DNA from: a virus
Lineage: Duplodnaviria > Caudoviricetes
IMG/VR virus record: IMGVR_UViG_3300009095_000002
Coordinates: 1 to 45,689 of that record
DNA: 45,689 nt
Direction: 5' to 3' (one strand)
Shown: positions 1 to 45,689 of the stretch, in pieces
How positions within the stretch are numbered: the first letter of the stretch is position 1
Layout of the letters: each line of letters starts with the position of its first letter
Notes under the pieces: generated by a model
The model's database searches: none
Told to the model about the DNA's origin: nothing
Seen by the model: the letters and a program-made list of their open reading frames with translations, nothing else
Translations under genes and position numbers: made by a program

Positions 1-123
1 TGAGGATTGCCGATCATTTCGACTTGGTATGCCCCAAAATAAGACCGAAGTAAGCTCTCAACTACACGAATAGGGAGATACTTCACCGGCTTTCCTCCGG
101 TCTTGTCATTAACTTTAATCAAA
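1..123. repeat. Terminal direct repeat (identical to 45567-45689); circular-assembly overlap
   Basis: Exact 123-bp match of both ends; a reading frame continues across the join. Confidence 0.97.
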
Positions 124-245
124 CCAGGCTTAGGGGCATTGTTTAAAAGCCTATTAAACTCAAGCAGAGCAGGCAAATTAACCTCTGTTACTTTTTGAAC
201 CTGCTTATCTACTTTAGCAAGCTCCTTTATTTCTTTATTTTCCAT
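1..245 (-). CDS. 5' part of Sak/Rad52-like single-strand annealing protein (continues at 45245-45689; 188 aa in total)
   Basis: ATG at 245 (MENKEIKELAK...APKPGLIKVNDK) is in frame with ORF 45245..45688 across the circular junction. Confidence 0.75.
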   Translation of the reverse strand, partial: MENKEIKELAKVDKQVQKVTEVNLPALLEFNRLLNNAPKPGLIKVNDKTGGKPVKYLPIRVVESLLRSYFGAYQVEMIGNP

Positions 246-247
246 AC

Positions 248-535
248 CTATAAATGCTTTAAAACTTTTTCTTCAAGGTCTTTCTCTGAGAAGCAAATGA
301 ACCTAGGATGAATACCGTTTACTTTTGCTATGTCAAGGACCTTATCTTGTACTTGCCACCAGTTACCGAATTCTGCTACTTCAAGCAACTTATGAATCAT
401 GTTAAGAATATACTTTTCAGTTAGCGGCAATTGCTCTAAGTACTCAAATGCTGATTCTGTGAATTCTCCTATACCTCTATTGTTTAGATCTAAGTAGAAT
501 CTGTTAAGAATCTTAGCTAGTAGTTGTGTGGTCAT
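248..535 (-). CDS. Hypothetical protein
   Basis: 95-aa ORF packed in the early operon. Confidence 0.7.
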   Translation of the reverse strand: MTTQLLAKILNRFYLDLNNRGIGEFTESAFEYLEQLPLTEKYILNMIHKLLEVAEFGNWWQVQDKVLDIAKVNGIHPRFICFSEKDLEEKVLKHL

Positions 536-628
536 AACTTCACGCCTGTTATCTCTTCAAATATTGACTTGTCAAAATTTGGCAACTTAAAAAACTCATT
601 CTTTGATGAATCACTCCAGTTATGCCAC

Positions 629-937
629 TTAAAATTTTACAATTGCCCTTAAAAACTCTTCTATGATTCCAGGACATTGACTTGGCAAATCCCAGTATAG
701 TTGTTGCCAGTTGTATATTGGCTCTCCCCTTTCGCATATCTTATAATGTCTTAAGAAATCAGGATGAACAACCTTCATATATATATTGAAGTATTCAAGC
801 AGTTCATGAACTTCTAATCTCTCGCCTTTGTATGTATAAGCGATCGTTACTATACCCCTTTCTTCATCAGCGAGAAAGCAAATGCCTTTTGGATAATTCA
901 ATACCTTGTAGGCTTTTTCAAGTACCGTATCCATCAT
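629..937 (-). CDS. Hypothetical protein
   Basis: 102-aa ORF in the operon. Confidence 0.7.
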   Translation of the reverse strand: MMDTVLEKAYKVLNYPKGICFLADEERGIVTIAYTYKGERLEVHELLEYFNIYMKVVHPDFLRHYKICERGEPIYNWQQLYWDLPSQCPGIIEEFLRAIVKF

Positions 938-1062
938 ATGCCGAAAGCTTGAGATTCACAAGAAGGATGAACAGGAAAGAATGAAGGACATCCACAATAA
1001 ACACAGATATAAGTTGTGCCTTTAGGCCTCTTTGTTTTGAGAGTAATTGATAGTGCTATCAT
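934..1062 (-). CDS. Small CxxC protein (42 aa, not in ORF track)
   Basis: MIALSITLKTKRPKGTTYICVYCGCPSFFPVHPSCESQAFGI; ATGA overlaps with both neighbours. Confidence 0.6.
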   Translation of the reverse strand: MIALSITLKTKRPKGTTYICVYCGCPSFFPVHPSCESQAFGI

Positions 1063-1316
1063 CTTTTAAATAGGTATTTTTCAATCTCACTTAATTTTAC
1101 TCTGTACTTATTGTCTGCACACTTTTGGCCGATCTTCTTTCCATACACCCACTTCTTTAAAGTACCAGGGGCTAGATCTGGAAATGATTCATAAATTTCA
1201 GGCGCATTAATTGCGTAAGAGACTTCTCTTACTCTGACAGGAGACTTTGCCACCTTCTGTATTGCACGCTCAACGGCCAGTTCAGCGAACCGCATTATTT
1301 CCGGGGTAATTTCCAT
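1059..1316 (-). CDS. Excisionase-like (winged HTH) DNA-binding protein
   Basis: GTLKKWVYGKKIG...YRVKLSEIEKYL resembles the Xis/MerR-like HTH_17 pattern; lies next to the lysogeny switch. Confidence 0.6.
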   Translation of the reverse strand: MEITPEIMRFAELAVERAIQKVAKSPVRVREVSYAINAPEIYESFPDLAPGTLKKWVYGKKIGQKCADNKYRVKLSEIEKYLFKR

Positions 1317-1512
1317 TTCCGATTAATTTTAAAGGTCTGGGTAATTGTCTTCTTCTCTGTGGGAGATGCTTAGACTCTGTATCTATGGGAATGATAATAT
1401 CATCCCCTAATTCAGCATCAAGCCTTTGGACCATCCACTGCAATAGCATCGCCTGATGGACCAAGCTTTCAGCGAAGTCTTTTAGCGGCTGTATTTTACT
1501 TCTCTTCTCCAT
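1282..1512 (-). CDS. Hypothetical protein
   Basis: 76-aa ORF in the early operon. Confidence 0.55.
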   Translation of the reverse strand: MEKRSKIQPLKDFAESLVHQAMLLQWMVQRLDAELGDDIIIPIDTESKHLPQRRRQLPRPLKLIGNGNYPGNNAVR

Positions 1513-1540
1513 AGTACTCTTTTAGTTTTTTATGTTTGGA

Positions 1541-1795
1541 TTACTTTTTACTATTGTCTGATAAGCCTAAAATTTCCCTCAACTCCTTCTTTAGTTTCCC
1601 TGGGTTTAACCTATCCCACGCCTTCACTCCTAGTGTCAAAATTTCCTTTCCCGCTTCAACCTTGCTGACTTTTTGGCTTCTTAAAGTCGTTTCGTGACCA
1701 GAAATGTCAATGATAGCCGCATCTAATTCATCAGGCACACGGATTGTCTTTTGCAGTTTCCCGTTTTGGTCGGTATCTTTACTTGTCTGTCTCAT
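1541..1795 (-). CDS. Cro-position regulator, possibly ribbon-helix-helix
   Basis: Divergent from cI; QKTIRVPDELDAAI is an Arc/RHH-like pattern; start chosen downstream of the promoter at 1819-1850. Confidence 0.55.
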   Translation of the reverse strand: MRQTSKDTDQNGKLQKTIRVPDELDAAIIDISGHETTLRSQKVSKVEAGKEILTLGVKAWDRLNPGKLKKELREILGLSDNSKK

Positions 1796-1818
1796 TGGCT
1801 TTGTTTGTATCATTGAGA

Positions 1819-1896
1819 CAAATATATAGACATTATCAATATTTGTCAAGCTTTATCAATATTTTTTGATAAAAATATCTACAATATCAATAATTT
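1819..1896. promoter_or_regulatory. Lysis/lysogeny switch: leftward Bacteroidota promoter plus operator repeats
   Basis: TATATTTG (-7 box, minus strand 1819-1826), TTG about 20 bp upstream; TTATCAATATTT at 1833 and 1853, TATCAATA at 1885, palindrome TTATCAA-N6-TTGATAA at 1853-1872. Confidence 0.7.
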
Positions 1897-1899
1897 AAA

Positions 1900-2325
1900 A
1901 TGGAAAATCCTATAAGTCAAAGGATTAAAGAGGTTAGAAAAGATAAAAATTTAACCCAAAAAGACTTTGCGATTGGTTTAAAAATAAACCAATCATCAAT
2001 CTCCACAATGGAAAATGGAGGAAACCCAGACATTCTAACTGTTTTAAATCTTATTGTGTATTATAATGTAAACCTAAATTGGCTATTTACCGGAAAAGGG
2101 AATATGTATATTGACAATAAAATAATTGACAATAAGAATAACCCTGAATATTGGAAGGCAGTCGGTAAAATTGAAGTACTAGAAGAGCATTTGATAGAAT
2201 CAAAGACAAATGAGTCTAGGTTAAAAACAAAGATTAATGAGCTTTTAGACGAAAACAATAGGCTGTTTAATGAAATAGAGAGGCTTCAAAAACTTTTACA
2301 GGAGGACAAATCAAATACTGCATAA
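1900..2325 (+). CDS. CI-like repressor (XRE HTH + C-terminal coiled coil, no S24 peptidase domain)
   Basis: RIKEVRKDKNLTQKDFAIGLKINQSSISTMENG...VNLNWLFTGKG. Confidence 0.9.
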   Translation: MENPISQRIKEVRKDKNLTQKDFAIGLKINQSSISTMENGGNPDILTVLNLIVYYNVNLNWLFTGKGNMYIDNKIIDNKNNPEYWKAVGKIEVLEEHLIESKTNESRLKTKINELLDENNRLFNEIERLQKLLQEDKSNTA

Positions 2326-2353
2326 AAAAAGGGTAGCTTACATTGCTACCCTT
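2324..2353. terminator. Hairpin terminator between convergent genes
   Basis: AAGGGTAGC-N7-GCTACCCTT with an A-tract. Confidence 0.75.
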
Positions 2354-2562
2354 AAATAGTTTACATTCACTCTCTCCTTATTTAATTTTCGTATCTTCTC
2401 TTGAAGATCAATTACAATGTCTTGATTTTTATTAAGAAGGGTTAAGGCCTCTTTAAGTTCTTTAATTAACCGCCTCTTTGTTTCTCTTAACTGTATTACC
2501 TCTTTTTCTAATTCTAAAAAATCAGTCCTGTTTTCACTGTTAATTATCCTGTCTTTGCCCAT
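2338..2562 (-). CDS. Hypothetical coiled-coil protein
   Basis: MGKDRIIN... heptad pattern; downstream of integrase. Confidence 0.55.
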   Translation of the reverse strand: MGKDRIINSENRTDFLELEKEVIQLRETKRRLIKELKEALTLLNKNQDIVIDLQEKIRKLNKERVNVNYLRVAM

Positions 2563-2669
2563 AAAAATAAAAAGTTTAAATGTTACAACTATTGTGGTTA
2601 TAACATTAATATACGTCACCCACTTCGCAATTATTTTGCGTTGGGAGAAAAAACCCGTAAAAACACCTA

Positions 2670-3875
2670 TTAAAACCTAGCCTTCTTAAACATTTCTTTA
2701 ACAATATCAGACTTCCGGATACCTAGGTAGGCATCAAAACTTCTTCTTGTTTCATGTCCAGTAGTCTTCATTACTAATTCAGGATCTAACCCATAATCAT
2801 ATACCTTAATAGAAGCATGTGTTTTCCTGCCTGTTTTAGTTGTTGCTTTTATCCGTATTTGGCCTAACTCGTATTGTATACATGCTATATAATAGTTCAG
2901 GTTGTTTCCCGTCATGTAAGGCAATTCTCCATACTTTTCCTTGAGCAAATTGATATAATAGACTGGCCTGAAAAGCTGATCATCAAAATAAGGTATAATA
3001 CAAGGTGATGTTGTTTTCTTCCTGTAAAGAATCAAAAACTCATGCCCCTCTTCAGTATATTTTTTACTTAATGCAGGAGCTAAACTTTCATTATAATCGG
3101 AAATGTGAATTGCAGTACTAACAAGTGTTAAAAATATCAGACGTGCTTTTTCCAGTGGCTTATCCAAAAAACATACATTGTGCCATTGTAGAAGTTCTTC
3201 AGAGGTTAACGGCTCTGCATCTTCACTTTCTCCAATTGGCCGCTCAAACTCTTCATAATCTCTTGGCAAGTCAGGAATACTTTTTAGTAGCCATGAGCAA
3301 AACAGTTTAATATTTTTTATGTGCTTGGAATAAGTTTCTGCCTCTTGTCCAAGATCAATTAAAATGTATTTCTTAAACTTTTTCTCAAACTCAAAATCAA
3401 ATTTCTTTGGTGTCAAATCAAATCCAGTAGTAATAAAGTCGCTTAGCTTATCTCGGGTGTTTTTATATTGCTTTATCGTTGCTTCCGAAATAAGCTTATT
3501 GGTAACTTTTGACACTCTGGTCCTACTCTCCTCTATAAATTCATTAAAATAAGCTAAAACGCCTTTTTCTGAAGGTAAAATATAGTTCGGATCCTTGAAT
3601 TTCTTGTATTGAGCTTTAATCGCTTCATTTGAAATCGGAGACACCAGAAGCTTATCAAAAAAATCCATGTGATTAGAAAGCTTTTCATTCTTTTTCCGGT
3701 GGTCTGGATCACTTCGCTTCACAATCTTTTGCTCGTCATCCCAATTATTAGGATGAACCTTTATCCCCGTAGAGGGTCTTAGCCTCTTTGAATTGTGGCT
3801 AATATCAAAATTGATCGGAAATAAACCTTCTTTGTCTACCCCATTTGATCGGTCTAAAAAAAGTGAATAGCTCAT
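2670..3875 (-). CDS. int: Tyrosine integrase (Bacteroidota arm-binding + SAM-like + catalytic domains)
   Basis: STGIKVHPNNWD arm domain; ISEATIKQY; TAIHISD / KKT / KTGRKT / GH...AY catalytic region; adjacent attP. True start is likely ATG 3875, not 3944. Confidence 0.92.
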   Translation of the reverse strand: MSYSLFLDRSNGVDKEGLFPINFDISHNSKRLRPSTGIKVHPNNWDDEQKIVKRSDPDHRKKNEKLSNHMDFFDKLLVSPISNEAIKAQYKKFKDPNYILPSEKGVLAYFNEFIEESRTRVSKVTNKLISEATIKQYKNTRDKLSDFITTGFDLTPKKFDFEFEKKFKKYILIDLGQEAETYSKHIKNIKLFCSWLLKSIPDLPRDYEEFERPIGESEDAEPLTSEELLQWHNVCFLDKPLEKARLIFLTLVSTAIHISDYNESLAPALSKKYTEEGHEFLILYRKKTTSPCIIPYFDDQLFRPVYYINLLKEKYGELPYMTGNNLNYYIACIQYELGQIRIKATTKTGRKTHASIKVYDYGLDPELVMKTTGHETRRSFDAYLGIRKSDIVKEMFKKARF

Positions 3876-3880
3876 AAAGT

Positions 3881-4116
3881 TACTGACATTAGTACTGACG
3901 AAAATACTGACGAATTTGAAACAAAACGGCACAAATTGAATCAAATTGATATAGCGGCAATTTATTTAAAAGTGGGATAAAAATGAAAAAAGCCGCTAAT
4001 TTGGATTTTAGCGGCTTTACTGAAGTTGTCCGACCAGGACTTACAAAATCTTTGTATTAAATTAATTCCCAATATTTTACAGTGCCTTTATATTTGCACT
4101 GGCGTAAAAACTGTCG
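3881..4116. other. attP: tRNA 3'-end core (4025-4041) flanked by arm-type repeats
   Basis: Minus strand AGTCCTGGTCGGACAAC resembles the T-arm/acceptor end of Bacteroidota tRNA-Gln; TACTGAC x3 at 12-bp period (3881, 3893, 3905); ACTG(G/T)CG x2 at 12-bp period (4098, 4110). Confidence 0.8.
3986..4018 (-). terminator. Rho-independent terminator downstream of the tRNA-end core
   Basis: AAAGCCGCTAA-N8-TTAGCGGCTTT with a U-tract on the minus strand. Confidence 0.85.
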
Positions 4117-4264
4117 CAAACTATTTTCCCACATTGTTTTTACGGCTGCAAATGTACAAAAAAATAAATTACCTGTTGCAGGTATTTTAAGCCATTTACC
4201 AATAATATTATTATTCCTGTCATGATCAGGCAAAAGAAAAAGTACTCCTTAGTATATCGGTTCA

Positions 4265-4540
4265 TTACGTCAGGTATTTTTTTAGATGTTCTATTTGAAT
4301 GGCAGTATAAGAGTCTTTCCCTGAATGATATATACCTATCTCATTGTCAATAGGGAAGTATTTAAAATGAGTAATTTCAGTGTTGTCATATTTTTCTTTC
4401 GGATAAGCCGGATAAAACGAATAATACTCATTACCATTATAAAAATCAATATCATAAGACGAAGTGCCATCTGAATATAATACTTCATAGTTGATGTTTA
4501 ATTCTTTAAGAATTTCCTCTATTTTATTTTTTATGTCCAT
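4265..4540 (-). CDS. Hypothetical (moron cassette)
   Basis: 91-aa AT-rich ORF. Confidence 0.7.
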   Translation of the reverse strand: MDIKNKIEEILKELNINYEVLYSDGTSSYDIDFYNGNEYYSFYPAYPKEKYDNTEITHFKYFPIDNEIGIYHSGKDSYTAIQIEHLKKYLT

Positions 4541-4578
4541 TATTATGCAGGTTTTGTTTTACAAATTAAGTCCGGCTG

Positions 4579-4827
4579 TTATACCGGACTTACCACTTCA
4601 AGATTTTTGCTATCAAGTGGAAATTTATTTATATATCCATCAGGCCATTTCAAACAAAAAAGGCCATCATGAAAAACAATTTTACATATATGAAAGGCTC
4701 CTTTGTAGTATATTTTGGCATCATCATCCTCAAATATTTCCCTGTCATTTTTATCAAAAAGGCCAGAAGACATTAGCCCTTTAATTACTACAATGCCCTG
4801 AGGTGTCTTAATATTTATATCTCTCAT
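4579..4827 (-). CDS. Hypothetical (moron cassette)
   Basis: 82-aa ORF. Confidence 0.7.
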   Translation of the reverse strand: MRDINIKTPQGIVVIKGLMSSGLFDKNDREIFEDDDAKIYYKGAFHICKIVFHDGLFCLKWPDGYINKFPLDSKNLEVVSPV

Positions 4828-4847
4828 TTATTTTTGGTTTAAATAGA

Positions 4848-5144
4848 TTAAAAATTTTCATCCTCCCACTCCATATAAGACTTATACCAATGCCATGCAC
4901 GGTCTAATAATTTATTCACTTGCTTGTCCTTATCTTCCTGCTTGGCGTGTAGCTCAGTTGTAAACATGTGGTGGATAGTTAGTGTATAGGTTTCGGATTC
5001 GTGTATGCCGTAATATTGATATGGCTTACCTGTATCAATATGGCCATTGTGAACCTGAATTATACTGATTGGCTCTATTGTATGAATGAGGGCAACGTTG
5101 TCGTTGCCACTCATATCATTACTTGCTAATAAGAATCTATCCAT
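4848..5144 (-). CDS. Hypothetical (moron cassette)
   Basis: 98-aa ORF ending LLDRAWHWYKSYMEWED. Confidence 0.75.
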   Translation of the reverse strand: MDRFLLASNDMSGNDNVALIHTIEPISIIQVHNGHIDTGKPYQYYGIHESETYTLTIHHMFTTELHAKQEDKDKQVNKLLDRAWHWYKSYMEWEDENF

Positions 5145-5545
5145 TATTGTTCGATCTTGTATCCGTACACTTCATTATAATATAGTGTGCCATCCCAATT
5201 TTCAAGCATATATTCCATAACCTCTATTCTATAATGATCTTCACAGGCCGAATCCCCGCCATATACACAATTGCCTCCAAAGCTTCCTTTTTCGGAAATC
5301 CCGAAATAACCGTTAGCGAAATCAAATATTTCAAAGTTATCCTTATCAACTGTTATAGTCTCAGCAATTTCAACTGACACAAAATTCCGATCCCAGTTGT
5401 TAGAATCAATAACTTCGTTAGCATCATATTCATCTTCGAATATCCTAGCATCTTCAATGTTAATTGTCTCGAAGTCTAAGCCGTTTAAAAAATAAACATT
5501 TGAAACAAATTTGCCGTTCGTGGTTGTTATTACATATTTTTTCAT
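5144..5545 (-). CDS. Hypothetical acidic protein (moron cassette)
   Basis: 133-aa ORF directly downstream of a consensus promoter. Confidence 0.75.
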   Translation of the reverse strand: MKKYVITTTNGKFVSNVYFLNGLDFETINIEDARIFEDEYDANEVIDSNNWDRNFVSVEIAETITVDKDNFEIFDFANGYFGISEKGSFGGNCVYGGDSACEDHYRIEVMEYMLENWDGTLYYNEVYGYKIEQ

Positions 5546-5604
5546 TTTATTGCGCTCCTTGGTTGGCTGCGTCCCCGTGTTAGTGTTTAATTATTATAAC
5601 GTAT

Positions 5605-5649
5605 CAAAGGTAGGAAAGGTTTTTGAATTTGCAAAATTATTTCAAAATA
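5605..5649 (-). promoter_or_regulatory. Bacteroidota sigma70 promoter with palindromic operator
   Basis: TTTG-N19-TACCTTTG; 29-bp element 5621-5649 repeated at 6472-6500. Confidence 0.8.
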
Positions 5650-5837
5650 TTTTCCCTATTTTTTTTTATCAAAGTTTTGGCCCATTTCAAGAACCGATCA
5701 TTGAGGTTGGGTATCTTCTTCAGCTCTGCCTTGTCTTCAGCTTCAATATTGAAATTAATCAACTCTTTGTTTTGAAACTTTTTTGTTCTTCCGGCTCCGG
5801 GCCTTGCTCCGCCAGATCCAGGTTTGCGTCCATTCAT
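5637..5837 (-). CDS. Small DNA-binding protein (GGARPGAGR motif + RHH-like segment)
   Basis: GSGGARPGAGRTKK followed by INFNIEAEDKAEL. Confidence 0.7.
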   Translation of the reverse strand: MNGRKPGSGGARPGAGRTKKFQNKELINFNIEAEDKAELKKIPNLNDRFLKWAKTLIKKNRENILK

Positions 5838-5839
5838 GA

Positions 5840-6424
5840 TTATTTAACAGGTTTTCTTTTCTTCTTAATAATGCCTAGTTCTAGGCGTTTTAATGTGATG
5901 GCATTATATGATCTGTTTATCAGCTTCATTAGCTCTTTTGTTGGTAAATGCGAGTTTTCCTTTAATGTTTTAACCTCAGAAAGACTCCATTCTCCTTTAC
6001 TTATTTTTGAAAGGTTAAGCTCCCTGGCTTTGATGGCAACAGAAATAACAGATCTGTTTAAGTGTTCCGCACAGCTTTTGCGGCCTATTGTTTTATAGTT
6101 ATGAATAAGGTACTGTTCTTCCTCCTCTGTAAAATTCTCCCTAGTAGTTGATATCCCAGAAATAGAGGCATATTTTTTTACTGAGGCCTCGGACACCCCT
6201 AACTTATCAGAAATCTCTTTAATGGATATTTTATAATAATTTAAGCGTATAAACTCTTTGTCTGTATCACTCAATTTTTTACCTAATAGGTTTAATTTCT
6301 TCGCCATTTGATACACCTCCGACGGAGAGCATTGCAAAATTTCAGCTATTTTTTTTCTGCCTAATATATGATAAGTCTTTTCGACCAGAAATAACTCTTT
6401 TTCTTTTAAGTCCTTATTTTTCAC
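5840..6424 (-). CDS. Multi-repeat HTH/Myb-like DNA-binding protein
   Basis: About four repeats of (F/W)(T/S)xxE..L..N......A..L.RS...V..KA..L.L. Confidence 0.75.
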   Translation of the reverse strand: MKNKDLKEKELFLVEKTYHILGRKKIAEILQCSPSEVYQMAKKLNLLGKKLSDTDKEFIRLNYYKISIKEISDKLGVSEASVKKYASISGISTTRENFTEEEEQYLIHNYKTIGRKSCAEHLNRSVISVAIKARELNLSKISKGEWSLSEVKTLKENSHLPTKELMKLINRSYNAITLKRLELGIIKKKRKPVK

Positions 6425-6454
6425 ACCATGCTCCTTTAGATTTTAAAAACTAAT

Positions 6455-6500
6455 CAAATTTAGTTTATTTGTTTTGAATTTGCAAAACTATTTCAAAATA
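6455..6500 (-). promoter_or_regulatory. Bacteroidota sigma70 promoter with the same operator
   Basis: TTTG-N20-TAAATTTG; 28/29 identity to 5621-5649. Confidence 0.8.
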
Positions 6501-6524
6501 AATTAAAAAATATTTTTTGGCCTA

Positions 6525-6559
6525 AAAAACAAAACCCGCTCCTTATTACAGGAAGCGGG
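6525..6559 (-). terminator. Late/lysis operon terminator
   Basis: CCCGCT(T)CC hairpin with a U-tract on the minus strand. Confidence 0.75.
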
Positions 6560-6587
6560 CCAGTCAATGGAAGAAAATAAAGGGGAC

Positions 6588-7148
6588 TTAAAATATTTTT
6601 CGTCGAATGCCTATTACTGGTGATTTACTTATTAGGTCATACCCTGCTGAGTAGGACCAGCCTTTTTTGTCAACAAATTCGGCTTCAATTCTGATTGAGT
6701 TTAAACCTGCAGATCCGCCCAGGTAAAACCCACTTTGAAAGACTAATGAATCTTTTCGAGGTGTTCGGATTTCCCGAATAGCCGGCTTTTTAATTATTGT
6801 TTGCTGCAGAAGAACACCCTGAATAGAATCTTTAATTGTGACTGCAGAATCTGAATATTCATAAACCCTGATAGAATCGCAGTTTGAAACCAATTGCCCG
6901 GAGTCGGGAAGATGGTTATTTTCAGTTGTAAAGCATTTCTTTACTACTGAAAGGTTACTGTGATTTGCCGTACCCTTTGATGAATAAGTTTTAGTCGGCT
7001 TAGGCTTTTCAAAAACAAAAGTATCGCCCGGGACAAAAACCGTGTCCGTGATGCAGCTTTCGCAATCGCATTTTTTATGGTTGTACCCAAAGTAGGACCC
7101 ACCCAGAAATATCAAAATTGCGATTATGACAGCAGCGAAGTATTTCAT
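6588..7148 (-). CDS. Spanin-position membrane protein
   Basis: N-terminal TM, C-terminal amphipathic beta strands ending in F; last gene of the lysis cassette. Confidence 0.55.
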   Translation of the reverse strand: MKYFAAVIIAILIFLGGSYFGYNHKKCDCESCITDTVFVPGDTFVFEKPKPTKTYSSKGTANHSNLSVVKKCFTTENNHLPDSGQLVSNCDSIRVYEYSDSAVTIKDSIQGVLLQQTIIKKPAIREIRTPRKDSLVFQSGFYLGGSAGLNSIRIEAEFVDKKGWSYSAGYDLISKSPVIGIRRKIF

Positions 7149-7312
7149 TTCTTAGGTTTATAATTTTTTGCAACCAATCCGATAAATGCAATCACGCCAA
7201 TCACGCCCTTAACCCATTTAGGCAAATAGTCTGATCCGGAAATGAAAGCGTAAGCTTCATAAACTGCAATCAATATTCCATAGATTACAGGCCAATATTT
7301 TTTAATGATCAT
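7145..7312 (-). CDS. Holin-like two-TM protein (55 aa, not in ORF track)
   Basis: MIIKKYWPVIYGILIAVYEAYAFISGSDYLPKWVKGVIGVIAFIGLVAKNYKPKK; ATGA overlaps at both ends; basic C-terminus. Confidence 0.75.
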   Translation of the reverse strand: MIIKKYWPVIYGILIAVYEAYAFISGSDYLPKWVKGVIGVIAFIGLVAKNYKPKK

Positions 7313-7755
7313 GAAAAGTACATTTTAATTTCCTTCTTTCTTCGGTTGGTTAATCCTGCCATAACCTTACCGCTTGCTTTATTCCACTTCAAAAACTCAG
7401 CTTCTATTTCTTGCCTGGATGATTTCGCCTTTATCTTTTTCAACAACGTTGACTTTTCTAATGCAGCACTACCAACATTAAATGCAAATGATATGAGAGC
7501 GTTAAACTGGCCTTGTGTTAGCTTCTTAATATCGATAACCTTTTTTAGTCTTATCTCAAAATCTTTAAGATCTTGAAATAACAAATGGTCAACGTCTACG
7601 CTATCAAGCGTAGCAGTTAACAAATGAGATTCATTAGGCTTAATCAAATGACCTACGCCAATAGTCATAAACCCGGCCCCGTCGTCGTAGGCAGTAAATT
7701 CAACACCCTCTAGCTCTTTTAAAAAGTCAATAGTTGTCCTGTCTATTTGTGCCAT
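7309..7755 (-). CDS. Endolysin, GH24 phage lysozyme
   Basis: LEGVEFTAYDDGAGFMTIGVGH (E-x8-D-x5-T triad); ALISFAFNVG; GLTNRRKKE. Confidence 0.95.
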   Translation of the reverse strand: MAQIDRTTIDFLKELEGVEFTAYDDGAGFMTIGVGHLIKPNESHLLTATLDSVDVDHLLFQDLKDFEIRLKKVIDIKKLTQGQFNALISFAFNVGSAALEKSTLLKKIKAKSSRQEIEAEFLKWNKASGKVMAGLTNRRKKEIKMYFS

Positions 7756-7963
7756 TCTTACTCTTTAAAGCATTAACAATTCTAATAATAACAAATACCG
7801 TAGATGCCAGCGTTAAAATGCATCCTAAAAACTCATGTACCTTCGCCAAATCCACAGGTATATCATTTATCTTATATATAACTTGCCATGTCCAAGTAAC
7901 CACATTGGCGGTCACAATTCCTATGTCTCCTAATGCTGTTTTAATGCTCATCTTTATTCGCAT
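7727..7963 (-). CDS. Holin/antiholin-like membrane protein
   Basis: Two hydrophobic segments; immediately upstream of the endolysin. Confidence 0.6.
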   Translation of the reverse strand: MRIKMSIKTALGDIGIVTANVVTWTWQVIYKINDIPVDLAKVHEFLGCILTLASTVFVIIRIVNALKSKNGTNRQDNY

Positions 7964-7988
7964 GGCGTTTGGCGGAACGCTTATTTTT

Positions 7989-10529
7989 TTAACTATTGAA
8001 GAAATCTACAAATGCATCACCATCGTAACAATCAGTTGAAAGGTGTGTCCCTCCTTCAATTATCACCAATTCGCAATCTCCACCTATTGCATTTACAGCA
8101 GTTTGAAAATCTATTGCCTGATCATCTGGTATAAGCGTGTCAGCGTCTCCATGATATAATAGTATTGGTATATTCTTAAGTGGGTATGGTGTTAAAGTTG
8201 GGTCTGCAAATCTATATGTATTTGCTGTTGTTCCAGAAGCACCAACTGCTACAATATCATTTTCTATGTACGCAGTAGCTGCGACATACATATTTTTCCA
8301 GCTATATGTATCTGTATAATATTGCTCATCTACTTGGTCATAGCCGAAATTTAGTCGCTTCCAATGTGCTTCCATGCTGTACTGAGCCCCTGATGCAACA
8401 TTTGCACTCAAGGCTTCAACACTTATACTCGTAGCCCCTGCACTTGCATTTGCAGTTGTTACTATTGTTGCGGCTGCCGTGTGAGATGAATCTAATGTTA
8501 ACGTTGTTCCTGCTGGAATTGCTGAAGCTAACGCAGAACAGTTTAATGTTGTAGCTCCAGAGCTGTTAGTTCCTGAGGCTGTAACAATAAGGCCGGGGTT
8601 TAAACCTGTGATTGATCCATTACTCTTGTACCAAGTTCCCCAAGCATTGTTTATTATACTTGAAAACCCTCTATTTGTATAAGAATCGAGTAAACCTAGT
8701 GCTCCGGAAACAACAATAATTTTATGAACCTGATTTGGATATTGAATAGCATATCTAACAGCTGTCTCGCCTCCCATTGATTGTCCAAATAAATTAAGGT
8801 GCCTTAACCCAGGAATATTGTCCCTTACCCAATCTGTAAGTTTTTTCCTGTAAAACTGTCCTGTGGGGGCTCCCCAACAGGAAGATGTTGCCCCTGCGTA
8901 ATCACTTGAATTGTCTGCTCCTGTAATGCCGCATAACAAAAATCCAGCATGCACAAGCTTAGCCATTTCTTGAGGATTGCCGTTTGATCCAACGATACCG
9001 TAACCTCCAGTATTACCATTCGGATGATGGCAGTTAACTATATCTGTCTGTTGATAAGTAAGCGTTTTGGGGATTAACGCCCATCCAGTTTCATCATTTA
9101 ATACCTTAATTTTAAGAGCTGCCGGTGGGAACAGCTGACCATCTTTCGGCCCGGCTAATCCTTGGTTCCACCATACGCCTATAATTCTATTGGTTGTTGA
9201 TTTATTAGATATATGTAGCGTGTTTAAATATCGTCTTTCCTGAGTGCTGTTCCCAAAAACATACCTGCCACTGTTTTGAAGTGTTGCTAAAACGCCGCTG
9301 GCATAGGCATTATTATCCCATGCAGAGCCAACGCCAGGTGGGGCATTGTCTATATAATACCTACTAGGAGATTCATCCGGGATTAAAAAGCTTGTAACGA
9401 AATACCCATCTGAGGCCATGCCTACCCAAATCTTGGTTCCGGCAGGAATCCCACCATCATTTCCATAATTGTTAGACCATGTATTACCGCCAACAACTGA
9501 AGAAATGCCCCCCGTTGAAATTTTTGAAAACAGAAATCCTGTGAATGACTCTGCTGTTCTATTGCCAAAATGTATTCGGTCTATTGGCTGTGAATCGTTT
9601 ATCTCAACCAAAACTGCACACCTCCATGGTTTGGTTGGGTCTATCCTCTTTGGTAAATATATCTTCCCTGTTCCTGCAACTCCGGCACTTGAAGCAACAA
9701 CTCCACCGTCTGCATGATTTGCAAGCCCTGTACTATCAGATAACATTTCTTGTTTTATCACAGGATAATACATGCCATTTTCAGCTTCAAAGAACTGGCT
9801 ATTCTGAAACTGAGTAGGATCTACCTTTACACTGTTTAAGGCAGTATTTAAACCTTGTGTATGTATGTATGTGTCAGTATTGGGGCTTGACAAATCCCCA
9901 ACTTTATTTGAAAGCTTTTCTCTTTCGCCAATTTGCCCCTGTGCCTTATTTGCAAACTCTTGAATTGTATCACCCTCTTCTATTTCTGCATCTTCAGGAA
10001 CGACTTCTCCGACTGTAGTATCTAAAACTCTTTCCTCAGTGAAGTATAAATTTGTTATCCCTTCTGCAATTGAGTCTGTAGAAGGTAATTGAGCAGAGGC
10101 AACCTTTCCGGAACTATCTAATCCAGCATAACCATTTGCCTGATTTTTTTCTGAAGTGCTTTGCCTTTCATGAACCTGTCCAACTGTAGCAGCATGATTA
10201 TCTTCTGTTCCTTCTGCTATTTCAAGAGGTTGAGTAAAAGAATTGTTACCGGTGAATTCGTAGTCTTCTTCAGGATCGAAGCCGCCTCCACCAGAATTAT
10301 CATCTACATACTTCTTTGATGCAAACTGTCTATCATCAGTAATAGGAATATTTGTCGAATACCCAAGAGGCTGATCAATATCAAATCCTCCATCAGCAGC
10401 AGAAACAAAACTATCTATTTCATCAGTTTCAATACTGTTATGTTTTTCAGGTGTTATTTCCCTATTCCCATTTTTTTTAATAAAGGAATCAACTTTCGCC
10501 TTTAATTGTGCTTTTGTTCTCTTAGCCAT
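7989..10529 (-). CDS. Tail fibre/spike with C-terminal alpha/beta-hydrolase (esterase) domain
   Basis: Fibre motifs NGYAGLDSSGKV and TDSIAEGITNLYFT; GQSMGG nucleophile elbow, HGDADTLIP, GGTH. Confidence 0.8.
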   Translation of the reverse strand: MAKRTKAQLKAKVDSFIKKNGNREITPEKHNSIETDEIDSFVSAADGGFDIDQPLGYSTNIPITDDRQFASKKYVDDNSGGGGFDPEEDYEFTGNNSFTQPLEIAEGTEDNHAATVGQVHERQSTSEKNQANGYAGLDSSGKVASAQLPSTDSIAEGITNLYFTEERVLDTTVGEVVPEDAEIEEGDTIQEFANKAQGQIGEREKLSNKVGDLSSPNTDTYIHTQGLNTALNSVKVDPTQFQNSQFFEAENGMYYPVIKQEMLSDSTGLANHADGGVVASSAGVAGTGKIYLPKRIDPTKPWRCAVLVEINDSQPIDRIHFGNRTAESFTGFLFSKISTGGISSVVGGNTWSNNYGNDGGIPAGTKIWVGMASDGYFVTSFLIPDESPSRYYIDNAPPGVGSAWDNNAYASGVLATLQNSGRYVFGNSTQERRYLNTLHISNKSTTNRIIGVWWNQGLAGPKDGQLFPPAALKIKVLNDETGWALIPKTLTYQQTDIVNCHHPNGNTGGYGIVGSNGNPQEMAKLVHAGFLLCGITGADNSSDYAGATSSCWGAPTGQFYRKKLTDWVRDNIPGLRHLNLFGQSMGGETAVRYAIQYPNQVHKIIVVSGALGLLDSYTNRGFSSIINNAWGTWYKSNGSITGLNPGLIVTASGTNSSGATTLNCSALASAIPAGTTLTLDSSHTAAATIVTTANASAGATSISVEALSANVASGAQYSMEAHWKRLNFGYDQVDEQYYTDTYSWKNMYVAATAYIENDIVAVGASGTTANTYRFADPTLTPYPLKNIPILLYHGDADTLIPDDQAIDFQTAVNAIGGDCELVIIEGGTHLSTDCYDGDAFVDFFNS

Positions 10530-11119
10530 TAGCTATACTCATTTGAATAGTCGTCTGAATAATCTCTTTTGCATCCATATTTTTCAATACACGATGCTGC
10601 TCCTGTTATTACGATGTCGTATTCAATTCCTACAAATAAATCCTCATAACCTAGGCTTATATCCTGGCCTTCGAACTCTTCTTCTAATAGACGTTCTTTG
10701 TCAAGTATTATAGTTCTTGACTCTACTACAACTGTATCAGCACCTAAAGCGATTCGTAAGTCTTTGTTATTGGTAAATGAAATTGCGCTTAAAACTGTTT
10801 GCCCTACTGATAAATCAGCGTAATTACCTTTTCTCTTAATTATAATGCAGGTTCTCATTGGAACACGGAATGTTTTCATTGAAAAGCAACCAGAAACATC
10901 CTCGTCTTCATCTTCTGAAACTGAAGTGTCACCTATAATTCTATGATAAACAACCCCATTATAGAAATCAAAGTCAGCAACGCTTCTAAACTCGCCATTG
11001 CAATATTCCGCAGGGCTTTTAAGCTCTTCTCCTACAAGCTCGCAAAGGCCAAATAGCTTAGACACAATTCTAAGATCTTTGATTTTATTGTTAATATGTA
11101 CAATTATATCATCTATCAC
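10529..11119 (-). CDS. Putative tail terminator / head-tail joining protein
   Basis: Position and size; acidic. Confidence 0.5.
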   Translation of the reverse strand: MIDDIIVHINNKIKDLRIVSKLFGLCELVGEELKSPAEYCNGEFRSVADFDFYNGVVYHRIIGDTSVSEDEDEDVSGCFSMKTFRVPMRTCIIIKRKGNYADLSVGQTVLSAISFTNNKDLRIALGADTVVVESRTIILDKERLLEEEFEGQDISLGYEDLFVGIEYDIVITGAASCIEKYGCKRDYSDDYSNEYS

Positions 11120-11658
11120 TTCAGTAACTTTTCAACTTCAAAATAAAGCACATCTCTGAAATTATTTCTTTCTTTCTTTGTTAGGTCAAATATTTTACCG
11201 AATCTATCTTCCTGCCCTTCCATTATTTTTTCGTTTTCACTTCTGGCAGTTGCAGTATATTTTAAGTTGTTCACTTTCGTAACAGCCTTACCAAAGTCAC
11301 TTTGTAAAGTTCCTGTTAATACTAAATTAACCTTACCTACTGGCCTTCCAACTGCCTGTCTGTATGATTTATAAGATTTAAAATAACGTGTTTTTCTTTC
11401 ATTCCCATTTTTAAACTTTGCCTTATTGCTATTCTTTCCAGCAGGTCTAAATTTTCTTGGTGCAACATTCGGATTTACATATAAGCCTTTCGAATCGTCA
11501 TATTTGCCAATGTCAGAATTCTGTGAATTTTTCCCCTTTTCAAATATTCTTTCCGTCATCATTACATGCGTATCCTGAGAGGCAATAGCAACAGGTTTCC
11601 CAGATTTTAAAATCTGTATGGCCGTTCTCATTTTCTTAATGTAATCTGCCGTTTTCAC
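11116..11658 (-). CDS. Putative tail completion / virion morphogenesis protein
   Basis: Basic; ERIFEKGKN...VNLVLTGTLQSD resembles the Mu gpG-like pattern. Confidence 0.6.
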   Translation of the reverse strand: MKTADYIKKMRTAIQILKSGKPVAIASQDTHVMMTERIFEKGKNSQNSDIGKYDDSKGLYVNPNVAPRKFRPAGKNSNKAKFKNGNERKTRYFKSYKSYRQAVGRPVGKVNLVLTGTLQSDFGKAVTKVNNLKYTATARSENEKIMEGQEDRFGKIFDLTKKERNNFRDVLYFEVEKLLK

Positions 11659-12650
11659 GGTATCGACACAACGCTTTTTATCCTTGAATTACACGAAAAG
11701 CATACATCGTTTGGAAGTTTAATGTTGTGGAAGATTCCTTCCATTGCCGACTTATATTTTTCTTCATACTCAGACCTTAAATCTTTTGATTGTTGCTTAT
11801 CTAACAATACAATTGAATTGAGCCTTTTTGAATTAATTACTTCATTCATTATTTCAACTCCTACCTTGTGCAACAGAGGCCAAGCGAGTAATCCAGCCAT
11901 TGAGCAGATAAAAGATTCAAGTGAGCAGCTTATAGAATATTCAAAACTTAATCCAGCAGTTCCAGAACCTGATTTTACATTTGAGTCAATCTTTGGTGAT
12001 GCCTGATCTATTTTGCCTGAACTGAATTTAACGTATCTGTTGTTATAATAATTTTCGCATGGTCCGCAGCCTGAAGGCTTTGAAACAGAACTTTCATAAC
12101 CCTGAATAGAAGCATCATAACCAATGAACAAAGATAGCCTTTGCCTGTTAGTTTTGAAGCTTTTATTCACAAGTGAAAATCCAGTTACTCCTGGCGTACA
12201 TGATACATCTATTGTGTCAATTAGCTGACCAGAATTAAGATTATAAACATAAACAGGCACATCACCAGTATAATTAACCTTCAGGTAAATATTACTTATG
12301 AACAATTCAAGATTCTGGTTTTGCTCAATCTTAACCTTAATACCTGTTAATTTCCCGGCATCAATAGGAACACCCTTTAAATCCTTCTTAAAATATCCGA
12401 CAACATCACTTTCAATAAGTGAATTAACCCTTATTTTATCTTTTAAAATATTCCTTGCCTCGTTTAGTATTTCATTTTGAGCGTACTTAATCTTTTCACG
12501 AATTAGCTCAACACCTGAAATAGTCTCGTTATCAACGGCAGCATTAGCAATACTCAAGCGCATACCCGCAAGGTCTTGAATATACAAGCCAGATGTTGGC
12601 TCAGGTAATCCGCAACCACGTATTCCAATTATATTATCGAGGCAATTCAT
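11655..12650 (-). CDS. Putative head-tail adaptor (structural)
   Basis: Follows the major capsid gene; Cys-rich termini. Confidence 0.5.
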   Translation of the reverse strand: MNCLDNIIGIRGCGLPEPTSGLYIQDLAGMRLSIANAAVDNETISGVELIREKIKYAQNEILNEARNILKDKIRVNSLIESDVVGYFKKDLKGVPIDAGKLTGIKVKIEQNQNLELFISNIYLKVNYTGDVPVYVYNLNSGQLIDTIDVSCTPGVTGFSLVNKSFKTNRQRLSLFIGYDASIQGYESSVSKPSGCGPCENYYNNRYVKFSSGKIDQASPKIDSNVKSGSGTAGLSFEYSISCSLESFICSMAGLLAWPLLHKVGVEIMNEVINSKRLNSIVLLDKQQSKDLRSEYEEKYKSAMEGIFHNIKLPNDVCFSCNSRIKSVVSIP

Positions 12651-12664
12651 TTTAAAAAAGAATT

Positions 12665-12689
12665 AAAATAAAGCCCCGGTTAAGGGGCT
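12665..12689 (-). terminator. Terminator after major capsid gene
   Basis: AGCCCC-N-GGGGCT with a U-rich tail. Confidence 0.7.
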
Positions 12690-12698
12690 ATTAATTTA

Positions 12699-13742
12699 TT
12701 AAGCAGGATTACTAATTTTGTATCTGTTAACGAATGTTACTCCATGGTATGGATCACCCACAGAGTACATATCAGTAGGAAGGCCAATAAGCTTATGTAC
12801 TAGTTTTAAGTTGACAAAGATTGTCCCACAATCTACTTTTATTTGTAGGTCGTATCGTATACCAGTTCTTGGATCTGTAATTACAGTTTGCTTATATGAC
12901 TGGTCATTTATAACGTTAATCCCTTCTGGTCCTTCAAACTGTAGCCAGTGTAACATTTGAACCGCACCAGGTATTAATGTTATAAAATCACCGTTTAACT
13001 CCCTGTCAATCTTTTTGTCTGAAACAAATACAGAGCTGTTTTGTGCAGCAAATACCGAAAGGTCAAGGCCATCAGAAGCGCAGCAAGAGGCAGCAACTTT
13101 TTTGTAGTATTTATAAGCTTCGCCAAATCCAAAGATATATGGGGTTCCTCCATATCCAGTGTCAAGTGAGGCAAACTCAATCTCTGCCAGCATGTCAATG
13201 TTTGGCGAGCCATCCGATTTCTTTGTGGAAACAGTTTTGATATCGTTTAGTACACCGTCAACTCCGGTTCCGAATGCCCCGTAAAGTGTTGAGAGTTGTT
13301 GAGCATTGATAGTGCCTATTTTCTTGTACAGCCCGTCCATAATCGCCTGAATCCTCTCAGCAAACCAAAGTCCATTATCCTTACACATTGAGGCCATATT
13401 GTCAATATCAAACTTTTCATCGTATTGAACGCCAGAGTCGCCTAGTTCATATTCTTCTGAAAGTTGCCCTGCTTCATTATCAGAGGTACATTTTCTTTCT
13501 GGATTAGTACCTATCTCTGACTCTAATATTGGAGGAGTATATATTAACTCAACCTTCCTCTTTTTCCCGCCTCCTGGAGAAACTTTATTTTGGATGGTTC
13601 CATTAGTGTTTAATGGGGATACAACAAAATCAGTGAATCCTTGCGGCTCCATTCTGTTGTTTGGTGCTGACCTTGTAAATTGAGTATTTAAATCTTCTTG
13701 GATTTGTGGACAATCAATTAGCCCTGATACAGTATGTGACAT
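12699..13742 (-). CDS. Major capsid protein (putative)
   Basis: 347 aa; follows the scaffold gene, precedes a terminator, has a long structured leader. Confidence 0.75.
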   Translation of the reverse strand: MSHTVSGLIDCPQIQEDLNTQFTRSAPNNRMEPQGFTDFVVSPLNTNGTIQNKVSPGGGKKRKVELIYTPPILESEIGTNPERKCTSDNEAGQLSEEYELGDSGVQYDEKFDIDNMASMCKDNGLWFAERIQAIMDGLYKKIGTINAQQLSTLYGAFGTGVDGVLNDIKTVSTKKSDGSPNIDMLAEIEFASLDTGYGGTPYIFGFGEAYKYYKKVAASCCASDGLDLSVFAAQNSSVFVSDKKIDRELNGDFITLIPGAVQMLHWLQFEGPEGINVINDQSYKQTVITDPRTGIRYDLQIKVDCGTIFVNLKLVHKLIGLPTDMYSVGDPYHGVTFVNRYKISNPA

Positions 13743-13766
13743 AAAATATTAATAGTCTTTTATTTT

Positions 13767-13837
13767 TTCCTCCTTGAATCAATGCCTCTCGGAATAAGCA
13801 ACTATCAAAGTTTTTATGCCACTTTGAAAAGGCAACT
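13767..13837 (-). ncRNA. Two tandem AGUUGC..GGCA pseudoknot-like leader motifs
   Basis: AGUUGCC-UUUUCAAAGU-GGCA-UAAAA-ACUUUGA and AGUUGCU-UAUUCCGAGA-GGCA-UUGAUUCAA-GGAGGAA. Confidence 0.6.
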
Positions 13838-13861
13838 TGTAGGTAACTTAAGCGTAGTTTT

Positions 13862-14695
13862 TTAACGGTTTCCAGCAATAGACTTAAGCTGTTCAGCGTT
13901 TTTTATCGCATTTGGATGAACTCGTCTTTCCGTTCCTTGTGGCTGTCCGTTATTTTTTTGATTATTATCGGTGAAGACAGCAGGGTTAACTTTGCCTCCG
14001 TCATTCTTCTTAATAAATCCTTCTTTATCGGCTATGCTTTCGATCGCTTCGGAAAGCGTTAAGAATGCACCTGCCTTGTTGGGATTGGCCAATCTTTTAC
14101 CCTCTGAGTTAAGAACTAAAACTTCGTTCTGATCATCAAAGTCAACTTTAATGCTTTCTTTGATTAGTGAATCTAAGTAATGTTGTTCAGCCTTGGAAAG
14201 ATCTGACTTAAGCTTTGTTTGAACTTTGCTTTTCTCGGTAGCAAGAATATTGTTGATCTTCTCAGTTTTGAATCTGCCCTCGTAATCTGCCTTGGTATCC
14301 TCCAAAGTTTTCTGAAGCAAAGAATTATTGTCTTTATATTCCTGTAGTCTTGCGTTTGCTTTTTCAAGCTTCGCTTGTAACTCTTTAACTGCCTCGTCTG
14401 AACTTTGACCTTGCTTAGACTTTAATTCTTCAATTAAGCTATCTTGCTTTGCCTTTCCAAGCTCTACAATTTCTTCCCACTTCTTACCGTTGATTTCTTC
14501 ACTTGAAAGGCCGAATAGCCTTTTTGCGAGAGTGGTGATTGATCCGGTAATCTTACCAGTAATTTTACTCTTTATCTCGTCGTCATCGTTCGCCTCAGCA
14601 CGGGTAATATATTTTCCTGAAAAACTTTTTTTGAATGCGTCAAGGTCTTTAACGTCTTCAACTCCAAGGTAATCTAATAAATCTTTAAGCTCCAT
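13862..14695 (-). CDS. Capsid scaffolding protein (putative)
   Basis: Charged coiled coil immediately upstream of the capsid gene. Confidence 0.7.
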   Translation of the reverse strand: MELKDLLDYLGVEDVKDLDAFKKSFSGKYITRAEANDDDEIKSKITGKITGSITTLAKRLFGLSSEEINGKKWEEIVELGKAKQDSLIEELKSKQGQSSDEAVKELQAKLEKANARLQEYKDNNSLLQKTLEDTKADYEGRFKTEKINNILATEKSKVQTKLKSDLSKAEQHYLDSLIKESIKVDFDDQNEVLVLNSEGKRLANPNKAGAFLTLSEAIESIADKEGFIKKNDGGKVNPAVFTDNNQKNNGQPQGTERRVHPNAIKNAEQLKSIAGNR

Positions 14696-14696
14696 G

Positions 14697-14945
14697 TTAC
14701 TTCTTATTTTTAGGTGTCTTCTTTGTATTGCTCTCTAATTCTTCTGGTTTGCCAATAATTATCTCTTCAGATGCTTCGAATAGGTCATCGAGGCCTTCTT
14801 GAATTTCCTCATTCACAATTACCTTTTGCTCAACCTTCAAATCCTGAACCTGCCAATCAGATTTTATAAACCAGGAAGCCTTTGTAATGCCTTCCGGAAC
14901 AAATTTTACCTGTCCTTTGCTATTTATAATCCTGACGTTTCCCAT
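14697..14945 (-). CDS. Hypothetical head-module protein
   Basis: 82 aa, basic tail. Confidence 0.7.
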   Translation of the reverse strand: MGNVRIINSKGQVKFVPEGITKASWFIKSDWQVQDLKVEQKVIVNEEIQEGLDDLFEASEEIIIGKPEELESNTKKTPKNKK

Positions 14946-15007
14946 TTTACTCTTCTAAATGTGTAAATTTAACACAATTTAATAAAAAAAATATTAATAC
15001 AAAATTT

Positions 15008-15892
15008 TTAGATGTTACCCTTTTCTTTGTTTCGCTTTATTACCGACGCTGGAACCGACTTTTCAGAGACAGGTAATGGAGAATGCTTACAATTGCGCCC
15101 ACCTGCCAGACTGAAAATATTATCCTTGTTGGTCAGTGAGTTCATACCCTGCCACGGATGGCCACAATTTCCAACTTCTTTACCATCGCCCCAAGCTTCA
15201 ATTTCTTTTCTGTGATAATACTTCCCGGCCCTTTCCAAGCAGAAACACCTAGTGTCATCTATTTTACCCCCAGACCAGCGGTAGAAATCTAAACCTAAAT
15301 CTTTTGCAACATTAGAGGTATATGTTCTATCAGATATTGCGAACCCGTCATAGGCGACTCTTTTAACATGTGAAAGTAATTTCCCGTCTACTTGGTCATT
15401 GCCTAAAATTATCTTTCGCAGGCCTTGCAATGTATCATAATAAGACCCCTCATTCATTACCGCAGTGTTCATTAACTCTTTTAATGGTGTCATTAATGGC
15501 TGTGTAAATGTGTCACCAGTAAGCAGCTCAATTGTATTTCTTTGTGCCTGCCTTATAACTTTTTCGTAAATAGGCTTAACTTCATAATTATTGACTATCC
15601 CATCAAAATACAAATCATTAAGCTTTGCCTGATTCGTAAATTCCCGTGCGTATTTCCTTAATGCAGTTTCATACTGGGGAGAAAAAACTTTATTCTTAAT
15701 TTGAATCTCTATTGATTCAAGAATAGATATATTCTTTTCGGACAAAACAAATTTACCATCAACAGTTTCAAGTTGAGACATAAGCCTTTCAACTTCTTCC
15801 ATGACTTCAGCCTGAAGCGTTTCAGTAGTCTGCTCTAACAGCTTTGGCACTTCATCCAGGCGGTCGAACTTGTTATCTAAAATACTAGCCAT
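15008..15892 (-). CDS. Minor capsid / head morphogenesis protein (MuF-like)
   Basis: YRWSGGKIDDTRCFC...GGRNCKH; follows portal. Confidence 0.75.
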   Translation of the reverse strand: MASILDNKFDRLDEVPKLLEQTTETLQAEVMEEVERLMSQLETVDGKFVLSEKNISILESIEIQIKNKVFSPQYETALRKYAREFTNQAKLNDLYFDGIVNNYEVKPIYEKVIRQAQRNTIELLTGDTFTQPLMTPLKELMNTAVMNEGSYYDTLQGLRKIILGNDQVDGKLLSHVKRVAYDGFAISDRTYTSNVAKDLGLDFYRWSGGKIDDTRCFCLERAGKYYHRKEIEAWGDGKEVGNCGHPWQGMNSLTNKDNIFSLAGGRNCKHSPLPVSEKSVPASVIKRNKEKGNI

Positions 15893-17696
15893 TATCTACT
15901 CCTGATAATATCCTATCTACATCTAAGGTTACAGGCCTAACTTCAGCCTCTTTATCCTTTGCCTTTTGGATCAAAATTTCTTTCTGTTGCTCAACTGGCA
16001 ACGATAAGAAATCAGGATTTTCAACAAGCTCTTCGGCAATGAACATATAAATAGAAGTGTGAAGAATGTCCTCCCAAGCAGCCACAGTTCCAGAAAGTTT
16101 TTTCTGTGCTATATCCTGTGCAGAAAGAGAAATAAGCCTATCCGTTGCAAATGCAATTTCAAATACTTTCGTTGTTTCCTCCTGAGTGCTGAATCTTGTA
16201 TGTAGCCACTCCATTAACAATTGATATATTGCTATGTCTGGAAGGCCATAATCCTTAGCCTTTGAAATTTCCTCTGTTAAGTCGTATTCGCTTCTTATTG
16301 AGAATGTTCTTGGACGTGAAACAACAGGCAGTTTTTCCCCTGTTCCATATCTCATTTGGATAATGCACTTAATAGAGAATTCAAGCAGTTCGAACACCTG
16401 GTTACTGATTGAAAGCAATACAGTAAATTCATCCTCACGGTCAATTATTTTTCCTAATGCTGTTTCAGATCCTTTTGGGTCACTCGTTGAATTATTCAGA
16501 TTCAACACACTTAATGCATCTTGTTTGTTCAGCTCGATTTCTTCACGCAAGAATTTAAGTATATCTGGATTAGGGCTTTCATAACCAAAGAATGGCGGTT
16601 TGAATTGTTCTTTGTCGAATCCGTTTGGAGCCTTAATTTGAACTTTCCCTAAAGGAGAGTTTAAGCTTCTTTTCCCAGTACCTTTACATGATGGGCATTT
16701 TGTGTTATGACCATCAATTAGTAAATACCCATCAATACAACGAGTGCCATTTTCCTCGTATTCACATTCATCCGCATATTCCCAGCCTTTCGGAAACGCA
16801 CTATTGGCCTTTGATGCCTTCAAGTAAGAAGAATCTAGCAATATGTCGTCCATGATCTCAACCGCAGCCATAAAATGGCTTTGGTAAAGAACATCGTTCT
16901 CTTTAGGAATAGGAATAGCCTTCAGCTTTTTACACGGCAAATAACCTAAGTTGTGGGGCCAGAAAATGGCGTATTCAAACCTGTAATCAGTCTTCTTCCC
17001 AACCTGCTTAATTCTCCAAATATTATTTGTATCATAGAATTCAAAAACCAACCCAGTCTTTTCTTCACGGTTCCCGAATGTTACCCAGCTCTTTTCTAAC
17101 AGCTCAATGAGGGCGTAGTTATTCTCAACATATCCGATTATTTGCGGAGAATTGTAAATAACAGATACCGGCTCAATGTATTTTGTTTCATCAATTACAA
17201 TTTCATCGCCCTTCAAAATCACTGGCAGCGTGTACGGCTTATGACACATCAAAGCGTTAGGATCTTTCTCTTTAAGCCTGGTAACTATAGTTTTATAATA
17301 GTCTTCTAATGAGCCATATACAGGATATTCATTCTCAATATACTTTTGAGGTGTTGCCCCGTCAAGCTGTGAATATTCAGGCCACTTTATAGACCAGTTG
17401 GCATCATTCCAAATCCGGTTAACAGCACTGATAAACTTTGACCAGATAGGGAAGGTAACTGTCTTATGATTGCATTTAATGTATTCGAATTCTTCATCAG
17501 TCTGATTAGGCGCACGCATTCGGAACAGCTTTTCAGGAAACTTCCCAATTTCTGAATGCACACAAATCCTTTCAAGGAAATCAACAGACTCCTTATAGAC
17601 CTCTGTAAATTCAGGCTCCTTTTTTCGAGCCTCAGATTCTTTAAATATCGCTATCTTTTCGGATAGAATCTCCTGTATTTGAACATCACTATACAT
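15885..17696 (-). CDS. Portal protein (putative) with Zn-finger insertion
   Basis: 603 aa at the head of the head module; HNLGYLPC, SETALGKIIDRE; CPSCKGTG. Confidence 0.75.
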   Translation of the reverse strand: MYSDVQIQEILSEKIAIFKESEARKKEPEFTEVYKESVDFLERICVHSEIGKFPEKLFRMRAPNQTDEEFEYIKCNHKTVTFPIWSKFISAVNRIWNDANWSIKWPEYSQLDGATPQKYIENEYPVYGSLEDYYKTIVTRLKEKDPNALMCHKPYTLPVILKGDEIVIDETKYIEPVSVIYNSPQIIGYVENNYALIELLEKSWVTFGNREEKTGLVFEFYDTNNIWRIKQVGKKTDYRFEYAIFWPHNLGYLPCKKLKAIPIPKENDVLYQSHFMAAVEIMDDILLDSSYLKASKANSAFPKGWEYADECEYEENGTRCIDGYLLIDGHNTKCPSCKGTGKRSLNSPLGKVQIKAPNGFDKEQFKPPFFGYESPNPDILKFLREEIELNKQDALSVLNLNNSTSDPKGSETALGKIIDREDEFTVLLSISNQVFELLEFSIKCIIQMRYGTGEKLPVVSRPRTFSIRSEYDLTEEISKAKDYGLPDIAIYQLLMEWLHTRFSTQEETTKVFEIAFATDRLISLSAQDIAQKKLSGTVAAWEDILHTSIYMFIAEELVENPDFLSLPVEQQKEILIQKAKDKEAEVRPVTLDVDRILSGVDNG

Positions 17697-17776
17697 TAAC
17701 GTATATTAAATTTAGTTCGTGGCTTAATTGGTCTTGGTTTTGGCTTCCCGCAGGAACCACAAGCTTTATTTTTCAT
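17696..17776 (-). CDS. Tiny basic CxxC peptide (26 aa, not in ORF track)
   Basis: MKNKACGSCGKPKPRPIKPRTKFNIR; TAATG coupling to portal. Confidence 0.55.
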   Translation of the reverse strand: MKNKACGSCGKPKPRPIKPRTKFNIR

Positions 17777-17786
17777 GGTTCTGTTT

Positions 17787-18452
17787 TTAGTTTGGTGTAC
17801 AAATCAAATCAAACTGAGGATCATAAATTGAACCTCCGAAAATATTCTTATAGCTGTAATTGTGCTGAATTAAGAATATGTAAATATCATTTTGTGTTAT
17901 GCCAGCTCTATGCAATGTGAAATCGTTGATTTCAATCAACATTTTCGGCCTAAACTTCTTAATTGTTTCCTCAGCTCCTTCAAGGACCTTCAACTCAAAC
18001 CCCTCAACATCTATTTTAATGAAATCACATCTTTCTAATTCAAGGCTGTCAATGGTCAATGACTTTGTTTTGCCTTTCCCTGGCTTAACATAGGTCATAC
18101 CTACATTGTCATCATATTTAACAAGGACCATTTTGCCTGACGTCTCGCCAACGCATGAGTTGAATAGCTCAGTATTTTTAAACTCTGAAAGGTTATGTTG
18201 TAAGCATTCAAATGCATCCTCATTCGGCTCGAAAGCTAAAACCTTGCCGTGTTTCCCAACTGCATTAGAATAGGCTATAGTGTGGTCGCCAATGTATGCG
18301 CCAACATCTAGTACAGTATCGCCTTGCTTGATATGCTTAAGCACAAGCGGCAACATGTTTTGATCATGGTCAAGCCTTCCGCTTTCCTCAGCCCATTTGC
18401 TTATATGCGTATCGTTTTCAAGAATTGCGAAACCTTTTTGCGTAATCTTCAT
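17787..18452 (-). CDS. FkbM-family SAM methyltransferase
   Basis: VLDVGAYIG, AFEPN, FIKIDVEGFELKVLEGA. Confidence 0.95.
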   Translation of the reverse strand: MKITQKGFAILENDTHISKWAEESGRLDHDQNMLPLVLKHIKQGDTVLDVGAYIGDHTIAYSNAVGKHGKVLAFEPNEDAFECLQHNLSEFKNTELFNSCVGETSGKMVLVKYDDNVGMTYVKPGKGKTKSLTIDSLELERCDFIKIDVEGFELKVLEGAEETIKKFRPKMLIEINDFTLHRAGITQNDIYIFLIQHNYSYKNIFGGSIYDPQFDLICTPN

Positions 18453-18455
18453 AAT

Positions 18456-19148
18456 CTATTTTAAATATTGCTCAATTTCTTGTTTTACTTCTGCAGTTAT
18501 TCCTCCCCAGCTCCAAAATTGCCTAACTGGCGAATATGGTATTTCATCATCTGTATCAACAATCTCGTACCTTTCAGATTCAAAATTTTCAATATATGCT
18601 CCTATTGCGTTAAATTCTGAAAATGATCTATGATCGCAATTCAAAATATATTTTTTAATGTTAGGGAACATATCAACAAGACCAACAAGGCTATTCCTAT
18701 GATATACAATAGGGAGCCTCCGCATATATTCAAAATCCACTTTGAAGCCAACAAATTTCTCAGTAATTTCCTTCCAGCAAATCGCATCACCCACCTTCTC
18801 ATATTTTGTTTTCAACAAAATTGGCTTACCATCGCTGAAGAAATCATTAACATTGCAAGGGTGCTTAATTACACAATCGCTATCTAAGAACATTATAAAA
18901 TCAGCGTCTGAGTGTTCAAATGCGAATATTTTACTGATCTGCTGGCCTAAATAGTCATCATCAAATAATTCCTCAGATATAACTATCTCCTGTGTTAAGT
19001 TGAATGGAATTAAGAGGTGGACCTGATCTTTTGGAATAGATATAATTATTTTTCTAAACCCTCTCAAATGCTTATGTATAGATGACAGGCAATGTGCAAG
19101 CCATTGCAGATCATTTTTATAAGTTCGTATAAATATATCAACTGTCAT
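18456..19148 (-). CDS. GT-A glycosyltransferase-like (DUF6492-like)
   Basis: YLGQQISKI, FLDSD (DxD), FSEFNAIG. Confidence 0.75.
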   Translation of the reverse strand: MTVDIFIRTYKNDLQWLAHCLSSIHKHLRGFRKIIISIPKDQVHLLIPFNLTQEIVISEELFDDDYLGQQISKIFAFEHSDADFIMFLDSDCVIKHPCNVNDFFSDGKPILLKTKYEKVGDAICWKEITEKFVGFKVDFEYMRRLPIVYHRNSLVGLVDMFPNIKKYILNCDHRSFSEFNAIGAYIENFESERYEIVDTDDEIPYSPVRQFWSWGGITAEVKQEIEQYLK

Positions 19149-19840
19149 CTTGTGTGTAATCTAATCTGTTTAAATACGTAGTCGCTTACCTGTTCAGCTC
19201 GTGCAAATTTGGCCAATCCCATTTCAGCTTTGAATATGTCTCCGGTTCTTCTCCACTGGTCTACTGAATATTGAACGTTGTGTTTTTTGTGAAATAAATA
19301 AGGCTCTTTAAGATTCATTACCTTAACCTTATTCACTATTGCCGAATACGGTAGCCAATAATCCCAGAAGCATTGACCAAGAGAAAGTATAGTTTGAGGG
19401 AAAATGTCAATCCATTTATAATTTATAAAAAATCCGTCAAAACCCCGCTCATATACTACTCCTTCAGAATGCGAATTAATAAAGTCTCTTCGGTTCATTA
19501 TGACGACCCCGTCTTCAGAGTATTCCTTTATTTTTTCAACGCTATCATTTTGATCGTCAATAATTATATCAGAATTAATAAGCAGGCTATACTTACTTTT
19601 AGCCTCTTTGATATAGTCAATCAATGCGCTCGCTGTTACATAAGGCTTTCCAAAAATATGTTTTGTATGCCTGAATGTATGAATGAATTTTACATCCTTG
19701 AATTCTTTTTCCAGCAACTCAATTTCTTCAGCAACATTCAAAGATACGACCTCATAGCCCGCCTTAATCCAACTATCAATAGCGATTCTTTGATTTTCGT
19801 AATTCTTATGTCCTGGCGATATAGAAGTAATGGCAATCAT
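19145..19840 (-). CDS. GT-A glycosyltransferase-like
   Basis: INSDI, GFDGFF, LGQCFWDYWL, HKKH. Confidence 0.7.
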   Translation of the reverse strand: MIAITSISPGHKNYENQRIAIDSWIKAGYEVVSLNVAEEIELLEKEFKDVKFIHTFRHTKHIFGKPYVTASALIDYIKEAKSKYSLLINSDIIIDDQNDSVEKIKEYSEDGVVIMNRRDFINSHSEGVVYERGFDGFFINYKWIDIFPQTILSLGQCFWDYWLPYSAIVNKVKVMNLKEPYLFHKKHNVQYSVDQWRRTGDIFKAEMGLAKFARAEQVSDYVFKQIRLHTR

Positions 19841-20697
19841 TTTTTTAACCCAACAAATTTACCCTTGTATAGCCTATGTGATTTGTATAAGTGATTCTTG
19901 TTTTGTGAATTCATTACCTTTTGTAAAATCCTATCATACACTTTGTGCGCGAATGGCTGGACTAATCCAACAGCTCCATGCATCGCCAATATTTGATATT
20001 TTTTGAATAGATCTGACTCCTGAATACTTCTGTTTGGGAAGTAAATAGGATTTAAATTATGATCTGGCAAAACATCCAACTGAGCCATGGTAGCAGAGTA
20101 ATACAACTCATCCGGATGCTGGCTCGACTTTCCCCACATATGCCAGTATTCTTCAGGGTTAAGCCTATTGTTAATATAATTATATTCAACTTTTTTGAAG
20201 AACTCTTTTGTCTTATTTGATCTGTCAAACCACATTATAGAGGTCTGAAGAGCTGGTAAAACTGAATCATCATTTAGGTTAAACTTCTCCCAAATGGTTT
20301 CATTTGTAGCCCACAGGCTATACTGAATTTTTTTATCTTTCTTCCCTGAGTCAATTACCTGAACATACAGGCTTTCACTCTCTAATCTTTCAATTAATCC
20401 TTCAAGGCTATTAATGCAAACCCCATCTACGTCAAGATATAATGTCTTATCAAATGGCGAACGCTCAAACAGTTTTATTTTCGCCAAGCAATTATCTATT
20501 CTCCCCTTTTCGTCCTTCTCAAAATCTATTACCTCGAAAGAGTCAAATATAGTAGTATCAATGTCGTTAATACTGTCAATATCACACAATAAGTGAATAT
20601 TGGCAGCAGGATAAAAATACTTAATTGAATGCGCCATATTGTAAGCATACGCACCATAAGGATTAGACCCGAAACACATTAATAAAATACCAGTCAT
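19837..20697 (-). CDS. Glycosyltransferase (GT8 / nucleotide-diphospho-sugar transferase-like)
   Basis: KIKLFERSPFDKTLYLDVD, HPDE. Confidence 0.8.
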   Translation of the reverse strand: MTGILLMCFGSNPYGAYAYNMAHSIKYFYPAANIHLLCDIDSINDIDTTIFDSFEVIDFEKDEKGRIDNCLAKIKLFERSPFDKTLYLDVDGVCINSLEGLIERLESESLYVQVIDSGKKDKKIQYSLWATNETIWEKFNLNDDSVLPALQTSIMWFDRSNKTKEFFKKVEYNYINNRLNPEEYWHMWGKSSQHPDELYYSATMAQLDVLPDHNLNPIYFPNRSIQESDLFKKYQILAMHGAVGLVQPFAHKVYDRILQKVMNSQNKNHLYKSHRLYKGKFVGLKK

Positions 20698-20712
20698 AAA
20701 ATATTTTTATAT

Positions 20713-20740
20713 AAAAAAGGCAGGCCGATTAAGGCCCACC
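20713..20740 (-). terminator. Imperfect terminator after tail tube gene
   Basis: GGTGGGCC-N-GGCCTGCC followed by U6. Confidence 0.6.
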
Positions 20741-20743
20741 CGA

Positions 20744-21280
20744 TTAGAAGACACCAACAGGAGCTTCGTATAACACTGGCATAGTCTCTTGCACTGCCTG
20801 TGACCATTTGGCCGTAATAAGGTAGTTTTGCTTCTCCTTATTTGACCTTGGTATCACAAGTCGGGATACAAAGTTTACGCCTCTTTCGATAACTCTAATT
20901 TGCTCTTCCTCGCACATATACAGGACAAGTCCGGCAAATTGTGAAAGATTTAGAAGCCTGTAAAATTCATCGTTGGTTGCGTTAACGTTGAAATCTGTAA
21001 TTTCAACAGTATAATCAAACCCATCAACGATAGTTTCAGCTCCACATGCAGAAGGGTTTTCTCCCTCAACCGGAGAAGGTTCTGGCAATTCAGCCTTGAT
21101 AGGAGAAATTATTTTGTATTTCCCGTCCAAGATTGCAGCTTGCGTTTGCTCTGCGCTGGAAAAGTCGGTAATTCCATGGCCGCTGAGTAAAATAGCAGCT
21201 GCCGAAATTCCACCTTTAGGATAGTAACAATTATTTTTTTCGTGTTCGGTTAGATCCTCGAACGTGCAATCAAATGACAT
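20744..21280 (-). CDS. Major tail tube protein (putative)
   Basis: Acidic 178 aa from MSFDC; own promoter, leader motif and terminator, as expected for a highly expressed gene. Confidence 0.6.
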   Translation of the reverse strand: MSFDCTFEDLTEHEKNNCYYPKGGISAAAILLSGHGITDFSSAEQTQAAILDGKYKIISPIKAELPEPSPVEGENPSACGAETIVDGFDYTVEITDFNVNATNDEFYRLLNLSQFAGLVLYMCEEEQIRVIERGVNFVSRLVIPRSNKEKQNYLITAKWSQAVQETMPVLYEAPVGVF

Positions 21281-21300
21281 AGTAGTTGCATTTTTAATCG

Positions 21301-21340
21301 TTCCCCGCTCTCTGTGATGCCTGACGGGTTGACGGCAACT
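21301..21340 (-). ncRNA. AGUUGCC..GGCA pseudoknot-like leader motif
   Basis: AGUUGCC-GUCAACCCGUCA-GGCA-UCACAGAGA-GCGGGG. Confidence 0.6.
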
Positions 21341-21359
21341 AAAAAAACTACGCTTGTAA

Positions 21360-21391
21360 CAAAAATACACTTTTTCGAGTATTTACAAAAA
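21360..21391 (-). promoter_or_regulatory. Late promoter
   Basis: TTTTTGTAAA...TATTTTTG; the same TTTTTGTAAA occurs at 30501-30510. Confidence 0.6.
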
Positions 21392-21428
21392 CTTTTGTTA
21401 CATTTCGAACAATTAAACAAATTAACGT

Positions 21429-21953
21429 ATGAGACTAATTTTTATAATGTTATTTTTTAGCCAGTTATCATTTGGCCAAGTTCAGATCAAAGGGGGAGTA
21501 AATATGTCGCAGACGACCGAATCAAAGTCTAGGATGGGATACCAGTTAGGGGTAGGAAAGGACTTTAAAATCAAAAATTTAATTCTGGTTCCTGAAGCAA
21601 TGTTTTCTTTGAAACGTGCTATGTTCACAGGCCAGGAAATTCACATGAACTACATTGAGCCTGGATTTTTGGTAGGATATGAAAAAAATGATAAGTATAT
21701 TTTTGGCGGGAATTCTCTTTCTGTAAACATCTATTCTAAATCAAAAACAATGATTTCGCCTCGTGAATTTCTTTTCCTTCCAGTTCCGCTTACAAATAAC
21801 ATTGATTGGGTACAAGTTTTCGGATTCGGATATAAGGTTAAGGCAGAGGGAGAGGTGCTATTTTTAGAAGCTCGTGGAAGCTTCGGAACTCTGAATCAAT
21901 ACAGAAAATCAAAAAATATAAGTATTGGAATTGTGGCTGGAATTTATTTCTAG
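21429..21953 (+). CDS. Outer-membrane beta-barrel protein (PorT-like), moron
   Basis: Signal peptide, IKGGVNMS, alternating beta strands, C-terminal GIYF; opposite strand to neighbours. Confidence 0.85.
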   Translation: MRLIFIMLFFSQLSFGQVQIKGGVNMSQTTESKSRMGYQLGVGKDFKIKNLILVPEAMFSLKRAMFTGQEIHMNYIEPGFLVGYEKNDKYIFGGNSLSVNIYSKSKTMISPREFLFLPVPLTNNIDWVQVFGFGYKVKAEGEVLFLEARGSFGTLNQYRKSKNISIGIVAGIYF

Positions 21954-22804
21954 CCACAATTGCTGTTTATCAGGTTTTGATTTTTCTTAATTGCTCGCAA
22001 AAGCACTGGCGCAAGATTACTTGAATTTCTCCAAGTTGGCGAATATTCATCCTCCTCAAATACATATTCAACCCCATCAAGCTTTACCATGTCGTGATTA
22101 ATACCAATTGACAATGCATCGTGCAAATACTCTGGCAACTCCTGAACGCTTAATAACTGGTCCTTCACAACCCGGGCGTAAAGTATTTGTCTGTTGCCCT
22201 TGCTATCAACGTAAATTTCCTTAATGTCAGAATTATATTTTGGTTGCCACAACTTAGCCGGAACTCTCAATGATTGAGTAAAGTCTAATCCTGAATAATC
22301 AAACCCAAACGCCGATTCGTTGTTTGTCCACGTAACTAATATTGTGCATTCGTGTTCTAATTTTACGTAGAAGCACTCAGAAACGTATTCAAGTCCATCA
22401 TTCATTTCAATCGTATAGCAGCCTTCCGGTAGATCTTCCCAATTGACTTTGTAGCGCAAATAAAATCCGCTACCGTCAATGTCTCCGGGAGTTGAGGCAT
22501 ATACAATATTACCCAACTGATCTTTAATAACATAATCGTAAGCCTGTGTTACAATTATATTGTCTATACAAACATTGCCAATTCCAGTAATAGTGAATGA
22601 ACTCTGTGTTGCTGTATAAATACCTGAAACATCATCAGTAAACTCTGGCTGGCCCAAGAAAGAACCTAATTTTATTTTACCTGTCCCTGATAATTCAATC
22701 TGAACATAGTAAGCCGTTCCAGGTGTAAGAATTCCCGTAGAAGAAAGCGTATTTTCACCTTCTCCGTCATAACATGCAACGCCTTCATTATTATCCCATC
22801 CCAT
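21950..22804 (-). CDS. Tail structural protein
   Basis: Acidic, beta-rich; tail module. Confidence 0.6.
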   Translation of the reverse strand: MGWDNNEGVACYDGEGENTLSSTGILTPGTAYYVQIELSGTGKIKLGSFLGQPEFTDDVSGIYTATQSSFTITGIGNVCIDNIIVTQAYDYVIKDQLGNIVYASTPGDIDGSGFYLRYKVNWEDLPEGCYTIEMNDGLEYVSECFYVKLEHECTILVTWTNNESAFGFDYSGLDFTQSLRVPAKLWQPKYNSDIKEIYVDSKGNRQILYARVVKDQLLSVQELPEYLHDALSIGINHDMVKLDGVEYVFEEDEYSPTWRNSSNLAPVLLRAIKKNQNLINSNCG

Positions 22805-22806
22805 AA

Positions 22807-23340
22807 TTAAGATATAAAGTCTGAAATATCATTTTTTGCCTGATACGTAATGTGCAGAGAAAAAACGGCATTCTCTGCAGAAAACATCAGGCCGTCTTCT
22901 AGCGGAACACTCAAATTCCCAGATGAATCAAATGTTACATATCCAGCAGGGTTAATTGGGTAAACGCCACCGCCATTAAACAACTGTTTTGAGCATATCA
23001 GCGTTCCAACAACAACGCTATCTTCTTCACCCTTATACAAATCTTTTAATTCATATTGAGGGTTGAAAGAAGTTGAAAACCCATCCACCCAATCGGCAGT
23101 GATAAATATACTTAACTCTACTGTCTTTCCATTTCTCCTAGCATAGATACTATCGTTAACATTTTCCCAATTAATTGATGGCATTGTTTTGGACGAATAC
23201 ACGTCTGTATTAGCCTGAATAACATCAAGATTAACCGTTGAATTAAGATCTAAAGCAGCGTTTCGGCTATCAATTATCTGGTTAACTATATCTCTTAGCG
23301 GCCCCCATTTATCAGTATTTTCCCAGTGTGGTATTTCCAT
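22807..23340 (-). CDS. Tail-associated protein
   Basis: YARRNGKTVELSI motif typical of fibre/baseplate C-terminal domains. Confidence 0.55.
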   Translation of the reverse strand: MEIPHWENTDKWGPLRDIVNQIIDSRNAALDLNSTVNLDVIQANTDVYSSKTMPSINWENVNDSIYARRNGKTVELSIFITADWVDGFSTSFNPQYELKDLYKGEEDSVVVGTLICSKQLFNGGGVYPINPAGYVTFDSSGNLSVPLEDGLMFSAENAVFSLHITYQAKNDISDFIS

Positions 23341-23352
23341 AATGTTTTATTT

Positions 23353-24081
23353 TTAATAGTAAATTGTAACCGCTTTTAATCCAGCAAATAAATTTTCTGA
23401 AATCACAAGCCAACACCCGCTCTCATCACCTGTAATATTATCAATAGTAACAGTATATACCACGTCATCAACCTCAATAGTTATATCATTACCTACCTCA
23501 AATAGTGCTGTATCAGGGCAAGATATATAAATTTTGTTTGAAGGTTGGCCTATACCTGAATATTTACAAAGGAAATCAAGCAACTGGCAGTTTAAGAACG
23601 CCCCCAATGGCAAATCTGAATCGATCAAATCCTGAAGAGATGAACATTCATAATCACCACAATTAGCATTTACAAATATCTCAAATGTTGCCGATCCTTC
23701 GTTACCGTCTGTATCTCTAGCAATGATTGTATATTCGCCTTCGCACAGATCTTCAAATAAGCCTGAGCTACTGAAGTTAATACCATCAATTGAATATTCG
23801 TATGGTCCTCCGTTCCCTCCTGTTGCAGTGGCATCAATTTCGCCCTCGCAAACGCCTTCGGTAGTATTAACAGGATAAGCCGATACTACAATTTCATCAA
23901 TCAAGTTCCAGTCATCAAATCCAGATTCAAAATTAGCATTAGGAACAACCTGAGAAGATTTAATCTCAAATTGTGTCTGGTCATTGTTATTAACAAGCTG
24001 GCAATACGACTTTTCCCAGCATACGCAACCTGTCTGCTTGTTAAATTCAACCACCTGATTTTTAATAATTGTTATTCCCAT
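23353..24081 (-). CDS. Tail protein with SprB-like repeat
   Basis: ATGGNGGPYEYSIDG...FEDLCEGEYTIIARD. Confidence 0.7.
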   Translation of the reverse strand: MGITIIKNQVVEFNKQTGCVCWEKSYCQLVNNNDQTQFEIKSSQVVPNANFESGFDDWNLIDEIVVSAYPVNTTEGVCEGEIDATATGGNGGPYEYSIDGINFSSSGLFEDLCEGEYTIIARDTDGNEGSATFEIFVNANCGDYECSSLQDLIDSDLPLGAFLNCQLLDFLCKYSGIGQPSNKIYISCPDTALFEVGNDITIEVDDVVYTVTIDNITGDESGCWLVISENLFAGLKAVTIYY

Positions 24082-26354
24082 GCTCTTAATAACTTAAATT
24101 GAGTTAGCCCTGTAAGCATTCTATACCTCAGCTCTACAACATATCCTCTCTTGTAATTGTCTTCTCCGGAGCTGAATTCTATACACTTATAAGGGCTTTC
24201 TTGCAATTGCTTAAACTGTGTAAATGTCAATGGGGCCGTAAATTCGTAAAACTCTGGAATCCAGATAGGATTATTATCTGAATTGTTAGACGAATCCCAT
24301 TGGTAACTTTCTCCGTCATTCAATATCTCATTATTCCAAGCACCTGAACAATTATCTAATTGCCGTGAAGCCATTACATAATTTCCTTCCCCGTATGTAA
24401 ATTTAATATCTTTCCCCGGATATTTATATACCGAAGGATTAATTACATTGCTTCTTCTAAGTAAATTTCTAAGTGGGGAAATACGTAAATTATAGGCAGT
24501 TTGAGGGCTAATCAAATCCTCTATGTCTGCATAATTCTCATCCTTCTCAGCTATCGTTAATCCGGTTGGATTTCCTGATCCGTCCGTTGATCTATTCAGG
24601 CAAATTATAAAAGTATTGTTATCATACTTATAATCCTCAGTTGAGTTATCTAAATACTTCTTTCTTCTAGTAAATTCAATAGCATACCCAGAGGCAACAA
24701 GGTTACTTAATATTTCATCTGTCTCTCCGATAGTTTTTAAACCTAATGTAAACTGTCTCTTTGAGTTAAATTCATCAATACCATTTATTTCTTCGTTCTC
24801 CCATGTGCTATATCCAATTGTAATATTATTGTAATAATACTCTGTAGCAACCGTCATCTTTATATCAAGATTTGACAACCTGAATATTACTGTATTGTCG
24901 TAGAAGTGATCTTTAGGTTCAATTCTTATTTTGTGGGAATCTCCAATTTTCTCAACACCCATACCCAAGTTGTCTATTGGGTCTAATCCAAAATACAACT
25001 CCTTCATTGAAACAGAATGAGGCTTGTTCTTCTTAGGATCAGTAGAAGTTAATGGGAATTGGCGAATCTGAAGGCCGTTAGTTATCGCCCTGAAAGAACC
25101 ACACCCATTTGAATTGTATGCAACTGGCTCAGAGTTTTTCCGGCCAAAATAATTACTACGGATCGGATCAGGATCATTTGTAATTGACTGAGCCACTATC
25201 GCCAGAGCTTCATGTATTGCAAATACGTTACATTGCGACTCTGGAACAGTACTAGCAACGATAGCATTTATTTGAGTAGTTGTTTCATATACATAATCTA
25301 AATCGAGAAAAACATAAATTGGGTATCCGTCCTCAATCATAGGTGGGTTATCATCCGGAAAGTCAATGTTATTCATGTCATGCCTAAGCCTCACATAATA
25401 CAATGATGGGACAGTAACAGTTTCGCTAAATGTGAATGAAACCGGAACAGGAACAGACGTACTAACACTAGTTTCTGAGGCAATTAAAATACTATCTACT
25501 AATGAATAATTTTCATCAAGAACATCCAAGTAATAGAAATAGCCTTTACCAATAGTAAGAACAGGAGAAAGAAAACTTCCAACATACTGTATTTGTTGGT
25601 ATGAAGTAAAGTTAATAGTTCCTGAAATAGTTATTTCTTGTTCTGCGCCAATAAGATTTTGTAGAATAGCCGAAGATGGGTCGTCGTAAACATAAAATGA
25701 GCTCTGAGAGCCTGGTATATCTGATCCAACTAAATCTAATGGAGGAGAGTGAAGTGTTCCTATTGTTATTTCAACAGTATTTCCTGGTGGATTAGGGCTC
25801 CATTCAGACTGAAAGACAATTTCCTTACTATGCAACGTCATTTGATACGGGGCAAACGAATATGAGTTCATTGGTTCGCCATCAATAGTATTTGTATCTG
25901 TAAGAATAACCTTTGTATCTAATCTACTCTTGAAAGTAGTATACATGCTTACCTGCTCAACATCTGCATAGGAGAAGTCCCGATCCGTGCCGTACGTACT
26001 GAGATTTAAAATTCCCTCAAAGAATGGCTCAAAGTCACAACCTTCTGAAGGTGTACCATAATCGTCTGAATAGTCTATTGAATAATCTAGTGAATCATCA
26101 CCAGGTATGCAACCACATACAGTAAGAATATTGAAGCTTATTTGGCCATCAACTCCGTATTCATCATATATCTTATCGATATATTCTTTCCCAGCACCGC
26201 AGAAGAATTTAACCGGTACATTGCATGAAACGTCAATACCGTGAAGCTCTTTATCACGATTAAACTCAATTACTAAATCTTCCCAACCTACAGGATCATG
26301 CGGTAAAATAAAAGTTCCGTATACCGGATTTGAAAGGGTAAACCTGAAAATCAT
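24072..26354 (-). CDS. Tail tip / baseplate hub-like protein
   Basis: 760 aa directly after the tape measure gene. Confidence 0.6.
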   Translation of the reverse strand: MIFRFTLSNPVYGTFILPHDPVGWEDLVIEFNRDKELHGIDVSCNVPVKFFCGAGKEYIDKIYDEYGVDGQISFNILTVCGCIPGDDSLDYSIDYSDDYGTPSEGCDFEPFFEGILNLSTYGTDRDFSYADVEQVSMYTTFKSRLDTKVILTDTNTIDGEPMNSYSFAPYQMTLHSKEIVFQSEWSPNPPGNTVEITIGTLHSPPLDLVGSDIPGSQSSFYVYDDPSSAILQNLIGAEQEITISGTINFTSYQQIQYVGSFLSPVLTIGKGYFYYLDVLDENYSLVDSILIASETSVSTSVPVPVSFTFSETVTVPSLYYVRLRHDMNNIDFPDDNPPMIEDGYPIYVFLDLDYVYETTTQINAIVASTVPESQCNVFAIHEALAIVAQSITNDPDPIRSNYFGRKNSEPVAYNSNGCGSFRAITNGLQIRQFPLTSTDPKKNKPHSVSMKELYFGLDPIDNLGMGVEKIGDSHKIRIEPKDHFYDNTVIFRLSNLDIKMTVATEYYYNNITIGYSTWENEEINGIDEFNSKRQFTLGLKTIGETDEILSNLVASGYAIEFTRRKKYLDNSTEDYKYDNNTFIICLNRSTDGSGNPTGLTIAEKDENYADIEDLISPQTAYNLRISPLRNLLRRSNVINPSVYKYPGKDIKFTYGEGNYVMASRQLDNCSGAWNNEILNDGESYQWDSSNNSDNNPIWIPEFYEFTAPLTFTQFKQLQESPYKCIEFSSGEDNYKRGYVVELRYRMLTGLTQFKLLRAWE

Positions 26355-29002
26355 TTTCTAATTCCTCCTTTCCTTGTCTTACGTGCAATCTGATCAGCTA
26401 AGTAGTCAGCATTTTTAATGTTTACTGCATTGTTTTTCCTCGTGATACTTTCCAAGTATGATAAATCCACTCCATTATGAGCCAATGATTTTAATATATT
26501 CTCAGCCGTGCTTTGTCTTCTCATCTCAAACGCCTCTTTTTCTGCCTTGGCTCTTCTTAATGCCGGGGCAACATATTTTTTTGAAATATATTTATCAAAC
26601 TTATCCTCGTGTATTGCAGTAATTGCGTTAGCATGCTTTCTAACAGATTTACGATTATGAACAAACTCGCCCCCTTCTAATTCAGCCATTACGCCGCCTT
26701 CTGAATGTCTCTTTCCTTTAACCGGACCACCCTTTTCAAATTTAGGGATAGGCTGAGACCTAACAACAGCCGCTTCAATTGCCCCCTGAGCTGCCACAAA
26801 TGCTGAGAAGGGCAACCCATAAGTTGTAGGGCTTGATGCAACAGCTTTAATTATACCGAAAGCCGTTTCAATGCCGATTTGCGTTAACTTTGCGTTACGA
26901 TCAGCTATAAATTGCTGTCTCTTTAGGGCTGATTCTCTCCGTGCAGCTTCCTGCCTAATTCGCTCCTTCTGAGTTGCGGCAACTTCTTCTGAGATAAGAT
27001 TAGCTCTTAATTGCTTCTCTATGCTTGCGGTTTGAAAGTCTGCGGTTCTCTGTATCTGCTCTCTTTCTGAGTCATACTTAGCTTGTATCCTTGCCGTCTC
27101 GGCCTCGTTATATGCTTCAACGCCTTTTTGAGCCAGATCCGCAACCTGAACCAGCTTCTTAGCATTTTCCTCCCTCTTCTTTCTCTTATCGTCTTCCGCC
27201 TTATTCGCTGCATCTACGTCTAGTTGATATAATTTTTCTTTTGCTTCTAAAATATCACGTTCAGTGTCAAGAGTACTATCGCCATATAACTTCTGAAGCT
27301 GCATTTTAGATTCAAGGTGCTGAATTTCGCCCAATAGATCATCTCTCTGAAATTGCTTCTGAAGATTTTCAATGGCTTTTCTGTCATTGCCTATTTGCTG
27401 CAGTTCGCCAAGTTGCAGCTCCTTAGATAGATTTTCTTCCTGCTTTTTAAGATCTTCAAGCTCTTTGAATCTCTCAACCTTTATTTTTTCTCTGACTTGC
27501 TTTCTGGTTGTTTCACGCTTCTTTTCTTCATTGGCCAGGAATAAGGTATATTCTTTTTCAAGCTCTTCCTCTCTAAGTTTTAAGCTCTTGTATTCAACCT
27601 CCTGGGTTTTGGCGTATCGCTTATACAAGTTAATGCGCCTTTGATTGAAATCTTCGTGAACCTTGATTATTTGCCCCTCTGTGCCATCTTCTAATTTAAC
27701 ACGTCTAACAGCTATGTCTTCAAGAGCCTTAAGTGTATCAAGCTGCTTCTTAAACTCTTTATCAATTTCCTCCTGAGACTTTACGACTGGCTTGCTCTTT
27801 TCAACCAATGATTTATATCTTTCCTCTAACTGTCTAATTACAATAAGATTAGCATTTATAGTTTTTCTTAAATCGTCATTTTTCTTAGTGTACTCTTCAA
27901 CTGTCTTCTGACTGGATGTAGTCGTGAAGCCTAGAGAACTTAACCCCTTATCCCACAGACTTGCATTTTCTTTAGCTGAAACAATCGTTGAGTTATTTCG
28001 GTCAAACGAAACGTCTAATTTGTCGGTCTCTTCTCTTAACCTGGCTATCTCCGCCGTTACCTTGCTCATCTGGTCGGCAATTGGTAATTTGCCCCAGTCC
28101 TCATAAGTATTTAATAGTTCATTGGCTGCGGTATTATACTCACGTTGTGAGGCCTGGAAGTCGTTTTCCTGAAATTCCCTGATAACTCTTACTGCATCAC
28201 TAACTAACGAAATAAAATTGCTAAACCCGTTCGAAGCTTGCCCTCCTATAGTTTTTGCTAGTTGGTCGAACTCATCATCAAGATTTGAAAGTTGACCTCC
28301 AAGGGTTTTAGATATTGCTTCCATTGATCCTGAAACCCCTTGAATATCTCCGAGAGAAAGGATATAGTTCTGAATTGCATCTGACGTAAAATCAACTTGC
28401 GTTTTTATGCCTTTGAACGCAAAAGTAACTTTATCCCCCTCTTTGCTGGCTCTAATATTAAACTCTTTTAAACGCTCAAACTCTCCCGTTTGAGCATCAA
28501 TAATAGCTTCTGCCAACTGGTCGAATGACTTGCCGGTGCTTGATGCCAAATCACCTAACTTTCTAAGCTCTGATATAGTAGGCTTAAACCCTGAGTTCGC
28601 AAGTTTTACAAACGCTTGGGTAAGCTCAGTAACGCCATAAGGAGTAACGGCGGCAAATTCTTGGATGTCTAAAAGTGCCTTCTGTGCAAGACTTGAATCG
28701 CCTAATGTATTTGTAAGTACGGCTTCTAGCTTCTGAAATTCAGCAGTAACATCACGTACGTGCTTAGCATAACTAAGCAGTGTTGACACGGTAAAATAGC
28801 CAGCGATAGCACCACCAACTTTCTTAAGCGTATTATTAAGATTGTTCGATTCTTTCTCAACGTTCTTGAAGCTCTTAACTACATTGTCAGAGGATTTCTT
28901 CGCGGCATCGTCAACACCACGCATCCCCTTTTCAATGTCTTTAAGCTCCTTCTCCAGCTTGTCAATTCTGGCTCCGTACTCAACTATTATTTGATCTGCC
29001 AC
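26351..29002 (-). CDS. Tape measure protein
   Basis: DIQEFAAVTPYGVTELTQAFVKL tape-measure domain; long coiled coil; SQPIPKFEKGG...GGEFV C-terminus. Confidence 0.9.
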   Translation of the reverse strand: MADQIIVEYGARIDKLEKELKDIEKGMRGVDDAAKKSSDNVVKSFKNVEKESNNLNNTLKKVGGAIAGYFTVSTLLSYAKHVRDVTAEFQKLEAVLTNTLGDSSLAQKALLDIQEFAAVTPYGVTELTQAFVKLANSGFKPTISELRKLGDLASSTGKSFDQLAEAIIDAQTGEFERLKEFNIRASKEGDKVTFAFKGIKTQVDFTSDAIQNYILSLGDIQGVSGSMEAISKTLGGQLSNLDDEFDQLAKTIGGQASNGFSNFISLVSDAVRVIREFQENDFQASQREYNTAANELLNTYEDWGKLPIADQMSKVTAEIARLREETDKLDVSFDRNNSTIVSAKENASLWDKGLSSLGFTTTSSQKTVEEYTKKNDDLRKTINANLIVIRQLEERYKSLVEKSKPVVKSQEEIDKEFKKQLDTLKALEDIAVRRVKLEDGTEGQIIKVHEDFNQRRINLYKRYAKTQEVEYKSLKLREEELEKEYTLFLANEEKKRETTRKQVREKIKVERFKELEDLKKQEENLSKELQLGELQQIGNDRKAIENLQKQFQRDDLLGEIQHLESKMQLQKLYGDSTLDTERDILEAKEKLYQLDVDAANKAEDDKRKKREENAKKLVQVADLAQKGVEAYNEAETARIQAKYDSEREQIQRTADFQTASIEKQLRANLISEEVAATQKERIRQEAARRESALKRQQFIADRNAKLTQIGIETAFGIIKAVASSPTTYGLPFSAFVAAQGAIEAAVVRSQPIPKFEKGGPVKGKRHSEGGVMAELEGGEFVHNRKSVRKHANAITAIHEDKFDKYISKKYVAPALRRAKAEKEAFEMRRQSTAENILKSLAHNGVDLSYLESITRKNNAVNIKNADYLADQIARKTRKGGIRK

Positions 29003-29285
29003 GGTTATTAATTTGCTCTACAGTGTACTTTAGTAATGATAAATATTGCCGTGTTGTGTATCTTCTTATTCGCTCTATTTCAGCAGGACTCCCACTTGCT
29101 AACCAAAATATTTCCTCTTCATCATGCTCTCTTGACTTTACAAGCTCAACTTTGAAATAATTGATTTTATTTGTGTCTCTTTCGCCTTCAATTGAACTAT
29201 CGACTCCTGCCAAAATTCTTGAAATTCGCTCTCTAACGATTTTAAGAAAGGCAACACATCCGTCAACCTTGCTTTGTAAAAAAAA
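28980..29285 (-). CDS. Tail assembly chaperone T segment (putative -1 frameshift product)
   Basis: -1 frame is open from the T8 run at 29278-29285 to the stop at 28980. Confidence 0.5.
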   Translation of the reverse strand, partial: FFLQSKVDGCVAFLKIVRERISRILAGVDSSIEGERDTNKINYFKVELVKSREHDEEEIFWLASGSPAEIERIRRYTTRQYLSLLKYTVEQINNRGRSNNS

Positions 29286-29758
29286 TCGTACAGCCCCTCC
29301 TTGCTGTCTTTGCGGAATTGCTCTACCTTATCTGCATGGATATTCTTGTCAATGACTGCCGGGTCTTCATCTTCTCTGATATACTTAAATGCAACCATAT
29401 CAAACATTACATCAGGATGAAGCCATATTTTAGATCTTGCCTCTAGCTCGTTTATCAAATGGCCGATTACTGCCACGTCTGGCCTTTTGCCGTTGTTTAA
29501 TGCGGCCTTAACTGCGATTATAAAATCTTCCACATACGAATCATCCAGGCCAAATTTAACCCCCATTAGTCGTCTCTGAATTTCCTGTGTTCTTACATGA
29601 GGCAAATCCAAATCCTTGTCAGGGCTGAAATATCTCCTACCTTCAGAATCGACAAACTGAACTTTCATGTTCTCAAACCCGGCACTGGTTGACTGTTCAG
29701 TAAAGTATATCTTCAATATCTGTTTCCTGAACAGGCGGTAAAACAGCTTAATTATCAT
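29138..29758 (-). CDS. Tail assembly chaperone (putative G)
   Basis: Upstream of the tape measure gene; contains GAT TTT TTT TAC. Confidence 0.55.
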   Translation of the reverse strand: MIIKLFYRLFRKQILKIYFTEQSTSAGFENMKVQFVDSEGRRYFSPDKDLDLPHVRTQEIQRRLMGVKFGLDDSYVEDFIIAVKAALNNGKRPDVAVIGHLINELEARSKIWLHPDVMFDMVAFKYIREDEDPAVIDKNIHADKVEQFRKDSKEGLYDFFYKARLTDVLPFLKSLESEFQEFWQESIVQLKAKETQIKSIISKLSL

Positions 29759-30068
29759 AATGAATTTTATTGTAAATAAATAGATTTACTCCAGAAGAGG
29801 CAATAATAACAAATGGACATAACAGCAGGCTATATAGAGTCGGCTCTGCCAATACCCAGTAAATAATTGACCCCCAGAATGAGGCATAGCATACAACGCA
29901 ACCAATTATAGGATTGTAAATAAATCGTAATTTATGTTCCTCGTGAAACGTTTCATTCATCCAGGTTCTGAATGGAGACAAAACATAACCTTCACTTGAG
30001 ATAAGAGCAAGTCCATTACAGAAGAGTGAAATGAATAATATTTCTAAGAGTATATTAAGCATCGACAT
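29748..30068 (-). CDS. Membrane protein with CxxC (DUF1360-like)
   Basis: Three hydrophobic segments; PIIGCVVCYASFWG. Confidence 0.65.
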   Translation of the reverse strand: MSMLNILLEILFISLFCNGLALISSEGYVLSPFRTWMNETFHEEHKLRFIYNPIIGCVVCYASFWGSIIYWVLAEPTLYSLLLCPFVIIASSGVNLFIYNKIHYDN

Positions 30069-30426
30069 CCATTTTAAGTACCCAAGTTGTAGCCTCTAAT
30101 CCGTGAACATCTTCGAAATAAACGCCTATACAATCATACTCTAAATCGCCTATTGTGACAGGCAAAACATTATGATCACCATCGTAAACAGTTATTTCAT
30201 AGTAAGAGTCTTTGTTGTAGAATTCTCCGCTTGGATCTCTCAAGTTAAGTATAACCAATCCGGTGTCTTCATTCGCTGGAATTGTCTGGTCACATTGATA
30301 TCCGGTTGATTTATTTACAACTCTTATATTCCCGAAAGGCTCAGGAAATACTATGGGGATAGTGCCTAAAATTAGGTAATCTAAACACGTAGGAACTTTT
30401 TGCGCTATTTGACAGATACAGGACAT
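30055..30426 (-). CDS. Hypothetical structural protein
   Basis: First gene after the late promoter; acidic, Cys-rich N-terminus. Confidence 0.65.
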   Translation of the reverse strand: MSCICQIAQKVPTCLDYLILGTIPIVFPEPFGNIRVVNKSTGYQCDQTIPANEDTGLVILNLRDPSGEFYNKDSYYEITVYDGDHNVLPVTIGDLEYDCIGVYFEDVHGLEATTWVLKMDVDA

Positions 30427-30440
30427 TTGGCGTTTGGTTT

Positions 30441-30510
30441 ACCTCCTTATTATCTGCCTGAGAGTGGGCAACTATCGTAAATATAATAATTTGCGTATAA
30501 TTTACAAAAA
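30441..30510 (-). promoter_or_regulatory. Late promoter followed immediately by AGUUGCC..GGCA leader motif
   Basis: TTTG-N19-TATATTTA (30478-30508); AGUUGCC-CACUCUCA-GGCA-GAUAAUAA-GGAGGU (30473-30441). Confidence 0.6.
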
Positions 30511-30514
30511 ATGT

Positions 30515-32812
30515 TTATCGCCCTGATTTCTGGTGAACATCAATCCATTTTCTTAAGAAAGTATTTATTCCGTAGCGTTCGCAATTATGTACCAAAATAT
30601 TATTAGCATAAAAGCAATGTTCGTCCTCAACAGTTATGTCATACACTTGCTGAACTCCTATTTTTTTTGCCTCTACTACCGTTAGGGTTTGGTGTTGGCC
30701 TACATTCTGCAGAACAAAACCTTCTTTTGTTGTATTTTTGTGTAATAAATTCGCATCTACAATTTTCGCATATTGCTTTAATTGGATCTCCCCCTGATAG
30801 TCTTCTGTGTTTTGATTTACACAAATTCGAACAGAACCTTTGCCTGAAGCTTGCCTTTTTAAATTCAATTTGACAGCAATCGCACTTATGAAAGCCGTAA
30901 TCCCTGACCCCAAACCCACGCTCTTTCCCATGTTTACTATGCCACCTTTTACCCTCTTCTGAACCATGCCATTCCTTCGCATGCTCTCTTCCGATTTCTG
31001 CAAGTGTAATAAATCTAACTGGGTCTTCCTTTGCTCGATTCTTTCCGTGATATTTACTATGCTCTGATCGTTCAACCAATTCAAGGTTATCAATCGTGTT
31101 GTTATAAGCATTATGGTCTTTGTGATGAACTTGATACCCTTCTGGAATTTCTCCGTAATTATCAAACCAAATCTGCCTATGTAGCGACCTTGAATATCTT
31201 TCACCCTTTCTTGATGAATAGTAATATTTTTGTTTTGGGTGCTTGTAATATGAAATCCCGTTGTATTTAATGACCTCTTGCATACTGATTTACTTTCTGT
31301 AAATATACGCAATATCTCGCACCATCCGTAATTATGAGCATAGAATTTATGGCCTTTCGTACACTTTATTTTTTCACCATTTGAAAAAGTAAATTCATAT
31401 ACTTCTGCTGTCGAACTCCAATTGTCTATTACTTTTTTATACCCATTTTTTGTCAAAACATAATCTCCAATAGCTATATTTTCAATTATCTTTTGTCCGT
31501 TAATAGTGGTTATCTCTGTATCTCCTGTGAAGCAGTCTAAATAATCGGCTCTCTGCGTTAAGTCATTTCTGTTACGCTTCAGTATCTCTCCAAATGCATC
31601 ACATTGAACCGTTCTCATATCTCGGCAGGTATTAGGACATGTTTCTGGATTTATTTTATAGTCTGGAAAATTTGCCAAAACATAGTTAACGTCTGAACTA
31701 GAATTATCATGCTGTGGATTTGGCTTTACTCTAAGCTGTGTATCAGACAATCTTAACGCTCTTTTGATCTGAAGGTAATAACTTGCGTTATCTTTTTGCG
31801 ATAATTGCTTTGCTGTACCCCAGTGATCTCCAGTAATAATGCAGTTATGTAGATATGCTCCATATTTAGCCTTCAACAATTCTATCATTGCGGGGATAGA
31901 CCCATGCTTTATTTCTGCCTCATCAAATGTGTGATAATGTTCTCCCTCTGAGTCTCTCCACATGTGAGAAAAATTAACTGCAAACGGTGTCAAGTTGAAG
32001 TCTATTTTTATCAAAATTTGCTTATCTGGCCTAAATATAGCAGCTCTAGACTCATGCTTACTTGCATTGTATTGATGCGCAAATGGGCTTAGGACCTCTC
32101 TTTCTGCTTCCCAATCTCCATATAGTAGCCTTTTCTTGTCATAATCAGAAGTCATTTTATTCAACTGCTCAATATAGAGCTGCCTAAATGCCTCATCTGG
32201 ATTGTCGGTTGGCAATGCCTGAACGAACTTCTGATAGGGAGCAAGAATTACAGGTTTTGCATTTTTGTCCAAAACAAACCTCTCCTTCACCCAGCCAGGA
32301 CCAGGGTTGCAAGTAATTAAAGTTTTTGGCTTTAGCCCGAATTCTGCAATCTTCCATCTAAGACGGCTATTTACGATTTCAAAAGCTTTCTGAGTTATTT
32401 CTGTAGCCTCATCAATGAATGCGTCTGTATATTCGGTAGAACCTAGCGAGGTAAAATCAGGGTCAGAAGGGTAATATTTTAAATCCTTAAATACAGTCTT
32501 GCTGTCATTCTTCCAAGTAACAGTATGGTCTTGCCCATTATATTTGAAGTCAATCCCGGCACGATAACCCATGTCGGCACATGTCTTAAAAAATGTGATA
32601 AGGGTTGATTCTTTAAGGGCCGATAATTCAGCCCTTCCAATAAGCCCACGTGAATTTGGATATGTCGTACGCCTGTAAATATGCCAAATACAACCAAGCC
32701 AACTTTTACCCCCTCCTGCTGCCCCTCCATATCCTATCTCAGTAGTCTCGTTATCTTCTAAATATTTCCAGGCTAATGTTTGCTTTTTACTTAACTTAAT
32801 CCTCTTGCTCAC
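30515..32812 (-). CDS. terL: Terminase large subunit with intein (mature protein about 448 aa)
   Basis: YGGAAGGGKS Walker A, FIDEA Walker B, TCNPG, IDFN nuclease motif; spliced C-terminus reads ADYLD|CERYG. Confidence 0.95.
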   Translation of the reverse strand: MSKRIKLSKKQTLAWKYLEDNETTEIGYGGAAGGGKSWLGCIWHIYRRTTYPNSRGLIGRAELSALKESTLITFFKTCADMGYRAGIDFKYNGQDHTVTWKNDSKTVFKDLKYYPSDPDFTSLGSTEYTDAFIDEATEITQKAFEIVNSRLRWKIAEFGLKPKTLITCNPGPGWVKERFVLDKNAKPVILAPYQKFVQALPTDNPDEAFRQLYIEQLNKMTSDYDKKRLLYGDWEAEREVLSPFAHQYNASKHESRAAIFRPDKQILIKIDFNLTPFAVNFSHMWRDSEGEHYHTFDEAEIKHGSIPAMIELLKAKYGAYLHNCIITGDHWGTAKQLSQKDNASYYLQIKRALRLSDTQLRVKPNPQHDNSSSDVNYVLANFPDYKINPETCPNTCRDMRTVQCDAFGEILKRNRNDLTQRADYLDCFTGDTEITTINGQKIIENIAIGDYVLTKNGYKKVIDNWSSTAEVYEFTFSNGEKIKCTKGHKFYAHNYGWCEILRIFTESKSVCKRSLNTTGFHITSTQNKNITIHQERVKDIQGRYIGRFGLIITEKFQKGIKFITKTIMLITTRLITLNWLNDQSIVNITERIEQRKTQLDLLHLQKSEESMRRNGMVQKRVKGGIVNMGKSVGLGSGITAFISAIAVKLNLKRQASGKGSVRICVNQNTEDYQGEIQLKQYAKIVDANLLHKNTTKEGFVLQNVGQHQTLTVVEAKKIGVQQVYDITVEDEHCFYANNILVHNCERYGINTFLRKWIDVHQKSGR
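30584..31534 (-). mobile_element. Intein (317 aa) in TerL nuclease motif
   Basis: Block A CFTGDTEITT, block B IKCTKGHKF, block F VYDITVEDEHCFYANN, block G LVHN|C. Confidence 0.95.
30639..31283 (-). CDS. HNH homing endonuclease, overprinted in the -1 frame inside the intein
   Basis: SLHRQIW...GEIPEGYQVHHKDHNAYNNTIDNLEL..SEHSKYH plus two CxxC..FCSxxC zinc modules. Confidence 0.93.
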   Translation of the reverse strand: MQEVIKYNGISYYKHPKQKYYYSSRKGERYSRSLHRQIWFDNYGEIPEGYQVHHKDHNAYNNTIDNLELVERSEHSKYHGKNRAKEDPVRFITLAEIGREHAKEWHGSEEGKRWHSKHGKERGFGVRDYGFHKCDCCQIEFKKASFRQRFCSNLCKSKHRRLSGGDPIKAICENCRCEFITQKYNKRRFCSAECRPTPNPNGSRGKKNRSSASV

Positions 32813-33278
32813 TATTATCCAAAATGATTATTGGAGCAGGAATGTTAATCGTCTGGTCTATTTCCTGCTTGTCTCTTAGCCCTAGATCTCTGGCAATTAT
32901 ATTAGAGTTAAAGAACCCTGATGCAGCCCCAGAGAACTTTTGATTGTATATAACATCTTCTATACGCGTAATGATTGCGGAAAAATCTTCATCGCACGTT
33001 TTTTTAAAGTCGCTGAAATACCGAGTATTACAATCTAAATACTGGCAAAGCCCCTGCATTGTAAATGGCCTCATAACGGGAATATCAATCAGCCTAACAT
33101 CTGATTGGTAATCTCCTATATTTACAACTTTAGCCTCTGATTTATAAAATGGATTATCGATGCACCATTGAAAATACTCACATGCCGCATCCCACATTAA
33201 TTCAGGTGTTGCGAATAAAATGTCTCTTCCATGCTTGCTTCTTAATTTCCAAAACTGATTCCCTGCTGGTGCTGCCAT
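32796..33278 (-). CDS. terS: Terminase small subunit (P22 gp3-like)
   Basis: MAAPAGNQFWKLRSKHGR...ACEYFQWC...IYNQKFSGAASG..NIIARDLGL. Confidence 0.93.
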   Translation of the reverse strand: MAAPAGNQFWKLRSKHGRDILFATPELMWDAACEYFQWCIDNPFYKSEAKVVNIGDYQSDVRLIDIPVMRPFTMQGLCQYLDCNTRYFSDFKKTCDEDFSAIITRIEDVIYNQKFSGAASGFFNSNIIARDLGLRDKQEIDQTINIPAPIIILDNSEQED

Positions 33279-33312
33279 AATTCACTTCTAATTAGTGTAC
33301 TTCATACACAAT

Positions 33313-33921
33313 TTAGGAATTTTTATAATATTTCCAAAACGAAACTTCATTCCAATCGAAATACATCTGATCCCACTCCGGCAAATACCACCTCATTTTA
33401 CATTGAATAGTGTCGAAAAACAAAAAACCTGTTGTTGGCTGTCCGCATCTACTCAATGTTAGCGGCTGAGATTTTGGGAACGAATCTTCTATACCCTCAA
33501 CATGCTCAAAATTATTAAGATCTGGGATACGATCCCTTACCAAAATCCATTCTTGAACATTTAAAGCATCGTTTATTATGGTATGATCGCACTCAAGCTG
33601 CGTGGAAAAGCTATCAATTATTTTTCCCCACCTCTCATTTTCTGACTCTTTATCCCTGGTATTTTGTTCAATGTGTTTGATATAATCGCTTATGACATCT
33701 TTCTTATAATTTAGAATTGTCAATTTTGCTTCCATTACGCTTGATCCTGTGAGCGGGCTCCATTCTTCAAATTTGATGGGGGTCGGGAATTGCGGTTCAG
33801 GTGCATTTAAAATATGACCTTGTGCTTTGGATTCAGTTCCTCTGAGCTCATATTCAATTACACACTCTTTTCTCTGCTGTGCCAATAGCTCCTTTACTTG
33901 CTCTTCTGTGTATAGTTTCAT
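33313..33921 (-). CDS. Hypothetical protein
   Basis: 202-aa ORF. Confidence 0.7.
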   Translation of the reverse strand: MKLYTEEQVKELLAQQRKECVIEYELRGTESKAQGHILNAPEPQFPTPIKFEEWSPLTGSSVMEAKLTILNYKKDVISDYIKHIEQNTRDKESENERWGKIIDSFSTQLECDHTIINDALNVQEWILVRDRIPDLNNFEHVEGIEDSFPKSQPLTLSRCGQPTTGFLFFDTIQCKMRWYLPEWDQMYFDWNEVSFWKYYKNS

Positions 33922-33932
33922 GAATTTATTCT

Positions 33933-34127
33933 TTAGGTGCGTTCTGGTAATGGTTGCCAGTGGGTTACTTCATCTTCAGGATAAACAAAGTAATTCTCAT
34001 CTGACCATTCATTTGGCAAATAGAATTCTAAAATCTCTATGTTCCCATAAGCAATTACAAGGTATCGACCTTCCTCCTCCGGTAGCCTATCAGATACCTT
34101 TATCCACTTGCTTTCAGTGTTTTCCAT
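33933..34127 (-). CDS. DUF551-like protein
   Basis: WIKVSDRLPE...VTHWQPLPE. Confidence 0.85.
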   Translation of the reverse strand: MENTESKWIKVSDRLPEEEGRYLVIAYGNIEILEFYLPNEWSDENYFVYPEDEVTHWQPLPERT

Positions 34128-34137
34128 TTGTGTTGTA

Positions 34138-34536
34138 TCAGTTTAGGAATTGAACTACTGCTTTAAATACAGCGAGTTTTTTAGTTGTTTCTTTTACTAC
34201 ACAAAAATGCGCACCTTCCTTGTCCGATTCAAAAGGAACTCTATAAATAAGACACGTATCTTTTTCTATCCTGACCCAATACCCTAAACTCTCTATCTTT
34301 TCTACTACAGGCATCAAAACATTCCAATCAGTATTATAATAAAGCTTCTTCATTTCTGGGTAAGCTTTACTACCTAAAAGATAAGGCGATGAATCAATAA
34401 GCGCTTGGCATTCTTCTTTAGTATTTCTATAAGAATTAAAATGCGTATCTCCATCATTCCAAGTTGGCGCCCAAATAGGCTCTCCCATAAACTCGGCTAT
34501 GATCCTGTTACCTTCTTTTATCTCTTCCTGTGTCAT
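34138..34536 (-). CDS. Conserved phage hypothetical protein
   Basis: NRIIAEFMG...YNTDWNVLMPVVEKIE; likely start MTQEE. Confidence 0.7.
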   Translation of the reverse strand: MTQEEIKEGNRIIAEFMGEPIWAPTWNDGDTHFNSYRNTKEECQALIDSSPYLLGSKAYPEMKKLYYNTDWNVLMPVVEKIESLGYWVRIEKDTCLIYRVPFESDKEGAHFCVVKETTKKLAVFKAVVQFLN

Positions 34537-34631
34537 TTCCTTACTATAAATATATACAAAAGTATTAGTCCATATCCGCATGCCATTATCCCCAGCAGCT
34601 CTTTGAGGTTTTGTCCTATCTCTTTCATGGC

Positions 34632-34919
34632 CTACATATTAGCAGTTGAACAAAATAATTCAGGAGTTTTAGCTTCGGCCATGTATTCGCCGAAGGTCAT
34701 CAGAGGAGCATAATTGCCGTCAAGATCCATAATAGATTCATCATCAAAGATCGTGTATTTATCCCATTCACCTTTTGGAATCTCTTTAATATCATCAGTA
34801 TGATCCAGATCTTCAAAAAGCATATCATGAGTTTTCAAAAGCACATGAATTGCTTCAATAGTCGTAGAGGCACAAACATATTCTATTTCTCCATTTACAT
34901 TAAACTTATAAACGTTCAT
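34632..34919 (-). CDS. Hypothetical protein
   Basis: 95-aa ORF. Confidence 0.7.
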   Translation of the reverse strand: MNVYKFNVNGEIEYVCASTTIEAIHVLLKTHDMLFEDLDHTDDIKEIPKGEWDKYTIFDDESIMDLDGNYAPLMTFGEYMAEAKTPELFCSTANM

Positions 34920-34939
34920 TTATTCTCCTTTCTGTTGTT

Positions 34940-35404
34940 TTAAAGTAAATTAATTATCTCTTCAAGCTCATCTCTAAACTCTGAGGCCATTATTCTCATC
35001 GAGGAAACTCGTGTCTTGTCCTTTGCAAAGGAATTATACTTTTCCTTAAGATTTTTTAGTTGACGAACTACCTTATCATCTGGAACACTTGCCTTCTTAC
35101 CTTTTAAATGAAATTCAATCTCTTGCTTTAGTTTTACCTTATAAGCTATCTCTTCATTTATTTTTCGAATCTTCATTTCAATCTGATTAGCTTCTGTCTT
35201 GAGCTTTTGACGATCATCTTTAATTTTATAAAACTCTGTTCCACCAAACTCAACCTTATTGTATTTATTAGCCAAAATAGAAAGTGAGCCCTCTACACTA
35301 ATTTTACTTCCGATTAACTTTTGCTTGTTGGCCTTTAGCTCTATAATCTTTTCATCCAGATTAAAAAGGTCCTTTGCGGTTGGATTGAACTCTGTAGTTT
35401 CCAT
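34940..35404 (-). CDS. Hypothetical coiled-coil protein
   Basis: 154-aa ORF. Confidence 0.7.
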   Translation of the reverse strand: METTEFNPTAKDLFNLDEKIIELKANKQKLIGSKISVEGSLSILANKYNKVEFGGTEFYKIKDDRQKLKTEANQIEMKIRKINEEIAYKVKLKQEIEFHLKGKKASVPDDKVVRQLKNLKEKYNSFAKDKTRVSSMRIMASEFRDELEEIINLL

Positions 35405-35534
35405 TATGTATCAGTTTTATTTCTTCTCTAATCATTTTCTCCTGGGTGTCGTCCCACCTTAATAAATATATTTTTCCTTCCTGGTGGTGGGTTATCTCTC
35501 CGTACTTTCGGCAGGCTCGCTCTAGGCCGGTCAT
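35361..35534 (-). CDS. Hypothetical 57-aa protein (not in ORF track)
   Basis: MTGLERACRKYGEI...; TAATG coupling to the upstream gene. Confidence 0.5.
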   Translation of the reverse strand: MTGLERACRKYGEITHHQEGKIYLLRWDDTQEKMIREEIKLIHNGNYRVQSNRKGPF

Positions 35535-35899
35535 TAGAAAGGCAATTCTTTTTTAATGTAAATTCTATACCACTGGCTAAGATCATAGCATTTATCTTTG
35601 ACCCAATGCTTGAGCGCCCAAAACCATTTAACTAAAATTGCGCCTTCATTCCACCTATTGGTAATTTCGTTGTTATCATAATACCCATGAGCCTTACACC
35701 TTGAACAAATTTCATAACCACTTTCGGTGAAATCCTCATAAGGTTTGTGTCCAAATAGTTTACACTTCAAATTCATAGTATCAGTTTCTTCTTCTGGTTC
35801 TCGCTTCTCATAAAACGGCCCCCACTTATATACATAATCAATCCTCAATGCTATCACTAAGGAGAGGAGTATTATTATTCCCAAGATGAACGCCACCAT
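35534..35899 (-). CDS. Membrane-anchored protein with C..GH zinc motif (DUF1660-like)
   Basis: N-terminal TM; LKCKLFGHK...CSRC. Confidence 0.6.
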   Translation of the reverse strand: MVAFILGIIILLSLVIALRIDYVYKWGPFYEKREPEEETDTMNLKCKLFGHKPYEDFTESGYEICSRCKAHGYYDNNEITNRWNEGAILVKWFWALKHWVKDKCYDLSQWYRIYIKKELPF

Positions 35900-36240
35900 A
35901 TTCTATTTTCTGTAAATGATTCACATGTTCTAGGCATTGGGATATTTGAATCAATTCCCAGATCTAACGCATTTCCTTTGTGTTCTACTTTTGGAGGATA
36001 AAGAAAAGAATCCTTCTTCCCACAGAAAAAGACCTTAACCTCTCTCTCATGCTGTCCGCTATATGGATGATCTATGAACTGTGTAGTTGTTGTTTCTGAA
36101 AAATGATTACATCCAAAACAAGGCCTTTCATTATCTGGATTCCTATGACAAGATTTTTCATGTCTTTCAGCAGCTCCTTTAACCTGATAAAGCTTGTTAC
36201 AGTGATCACACTTATAAATTTCTTTTATCTCTACTTTCAT
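35875..36240 (-). CDS. Cys/His-rich zinc-binding hypothetical protein
   Basis: YKCDHCNK...HEKSC...CFGCNH; likely start MKVEIK. Confidence 0.7.
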   Translation of the reverse strand: MKVEIKEIYKCDHCNKLYQVKGAAERHEKSCHRNPDNERPCFGCNHFSETTTTQFIDHPYSGQHEREVKVFFCGKKDSFLYPPKVEHKGNALDLGIDSNIPMPRTCESFTENRIWWRSSWE

Positions 36241-36242
36241 AT

Positions 36243-36404
36243 TTATCTCTTTTGCATCCACCATGCGAGCCACGCCATCGGCACTGTTAGAATCAGCCAA
36301 AACCAACAATACCAAGGGTAACAGACGACAATATGTATACTTAAATATACGAATATTGCGCTTAATATCCTATCAATCAGCTTGCTTTCTGGGTGGAAAT
36401 CCAT
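36243..36404 (-). CDS. Small Trp-rich membrane protein (53 aa, not in ORF track)
   Basis: MDFHPESKLIDRILSAIFVYLSIHIVVCYPWYCWFWLILTVPMAWLAWWMQKR. Confidence 0.6.
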   Translation of the reverse strand: MDFHPESKLIDRILSAIFVYLSIHIVVCYPWYCWFWLILTVPMAWLAWWMQKR

Positions 36405-36411
36405 GTATCTA

Positions 36412-36936
36412 TTAATAGTTTATATTTTCATTCCAGCAAATCACCTGGCCACTAAATTTGCATGGTATATTAAACCAGTCAAACAAATCTCCAGCATCTA
36501 GTCCATCGTTTTTTGCCAATTCTTCAATATCCGAATGCCACCGGGATACGTGCTGATGATAAAATAACTTACCGTTGATAATAAATTTATATTCGTCAAT
36601 CTCAATATCAAAGACTTTCTTAATCTCAATGTCAGGGCCAATAACACACATCTTAGAACGATATGGAGTCCCTGTCCAAATGCGAGGGCTAAATTTATCA
36701 CCTACCTTCCACCATTTACCTGATCTTATAGTATGATGCTTACATTCTATCTTATCAAATGAATTTCCATTGAACGGGTGAATAGAATTCAAATTAAACC
36801 ATCCCGGCCAAAACTCAGGAAATTCCTTTTGCTGGTCAACCAGTGAGGCCCAAATCTTTTCTACAAAAAAAGTTGGCTTACCTTCCTTCCTATGTCCTTT
36901 AGGAAAAAATCTTGAAAAAGTTATTACTCTTGCCAT
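36412..36936 (-). CDS. ASCH/PUA-like protein
   Basis: KHHTIR...WKVGD...LAKNDGL...FDWF. Confidence 0.65.
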   Translation of the reverse strand: MARVITFSRFFPKGHRKEGKPTFFVEKIWASLVDQQKEFPEFWPGWFNLNSIHPFNGNSFDKIECKHHTIRSGKWWKVGDKFSPRIWTGTPYRSKMCVIGPDIEIKKVFDIEIDEYKFIINGKLFYHQHVSRWHSDIEELAKNDGLDAGDLFDWFNIPCKFSGQVICWNENINY

Positions 36937-37298
36937 CTCTTCCCGCTCCTTTCGTCTGCCTCTTGCTTTGCTTGTCTAATACGTTCAATAGACCGCTTCA
37001 CTCTCTTTGAATTGAAGTCTACTTTCTTCACCCTCCAATCTGGATTTGGAAGAAGGATTTTATTTAGCCGGCTCATTATTTTCAAACACCTTTTACACTT
37101 AACGCCTTGATTGTCTTCTTTCAGTGACTCAAACCGAAGAGCCATTTCTCCATCTTCGGAAATTGCCCTTTTGCTGCAAACCGCTTTGTTGCCATCGTAA
37201 TTACCTAAATACTTATGCTTACAGGTCGATGAAATATATGCGTGAGTAACTGCAGCATTACCAAATTTAGTATCTGCACTGATCCATTTTACTTGCAT
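36924..37298 (-). CDS. Hypothetical protein
   Basis: 124 aa, CKRC. Confidence 0.65.
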   Translation of the reverse strand: MQVKWISADTKFGNAAVTHAYISSTCKHKYLGNYDGNKAVCSKRAISEDGEMALRFESLKEDNQGVKCKRCLKIMSRLNKILLPNPDWRVKKVDFNSKRVKRSIERIRQAKQEADERSGKRWQE

Positions 37299-37318
37299 AT
37301 TACTTCTCCTTTCCTTTT

Positions 37319-37579
37319 TTAGTATTCATCACTTAAAATAACATCTCCTACTTTCGTTTTCAATTCTGCCTCCTCTCTTTCTTCATCTTGAAGTAGGTAA
37401 TAGTCAATTTCATCTATCAACTCAAAATTAAATTCATACATATTTACCTCTTGCTGATAGAATGAATTTATCCTTCTTACAATATTTTCTGAACCTGTAT
37501 CGATCATGACAGTTACGTCTTTATCAAGCTGTTCTTCAGTCAAATTTTCTAAGTATGATTTCAAGTCTCTGTATGTCAT
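37319..37579 (-). CDS. Hypothetical protein
   Basis: MTYRDLKSYLENLTEEQLDKDV. Confidence 0.7.
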   Translation of the reverse strand: MTYRDLKSYLENLTEEQLDKDVTVMIDTGSENIVRRINSFYQQEVNMYEFNFELIDEIDYYLLQDEEREEAELKTKVGDVILSDEY

Positions 37580-38124
37580 ACCCCTCTCTCCTTTCTAATA
37601 GCTAACCCTTTGTCGATTAATTCAAATACATCGAAGTGCCATTCGTACAACTTCTCAATTAGCTCAATTTGATTTAAAATAAGAAAATTACAATATCCTG
37701 GTGTAAATCCTACAAATGAGCCATGATTAGAGTATCCAAATATATTTTTATCATCATATATTACACAATGAGAATAATGATCTAATTCATAATTTTCTGA
37801 ATAAGGGAATACCCTAAAATCGTTTTTGTTGTGCAATTTAAACAGCTCTATAATCGGTACAAACCTTTCTCCATTGTGTTCTATTTCCTGGGTGAGATCG
37901 GAAAGGGGGCGCAAAAGAGGCTTAACCCATTTAAGTTGATTACTAAATAATAGGTCATCATCTGGCAATATAAACTCAATATTTAACAAGCCGTAAGAAT
38001 CAATGCTTGCGCCATTTACAGGTAAAACATATTGCTGTCCAAATTTTAAACTATGCTTTGGTATGAGACATTTAAGCCTATATGGCAGATAAGGAGCAAT
38101 GTGTTTTAATTCTAGCTTTTCCAT
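37576..38124 (-). CDS. Conserved Bacteroidota phage hypothetical protein
   Basis: LELKHIAPYLPY...KPLLRPLSDLT...WHFDVFELIDKGLAI. Confidence 0.75.
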   Translation of the reverse strand: MEKLELKHIAPYLPYRLKCLIPKHSLKFGQQYVLPVNGASIDSYGLLNIEFILPDDDLLFSNQLKWVKPLLRPLSDLTQEIEHNGERFVPIIELFKLHNKNDFRVFPYSENYELDHYSHCVIYDDKNIFGYSNHGSFVGFTPGYCNFLILNQIELIEKLYEWHFDVFELIDKGLAIRKERGV

Positions 38125-38126
38125 AC

Positions 38127-38474
38127 TTATTGTTTTCTAATAGCTTTACCTTGTTTAATTAAGTCGTCGCAATCTACTCCGATAGATCTTAGGTAGTTGG
38201 TGATTTTTGCGAAATACAATATTTCATCTTCTGCATAATCAAACCCCTGCAATTCTGTTATTAATGAATTGTAATGACTTTCCTCTTCTTCAGTCATATC
38301 CTCTATGCTTCGGAGGATGATCTTAACACTTAATGTCTTCTTCAAATAATTAAAGTCTGATAAGAATTCGCATGTTGCCAAAGGTGTTCTAATAAAATTA
38401 CCTTCAAGGTCATACAATGCTAATTTCTGCCCTAGATACCTAGCGGCCTCCTGTATGGTTAGTTTGTCGCTCAT
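38127..38474 (-). CDS. Hypothetical, distant paralog of 37576..38124
   Basis: KIILRSIEDMTEEE...GVDCDDLIKQGKAI. Confidence 0.7.
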   Translation of the reverse strand: MSDKLTIQEAARYLGQKLALYDLEGNFIRTPLATCEFLSDFNYLKKTLSVKIILRSIEDMTEEEESHYNSLITELQGFDYAEDEILYFAKITNYLRSIGVDCDDLIKQGKAIRKQ

Positions 38475-38872
38475 TCTTCTCCTCCTTTCTTGTGTTTTTG
38501 GATTATTGTTAAAATCTGATCGTTTACGTTATGTCCATTGAAGAAATGAATTCTATTAATTTCATGTACCTTTTCAAGCATCTTAATCAGCTCTTCTTTC
38601 TCCTGCTTTAATTTGTTAACTTCTTCAACCACCGAATCAACATCACTCTGTATCGTTTCAATATCCTGTTTGAGCTTAAAATTCTCTTGAAGAGTGGCAG
38701 CGGACACATTTCTAATTTCATGTAACTTAGAATATAATTGATTATAATATAATCCCTCATGCTTTATTATAGTTAATGAATTAAGGCTGTCTTTTGCCTC
38801 TTCGTATAGATTCCCTAAATGACTTACAGCATCTTTAAATTCTTCTTCTGCCTGTGTGTGTTTTGCTTCCAT
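38471..38872 (-). CDS. Hypothetical coiled-coil protein
   Basis: 133-aa ORF. Confidence 0.7.
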   Translation of the reverse strand: MEAKHTQAEEEFKDAVSHLGNLYEEAKDSLNSLTIIKHEGLYYNQLYSKLHEIRNVSAATLQENFKLKQDIETIQSDVDSVVEEVNKLKQEKEELIKMLEKVHEINRIHFFNGHNVNDQILTIIQKHKKGGEE

Positions 38873-38878
38873 GTTGTT

Positions 38879-39643
38879 TTATAAATTGTTGTATGCTTCT
38901 ATTGCTTTAAATATGTGAAGTATCAACTGAGGTACAATTGAATTGCCAAGTGCCTTCAATCTTTCTCTCCGACCGGGCGAGTCCAATCTTTCGGGAACCC
39001 CATCAACCACTCTGATAAATCTGGATGTAAAGCCTGCCCAGTCTTCACTTTCCCAATCTGGTTTATCACATCCCTCAAATTTGATTTCTCTACTATCTTT
39101 CCTTTTTCCACCCTTTGAGTTGATGCCATTCGCCCTCCTCTTTCGTCCGAAGCTGTCGGAGTAGGCAACAAACCACGTCCTTTTCCTTTCATGCCATGCT
39201 CCAATGGCAGAAGCTGGAATAATAATCGGTTGTACTTTGTACCCCTCAGCTTCCAACGATGAACATATTTCTTCGAATGTTTTTCGAAACTTTGGTGCAG
39301 TAATTCCATAAACGTTCTCTCCCACGATCCAAGGGGCTTCAGTCTCTCGTGCTGCTCTAAGCATTTCAGGAAATAAGTATCTTTCATCCTGTTCTCCTTT
39401 TTGATCTCCTGATAAGCTGAATGGCTGACATGGGAATCCTCCTGTAAGGACGTCGATGTCTCCTCTGTGAATAGTAAAGTCTGTTGTTGTAATATCTCCA
39501 TAACTCTTAGATTCTGGCCAATACTGTTTTAATAATCTTTGTCCTGATTTATTCCATTCACAATGAAACACATTATCCCAACCCATCCATTCAGCCGCTA
39601 ACTCTGGACCTCCAATTCCAGAAAATAAACTCCCGTGTCTCAT
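38879..39643 (-). CDS. C5 cytosine DNA methyltransferase, alpha polypeptide
   Basis: Motifs I SLFSGIGG, IV GFPCQ, VI ENV, VIII HERKR, X LGNSI; motif IX missing. Confidence 0.93.
   Translation of the reverse strand: MRHGSLFSGIGGPELAAEWMGWDNVFHCEWNKSGQRLLKQYWPESKSYGDITTTDFTIHRGDIDVLTGGFPCQPFSLSGDQKGEQDERYLFPEMLRAARETEAPWIVGENVYGITAPKFRKTFEEICSSLEAEGYKVQPIIIPASAIGAWHERKRTWFVAYSDSFGRKRRANGINSKGGKRKDSREIKFEGCDKPDWESEDWAGFTSRFIRVVDGVPERLDSPGRRERLKALGNSIVPQLILHIFKAIEAYNNL
38956..39501 (-). CDS. C5 methyltransferase beta polypeptide (nested, +1 frame; EcoHK31I-type)
   Basis: LLPTPTASD...LHPDLSEWLMGFPKDWT supplies motif IX. Confidence 0.8.
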   Translation of the reverse strand: MEILQQQTLLFTEETSTSLQEDSHVSHSAYQEIKKENRMKDTYFLKCLEQHERLKPLGSWERTFMELLHQSFEKHSKKYVHRWKLRGTKYNRLLFQLLPLEHGMKGKGRGLLPTPTASDERGGRMASTQRVEKGKIVEKSNLRDVINQIGKVKTGQALHPDLSEWLMGFPKDWTRPVGEKD

Positions 39644-39852
39644 CTTTCTTTCTGTTTTATCCCCTATTATACCATAGGGGAGTATCATTTTAAAAAAAAC
39701 GCTTTGTTTTTGAACTTACCGAACTTAAAATATTGCCAGTTTACTTTGAACTCTGGCAAAGTCAAACAATCTTCCTTGTTGGTCGGCCATTGCCTGACGG
39801 TCTGTTTCCAATTAACCGCAGATGATCTTTCATCTTTATCAGGTTGGTCTTT

Positions 39853-39924
39853 GCGTGAGAGGGGATGATTCGAACATCCTACTGGAATATCATCCAGTGG
39901 TTCCAGCGCTTAACCACACTCTCA
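39853..39924 (-). ncRNA. tRNA-like element (non-canonical cloverleaf)
   Basis: TGAGAG/CTCTCA acceptor; GGTT/AACC arm; ACTGGA-TGATAT-TCCAGT arm; perfect T-arm GGATG-TTCGAAT-CATCC. Confidence 0.7.
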
Positions 39925-40025
39925 TTTGGATAGGGCTTTAAATACTATCCAGAATAATTAAAATGGCAGATCATCTTCCTAGCTTTCATCTTCTTGTTTT
40001 TTTAGGGTATTACCCCCTGGTTAGT

Positions 40026-40448
40026 TTAATGCGTTGTTTTGAAAAATTCTATTAGTTTGTCTCCGGTTACTTTTATAAAGTATCGACCCGCTTCTTCTGA
40101 GTTGAAATAAAACACACCTCTGTTTCCGCATGTAGTTCTTTTTATGTAAATCTCATTATTTGAGTGATTGTATAATGGATAAAACTTATCTTGTTCTCCT
40201 TGCCAATTAATATCACCTCCAAATTTCCTGTTTACATAACCCTCTATCCTTTTTAGATCTATGTAAAGTGCTGAATGTTCTAGTATTTTTTGATGGTCTT
40301 TAACCATTTCTAGCTCTTCTCTATCTGACTTGTCTAACTTTGATAATATATCGTCAAATGTCTCGGAGACTTCCTGTTTTTTCTCAAGCTCTGAAATCCT
40401 ATTTAAAATAGTTTGAGCTTGCTGTTTTAGTTCTTCTAGTTCTGTCAT
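40026..40448 (-). CDS. Hypothetical protein
   Basis: 140-aa ORF. Confidence 0.7.
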   Translation of the reverse strand: MTELEELKQQAQTILNRISELEKKQEVSETFDDILSKLDKSDREELEMVKDHQKILEHSALYIDLKRIEGYVNRKFGGDINWQGEQDKFYPLYNHSNNEIYIKRTTCGNRGVFYFNSEEAGRYFIKVTGDKLIEFFKTTH

Positions 40449-40873
40449 TTTAGATTCTTTAGCTTCTCCTTATATTCTTTAATCTTATACTCGTAATCAA
40501 AGCGGGTAAATTTGCTAGGCTGCTTACTTTTTACAAGAAGATCATTTGCAGTTCCGGCTCCGTACTTCTTGTCAATGTATTGTGAATACTCGTACTGCTT
40601 ACCTTGATTAAATAAATTGCACCCCTCACATTGTACACCGTTATTCTTTTCATCAAATTTGGTTGACAAGTGCCTACGACTTATAAAATGTCCGCACTGC
40701 ATTTCCTTCCAGTGGCCAAACTTTCCGCATGTAACACACCTTACTATTCCATTTTCATCAGCATCTTTTCTCCGGATGTATTCAGAAAAAATCTTCCACA
40801 ACTTCGCATCCAATTGGCTTAAACTTGGCTGCTTTAACTTCTTCTGAACTCCTTTAGGATAGGGTTTAAACAT
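40445..40873 (-). CDS. ninG: NinG/Rap-like recombination endonuclease
   Basis: FSEYIRRKD..CVTCG..CGHFISR...FDEKN...QCEGCN. Confidence 0.88.
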   Translation of the reverse strand: MFKPYPKGVQKKLKQPSLSQLDAKLWKIFSEYIRRKDADENGIVRCVTCGKFGHWKEMQCGHFISRRHLSTKFDEKNNGVQCEGCNLFNQGKQYEYSQYIDKKYGAGTANDLLVKSKQPSKFTRFDYEYKIKEYKEKLKNLK

Positions 40874-40915
40874 ACTACAAGTTAAACTTTATATGTCTGA
40901 TTATAAAATATTTAT

Positions 40916-41293
40916 TTACACATTTGGTAAATTTTTATCAACATCTTCCATCCTAACATTACCCTTCATATACTCATCAAGAAGGATCAAACATTCAGTA
41001 TATTTTTCCTTTGGCAGATTCATTAACCTATGAAAGATTTCAACTTGATCGTAGTAGTCATCTGTTCTTTCTTTCAGGCTTTCCTCAATCGGATTCAGAA
41101 ACTTATTTCCTGCATTTCTCCAATGTCCAAACCTGTACTTGTGTTCTCTCTTCATTCCGTCAAGACATTCAGTCTCTACAATGTCGAAACCTGTCTTAAG
41201 AAGAACGACTCCTACCGTTAAGGCTTGCGCTCTCTTTTCAAATTTGCGCTGCAGTTGCTCAGGCGTTAAGTCGTCTATTGTTAAATAATTCAT
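40916..41293 (-). CDS. Hypothetical protein
   Basis: 125-aa ORF. Confidence 0.7.
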   Translation of the reverse strand: MNYLTIDDLTPEQLQRKFEKRAQALTVGVVLLKTGFDIVETECLDGMKREHKYRFGHWRNAGNKFLNPIEESLKERTDDYYDQVEIFHRLMNLPKEKYTECLILLDEYMKGNVRMEDVDKNLPNV

Positions 41294-41294
41294 G

Positions 41295-42320
41295 TTAAAA
41301 TGCTTTTGATTTTTTACTAAAGTCTACTTCGTACATCGCCGGATCTTCGTCAGTTTCTTCAATTAGAAGTCTCTTTTTGTTGAACCTGTAGATTACATCT
41401 ATTGTGTTCCCGGAACCTCGTTTATTAAAAAAACTTATATATCCTGAATCTCCGTAGTACTTTATGTTTCCCTGGCTGGACCGGCCTTCATCGATATTTA
41501 AAGACATCATAATAACAAAGTCTACATTATCAAGAATTTTCTCTGAACCTCTTATGAACCTCTGAGTATCTCTTGTGTGCTTCTCAGCTCCTTTTGAAAG
41601 GTGACAGATAAGAGGAATGTAAACGTTGTGATCCTTTGCAAGGTCCTTAAGCTCTTTAGAATTTGTATTATACCTTTCGGTTTCAGTGCCTATTCCTGAC
41701 ATCATAGAAAGCCCGTCAATTACCAATTGATCAACAACTCCGTTTCTTTTTTTGGCCTCTTTCAATAACCTGTCGTAATCTTCAATGGTCATGTTTGACT
41801 GAGAATTTACATACAAGTTACGGCCATACAACTCTCTTAATTTCCCTCGTAGTTCGTCGGCAATTTGACTCATCTTAACCTTATCTCTGTTCTTGTAGGC
41901 TACTTCGTACCTGCTTTCCTGAACGTATGAGTAAGATTTAAAAACTCCATCCTCTTCAAATGACATATCCAAAATCCTAGACAGAAGTTGAAACTGTGCC
42001 ATTTCCATATTTGAGTAAACCCCTGTGCAGTTGTTTTTATGGCTCAATACATTTTGCCTACATCCTTGGAGCGCTAACAAGGATTTTTTTGTTCCTCCAT
42101 ATCCAAGATAAGCTCCAACTGTTCCTCGAAGCTTATTTTTTAGATCGGCGTCGAACTTTGAAATACCTGTAGTTAACGGTCTGTCTAAATCTCCTTCAAT
42201 GGCTTTAGTCCAGTTGTCAACCATTTCGGCAGGAGTTGAAAGTTCTAATGTTTTACCTGTTGGTTCATCTCCATTCACTTTTGAAAGAATAGAGCTTTTG
42301 TAATAATCAGCGTCCTTCAT
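41295..42320 (-). CDS. DnaB-like (SF4) replicative helicase, C-terminal domain only
   Basis: TGISKFD, GYGGTKKS, YSNMEM, LVIDG, LKDLAKDHNV..ICHL, RGS. Confidence 0.8.
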   Translation of the reverse strand: MKDADYYKSSILSKVNGDEPTGKTLELSTPAEMVDNWTKAIEGDLDRPLTTGISKFDADLKNKLRGTVGAYLGYGGTKKSLLALQGCRQNVLSHKNNCTGVYSNMEMAQFQLLSRILDMSFEEDGVFKSYSYVQESRYEVAYKNRDKVKMSQIADELRGKLRELYGRNLYVNSQSNMTIEDYDRLLKEAKKRNGVVDQLVIDGLSMMSGIGTETERYNTNSKELKDLAKDHNVYIPLICHLSKGAEKHTRDTQRFIRGSEKILDNVDFVIMMSLNIDEGRSSQGNIKYYGDSGYISFFNKRGSGNTIDVIYRFNKKRLLIEETDEDPAMYEVDFSKKSKAF

Positions 42321-42684
42321 TTTTCTTGATAAATTCTTCTAACTCTTTCATTTCATAATCAACCATTTTTGATTGGATCAAAAACACTTGATTCTGGTAA
42401 TACTCAACCATTCTCTTTTGCTTCAAAACCTCACGGCCTAATCTGTCATTTTCTGTTAAAAGTTCTTCAATTACCGATTCAGACAATTCCTGAAAGCCAA
42501 ACGATTCTTTGATTGACTCCTTTTCCTTCGAAATCCACTTAATTCGAGCCTCTGTTACTTCTTTTTTCTCAAGCTCAGACAAATAGACAGTTTTTATGTT
42601 TAAAGCTTTCAGAAAGTCTAATTTTGCTTTATCGTAACCTTCCAATAGAATGGTTACTTTTTGCGTTGAAGCTAACCGTAACAT
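42307..42684 (-). CDS. Hypothetical coiled-coil protein (replication module)
   Basis: Between the initiator and the helicase. Confidence 0.65.
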   Translation of the reverse strand: MLRLASTQKVTILLEGYDKAKLDFLKALNIKTVYLSELEKKEVTEARIKWISKEKESIKESFGFQELSESVIEELLTENDRLGREVLKQKRMVEYYQNQVFLIQSKMVDYEMKELEEFIKKNEGR

Positions 42685-42698
42685 TGTTCTTTCATTTT

Positions 42699-43502
42699 TT
42701 AACCGATATACTGCTGTTTCATTTTCTCAAAGTTTGAAACAATTGACTTTGGGTGCATTATTTGACTTTTCCAGAACTTGTCTTGATAGGCCCACCGTAA
42801 TACTTCTCGAATTTGCTCTTCAGTATATTTTTTTTTCTGTAAAAGCTCTCTAACATGTGGTACAAATTCTGAAACTGTATAAAATTCAATATCCCTGTTA
42901 AGGGGATAATTTTCTTTCAGTAATTCGAAAAGAGTAATAGAAAATTCAATTACACGATAACCAATTTCACCACGAGGTAAATGGCAGTCGCTAATCTTCA
43001 AATCAGACATTAACCGATCTTCAGTTATTTCTGTATTATTTACTTTACTTTTCTTTACTTTACTTTGTGTACTTTCTACTGCAATAACTGGGGTTTTTGC
43101 AGTAATAACCCGAGTTTCTACCGTAATAACTAATAATCGCTCTTCTATGGTAGCTCCCCTTTTTGCTTTTAAGTACCTCTTTTGAATTCCAGAACTTGTT
43201 AATATACTAGACAAATCAAACAGGCTTTTTTCAAATAGCCCAATAGTGACACACCCAATAACAACTTCTTTAACGAGAGCTTCAGTTATTCCATTCCCTA
43301 GATAATCGGCTATATCAAATGCTAACTCGCAATCATATTCCACATAATACCCTTTGTCCTGGTATATTACACAAAGTAGATACTCGTATATGACATAACC
43401 TTTACATCCGAACGCATTAAGCAACCTTCTAATTTTCCGATCACCGAATGAACCCGTATCTTTTGGAAAGTACTCAAGCCCCGCTTTCTGAGGTCTTGCC
43501 AT
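42699..43502 (-). CDS. Replication initiator (DUF4373 / Lin1244-like N-terminus)
   Basis: MARPQKAGLEYFPKD...LTSSGIQKRY; C-terminal WAYQDKFWKSQI. Confidence 0.85.
   Translation of the reverse strand: MARPQKAGLEYFPKDTGSFGDRKIRRLLNAFGCKGYVIYEYLLCVIYQDKGYYVEYDCELAFDIADYLGNGITEALVKEVVIGCVTIGLFEKSLFDLSSILTSSGIQKRYLKAKRGATIEERLLVITVETRVITAKTPVIAVESTQSKVKKSKVNNTEITEDRLMSDLKISDCHLPRGEIGYRVIEFSITLFELLKENYPLNRDIEFYTVSEFVPHVRELLQKKKYTEEQIREVLRWAYQDKFWKSQIMHPKSIVSNFEKMKQQYIG
43039..43131. repeat. Putative replication origin: three 21-bp-period iterons + TTTAC-rich tract
   Basis: TTCTACTGCAATAAC / TTTGCAGTAATAAC / TTCTACCGTAATAAC; TTTACTTTACTTTCTTTACTTTACTTT. Confidence 0.65.
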
Positions 43503-43509
43503 AGATTAA

Positions 43510-43911
43510 TTAAAATGGTAAATCGTCGTCTACTTCGCCTTCAACAACTACGGCGTTAACTGCTTCTGCTGTCTCTTGCTTACTTCCGCCTCCTAACATT
43601 GATAGGCTTTGTCCCAACACTTCGGTTACATATCTCTTTTCACCGTTTTTCTCGTAGGATCTTGTTTTTAACTTTCCTTCAATGTAGAGCTGATGACCTT
43701 TTTTAATATACTTCTCAATGACATCTACGATAGGCCCCCAGTATACTACATTGTGCCACTCTACGACTTCTTGTTTGTCTCCGTTCTTGTCTTTGTAGGT
43801 CTCTGAAGTTGCTAATGTGAAACTAGCAACCTTACGGCCCATCTCAAGAACCTTGATCTCCGGATCTTTACCAAGCCGGCCAACCAAAATCACCTTATTT
43901 ACTCCTGACAT
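43510..43911 (-). CDS. ssb: Single-stranded DNA-binding protein
   Basis: VNKVILVGRLGKDPE...EWHNVV...DDDLPF. Confidence 0.97.
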   Translation of the reverse strand: MSGVNKVILVGRLGKDPEIKVLEMGRKVASFTLATSETYKDKNGDKQEVVEWHNVVYWGPIVDVIEKYIKKGHQLYIEGKLKTRSYEKNGEKRYVTEVLGQSLSMLGGGSKQETAEAVNAVVVEGEVDDDLPF

Positions 43912-43998
43912 ACTTAATGAATTTATTGTGAAAAATTAAAACTTGGGCTAGTTTTGAGAGTATCAAGATACTCATAATTACCAGTATTTTCAATGGTT

Positions 43999-44181
43999 TC
44001 AGACGTTTTTATTATCAACATCTTTCGGTGGAAAATACTTATGTTCTTCGTCTGGCGGAATACGATGAACTAAATCATCGTGGCAAAAAACACCCATAAG
44101 AAAACTAATTCCCGACACTAGGAATAAGGCGCATACTAATAAAAAGCCTGCACCAGGAGATAAACTATAACTTATTTCCAT
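43999..44181 (-). CDS. Small membrane protein
   Basis: One TM segment. Confidence 0.6.
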   Translation of the reverse strand: MEISYSLSPGAGFLLVCALFLVSGISFLMGVFCHDDLVHRIPPDEEHKYFPPKDVDNKNV

Positions 44182-44350
44182 TATAATAATATGTTACAAG
44201 TTTACCATCTTTCATCTTCTTAACAGAGTTAATTTTAACTCCTTGCTTTCTTAGCCTTGATACTTCGGAACATACCTGCTCAGAATATTTAATTGGCTTT
44301 CTGTTTTTTAATTGCTCTCTAACTTTCTGAATGATTGTTTTCGCTTTCAT
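44165..44350 (-). CDS. Small basic protein (possible HTH)
   Basis: VSRLRKQGVKINS. Confidence 0.6.
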   Translation of the reverse strand: MKAKTIIQKVREQLKNRKPIKYSEQVCSEVSRLRKQGVKINSVKKMKDGKLVTYYYNGNKL

Positions 44351-44546
44351 TGTTTTTAACTTTAGATTTTCTATTTAATTCTAACTTTTCAAATGACTTT
44401 AAACTTTCTTCTTCTGAACTGAAATAACCTCGTTTCTTTAATTGATCAAATGTTAGTTGTTCAACTGGCGAAACCCAGTTTGCTTTTAAAACATCATGAC
44501 GCTTTAACCTCGTCCTAACTGAGATACTTTCAAATGAATTATACAT
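44319..44546 (-). CDS. Hypothetical protein
   Basis: 75-aa overlapping ORF in the operon. Confidence 0.55.
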   Translation of the reverse strand: MYNSFESISVRTRLKRHDVLKANWVSPVEQLTFDQLKKRGYFSSEEESLKSFEKLELNRKSKVKNNESENNHSES

Positions 44547-45255
44547 TGTCGTCTTGATTACCTGGGGACGCCTTTAATTTTTCGCATAACTGTTGAATAA
44601 GTGCGGATACCTCAACAATGCGCTCTTGGATGGATTTAATTAATTCCTCATCGCGAAAAACTCGGATGATTACTATTTGAAGAGAAGGTTCTTGTACTCT
44701 TGGATCATAACTTACAAAGTCGCACCACTTACGGCCTGTTACCATTAAGTTGCCTTGAACTTGAAAAATATACTTGTCTGGCACTTTATTGCTTAATAAA
44801 GTCTCAACATGATTTGCGGGATTGAATGGACATTTAATTTCAATTATTCCGTCATCACCAACAAGGCCATCTGGAGATCCGCCTGCGTACTCTCCATAAG
44901 GATAAAACCCAACGACACTACCAGGAACAACTGAATATCCTGTTTCCCCTTCATACTTTGCACATGCTTCAGCCTCTCTGTCACTTCCCCACTCCATAGC
45001 CTGAGACGTAACAATGTGGGGGGCGCTTGTTAAAATTTCAGCTACTTTTTCATAAGCATAATTTAAACAGGCAACGCCAAACTTATCATCCTTCCCTCTG
45101 CCATGTTTCATCATGTCGTCGAAACGTGAAGCTGTTAACTTTCCTAATCTTGCAGCATGCCACTCCTGACGGTTCTGTGGCTGGTCGGCAACATCTTCTT
45201 TATACTCGATGTTGTTAACTTCGCTTTCTATTAACTTTAGATAACTATACTCCAT
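44539..45255 (-). CDS. YqaJ / lambda-exonuclease family protein
   Basis: EWHAARLGKLTAS, AMEWG, GSPDG, IEIKCP, QVQG, WCDFVSYDPR. Confidence 0.95.
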   Translation of the reverse strand: MEYSYLKLIESEVNNIEYKEDVADQPQNRQEWHAARLGKLTASRFDDMMKHGRGKDDKFGVACLNYAYEKVAEILTSAPHIVTSQAMEWGSDREAEACAKYEGETGYSVVPGSVVGFYPYGEYAGGSPDGLVGDDGIIEIKCPFNPANHVETLLSNKVPDKYIFQVQGNLMVTGRKWCDFVSYDPRVQEPSLQIVIIRVFRDEELIKSIQERIVEVSALIQQLCEKLKASPGNQDDNV

Positions 45256-45689
45256 AAATATTATAGATTTCGCTTAACTCATCATTATTTAAATCACTTC
45301 CAAAAATTTTACCGATCTGCTTTGCTGCATTTGAAACTGCAAACGACTTAGCAGCCGGAACATTTTTGTGAAGGGCCATCGGATTTAACTTTTCAAAGTC
45401 TAATGCGTGTCGAGCACCTTCTCTTATTACATGTCCATGATTGTCTTTTTTAGTGGCTTGCAATTCTATTGCAACGGCCCCTGTTCCTGCATAAGTTAAC
45501 CATTGGTTTAAAACCGGGTGGAAAACCTTCAAGTGGACTGAGACAACAACACTATTGCCTATAATATGAGGATTGCCGATCATTTCGACTTGGTATGCCC
45601 CAAAATAAGACCGAAGTAAGCTCTCAACTACACGAATAGGGAGATACTTCACCGGCTTTCCTCCGGTCTTGTCATTAACTTTAATCAAA
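45245..45689 (-). CDS. Sak/Rad52-like SSAP, 3' part
   Basis: YLPIRVVESLL...AGTGA...AAKSFAVSNAAKQIGKIFG; beside exonuclease and SSB. Confidence 0.75.
   Translation of the reverse strand, partial: LIKVNDKTGGKPVKYLPIRVVESLLRSYFGAYQVEMIGNPHIIGNSVVVSVHLKVFHPVLNQWLTYAGTGAVAIELQATKKDNHGHVIREGARHALDFEKLNPMALHKNVPAAKSFAVSNAAKQIGKIFGSDLNNDELSEIYNIYGV
45567..45689. repeat. Terminal direct repeat (copy of 1-123)
   Basis: Exact match. Confidence 0.97.

Follow-up and report, generated by a model that had tools for sequence, protein, structure and literature searches.

Candidate H-type pseudoknots in the late-gene leaders of a phage and their possible role in raising gene output

A short RNA motif, AGUUGCY followed by GGCA, recurs in the leaders of late genes of this phage. 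Which fold does this RNA take, does it belong to a known family, and what could it do for the genes behind it?

Motif copies and their genes in the window

A search for AGTTGCY-N6-16-GGCA on both strands of the whole stretch of DNA analysed (45,689 bp, hereafter the window) gave four matches against 0.36 expected, and 0 of 100 shuffles reached four. The bare word AGTTGC was not enriched in the window (21 counted, 20.5 expected). All four copies lie in intergenic gaps, 5′ of minus-strand genes and on the coding strand, which bears out the preliminary description of sense-strand copies in late-gene leaders. The spacing between the two arms ranges from 8 to 12 nt. The copies form the first stems (S1) of units A to D (Table 1).

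Table 1. Positions of the units, the genes that they lead and neighbouring elements in the window
Feature	Position	Strand	Description
AGTTGCY..GGCA matches	13803-13783, 13837-13817, 21340-21318, 30473-30455	-	pattern search
Unit A	30441..30473	-	S1 UGCC 30470-30467 with GGCA 30458-30455
Unit A, candidate S2	30464-30461 with 30446-30443	-	CUCU with GGAG; loop-to-flank complementarity
Promoter-like site TTTG-N19-TATATTTA	30478..30508	-	Bacteroidota-type; directly 5′ of unit A; pattern match
Gene A	30055..30426	-	123 aa, MSCIC...; between large terminase gene and tape-measure region
Unit B	21303..21340	-	S1 UGCC 21337-21334 with GGCA 21321-21318
Unit B, S2	21328-21324 with 21308-21304	-	CCCGU with GCGGG; loop-to-flank complementarity
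Promoter-like site TTTG-N18-TATTTTTG	21360..21389	-	5′ of unit B; pattern match
GCAACUA	21283..21289	-	just 5′ of tube start codon; complements UAGUUGC 21341-21335, the S1 5′ strand
Tail tube protein gene (gene B)	20744..21280	-	178 aa; start ATG 21280 set by homologs
Intrinsic terminator-like hairpin and T-run	20718..20741	-	right behind tube gene; 9 pairs, 6 G-C
Unit C	13805..13837	-	S1 UGCC 13834-13831 with GGCA 13820-13817
Unit C, S2	13827-13821 with 13811-13805	-	UCAAAGU with ACUUUGA; swap-test score 7.0
Unit D	13770..13803	-	S1 UGCU 13800-13797 with GGCA 13786-13783, one G-U
Unit D, S2	13794-13787 with 13777-13770	-	UUCCGAGA with UCAAGGAG; interrupted by 2x2 internal loop
Major capsid protein gene	12699..13742	-	347 aa, HK97 fold
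Intrinsic terminator-like hairpin	12672..12689	-	right behind capsid gene

The capsid gene product was modelled with a pLDDT of 72.7 and had 116 PDB matches at E<=1e-3, the top ones being phage capsid proteins. The product of gene B has a tail-tube fold (model pLDDT 76.6), and its top Foldseek matches were phage and tailocin tube proteins (probability ~1, E ~1e-3). Searches with the gene A product gave no family match, and a homolog was found only in the related genome G001. The 145-nt capsid leader is the only part matched by contigs of three other runs, both of its sides diverging. A HTH / sigma-70 region 4 protein is also encoded in the window (5840-6424).

Promoter-like sites were called with a consensus that we take to be of the Bacteroidota type, and in the window this pattern was not above chance (6 matches against 5.05 expected). 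Unit A starts 4 nt past its TATATTTA box, with its S1 7 nt past it, and copy B starts 22 nt past TATTTTTG. The tandem C/D pair has no -7 promoter box of the A/B type upstream.

The preliminary description had read the complementarity between each loop and the sequence downstream as within-genome covariation for an H-type pseudoknot. The complementarities are present exactly as it gave them. Four loops in one genome, however, prove no covariation, since chance alone often gives 4-bp matches. As a control on the second helix (S2), each hairpin loop was scored against its own 3′ flank and against flanks swapped between loci. In the window, unit C scored 7.0 with 7 bp, a value reached by 0.4% of swapped flanks; unit B scored 4.5, reached by about 8%; and units A and D scored 3.5, reached by more than 17%. 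Within the window the second helix is thus beyond chance for unit C only, so that the covariation claim stands for this unit and is weak for A, B, and D. The S2 of unit A is weak alone, having 4 bp of which one is G-U. Nested minimum free energy (MFE) folds of the window units were no better than those of shuffles (z from +0.8 to -1.35).

Unit C has loops of 3 nt (L1), 0 nt (L2), and UAAAA (L3). L3 is 8 nt in unit A, 9 nt in unit B, and UUGAU in unit D, and the start codon follows the S2 end by 16 nt (ATG 30426), 23 nt (ATG 21280), and 27 nt (ATG 13742), respectively. We considered the GGAG(G) partners as ribosome-binding sites and rejected them: their distance from ATG is 16-27 nt, and the ribosomes of Bacteroidia are described as blind to the Shine-Dalgarno (SD) sequence (PMC6847099, PMC9976891).

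Pseudoknot fold in the leaders of relatives

The relatives comprised 52 distinct leaders, of major-capsid (36) and tail-tube (16) genes. Among the 345 GC-containing 4-bp hairpins of these leaders, an S2 score >=6 was found with 12.8% of own flanks and 1.6% of swapped flanks, and a score >=5 with 24.6% and 5.8%, respectively. For hairpins of the UG..CA type, 19 of 83 paired with their own flank, against 1.7% with swapped flanks. These leaders had no S2 excess on the antisense strand (1.5% with own and with swapped flanks), and a G-U pair is present in the S2 of 39 of 56 strong units. The test of S1 kept UG..CA and S2 constant; the two inner pairs were complementary with their own partners in 28 of 42 units and with swapped partners in 18%, and 11 S1 sequence types occur among the relatives. 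Covariation in homologs, which had been called for earlier, is therefore seen in both stems. The swap tests establish the proposed H-type pseudoknot as the predicted fold of the sense RNA, a compact unit whose stems covary among relatives.

The predicted plan of the unit consists of an S1 of about 4 bp, usually UG..CA, whose loop holds the S2 5′ strand, followed by an A-rich loop 3 of 5-6 nt and the S2 3′ strand, S2 being 5-9 bp long. Loop 3 is 61% A, compared with 35% in the leaders, and its modal length is 5-6 nt. The loop sequences are wholly different among 33 listed units; the recurring features are UG..CA and the A-rich L3 alone. The density of strict units is 0.71 per kb in sense leaders, compared with 0.16-0.19 per kb in other sequence, and 30 matches fall in leaders, 19 of them ahead of capsid genes and 4 ahead of tube genes. 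Under an objective rule (S2 score >=5), a knot was called in only 26/36 capsid and 9/16 tube leaders, and in those failing the rule the S2 helix is shorter or the fold is a different one, visible only by eye.

The orthologs of the window units vary in the same manner. At unit C, S2 is changed on both strands in L037 (UCAAA/UUUGA), L001 (AUCAAA/UUUGAU), and L043 (UUUCUC/GAGAAA). The S2 of unit D is an uninterrupted 8-bp helix in L040 (UCUUUAGA/UCUGGAGA) and is UAAUCC/GGAUUA in L043. In the tube-gene leaders S1 is kept and S2 is altered on both strands (UCUCCC/GGGAGG in L043, UAUGCU/AGCGUA in G001). The G001 ortholog of the unit A site has two units at the same position, behind the same TATATTTA box. 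A search of G001 for GTTGC-N5-16-GGCA gave 7 matches, all on the coding strand, compared with 0 and 1 in the backwards-read control. Six of them are in the orthologous capsid, tube, and gene A leaders, one capsid unit being repeated in the terminal repeat; the seventh (663-677) has no leader assigned.

Within each of three genomes of the window's clade (the window, G001, and L043), S1 is identical at every site and S2 differs. Outside the clade, the copies in most genomes differ in S1, as in L022 (CGCG, UGGC, and CGCC) and L028 (CAGC, UGGU, and AUAGC).

The units are single ahead of tube genes and tandem ahead of capsid genes. The knot ends about 19-30 nt ahead of the start codon, with A/U-rich sequence between. 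In tube leaders this distance was 19-23 nt in 5/5 strict units, and in capsid leaders it was 19-24 nt in 8/22, many others having a further unit or hairpin nearer to ATG; the first units of tandem pairs are 46-71 nt from ATG. In the relatives a Bacteroidota-type promoter, called with the same assumed consensus, is often close upstream, the first knot being 11-86 nt past the -7 box by the strict rule and about 5-33 nt past it by eye.

At site B, GCAACUA and UAGUUGC could form an alternative helix that would close the tube leader. The MFE fold of this leader with the alternative helix was -17.1 kcal/mol (z -1.35). An equivalent helix of a perfect 10 bp is present in G001, and none was found in the tube leaders of L043 and distant relatives.

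Comparison with known RNAs

The earlier statement that the motif belongs to no named family agrees with our Rfam searches. Rfam 15 gave 0 matches in the window at gathering score and 3 in the whole window at E<=10, none of them on the units. With the 136-nt capsid leader as the query, all matches at E<=10 were at chance level (10-18 bits), and eight loci of relatives (67 kb) had no match on their leaders. The units are thus an RNA fold absent from this catalogue.

The units have their shape in common with the preQ1-I riboswitch, in which a short first stem, an A-rich tail along it, and a 3′ end paired with the loop make up a very small H-type knot. They differ in their long S2 and in the lack of conserved loop nucleotides and of an Rfam match; the ligand-contacting loop nucleotides conserved in preQ1-I were not found in the 33 listed units, and the led genes are those of capsid, tail tube, and a 123-aa protein, with no queuosine/preQ1 association. 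HK022 put RNA is a pair of stem-loops, not a knot, and belongs to early operons. Like the units, it is a cis-acting phage RNA just past promoters with more than one copy per genome. The units, however, are knots in late-gene leaders with terminators directly behind the led genes, and only A and B, not C/D, are near promoters. Frameshift-type H-type pseudoknots are also compact coaxial two-stem knots with an A-rich loop 3 over a short GC-rich S1, and tandem arrays such as the tobamovirus upstream pseudoknot domain are likewise built of repeated modular units. These knots lie in coding regions or 3′ UTRs of eukaryotic RNA viruses, whereas the present units lie in 5′ leaders of a DNA phage.

In the T4 gene 32 leader, as described in passages of PMC3014915, a pseudoknot lies 67 nt ahead of the start codon and an A+U-rich stretch comes after it; RNase E cuts the transcripts at -71, these being the most stable T4 mRNAs. 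The leaders of T4, T2, and RB69 gene 32 resemble ours in having an H-type pseudoknot in a phage 5′ leader and then an A/U-rich stretch to the ribosome site, which spans 16-27 nt to the start codon in the window. RNase E cleavage of the polycistronic T4 transcripts falls immediately 5′ of the knot, and the promoter-less C/D site could work likewise. A search for sequencing runs that contain the present DNA listed no RNA run. The gene 32 leader precedes the gene of an ssDNA-binding protein that binds its own leader, whereas the units here lead capsid, tail tube, and gene A; the SSB gene of the window (43510-43911) had no motif copy in the whole-window search. Here, moreover, there are one to two units per leader and three sites per genome, and no sequence relation to the gene 32 leader was seen.

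Possible function of the units

The preliminary description listed an antiterminator, a translation enhancer, a stabiliser, and a protein- or ligand-binding switch, and of these the evidence favours a stabiliser or an enhancer. Our tentative reading is that the units act in cis to raise gene output, the knot being a leader cap that would stabilise the mRNA and keep the ribosome site open. It would cover the 5′ flank of the site where ribosomes land, behind the primary 5′ end or behind an upstream endonuclease cut, and such a cut would be needed at the C/D site because it is promoter-less. In either position the knot may hinder 5′-end-dependent attack by enzymes of the RNase E/G and RNase Y types, and little A/U-rich RNA would be left exposed; the most abundant virion proteins would then have longer-lived and more highly translated mRNAs, with processed T4 gene 32 mRNA as the model. 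RNase E/G and RNase Y are encoded in a Bacteroidota genome carrying a related prophage. RNase_J_C (PF17770) was not found in G002, one host-like genome whose completeness is not established, and the B. thetaiotaomicron control was equally without match. A simple 5′-to-3′ exonuclease roadblock is unlikely in G002, because no RNase J C-terminal domain was found.

Some observations count against a leader cap. A protective hairpin is most effective at the very 5′ end, and many knots are not there, since the distance from the -7 box varies. Units A and D have a weak S2, and the nested folds did not exceed shuffles. The constancy of S1 within the window's clade is not required by a purely structural role, and a role in translation would account no less well for the narrow range of knot-to-ATG spacing.

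Such a role could be ribosome docking, which we consider possible if doubtful: placed some 20-25 nt ahead of the start codon, the knot would serve as a binding site for the 30S platform or protein S1, bring ribosomes to mRNAs in an SD-blind host, and replace the SD sequence. The 19-23 and 19-24 nt distances are in line with this, as are the targets, which are the most abundant virion proteins, and the host class, since PMC6847099, PMC9976891, and PMC13000453 indicate that Bacteroidia ribosomes skip SD pairing and that mRNA structure and A-rich positions tune initiation. However, no loop sequence is conserved as a docking surface, and docking leaves tandem copies unneeded, the first of each pair being 46-71 nt from ATG. 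It seems distinctly unlikely that phages of SD-blind Bacteroidota generally recruit ribosomes to their most needed genes with such mini-pseudoknots, as an uncatalogued cassette in which a compact triple-helix knot, placed about 20 nt before ATG, docks 30S like a tiny IRES. An operator for a trans-acting phage or host RNA-binding protein, repressing or timing late structural translation as with gp32, is also unlikely. The AGUUGCY..GGCA common to all copies per genome in the window's clade, with S2 differing, would suit a protein that recognises a specific sequence; a knot and then an A/U-rich leader is also the architecture of the T4 gene 32 operator in passages of PMC3014915; and competition of the site B S1 with the leader-closing helix in two genomes makes a switch possible. 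This sharing of S1 nevertheless fails in most other genomes (L022, L028), the analysis identified no candidate for the RNA-binding protein, and the motif is absent from the SSB gene.

A put-type processive antiterminator, in which the nascent knot modifies RNA polymerase for terminator readthrough, is very unlikely. The units lie just past promoters at A, B, and in most relatives, capsid genes have paired units, and genes continue past the capsid terminator. Strong terminators directly behind the capsid and tube genes, however, read as promoter-knot-gene-terminator modules, which sits poorly with antitermination; the C/D pair has no nearby promoter, put has two stem-loops, and the knot-to-ATG spacing would be left without explanation. 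It is highly improbable that the motif is due to chance or is an operator or promoter element acting at the DNA level. TGCC..GGCA is an inverted repeat, and the words CTACGC and GCGTAG stand beside units C and B, but the arm spacing varies, the G-U pairs and the antisense control indicate RNA, and S2 covaries. A small-ligand riboswitch of preQ1-I-like architecture, with its short stem, A-rich tail, and tail-to-loop pairing, is extremely improbable, given the absence of an Rfam match even for the 136-nt query, the fully variable loops, an S2 of up to 9 bp that should fold without ligand, and the structural genes that are led.

If the units are real, whether as a leader cap or in another role, they would represent a new, widespread class of cis-acting RNA, small modular pseudoknots that mark capsid and tail tube messages in a large group of Bacteroidota phages from soil, compost, and water. 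They would add one more family to RNA catalogues and could supply compact parts, 30-40 nt long, with which to control expression in Bacteroidota. They would also offer a testable handle on how very high late-gene output is reached in hosts that ignore Shine-Dalgarno sequences, through mRNA stability, ribosome recruitment, or both.

The motif and the genes that it precedes

Our analysis showed four copies of AGTTGCY-N6-16-GGCA on the minus strand of the window, all in the sense orientation, against 0.36 expected, and four were reached in 0 of 100 shuffles. The word AGTTGC alone is not enriched in the window. As the preliminary description had proposed, each of the four sits in a gap between genes, upstream of a coding sequence: unit A in the leader of gene A (a 123-aa ORF), unit B in the tail tube leader, and the tandem units C and D in the capsid leader. 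No copy is present at the SSB gene. A fifth AAGTTGCC word, in the gap before a 95-aa gene, has no GGCA partner within 16 nt and could be either a copy that has decayed or a chance occurrence. The word CTACGC(TT) occurs 20–30 nt upstream of unit C, both in the window (~13858-13851) and in the relative's locus L037 and G001, a 44-kb relative; at site B, the window (21355-21348, minus strand) and G001 have the reverse-complementary word (AA)GCGTAG, placed after the −7 box and before the unit.

Coordinates of genes and other features of the window
Feature	Position	Strand	Remark
Fifth AAGTTGCC word	588-581	−	
95-aa gene	248-535		
Repressor-like gene	1900-2325	+	PHROGs
Integrase	2670-3944		PHROGs
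Gene after promoter-like copy	5144-5545		
~30-nt promoter-like copy	5620-5651	−	ATTTTGAAATA-R-TTTTGCAAATTCAAAA
HTH / sigma-70 region 4 protein	5840-6424		
~30-nt promoter-like copy	~6471-6502	−	ATTTTGAAATA-R-TTTTGCAAATTCAAAA
Endolysin	7309-7755		PHROGs
Capsid gene	12699-13742		347 aa; HK97 fold from model
Portal protein	15885-17696		PHROGs
Methyltransferase and two weak glycosyltransferase-like genes	17787-18452, 18456-19148, 19837-20697		between tube and portal
Outer-membrane beta-barrel ORF	21429-21953	+	PF13568, E 2.8e-8
Tape-measure protein	26351-29002		PHROGs
Large terminase subunit	30515-32812		PHROGs
Small terminase subunit	32796-33278		PHROGs
Replication genes	38-45 kb		PHROGs
SSB gene	43510-43911		

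Nearly all genes of the 45,689-bp window, which is the entire virus record, are carried by the minus strand. The gene after units C and D had no match in the family search, and the model of its protein (pLDDT 72.7) resembles HK97-fold capsid proteins (116 PDB chains at E ≤ 1e-3). The true start of the gene after unit B is ATG 21280; its 178-aa product was modelled with a pLDDT of 76.6 and matches phage and tailocin tail-tube proteins (probability ~1, E ~1e-3), including Sf11, monocin MttP and lambda V. For gene A, family searches found no match and the Atlas gave only leads below its bar; homologs were found at 0 IMG/VR loci and, among 5 records, in G001 only. The beta-barrel ORF, one of only two plus-strand ORFs matching a family, lies between the tail genes and the tube promoter and looks like a moron. 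The interval from tube to portal is an unusual site for methyltransferase- and glycosyltransferase-like genes.

Units A and B are preceded by sites matching the pattern TTTG-N-TAnnTTTR, which we take to be the Bacteroidota promoter form; across the window 6 such sites were found against 5.05 expected, i.e. not above chance. No such site was found at the tandem pair C/D, which begins ~25 nt after the preceding gene's stop codon. Most of the relatives' promoters were missed by the strict two-box pattern. A terminator-like hairpin stands directly 3′ of the capsid gene and another directly 3′ of the tube gene, and these are the two strongest on the minus strand. Both ~30-nt copies in the table contain a TTTG..TAnnTTTG promoter-like site, precede the HTH / sigma-70 region 4 gene and the 5144-5545 gene, and have no knot.

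Search of Rfam 15 gave no match on the units in the window (gathering mode; whole window at E ≤ 10), in line with the preliminary description, in which the motif was not recognised as a named family. None was found on the 136-nt leader (E ≤ 10) or on 67 kb of relatives (E ≤ 1) either, and a full-text search of the literature found, among the papers listed, no relevant description of a capsid-leader pseudoknot in Bacteroidota phages.

Evidence for the pseudoknot in the window and its relatives

The four hairpin loops had been described as each complementing their own 3′ flank, i.e. as covarying within the genome in the second stem (S2) of an H-type pseudoknot. Only at unit C does this pairing exceed chance: its 7-bp S2 is rare among controls with flanks swapped between loci (0.4%), whereas an S2 as good as that of units A and D (score 3.5) is seen in more than 17% of swapped controls and one as good as that of unit B (4.5) in ~8%. 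A loose pseudoknot descriptor (S2 of at least 4 bp) is satisfied at ~85 positions on each strand of the window and is therefore worthless alone. Nested MFE folding, which is not informative on knots, found nothing unusual in the window units (z +0.8 to −1.35). The case from the window alone is thin, and it is the relatives that decide.

We found 57 capsid protein homologs, and gathered capsid loci from IMG/VR (35), metagenomes (7, the window itself among them) and one Bacteroidota genome. A scan of IMG/VR with one protein found nothing, and INPHARED gave no match by DNA (>10 kb) or by capsid protein. Nearly all loci have, within the 180 nt 5′ of the capsid gene, a single unit or a pair of units built alike but differing in stem sequence, and at the 16 loci of tail-tube homologs one such unit follows a TAnnTTTG box.

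The stems were examined by swap and permutation tests; the short variable units could not be aligned in structural register by MAFFT, and a covariance model is unable to hold crossing pairs. The predicted S2 was borne out by these tests: among 345 hairpins of 4 bp with two or more G-C pairs, taken from 52 distinct leaders, the loop paired with its own 3′ flank at a score of at least 6 in 12.8%, versus 1.6% with swapped flanks, and at a score of at least 5 in 24.6% versus 5.8%. For UG..CA hairpins the figures were 19 of 83 and 1.7%, while the antisense strand of the 52 leaders gave 1.5% with own and with swapped flanks alike. Of 56 strong units, 39 have a G-U pair within S2. When UG..CA and S2 were kept constant, the inner two pairs of stem 1 (S1) were complementary in 28 of 42 units versus 18% of swapped partners; S1 is of 11 types, and of the 14 units that failed, several represent terminators or true units in overlapping registers.

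Strict units occur at 0.71/kb in sense leaders versus 0.16–0.19/kb in coding, antisense or other intergenic DNA, and 19 of the 30 leader matches lie before capsid genes and 4 before tube genes. Knots with an S2 score of at least 5 were found in 26/36 capsid and 9/16 tube leaders; the remaining leaders (e.g. L004, L007, L008, L014-L019) have, as judged by eye, shorter S2 or other hairpins. As the sequences are kin, none of the counts in these tests represents independent events. A general descriptor, whose background is high, found at least two knots in 18/36 leaders versus 4.6 expected and at least one in 32 versus 20.5. A scan of IMG/VR with a tandem DNA pattern was rejected: the estimated ~7,800 stretches are about the estimated chance number, and a second complete unit was present in 8 of the 120 loci retrieved, all 8 resembling coding repeats.

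The complete 44-kb record of G001, whose capsid protein is 52% identical, has 7 matches to GTTGC-N5-16-GGCA, all on the coding strand (backwards-read control: 0 and 1). A tandem pair precedes its capsid gene, one unit of which recurs in the terminal repeat; a second tandem pair, following the TATATTTA box that is also found in the window, lies between the large terminase gene and the ortholog of gene A; and one unit is upstream of the tube gene. These account for six matches, and the seventh is at 663-677. In G002, a Bacteroidota genome with a related prophage (L043), the L043-type variant has 5 matches: 3 in the prophage, one antisense in a host efflux-adaptor ORF and one without leader-like context. 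S1 is constant at each site of the clade (UGCY/GGCA) and S2 has changed on both strands, at unit C (UCAAAGU/ACUUUGA, AUCAAA/UUUGAU, UUUCUC/GAGAAA), unit D (an 8-bp helix in L040, UAAUCC/GGAUUA in L043) and unit B (CCCGU/GCGGG, UCUCCC/GGGAGG, UAUGCU/AGCGUA). We conclude that this is a real, conserved and uncatalogued pseudoknot leader element, the function of which we only infer.

Three other sequencing runs yielded contigs whose match to the window is confined to the 145-nt capsid leader (13716-13860); there they show 5–8 differences, located in loop 3 (L3) or in A-runs, and they diverge in the flanks on both sides. This leader is either more conserved than the neighbouring genes or moving as a module. 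In contigs from 4 DNA runs only the lengths of L3 and the A-run change, together with one L3 substitution; no RNA run was among those listed for this stretch. In a further record, G003 (L190-L192, ~31850-31866, minus strand), the −7 box TAACTTTG is followed after 4 nt by the start of a gene resembling gene A (MSVCTPC...). No knot is present, and the mRNA is probably leaderless.

Anatomy and spacing of the unit

The unit is laid out as 5′-(G)K-UGNN-L1-S2a-NNCA-U/A-rich L3-S2b-3′, with an S2 of 5–9 bp, an L1 of 0–6 nt and an L2 of 0–2 nt, so that the two stems are able to stack. L3 is 61% A versus 35% in leaders and has a modal length of 5–6 nt; by analogy with known knots, its A-rich strand may run along the short GC-rich S1. 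The distance from the last knot to the ATG is 19–23 nt in 5/5 strict tube units and 19–24 nt in 8/22 capsid leaders, the remaining capsid leaders having first units of pairs, or another hairpin nearer the ATG. The GGAG(G) strand ends 16 nt from the ATG in unit A and 27 nt from it in unit D, and both are therefore stem strands rather than ribosome sites; Bacteroidia ribosomes in any case do not respond to SD sequences (PMC6847099, PMC9976891, PMC13000453). In three capsid leaders (L002, L011 and L035) a further hairpin, the third, is present ~10–30 nt before the ATG. It has the form CCUC(C)..GGAGG, and its stem contains an SD-like GGAGG 11 nt upstream of the start codon, the host of these phages being presumably SD-blind.

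At site B, UAGUUGC (21341-21335, minus strand), the 5′ strand of S1, is complementary to GCAACUA (21289-21283) before the tube ATG. The equivalent helix in G001 (L049, 9851-9873 region) is a perfect 10-bp one, in which A-U replaces a U-A pair next to the core; it was not found in L043 or in distant relatives. Site B could thus switch between the knot and a helix closing the leader. A short out-of-frame upstream ORF (ATG CAA CTA CTA TGT ...), starting at 21291-21289 (minus strand), overlaps the tube ATG in the same leader.

Possible function of the element

The closest described element is the leader of T4 gene 32, where a pseudoknot 67 nt 5′ of the start codon is followed by an unstructured A+U-rich stretch (PMC3014915). 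That transcript is processed by RNase E at −71 and belongs to the most stable T4 mRNAs, and its knot is, according to the review, perhaps the sole viral pseudoknot in translational autoregulation (PMC3014915). Here, in contrast, the led genes are those of capsid and tube, not SSB.

A knot capping the leader of the capsid or tube mRNA would protect the message and so increase expression, and at the promoter-less internal C/D site processing would be needed to expose it. The T4 precedent, the C/D site and the tandem copies are consistent with such a cap, and the RNase E/G and RNase Y encoded in G002, the one host-like genome tested, count for it, whereas the varying distance from promoter to knot counts against it. 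Also counting against it, RNase J was not found in that genome by its RNase_J_C domain (PF17770; a B. thetaiotaomicron control likewise had no match), so an exonuclease roadblock is unlikely in that host-like genome. The tight spacing to the ATG weighs against the cap too, in that it would suit docking of the ribosome just as well, and we regard docking as possible but doubtful. Binding of a protein to the knot as an operator appears rather unlikely, although three genomes of the window's clade each have one and the same S1 at every site and the alternative helix of site B, with its perfect equivalent in G001, lies beside the ATG. Antitermination is improbable, as it fits poorly with terminators directly after the led genes. 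A DNA-level signal or chance is very unlikely, and a riboswitch a shade more so. Our tentative preference is for the leader cap, a cis-acting element that may boost expression of the virion proteins made in greatest amount, chiefly by protecting their messages.

Follow-up and report, generated by a model that had tools for sequence, protein, structure and literature searches.

A contiguous terL intein with an HNH endonuclease gene in its -1 frame in a phage of probable Bacteroidota host

The terL gene of IMG/VR virus record IMGVR_UViG_3300009095_000002 (Caudoviricetes), of which the whole 45,689-nt stretch analysed is here called the window, carries a contiguous intein with an intact HNH endonuclease gene in the -1 frame between its splicing blocks. 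It is very probable that this intein splices out together with the filler encoded in the middle of its own frame, and that the nuclease is translated separately and drives homing into empty terL alleles.

Organisation of the terL locus

The following features were recognised.

30515..32812, minus strand: terL, terminase large subunit precursor of 765 aa (448 aa if spliced), a single ORF
31535..32812, minus strand: N-extein of 426 aa with the C-terminal end ...DYLD, its last Asp aligned to the Asp conserved in the C-terminal nuclease motif
30584..31534, minus strand: contiguous intein of 317 aa, Cys1...His-Asn, with class-1 type residues, recognised by its motifs and with both ends fixed by empty alleles
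31349..31534, minus strand: N-terminal splicing region from block A (Cys1) to block B (T59, H62), recognised by motifs; model pLDDT 80-91 for residues 1-70
30584..30646, minus strand: C-terminal splicing region with block F (VYD) and block G (HN), recognised by motifs; its Tyr-Asp codons form the HNH stop
30515..30583, minus strand: C-extein of 22 aa plus stop, first residue Cys+1, from the ORF translation
30639..31283, minus strand: nested HNH endonuclease gene of 214 aa, -1 frame relative to the intein, from the ORF, Pfam, PHROG, conserved residues and model
31047..31184, minus strand: HNH nuclease core, residues 34-79 (H53, H54, N62, N66, H75, H79), with Pfam HNH_3 over residues 34-76; invariant in 16 sequences
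30702..30884, minus strand: two four-Cys modules, C134/137/151/155 and C172/175/190/194, predicted from conserved residues to bind zinc
31284..31307, minus strand: candidate HNH expression signals, TAA at 31290-31292 and TATATTTA at 31300-31307, weak in the window copy
32796..33278, minus strand: terS, P22 gp3-like small terminase and upstream neighbour of terL (Pfam GP3_package, E 1e-29)

The terL product matched Pfam Terminase_3 and the PHROG terL families in profile searches, and the last Asp of its N-extein (in DYLD) is presumably a catalytic residue of the TerL nuclease. Among cultured phages, those of Cellulophaga and Flavobacterium have the closest TerL proteins (47% in the ATPase part), and an SD-like motif precedes 7 of the 45 start contexts listed for the phage genome; given this TerL affinity and the small number of SD-like starts, the host probably belongs to Bacteroidota. 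No cultured relative was found for the portal protein of the phage.

The initial annotation described terL as one uninterrupted 765-aa ORF with a complete 317-aa intein, and the ORF, the motifs, the Pfam match and the empty alleles all bear this out. The translation of 30584-31534 is free of stops, starts with CFTG and ends with VHN, followed by Cys; it holds the residues of a contiguous class 1 intein, namely C1, the TxxH of block B (T59/H62), Y298-D299 of block F, H316-N317 and then Cys+1. Pfam Intein_splicing matches it at E 2e-10, better than the family cut-off. An empty allele on another metagenome contig (L173) has the junction DFLD-CERY, and two contigs of run X2 omit precisely the 951 nt of the intein, which makes both ends certain and identifies an in-frame insertion missing from homologous alleles. 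A split intein or fractured gene is ruled out here, since the intein frame is open from end to end. From its motifs, the intein is predicted to splice out of TerL.

Searches with Pfam and PHROG found no nuclease family match in the intein frame between the splicing blocks, in agreement with the initial reading that blocks B and F enclose no endonuclease motifs in that frame; this is therefore not a canonical full intein. In the model of the intein frame both ends are confident, and 126 of the 317 residues, all of them mid-intein, have a pLDDT below 50, which supports regarding the middle as low-confidence filler, corresponding to the 'junk' translation first proposed. The open intein frame and the intact nuclease ORF between the blocks, on the same strand and out of frame, define a non-canonical intein.

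The nested nuclease gene and its expression

The HNH ORF begins 251 nt inside the intein, in frame 3, i.e. the -1 frame, and its stop is a TGA made by the Tyr-Asp codons of block F; 22 of 65 family representatives have the HNH stop at the identical 55-nt offset. The protein matches Pfam HNH_3 (PF13392) at E 7e-15 and possesses all of the His, Asn and Cys residues that are invariant among 16 relatives. The ORF, the HNH_3 match and these residues confirm what was first described as an intact 214-aa HNH endonuclease with two zinc modules, its own ATG and a stop inside block F.

The model of the nuclease has a mean pLDDT of 86.7, and its best fold match is the homing endonuclease I-HmuI (PDB 1u3e) over residues 5-85, with 78 aligned residues, an rmsd of 3.2 and a Z of 7.3, which falls in the middling range of the tool. 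Foldseek returned nothing at E<=0.001 with the same model, and a sequence search of solved structures gave one weak zinc-finger match and nothing else. The two proteins are alike in the fold of the HNH core, with predicted catalytic His and metal ligands, and in the Pfam HNH_3 match; presumably the catalytic and metal-binding roles assigned from I-HmuI, which nicks DNA, apply to the nested protein as well. Its C-terminal part, unlike that of I-HmuI, comprises a helical WH-motif region and the two Cys4 modules, with no good match among solved structures.

An in-frame TAA lies two codons before the HNH ATG, and A occupies positions -3, -6, -12 and -13 of the start, where it is reported to favour initiation in Flavobacterium (PMC6847099, accessible text). 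The element TATATTTA departs from the Bacteroidota -7 element, which is exact in close relatives, at a single, almost invariant base; inside the intein of the window no exact copy occurs, and no SD motif precedes the HNH start. The start context is equalled or beaten by 8% of 879 control ATGs, so that the signals of the window copy are weak when taken alone. Across the family, 61 of 69 representatives have an ATG close to the HNH N-terminus, and an SD-like motif precedes 26 of 65 HNH starts against a background of 15% (p 8e-7). An extended -10 stands just upstream of the start in 9 of 67 cases (per-position background 0.25%) and the Bacteroidota -7 element in 6 of 67 (0.47%), an enrichment that is post hoc, as these patterns were picked after inspection of the start list; sigma-70-like sites occur at chance level (10 found, 10.3 expected). 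Taken together, these sequence features suggest that the HNH is likely translated separately from its own ATG and that in some relatives it probably has its own promoter.

The nuclease might alternatively be made without its own start, as a fusion of TerL-N, intein-N and HNH produced by -1 ribosomal frameshifting. This would suit the invariably -1 phase, the missing SD of the window copy and the slippery-type heptamers that 22 of 69 representatives, as a raw count, have close to the HNH start. However, the TAA leaves a frameshift almost no room, no slippery heptamer is present there in the window copy, and stop and start are a median of 6 codons apart in the family. Moreover, the family is enriched in start codons and in SD- or promoter-like motifs, and stop-codon avoidance accounts for the phase more simply, all of which makes frameshifting improbable and favours separate translation of the nuclease.

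Relatives, mobility and selection

Scans of viral contigs with the single HNH protein or with the TerL N-extein returned no loci, and profiles were required, which match roughly 2,700 viral stretches; the profile scans gave at least 80 viral loci by the intein and at least 80 by the HNH, one of them common to both, to which 12 GenBank phage regions were added. Among the matches listed, 163 HNH genes reduce to 115 distinct ones at 95%, of which 81, including that of the window, lie inside an open intein and invariably occupy its -1 frame. Of the remaining genes, some stand free next to terminase genes, and others are flanked by the halves of a split intein whose C-terminal part is a separate ORF. 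The 80 prokaryotic-genome loci, which were not deduplicated, comprise 33 nested (again always in the -1 frame), 10 split, 36 free or with no intein detected, and 1 broken; the nested ones are titled Bacteroidota, Planctomycetota, Pseudomonadota, Bacillota and other phyla, with 6 archaeal bins, although bin titles may be wrong. A tally by the intein profile (73 of 84 inteins nested) is biased, because the ranking used the whole intein, overlap included. No in-frame fusion of intein and HNH occurs among the 81 distinct viral nested copies or the 33 nested genome loci, and the suggestion that the arrangement is an evolutionary intermediate is hence doubtful; it looks like a stable design rather than a passing stage.

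The strict catalytic pattern is present in 69 of the 81 nested HNH genes, the 12 misses including L002, which has a premature HNH stop. Other individual loci include L026, with a mere HNH remnant, the mini-inteins L028 and L029, without HNH (against L003), L141 and L166, nested with a divergent intein N part, L085, a broken rather than split copy, and L165, which is split; L070 and L147 are truncated at contig ends. In four cultured phages (phiCDHM19, Highwayman, Tetrasphaera phage TJE1 and Rhodobacteraceae phage LS06-2018-MD07) the nested HNH is unannotated, and the records show terL alone at that place.

Most copies are inserted at one of several neighbouring codons close to the last Asp of the TerL nuclease motif, and the two nearest relatives of the window copy, by both the HNH tree and the splicing-domain tree, share its site. 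The HNH tree is poorly resolved, with 11 of 96 branches starred; the nested state requires 10 label changes on it, of which starred branches force just 2. Insertion site follows this tree weakly (20 changes vs 24.7 when shuffled, with 8 of 500 shuffles as low), the labels being noisy. On the splicing-domain tree the split inteins form one side, with a support of 90. Family-wide, splicing-domain and HNH distances show no correlation (Mantel rho 0.006, for 69 rows and 93 columns only).

Comparison of close terL alleles revealed conflicting histories of intein and extein, as expected from homing. Between the window and P0002 the intein is 97.8% and the nuclease-domain extein 80.1% identical, and between P0002 and P0003 the extein is 98.4% and the intein 67.2% identical. 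Over the 1316 nt of intein plus flanking sequence, the X6 contig differs at 24 positions, vs 159 of 990 nt in 5' terL; it looks like the P0002 lineage, so that X6 and P0002 do not count as independent evidence. Such a tract of low divergence fits co-conversion in homing, and ordinary phage recombination could also be the source of the shared intein and flanks. The empty allele of X2 differs from the window flanks at 28 of 176 and 18 of 141 bases (13-16%), up to the junction, and filled and empty terL alleles are found together in this one sample. The distribution is thus patchy and incongruent with the exteins, within a small sample of three lineages plus the empty alleles.

The steps proposed from these data would be as follows. 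Ribosomes on terL would read through the intein frame, which is observed to be open. The Hint domain, judging from the intact motifs and the empty alleles, would fold around a loop of ~200 aa and join Asp426 to Cys+1, so that the nuclease motif DYLD-CERY is re-formed. The HNH, made from its own ATG and, in some relatives, probably under a promoter of its own, would nick or cut intein-less terL near the junction, nicking being suggested by analogy with I-HmuI, and repair would copy the intein with some flank, as its distribution indicates.

HK97 gp74 is an example of an HNH terminase cofactor, and the nested protein could in principle be a domesticated cofactor of this kind rather than a homing nuclease. 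Free relatives do adjoin terminase genes in cultured phages, but a homing gene that targets terL is also expected near terL. The idea has been raised for brucellaphages in the accessible text of PMC4422536; in the family studied here, however, close relatives precisely lack the whole insert and mini-inteins lack the HNH, which is therefore dispensable, and the best fold match is a homing endonuclease. A cofactor role is thus very unlikely, and homing remains the preferred function.

Selection was traced through codon positions. In eight nested pairs (1509 codons), 190, 131 and 362 differences fall at HNH codon positions 1, 2 and 3, and amino-acid change amounts to 17% in the HNH frame vs 30% in the intein frame; free-standing HNH pairs have a similar pattern (55, 51 and 111). 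For 40 of the 63 differences between close relatives, HNH position 3 accounts for 11 of the 14 located in the overlap, and intein position 3 for 15 of the 26 upstream of the HNH ATG. This switch of third-position substitutions to the HNH frame at the HNH ATG (Fisher p 1.4e-4) shows that selection acts on the nuclease, and the per-frame comparison advised in the initial annotation yielded purifying selection in the nuclease frame. These substitutions also bear on the view that the HNH is an untranslated or inactive relic in a vertically inherited intein. Decayed relatives exist (L002 and L026), but changes between close relatives track the HNH frame, every conserved residue is intact in the window copy, and near-identical inteins reside within divergent exteins, so a relic is most improbable.

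The intein frame has no stop in any of the 81 distinct nested copies, whereas all 29 of 29 relatives that are free or split have 1-13 stops there (median 7). The stops in homologous inteins that the initial annotation named as counter-evidence are absent from the nested copies. From these counts, its middle appears to be constrained mainly to remain open. To call the HNH 'overprinted', as was done at first, inverts the relation: it is the HNH that is the conserved gene, with the mid-intein frame as its passively open shadow.

That selection keeps both frames open, as first supposed, agrees with these copies and with recoding trials. After random synonymous recoding of the HNH, the intein frame was open in 0.16% of 20,000 trials (mean 5.2 stops), and after recoding of the intein frame the HNH frame was open in 0 of 20,000, so the open double frame is not due to chance. 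By computation, about 5 stops have to be avoided in the -1 phase vs about 28 in the other, mostly via synonymous choices at Leu/Ile/Val codons; the genetic code would favour the -1 phase, which is likely always seen here because far fewer stops need avoiding.

Compensating indels, which could have placed the HNH in frame, were absent: runs X1, X2, X6 and X7 show no frameshifting indels in the intein, the net 3-nt insertion in the X7 intein preserves both frames, and both frames are intact in the contigs of three other studies (X2, X6 and X7). A further run, X19, which is probably of DNA, yielded short pieces only. It is hardly credible that assembly or sequencing indels mask an ordinary in-frame HNH intein or that the insert is an RNA intron, as no point in support was found, the X2, X6 and X7 contigs are free of frameshifts, the phase is identical in 81 distinct viral copies, four cultured phages among them, the intein motifs are complete, and Rfam over 29500-33500 gave no intron family (a single chance match, E 0.58). 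The same Rfam result, with no intron RNA structure, rejects a group I or group II intron-encoded HNH.

Relation to described systems

The arrangement was initially thought to be an undescribed third design, but the accessible texts of three publications already contain it (PMC4422536; 10.1101/2025.01.02.630785; 10.64898/2026.09.14.751524). The general layout is known, and the out-of-frame HNH in a TerL intein of brucellaphages precedes the present case: an intein-encoded HNH gene is reported out of frame within terL in all brucellaphages (PMC4422536, 2015). In brucellaphages Tb and Pr, likewise, a contiguous TerL intein carries a same-strand nested HNH with zinc modules in another frame. The HNH of Tb (GenBank JN939331.1) is in the +1 frame, whereas that of the window is in the -1 frame; it is of another type, with the nuclease core at its C-terminus and 15 bits against the family profile, in the zinc region only; and its intein sits in the N-terminal ATPase half of TerL, that of the window at the C-terminal nuclease motif. 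The two thus differ in HNH type, phase and insertion site.

An endonuclease VII-like gene is described in frame 3 of actinobacteriophage inteins, which are contiguous and have the same strand and phase as the window copy but a different nuclease family (bioRxiv 10.1101/2025.01.02.630785). That work proposes an origin by invasion of an intein by a free-standing nuclease gene, as well as the 'intermediate' idea; its main text, in the parts accessible, has HNH nucleases in frame only and mentions neither TJE1 nor Tetrasphaera. In a cyanobacterial dnaX intein with a LAGLIDADG nuclease in the +2 ORF, frame-dependent selection on the nuclease is reported (bioRxiv 10.64898/2026.09.14.751524). According to the available text its phase is as in the window copy, full, mini and empty alleles coexist, and an SD precedes the nested start; it is unlike the window copy in nuclease family, in its cellular host gene and in having one insertion site. 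The -1 phase equals that of three out-of-frame nuclease cases in the published texts available.

Out-of-frame intein nucleases are called rare in the accessible parts of the publications compared, where no test is reported that such a nuclease is translated or cuts. A search of the openly accessible literature, bioRxiv supplements excepted, revealed no paper describing members of this HNH family inserted at the TerL nuclease motif, and the supplements of 10.1101/2025.01.02.630785 might list members. The wider reading, which we regard as evenly poised, is that the family forms the largest, apparently undescribed lineage of dual-coding inteins, found in viruses of many bacterial phyla and archaea and targeting a number of neighbouring codons close to the last Asp of the TerL nuclease. 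It would represent a stable end state, in which a nuclease with its own promoter and start uncouples homing from TerL synthesis and splicing, and the family would move between free, split-intein and nested states.

The family suggests that out-of-frame intein nucleases are common but overlooked by annotation, and inteins rated as endonuclease-decayed may hence be mobile. As nearly the same terL exists in filled, empty and divergent form, the locus is a tidy test case, and it bears on the question of how inteins first gained endonucleases. The family is also a source of many small HNH nucleases with differing predicted targets, and of inteins that tolerate 200-aa inserts.

Two further systems resemble parts of this arrangement. 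The ShiLan insertion in phage methylases is an open insert with a zinc-finger HNH hidden in its third frame (PMC11855218); unlike the window intein it has no intein domain, and removal of the insert is not predicted in the text available. In fractured genes with split inteins, GIY-YIG and Vsr-like nucleases were seen and HNH cases only predicted, according to the accessible text of PMC2677866. The HNH family of the window also occurs between split-intein halves in terL, for example in Lactobacillus phage CL2 (L091), whereas the window copy is unsplit.

Decay and loss of the nested nuclease

A decay series at a single insertion site can be traced across related viral loci, comprising an intact intein of 299 aa (L003), an intein whose HNH gene carries a premature stop (L002), and mini-inteins of 125 aa (L028 and L029). 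In a further member of the series, L026, a remnant is all that is left of the HNH gene. One low-depth contig of sequencing run X7 displays an in-frame loss of 561 nt from a related intein. Interruptions by stop codons were also found in a phage genome:

L085 (phage phiCD119), 1543-2529: stop codons break up a related intein and its HNH, in a terL annotated there as two genes

These interruptions may reflect either decay or sequencing error.

Possible exchange between states, and mosaic alleles

In the Acinetobacter phages Highwayman (L082) and BP10 (L083), the nested HNH gene and a free-standing HNH gene located upstream of terS belong to one clade (support 96), and this shared clade suggests that the nested and free-standing states have been exchanged. 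Along the HNH gene of the window (30639-31283), the related protein P0003 matches almost perfectly for roughly 55 codons from the start of the overlap and diverges beyond them. The differences of X7, among those listed, are clustered at the 5' end. From these comparisons the HNH alleles of the window, P0003 and X7 appear to be mosaic.

Split inteins and other layouts among relatives

Split TerL inteins flank a free HNH gene of the same family in nine loci, L091 (Lactobacillus phage CL2), L099, L101, L118, L139, L156, L158, L162 and L165, where a small unannotated ORF encodes the C-terminal part of the intein together with the C-extein. HNH fractured genes are predicted, though not observed, in PMC2677866.

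Two nested-HNH inteins occupy different sites within a single terL in L017, L072 and L079. Other relatives contain the following arrangements:

L073, 735-1898 (also L075): open intein of 388 aa; an ORF antisense to it, at most 282 aa long, contains repeated zinc modules
L058, 2501-3802: a single ORF that ends in three Hint domains arranged in tandem

The intein with an antisense ORF in L073 and L075 is another non-canonical layout. An intein of the window's type, sharing its filler signature, is present in P0013, known from the protein alone, which is annotated as PF01041 and not as a terminase.

A nested methyltransferase pair in the window

The window holds a second nested gene pair, both members of which match methyltransferase families:

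38879-39688 (-): C5 DNA methyltransferase, 269 aa
38956-39501 (-): 181-aa ORF in a different frame from the enclosing methyltransferase gene

This pair resembles the two-subunit M.EcoHK31I/M.AquI type, in which the small subunit is encoded in an alternative frame.
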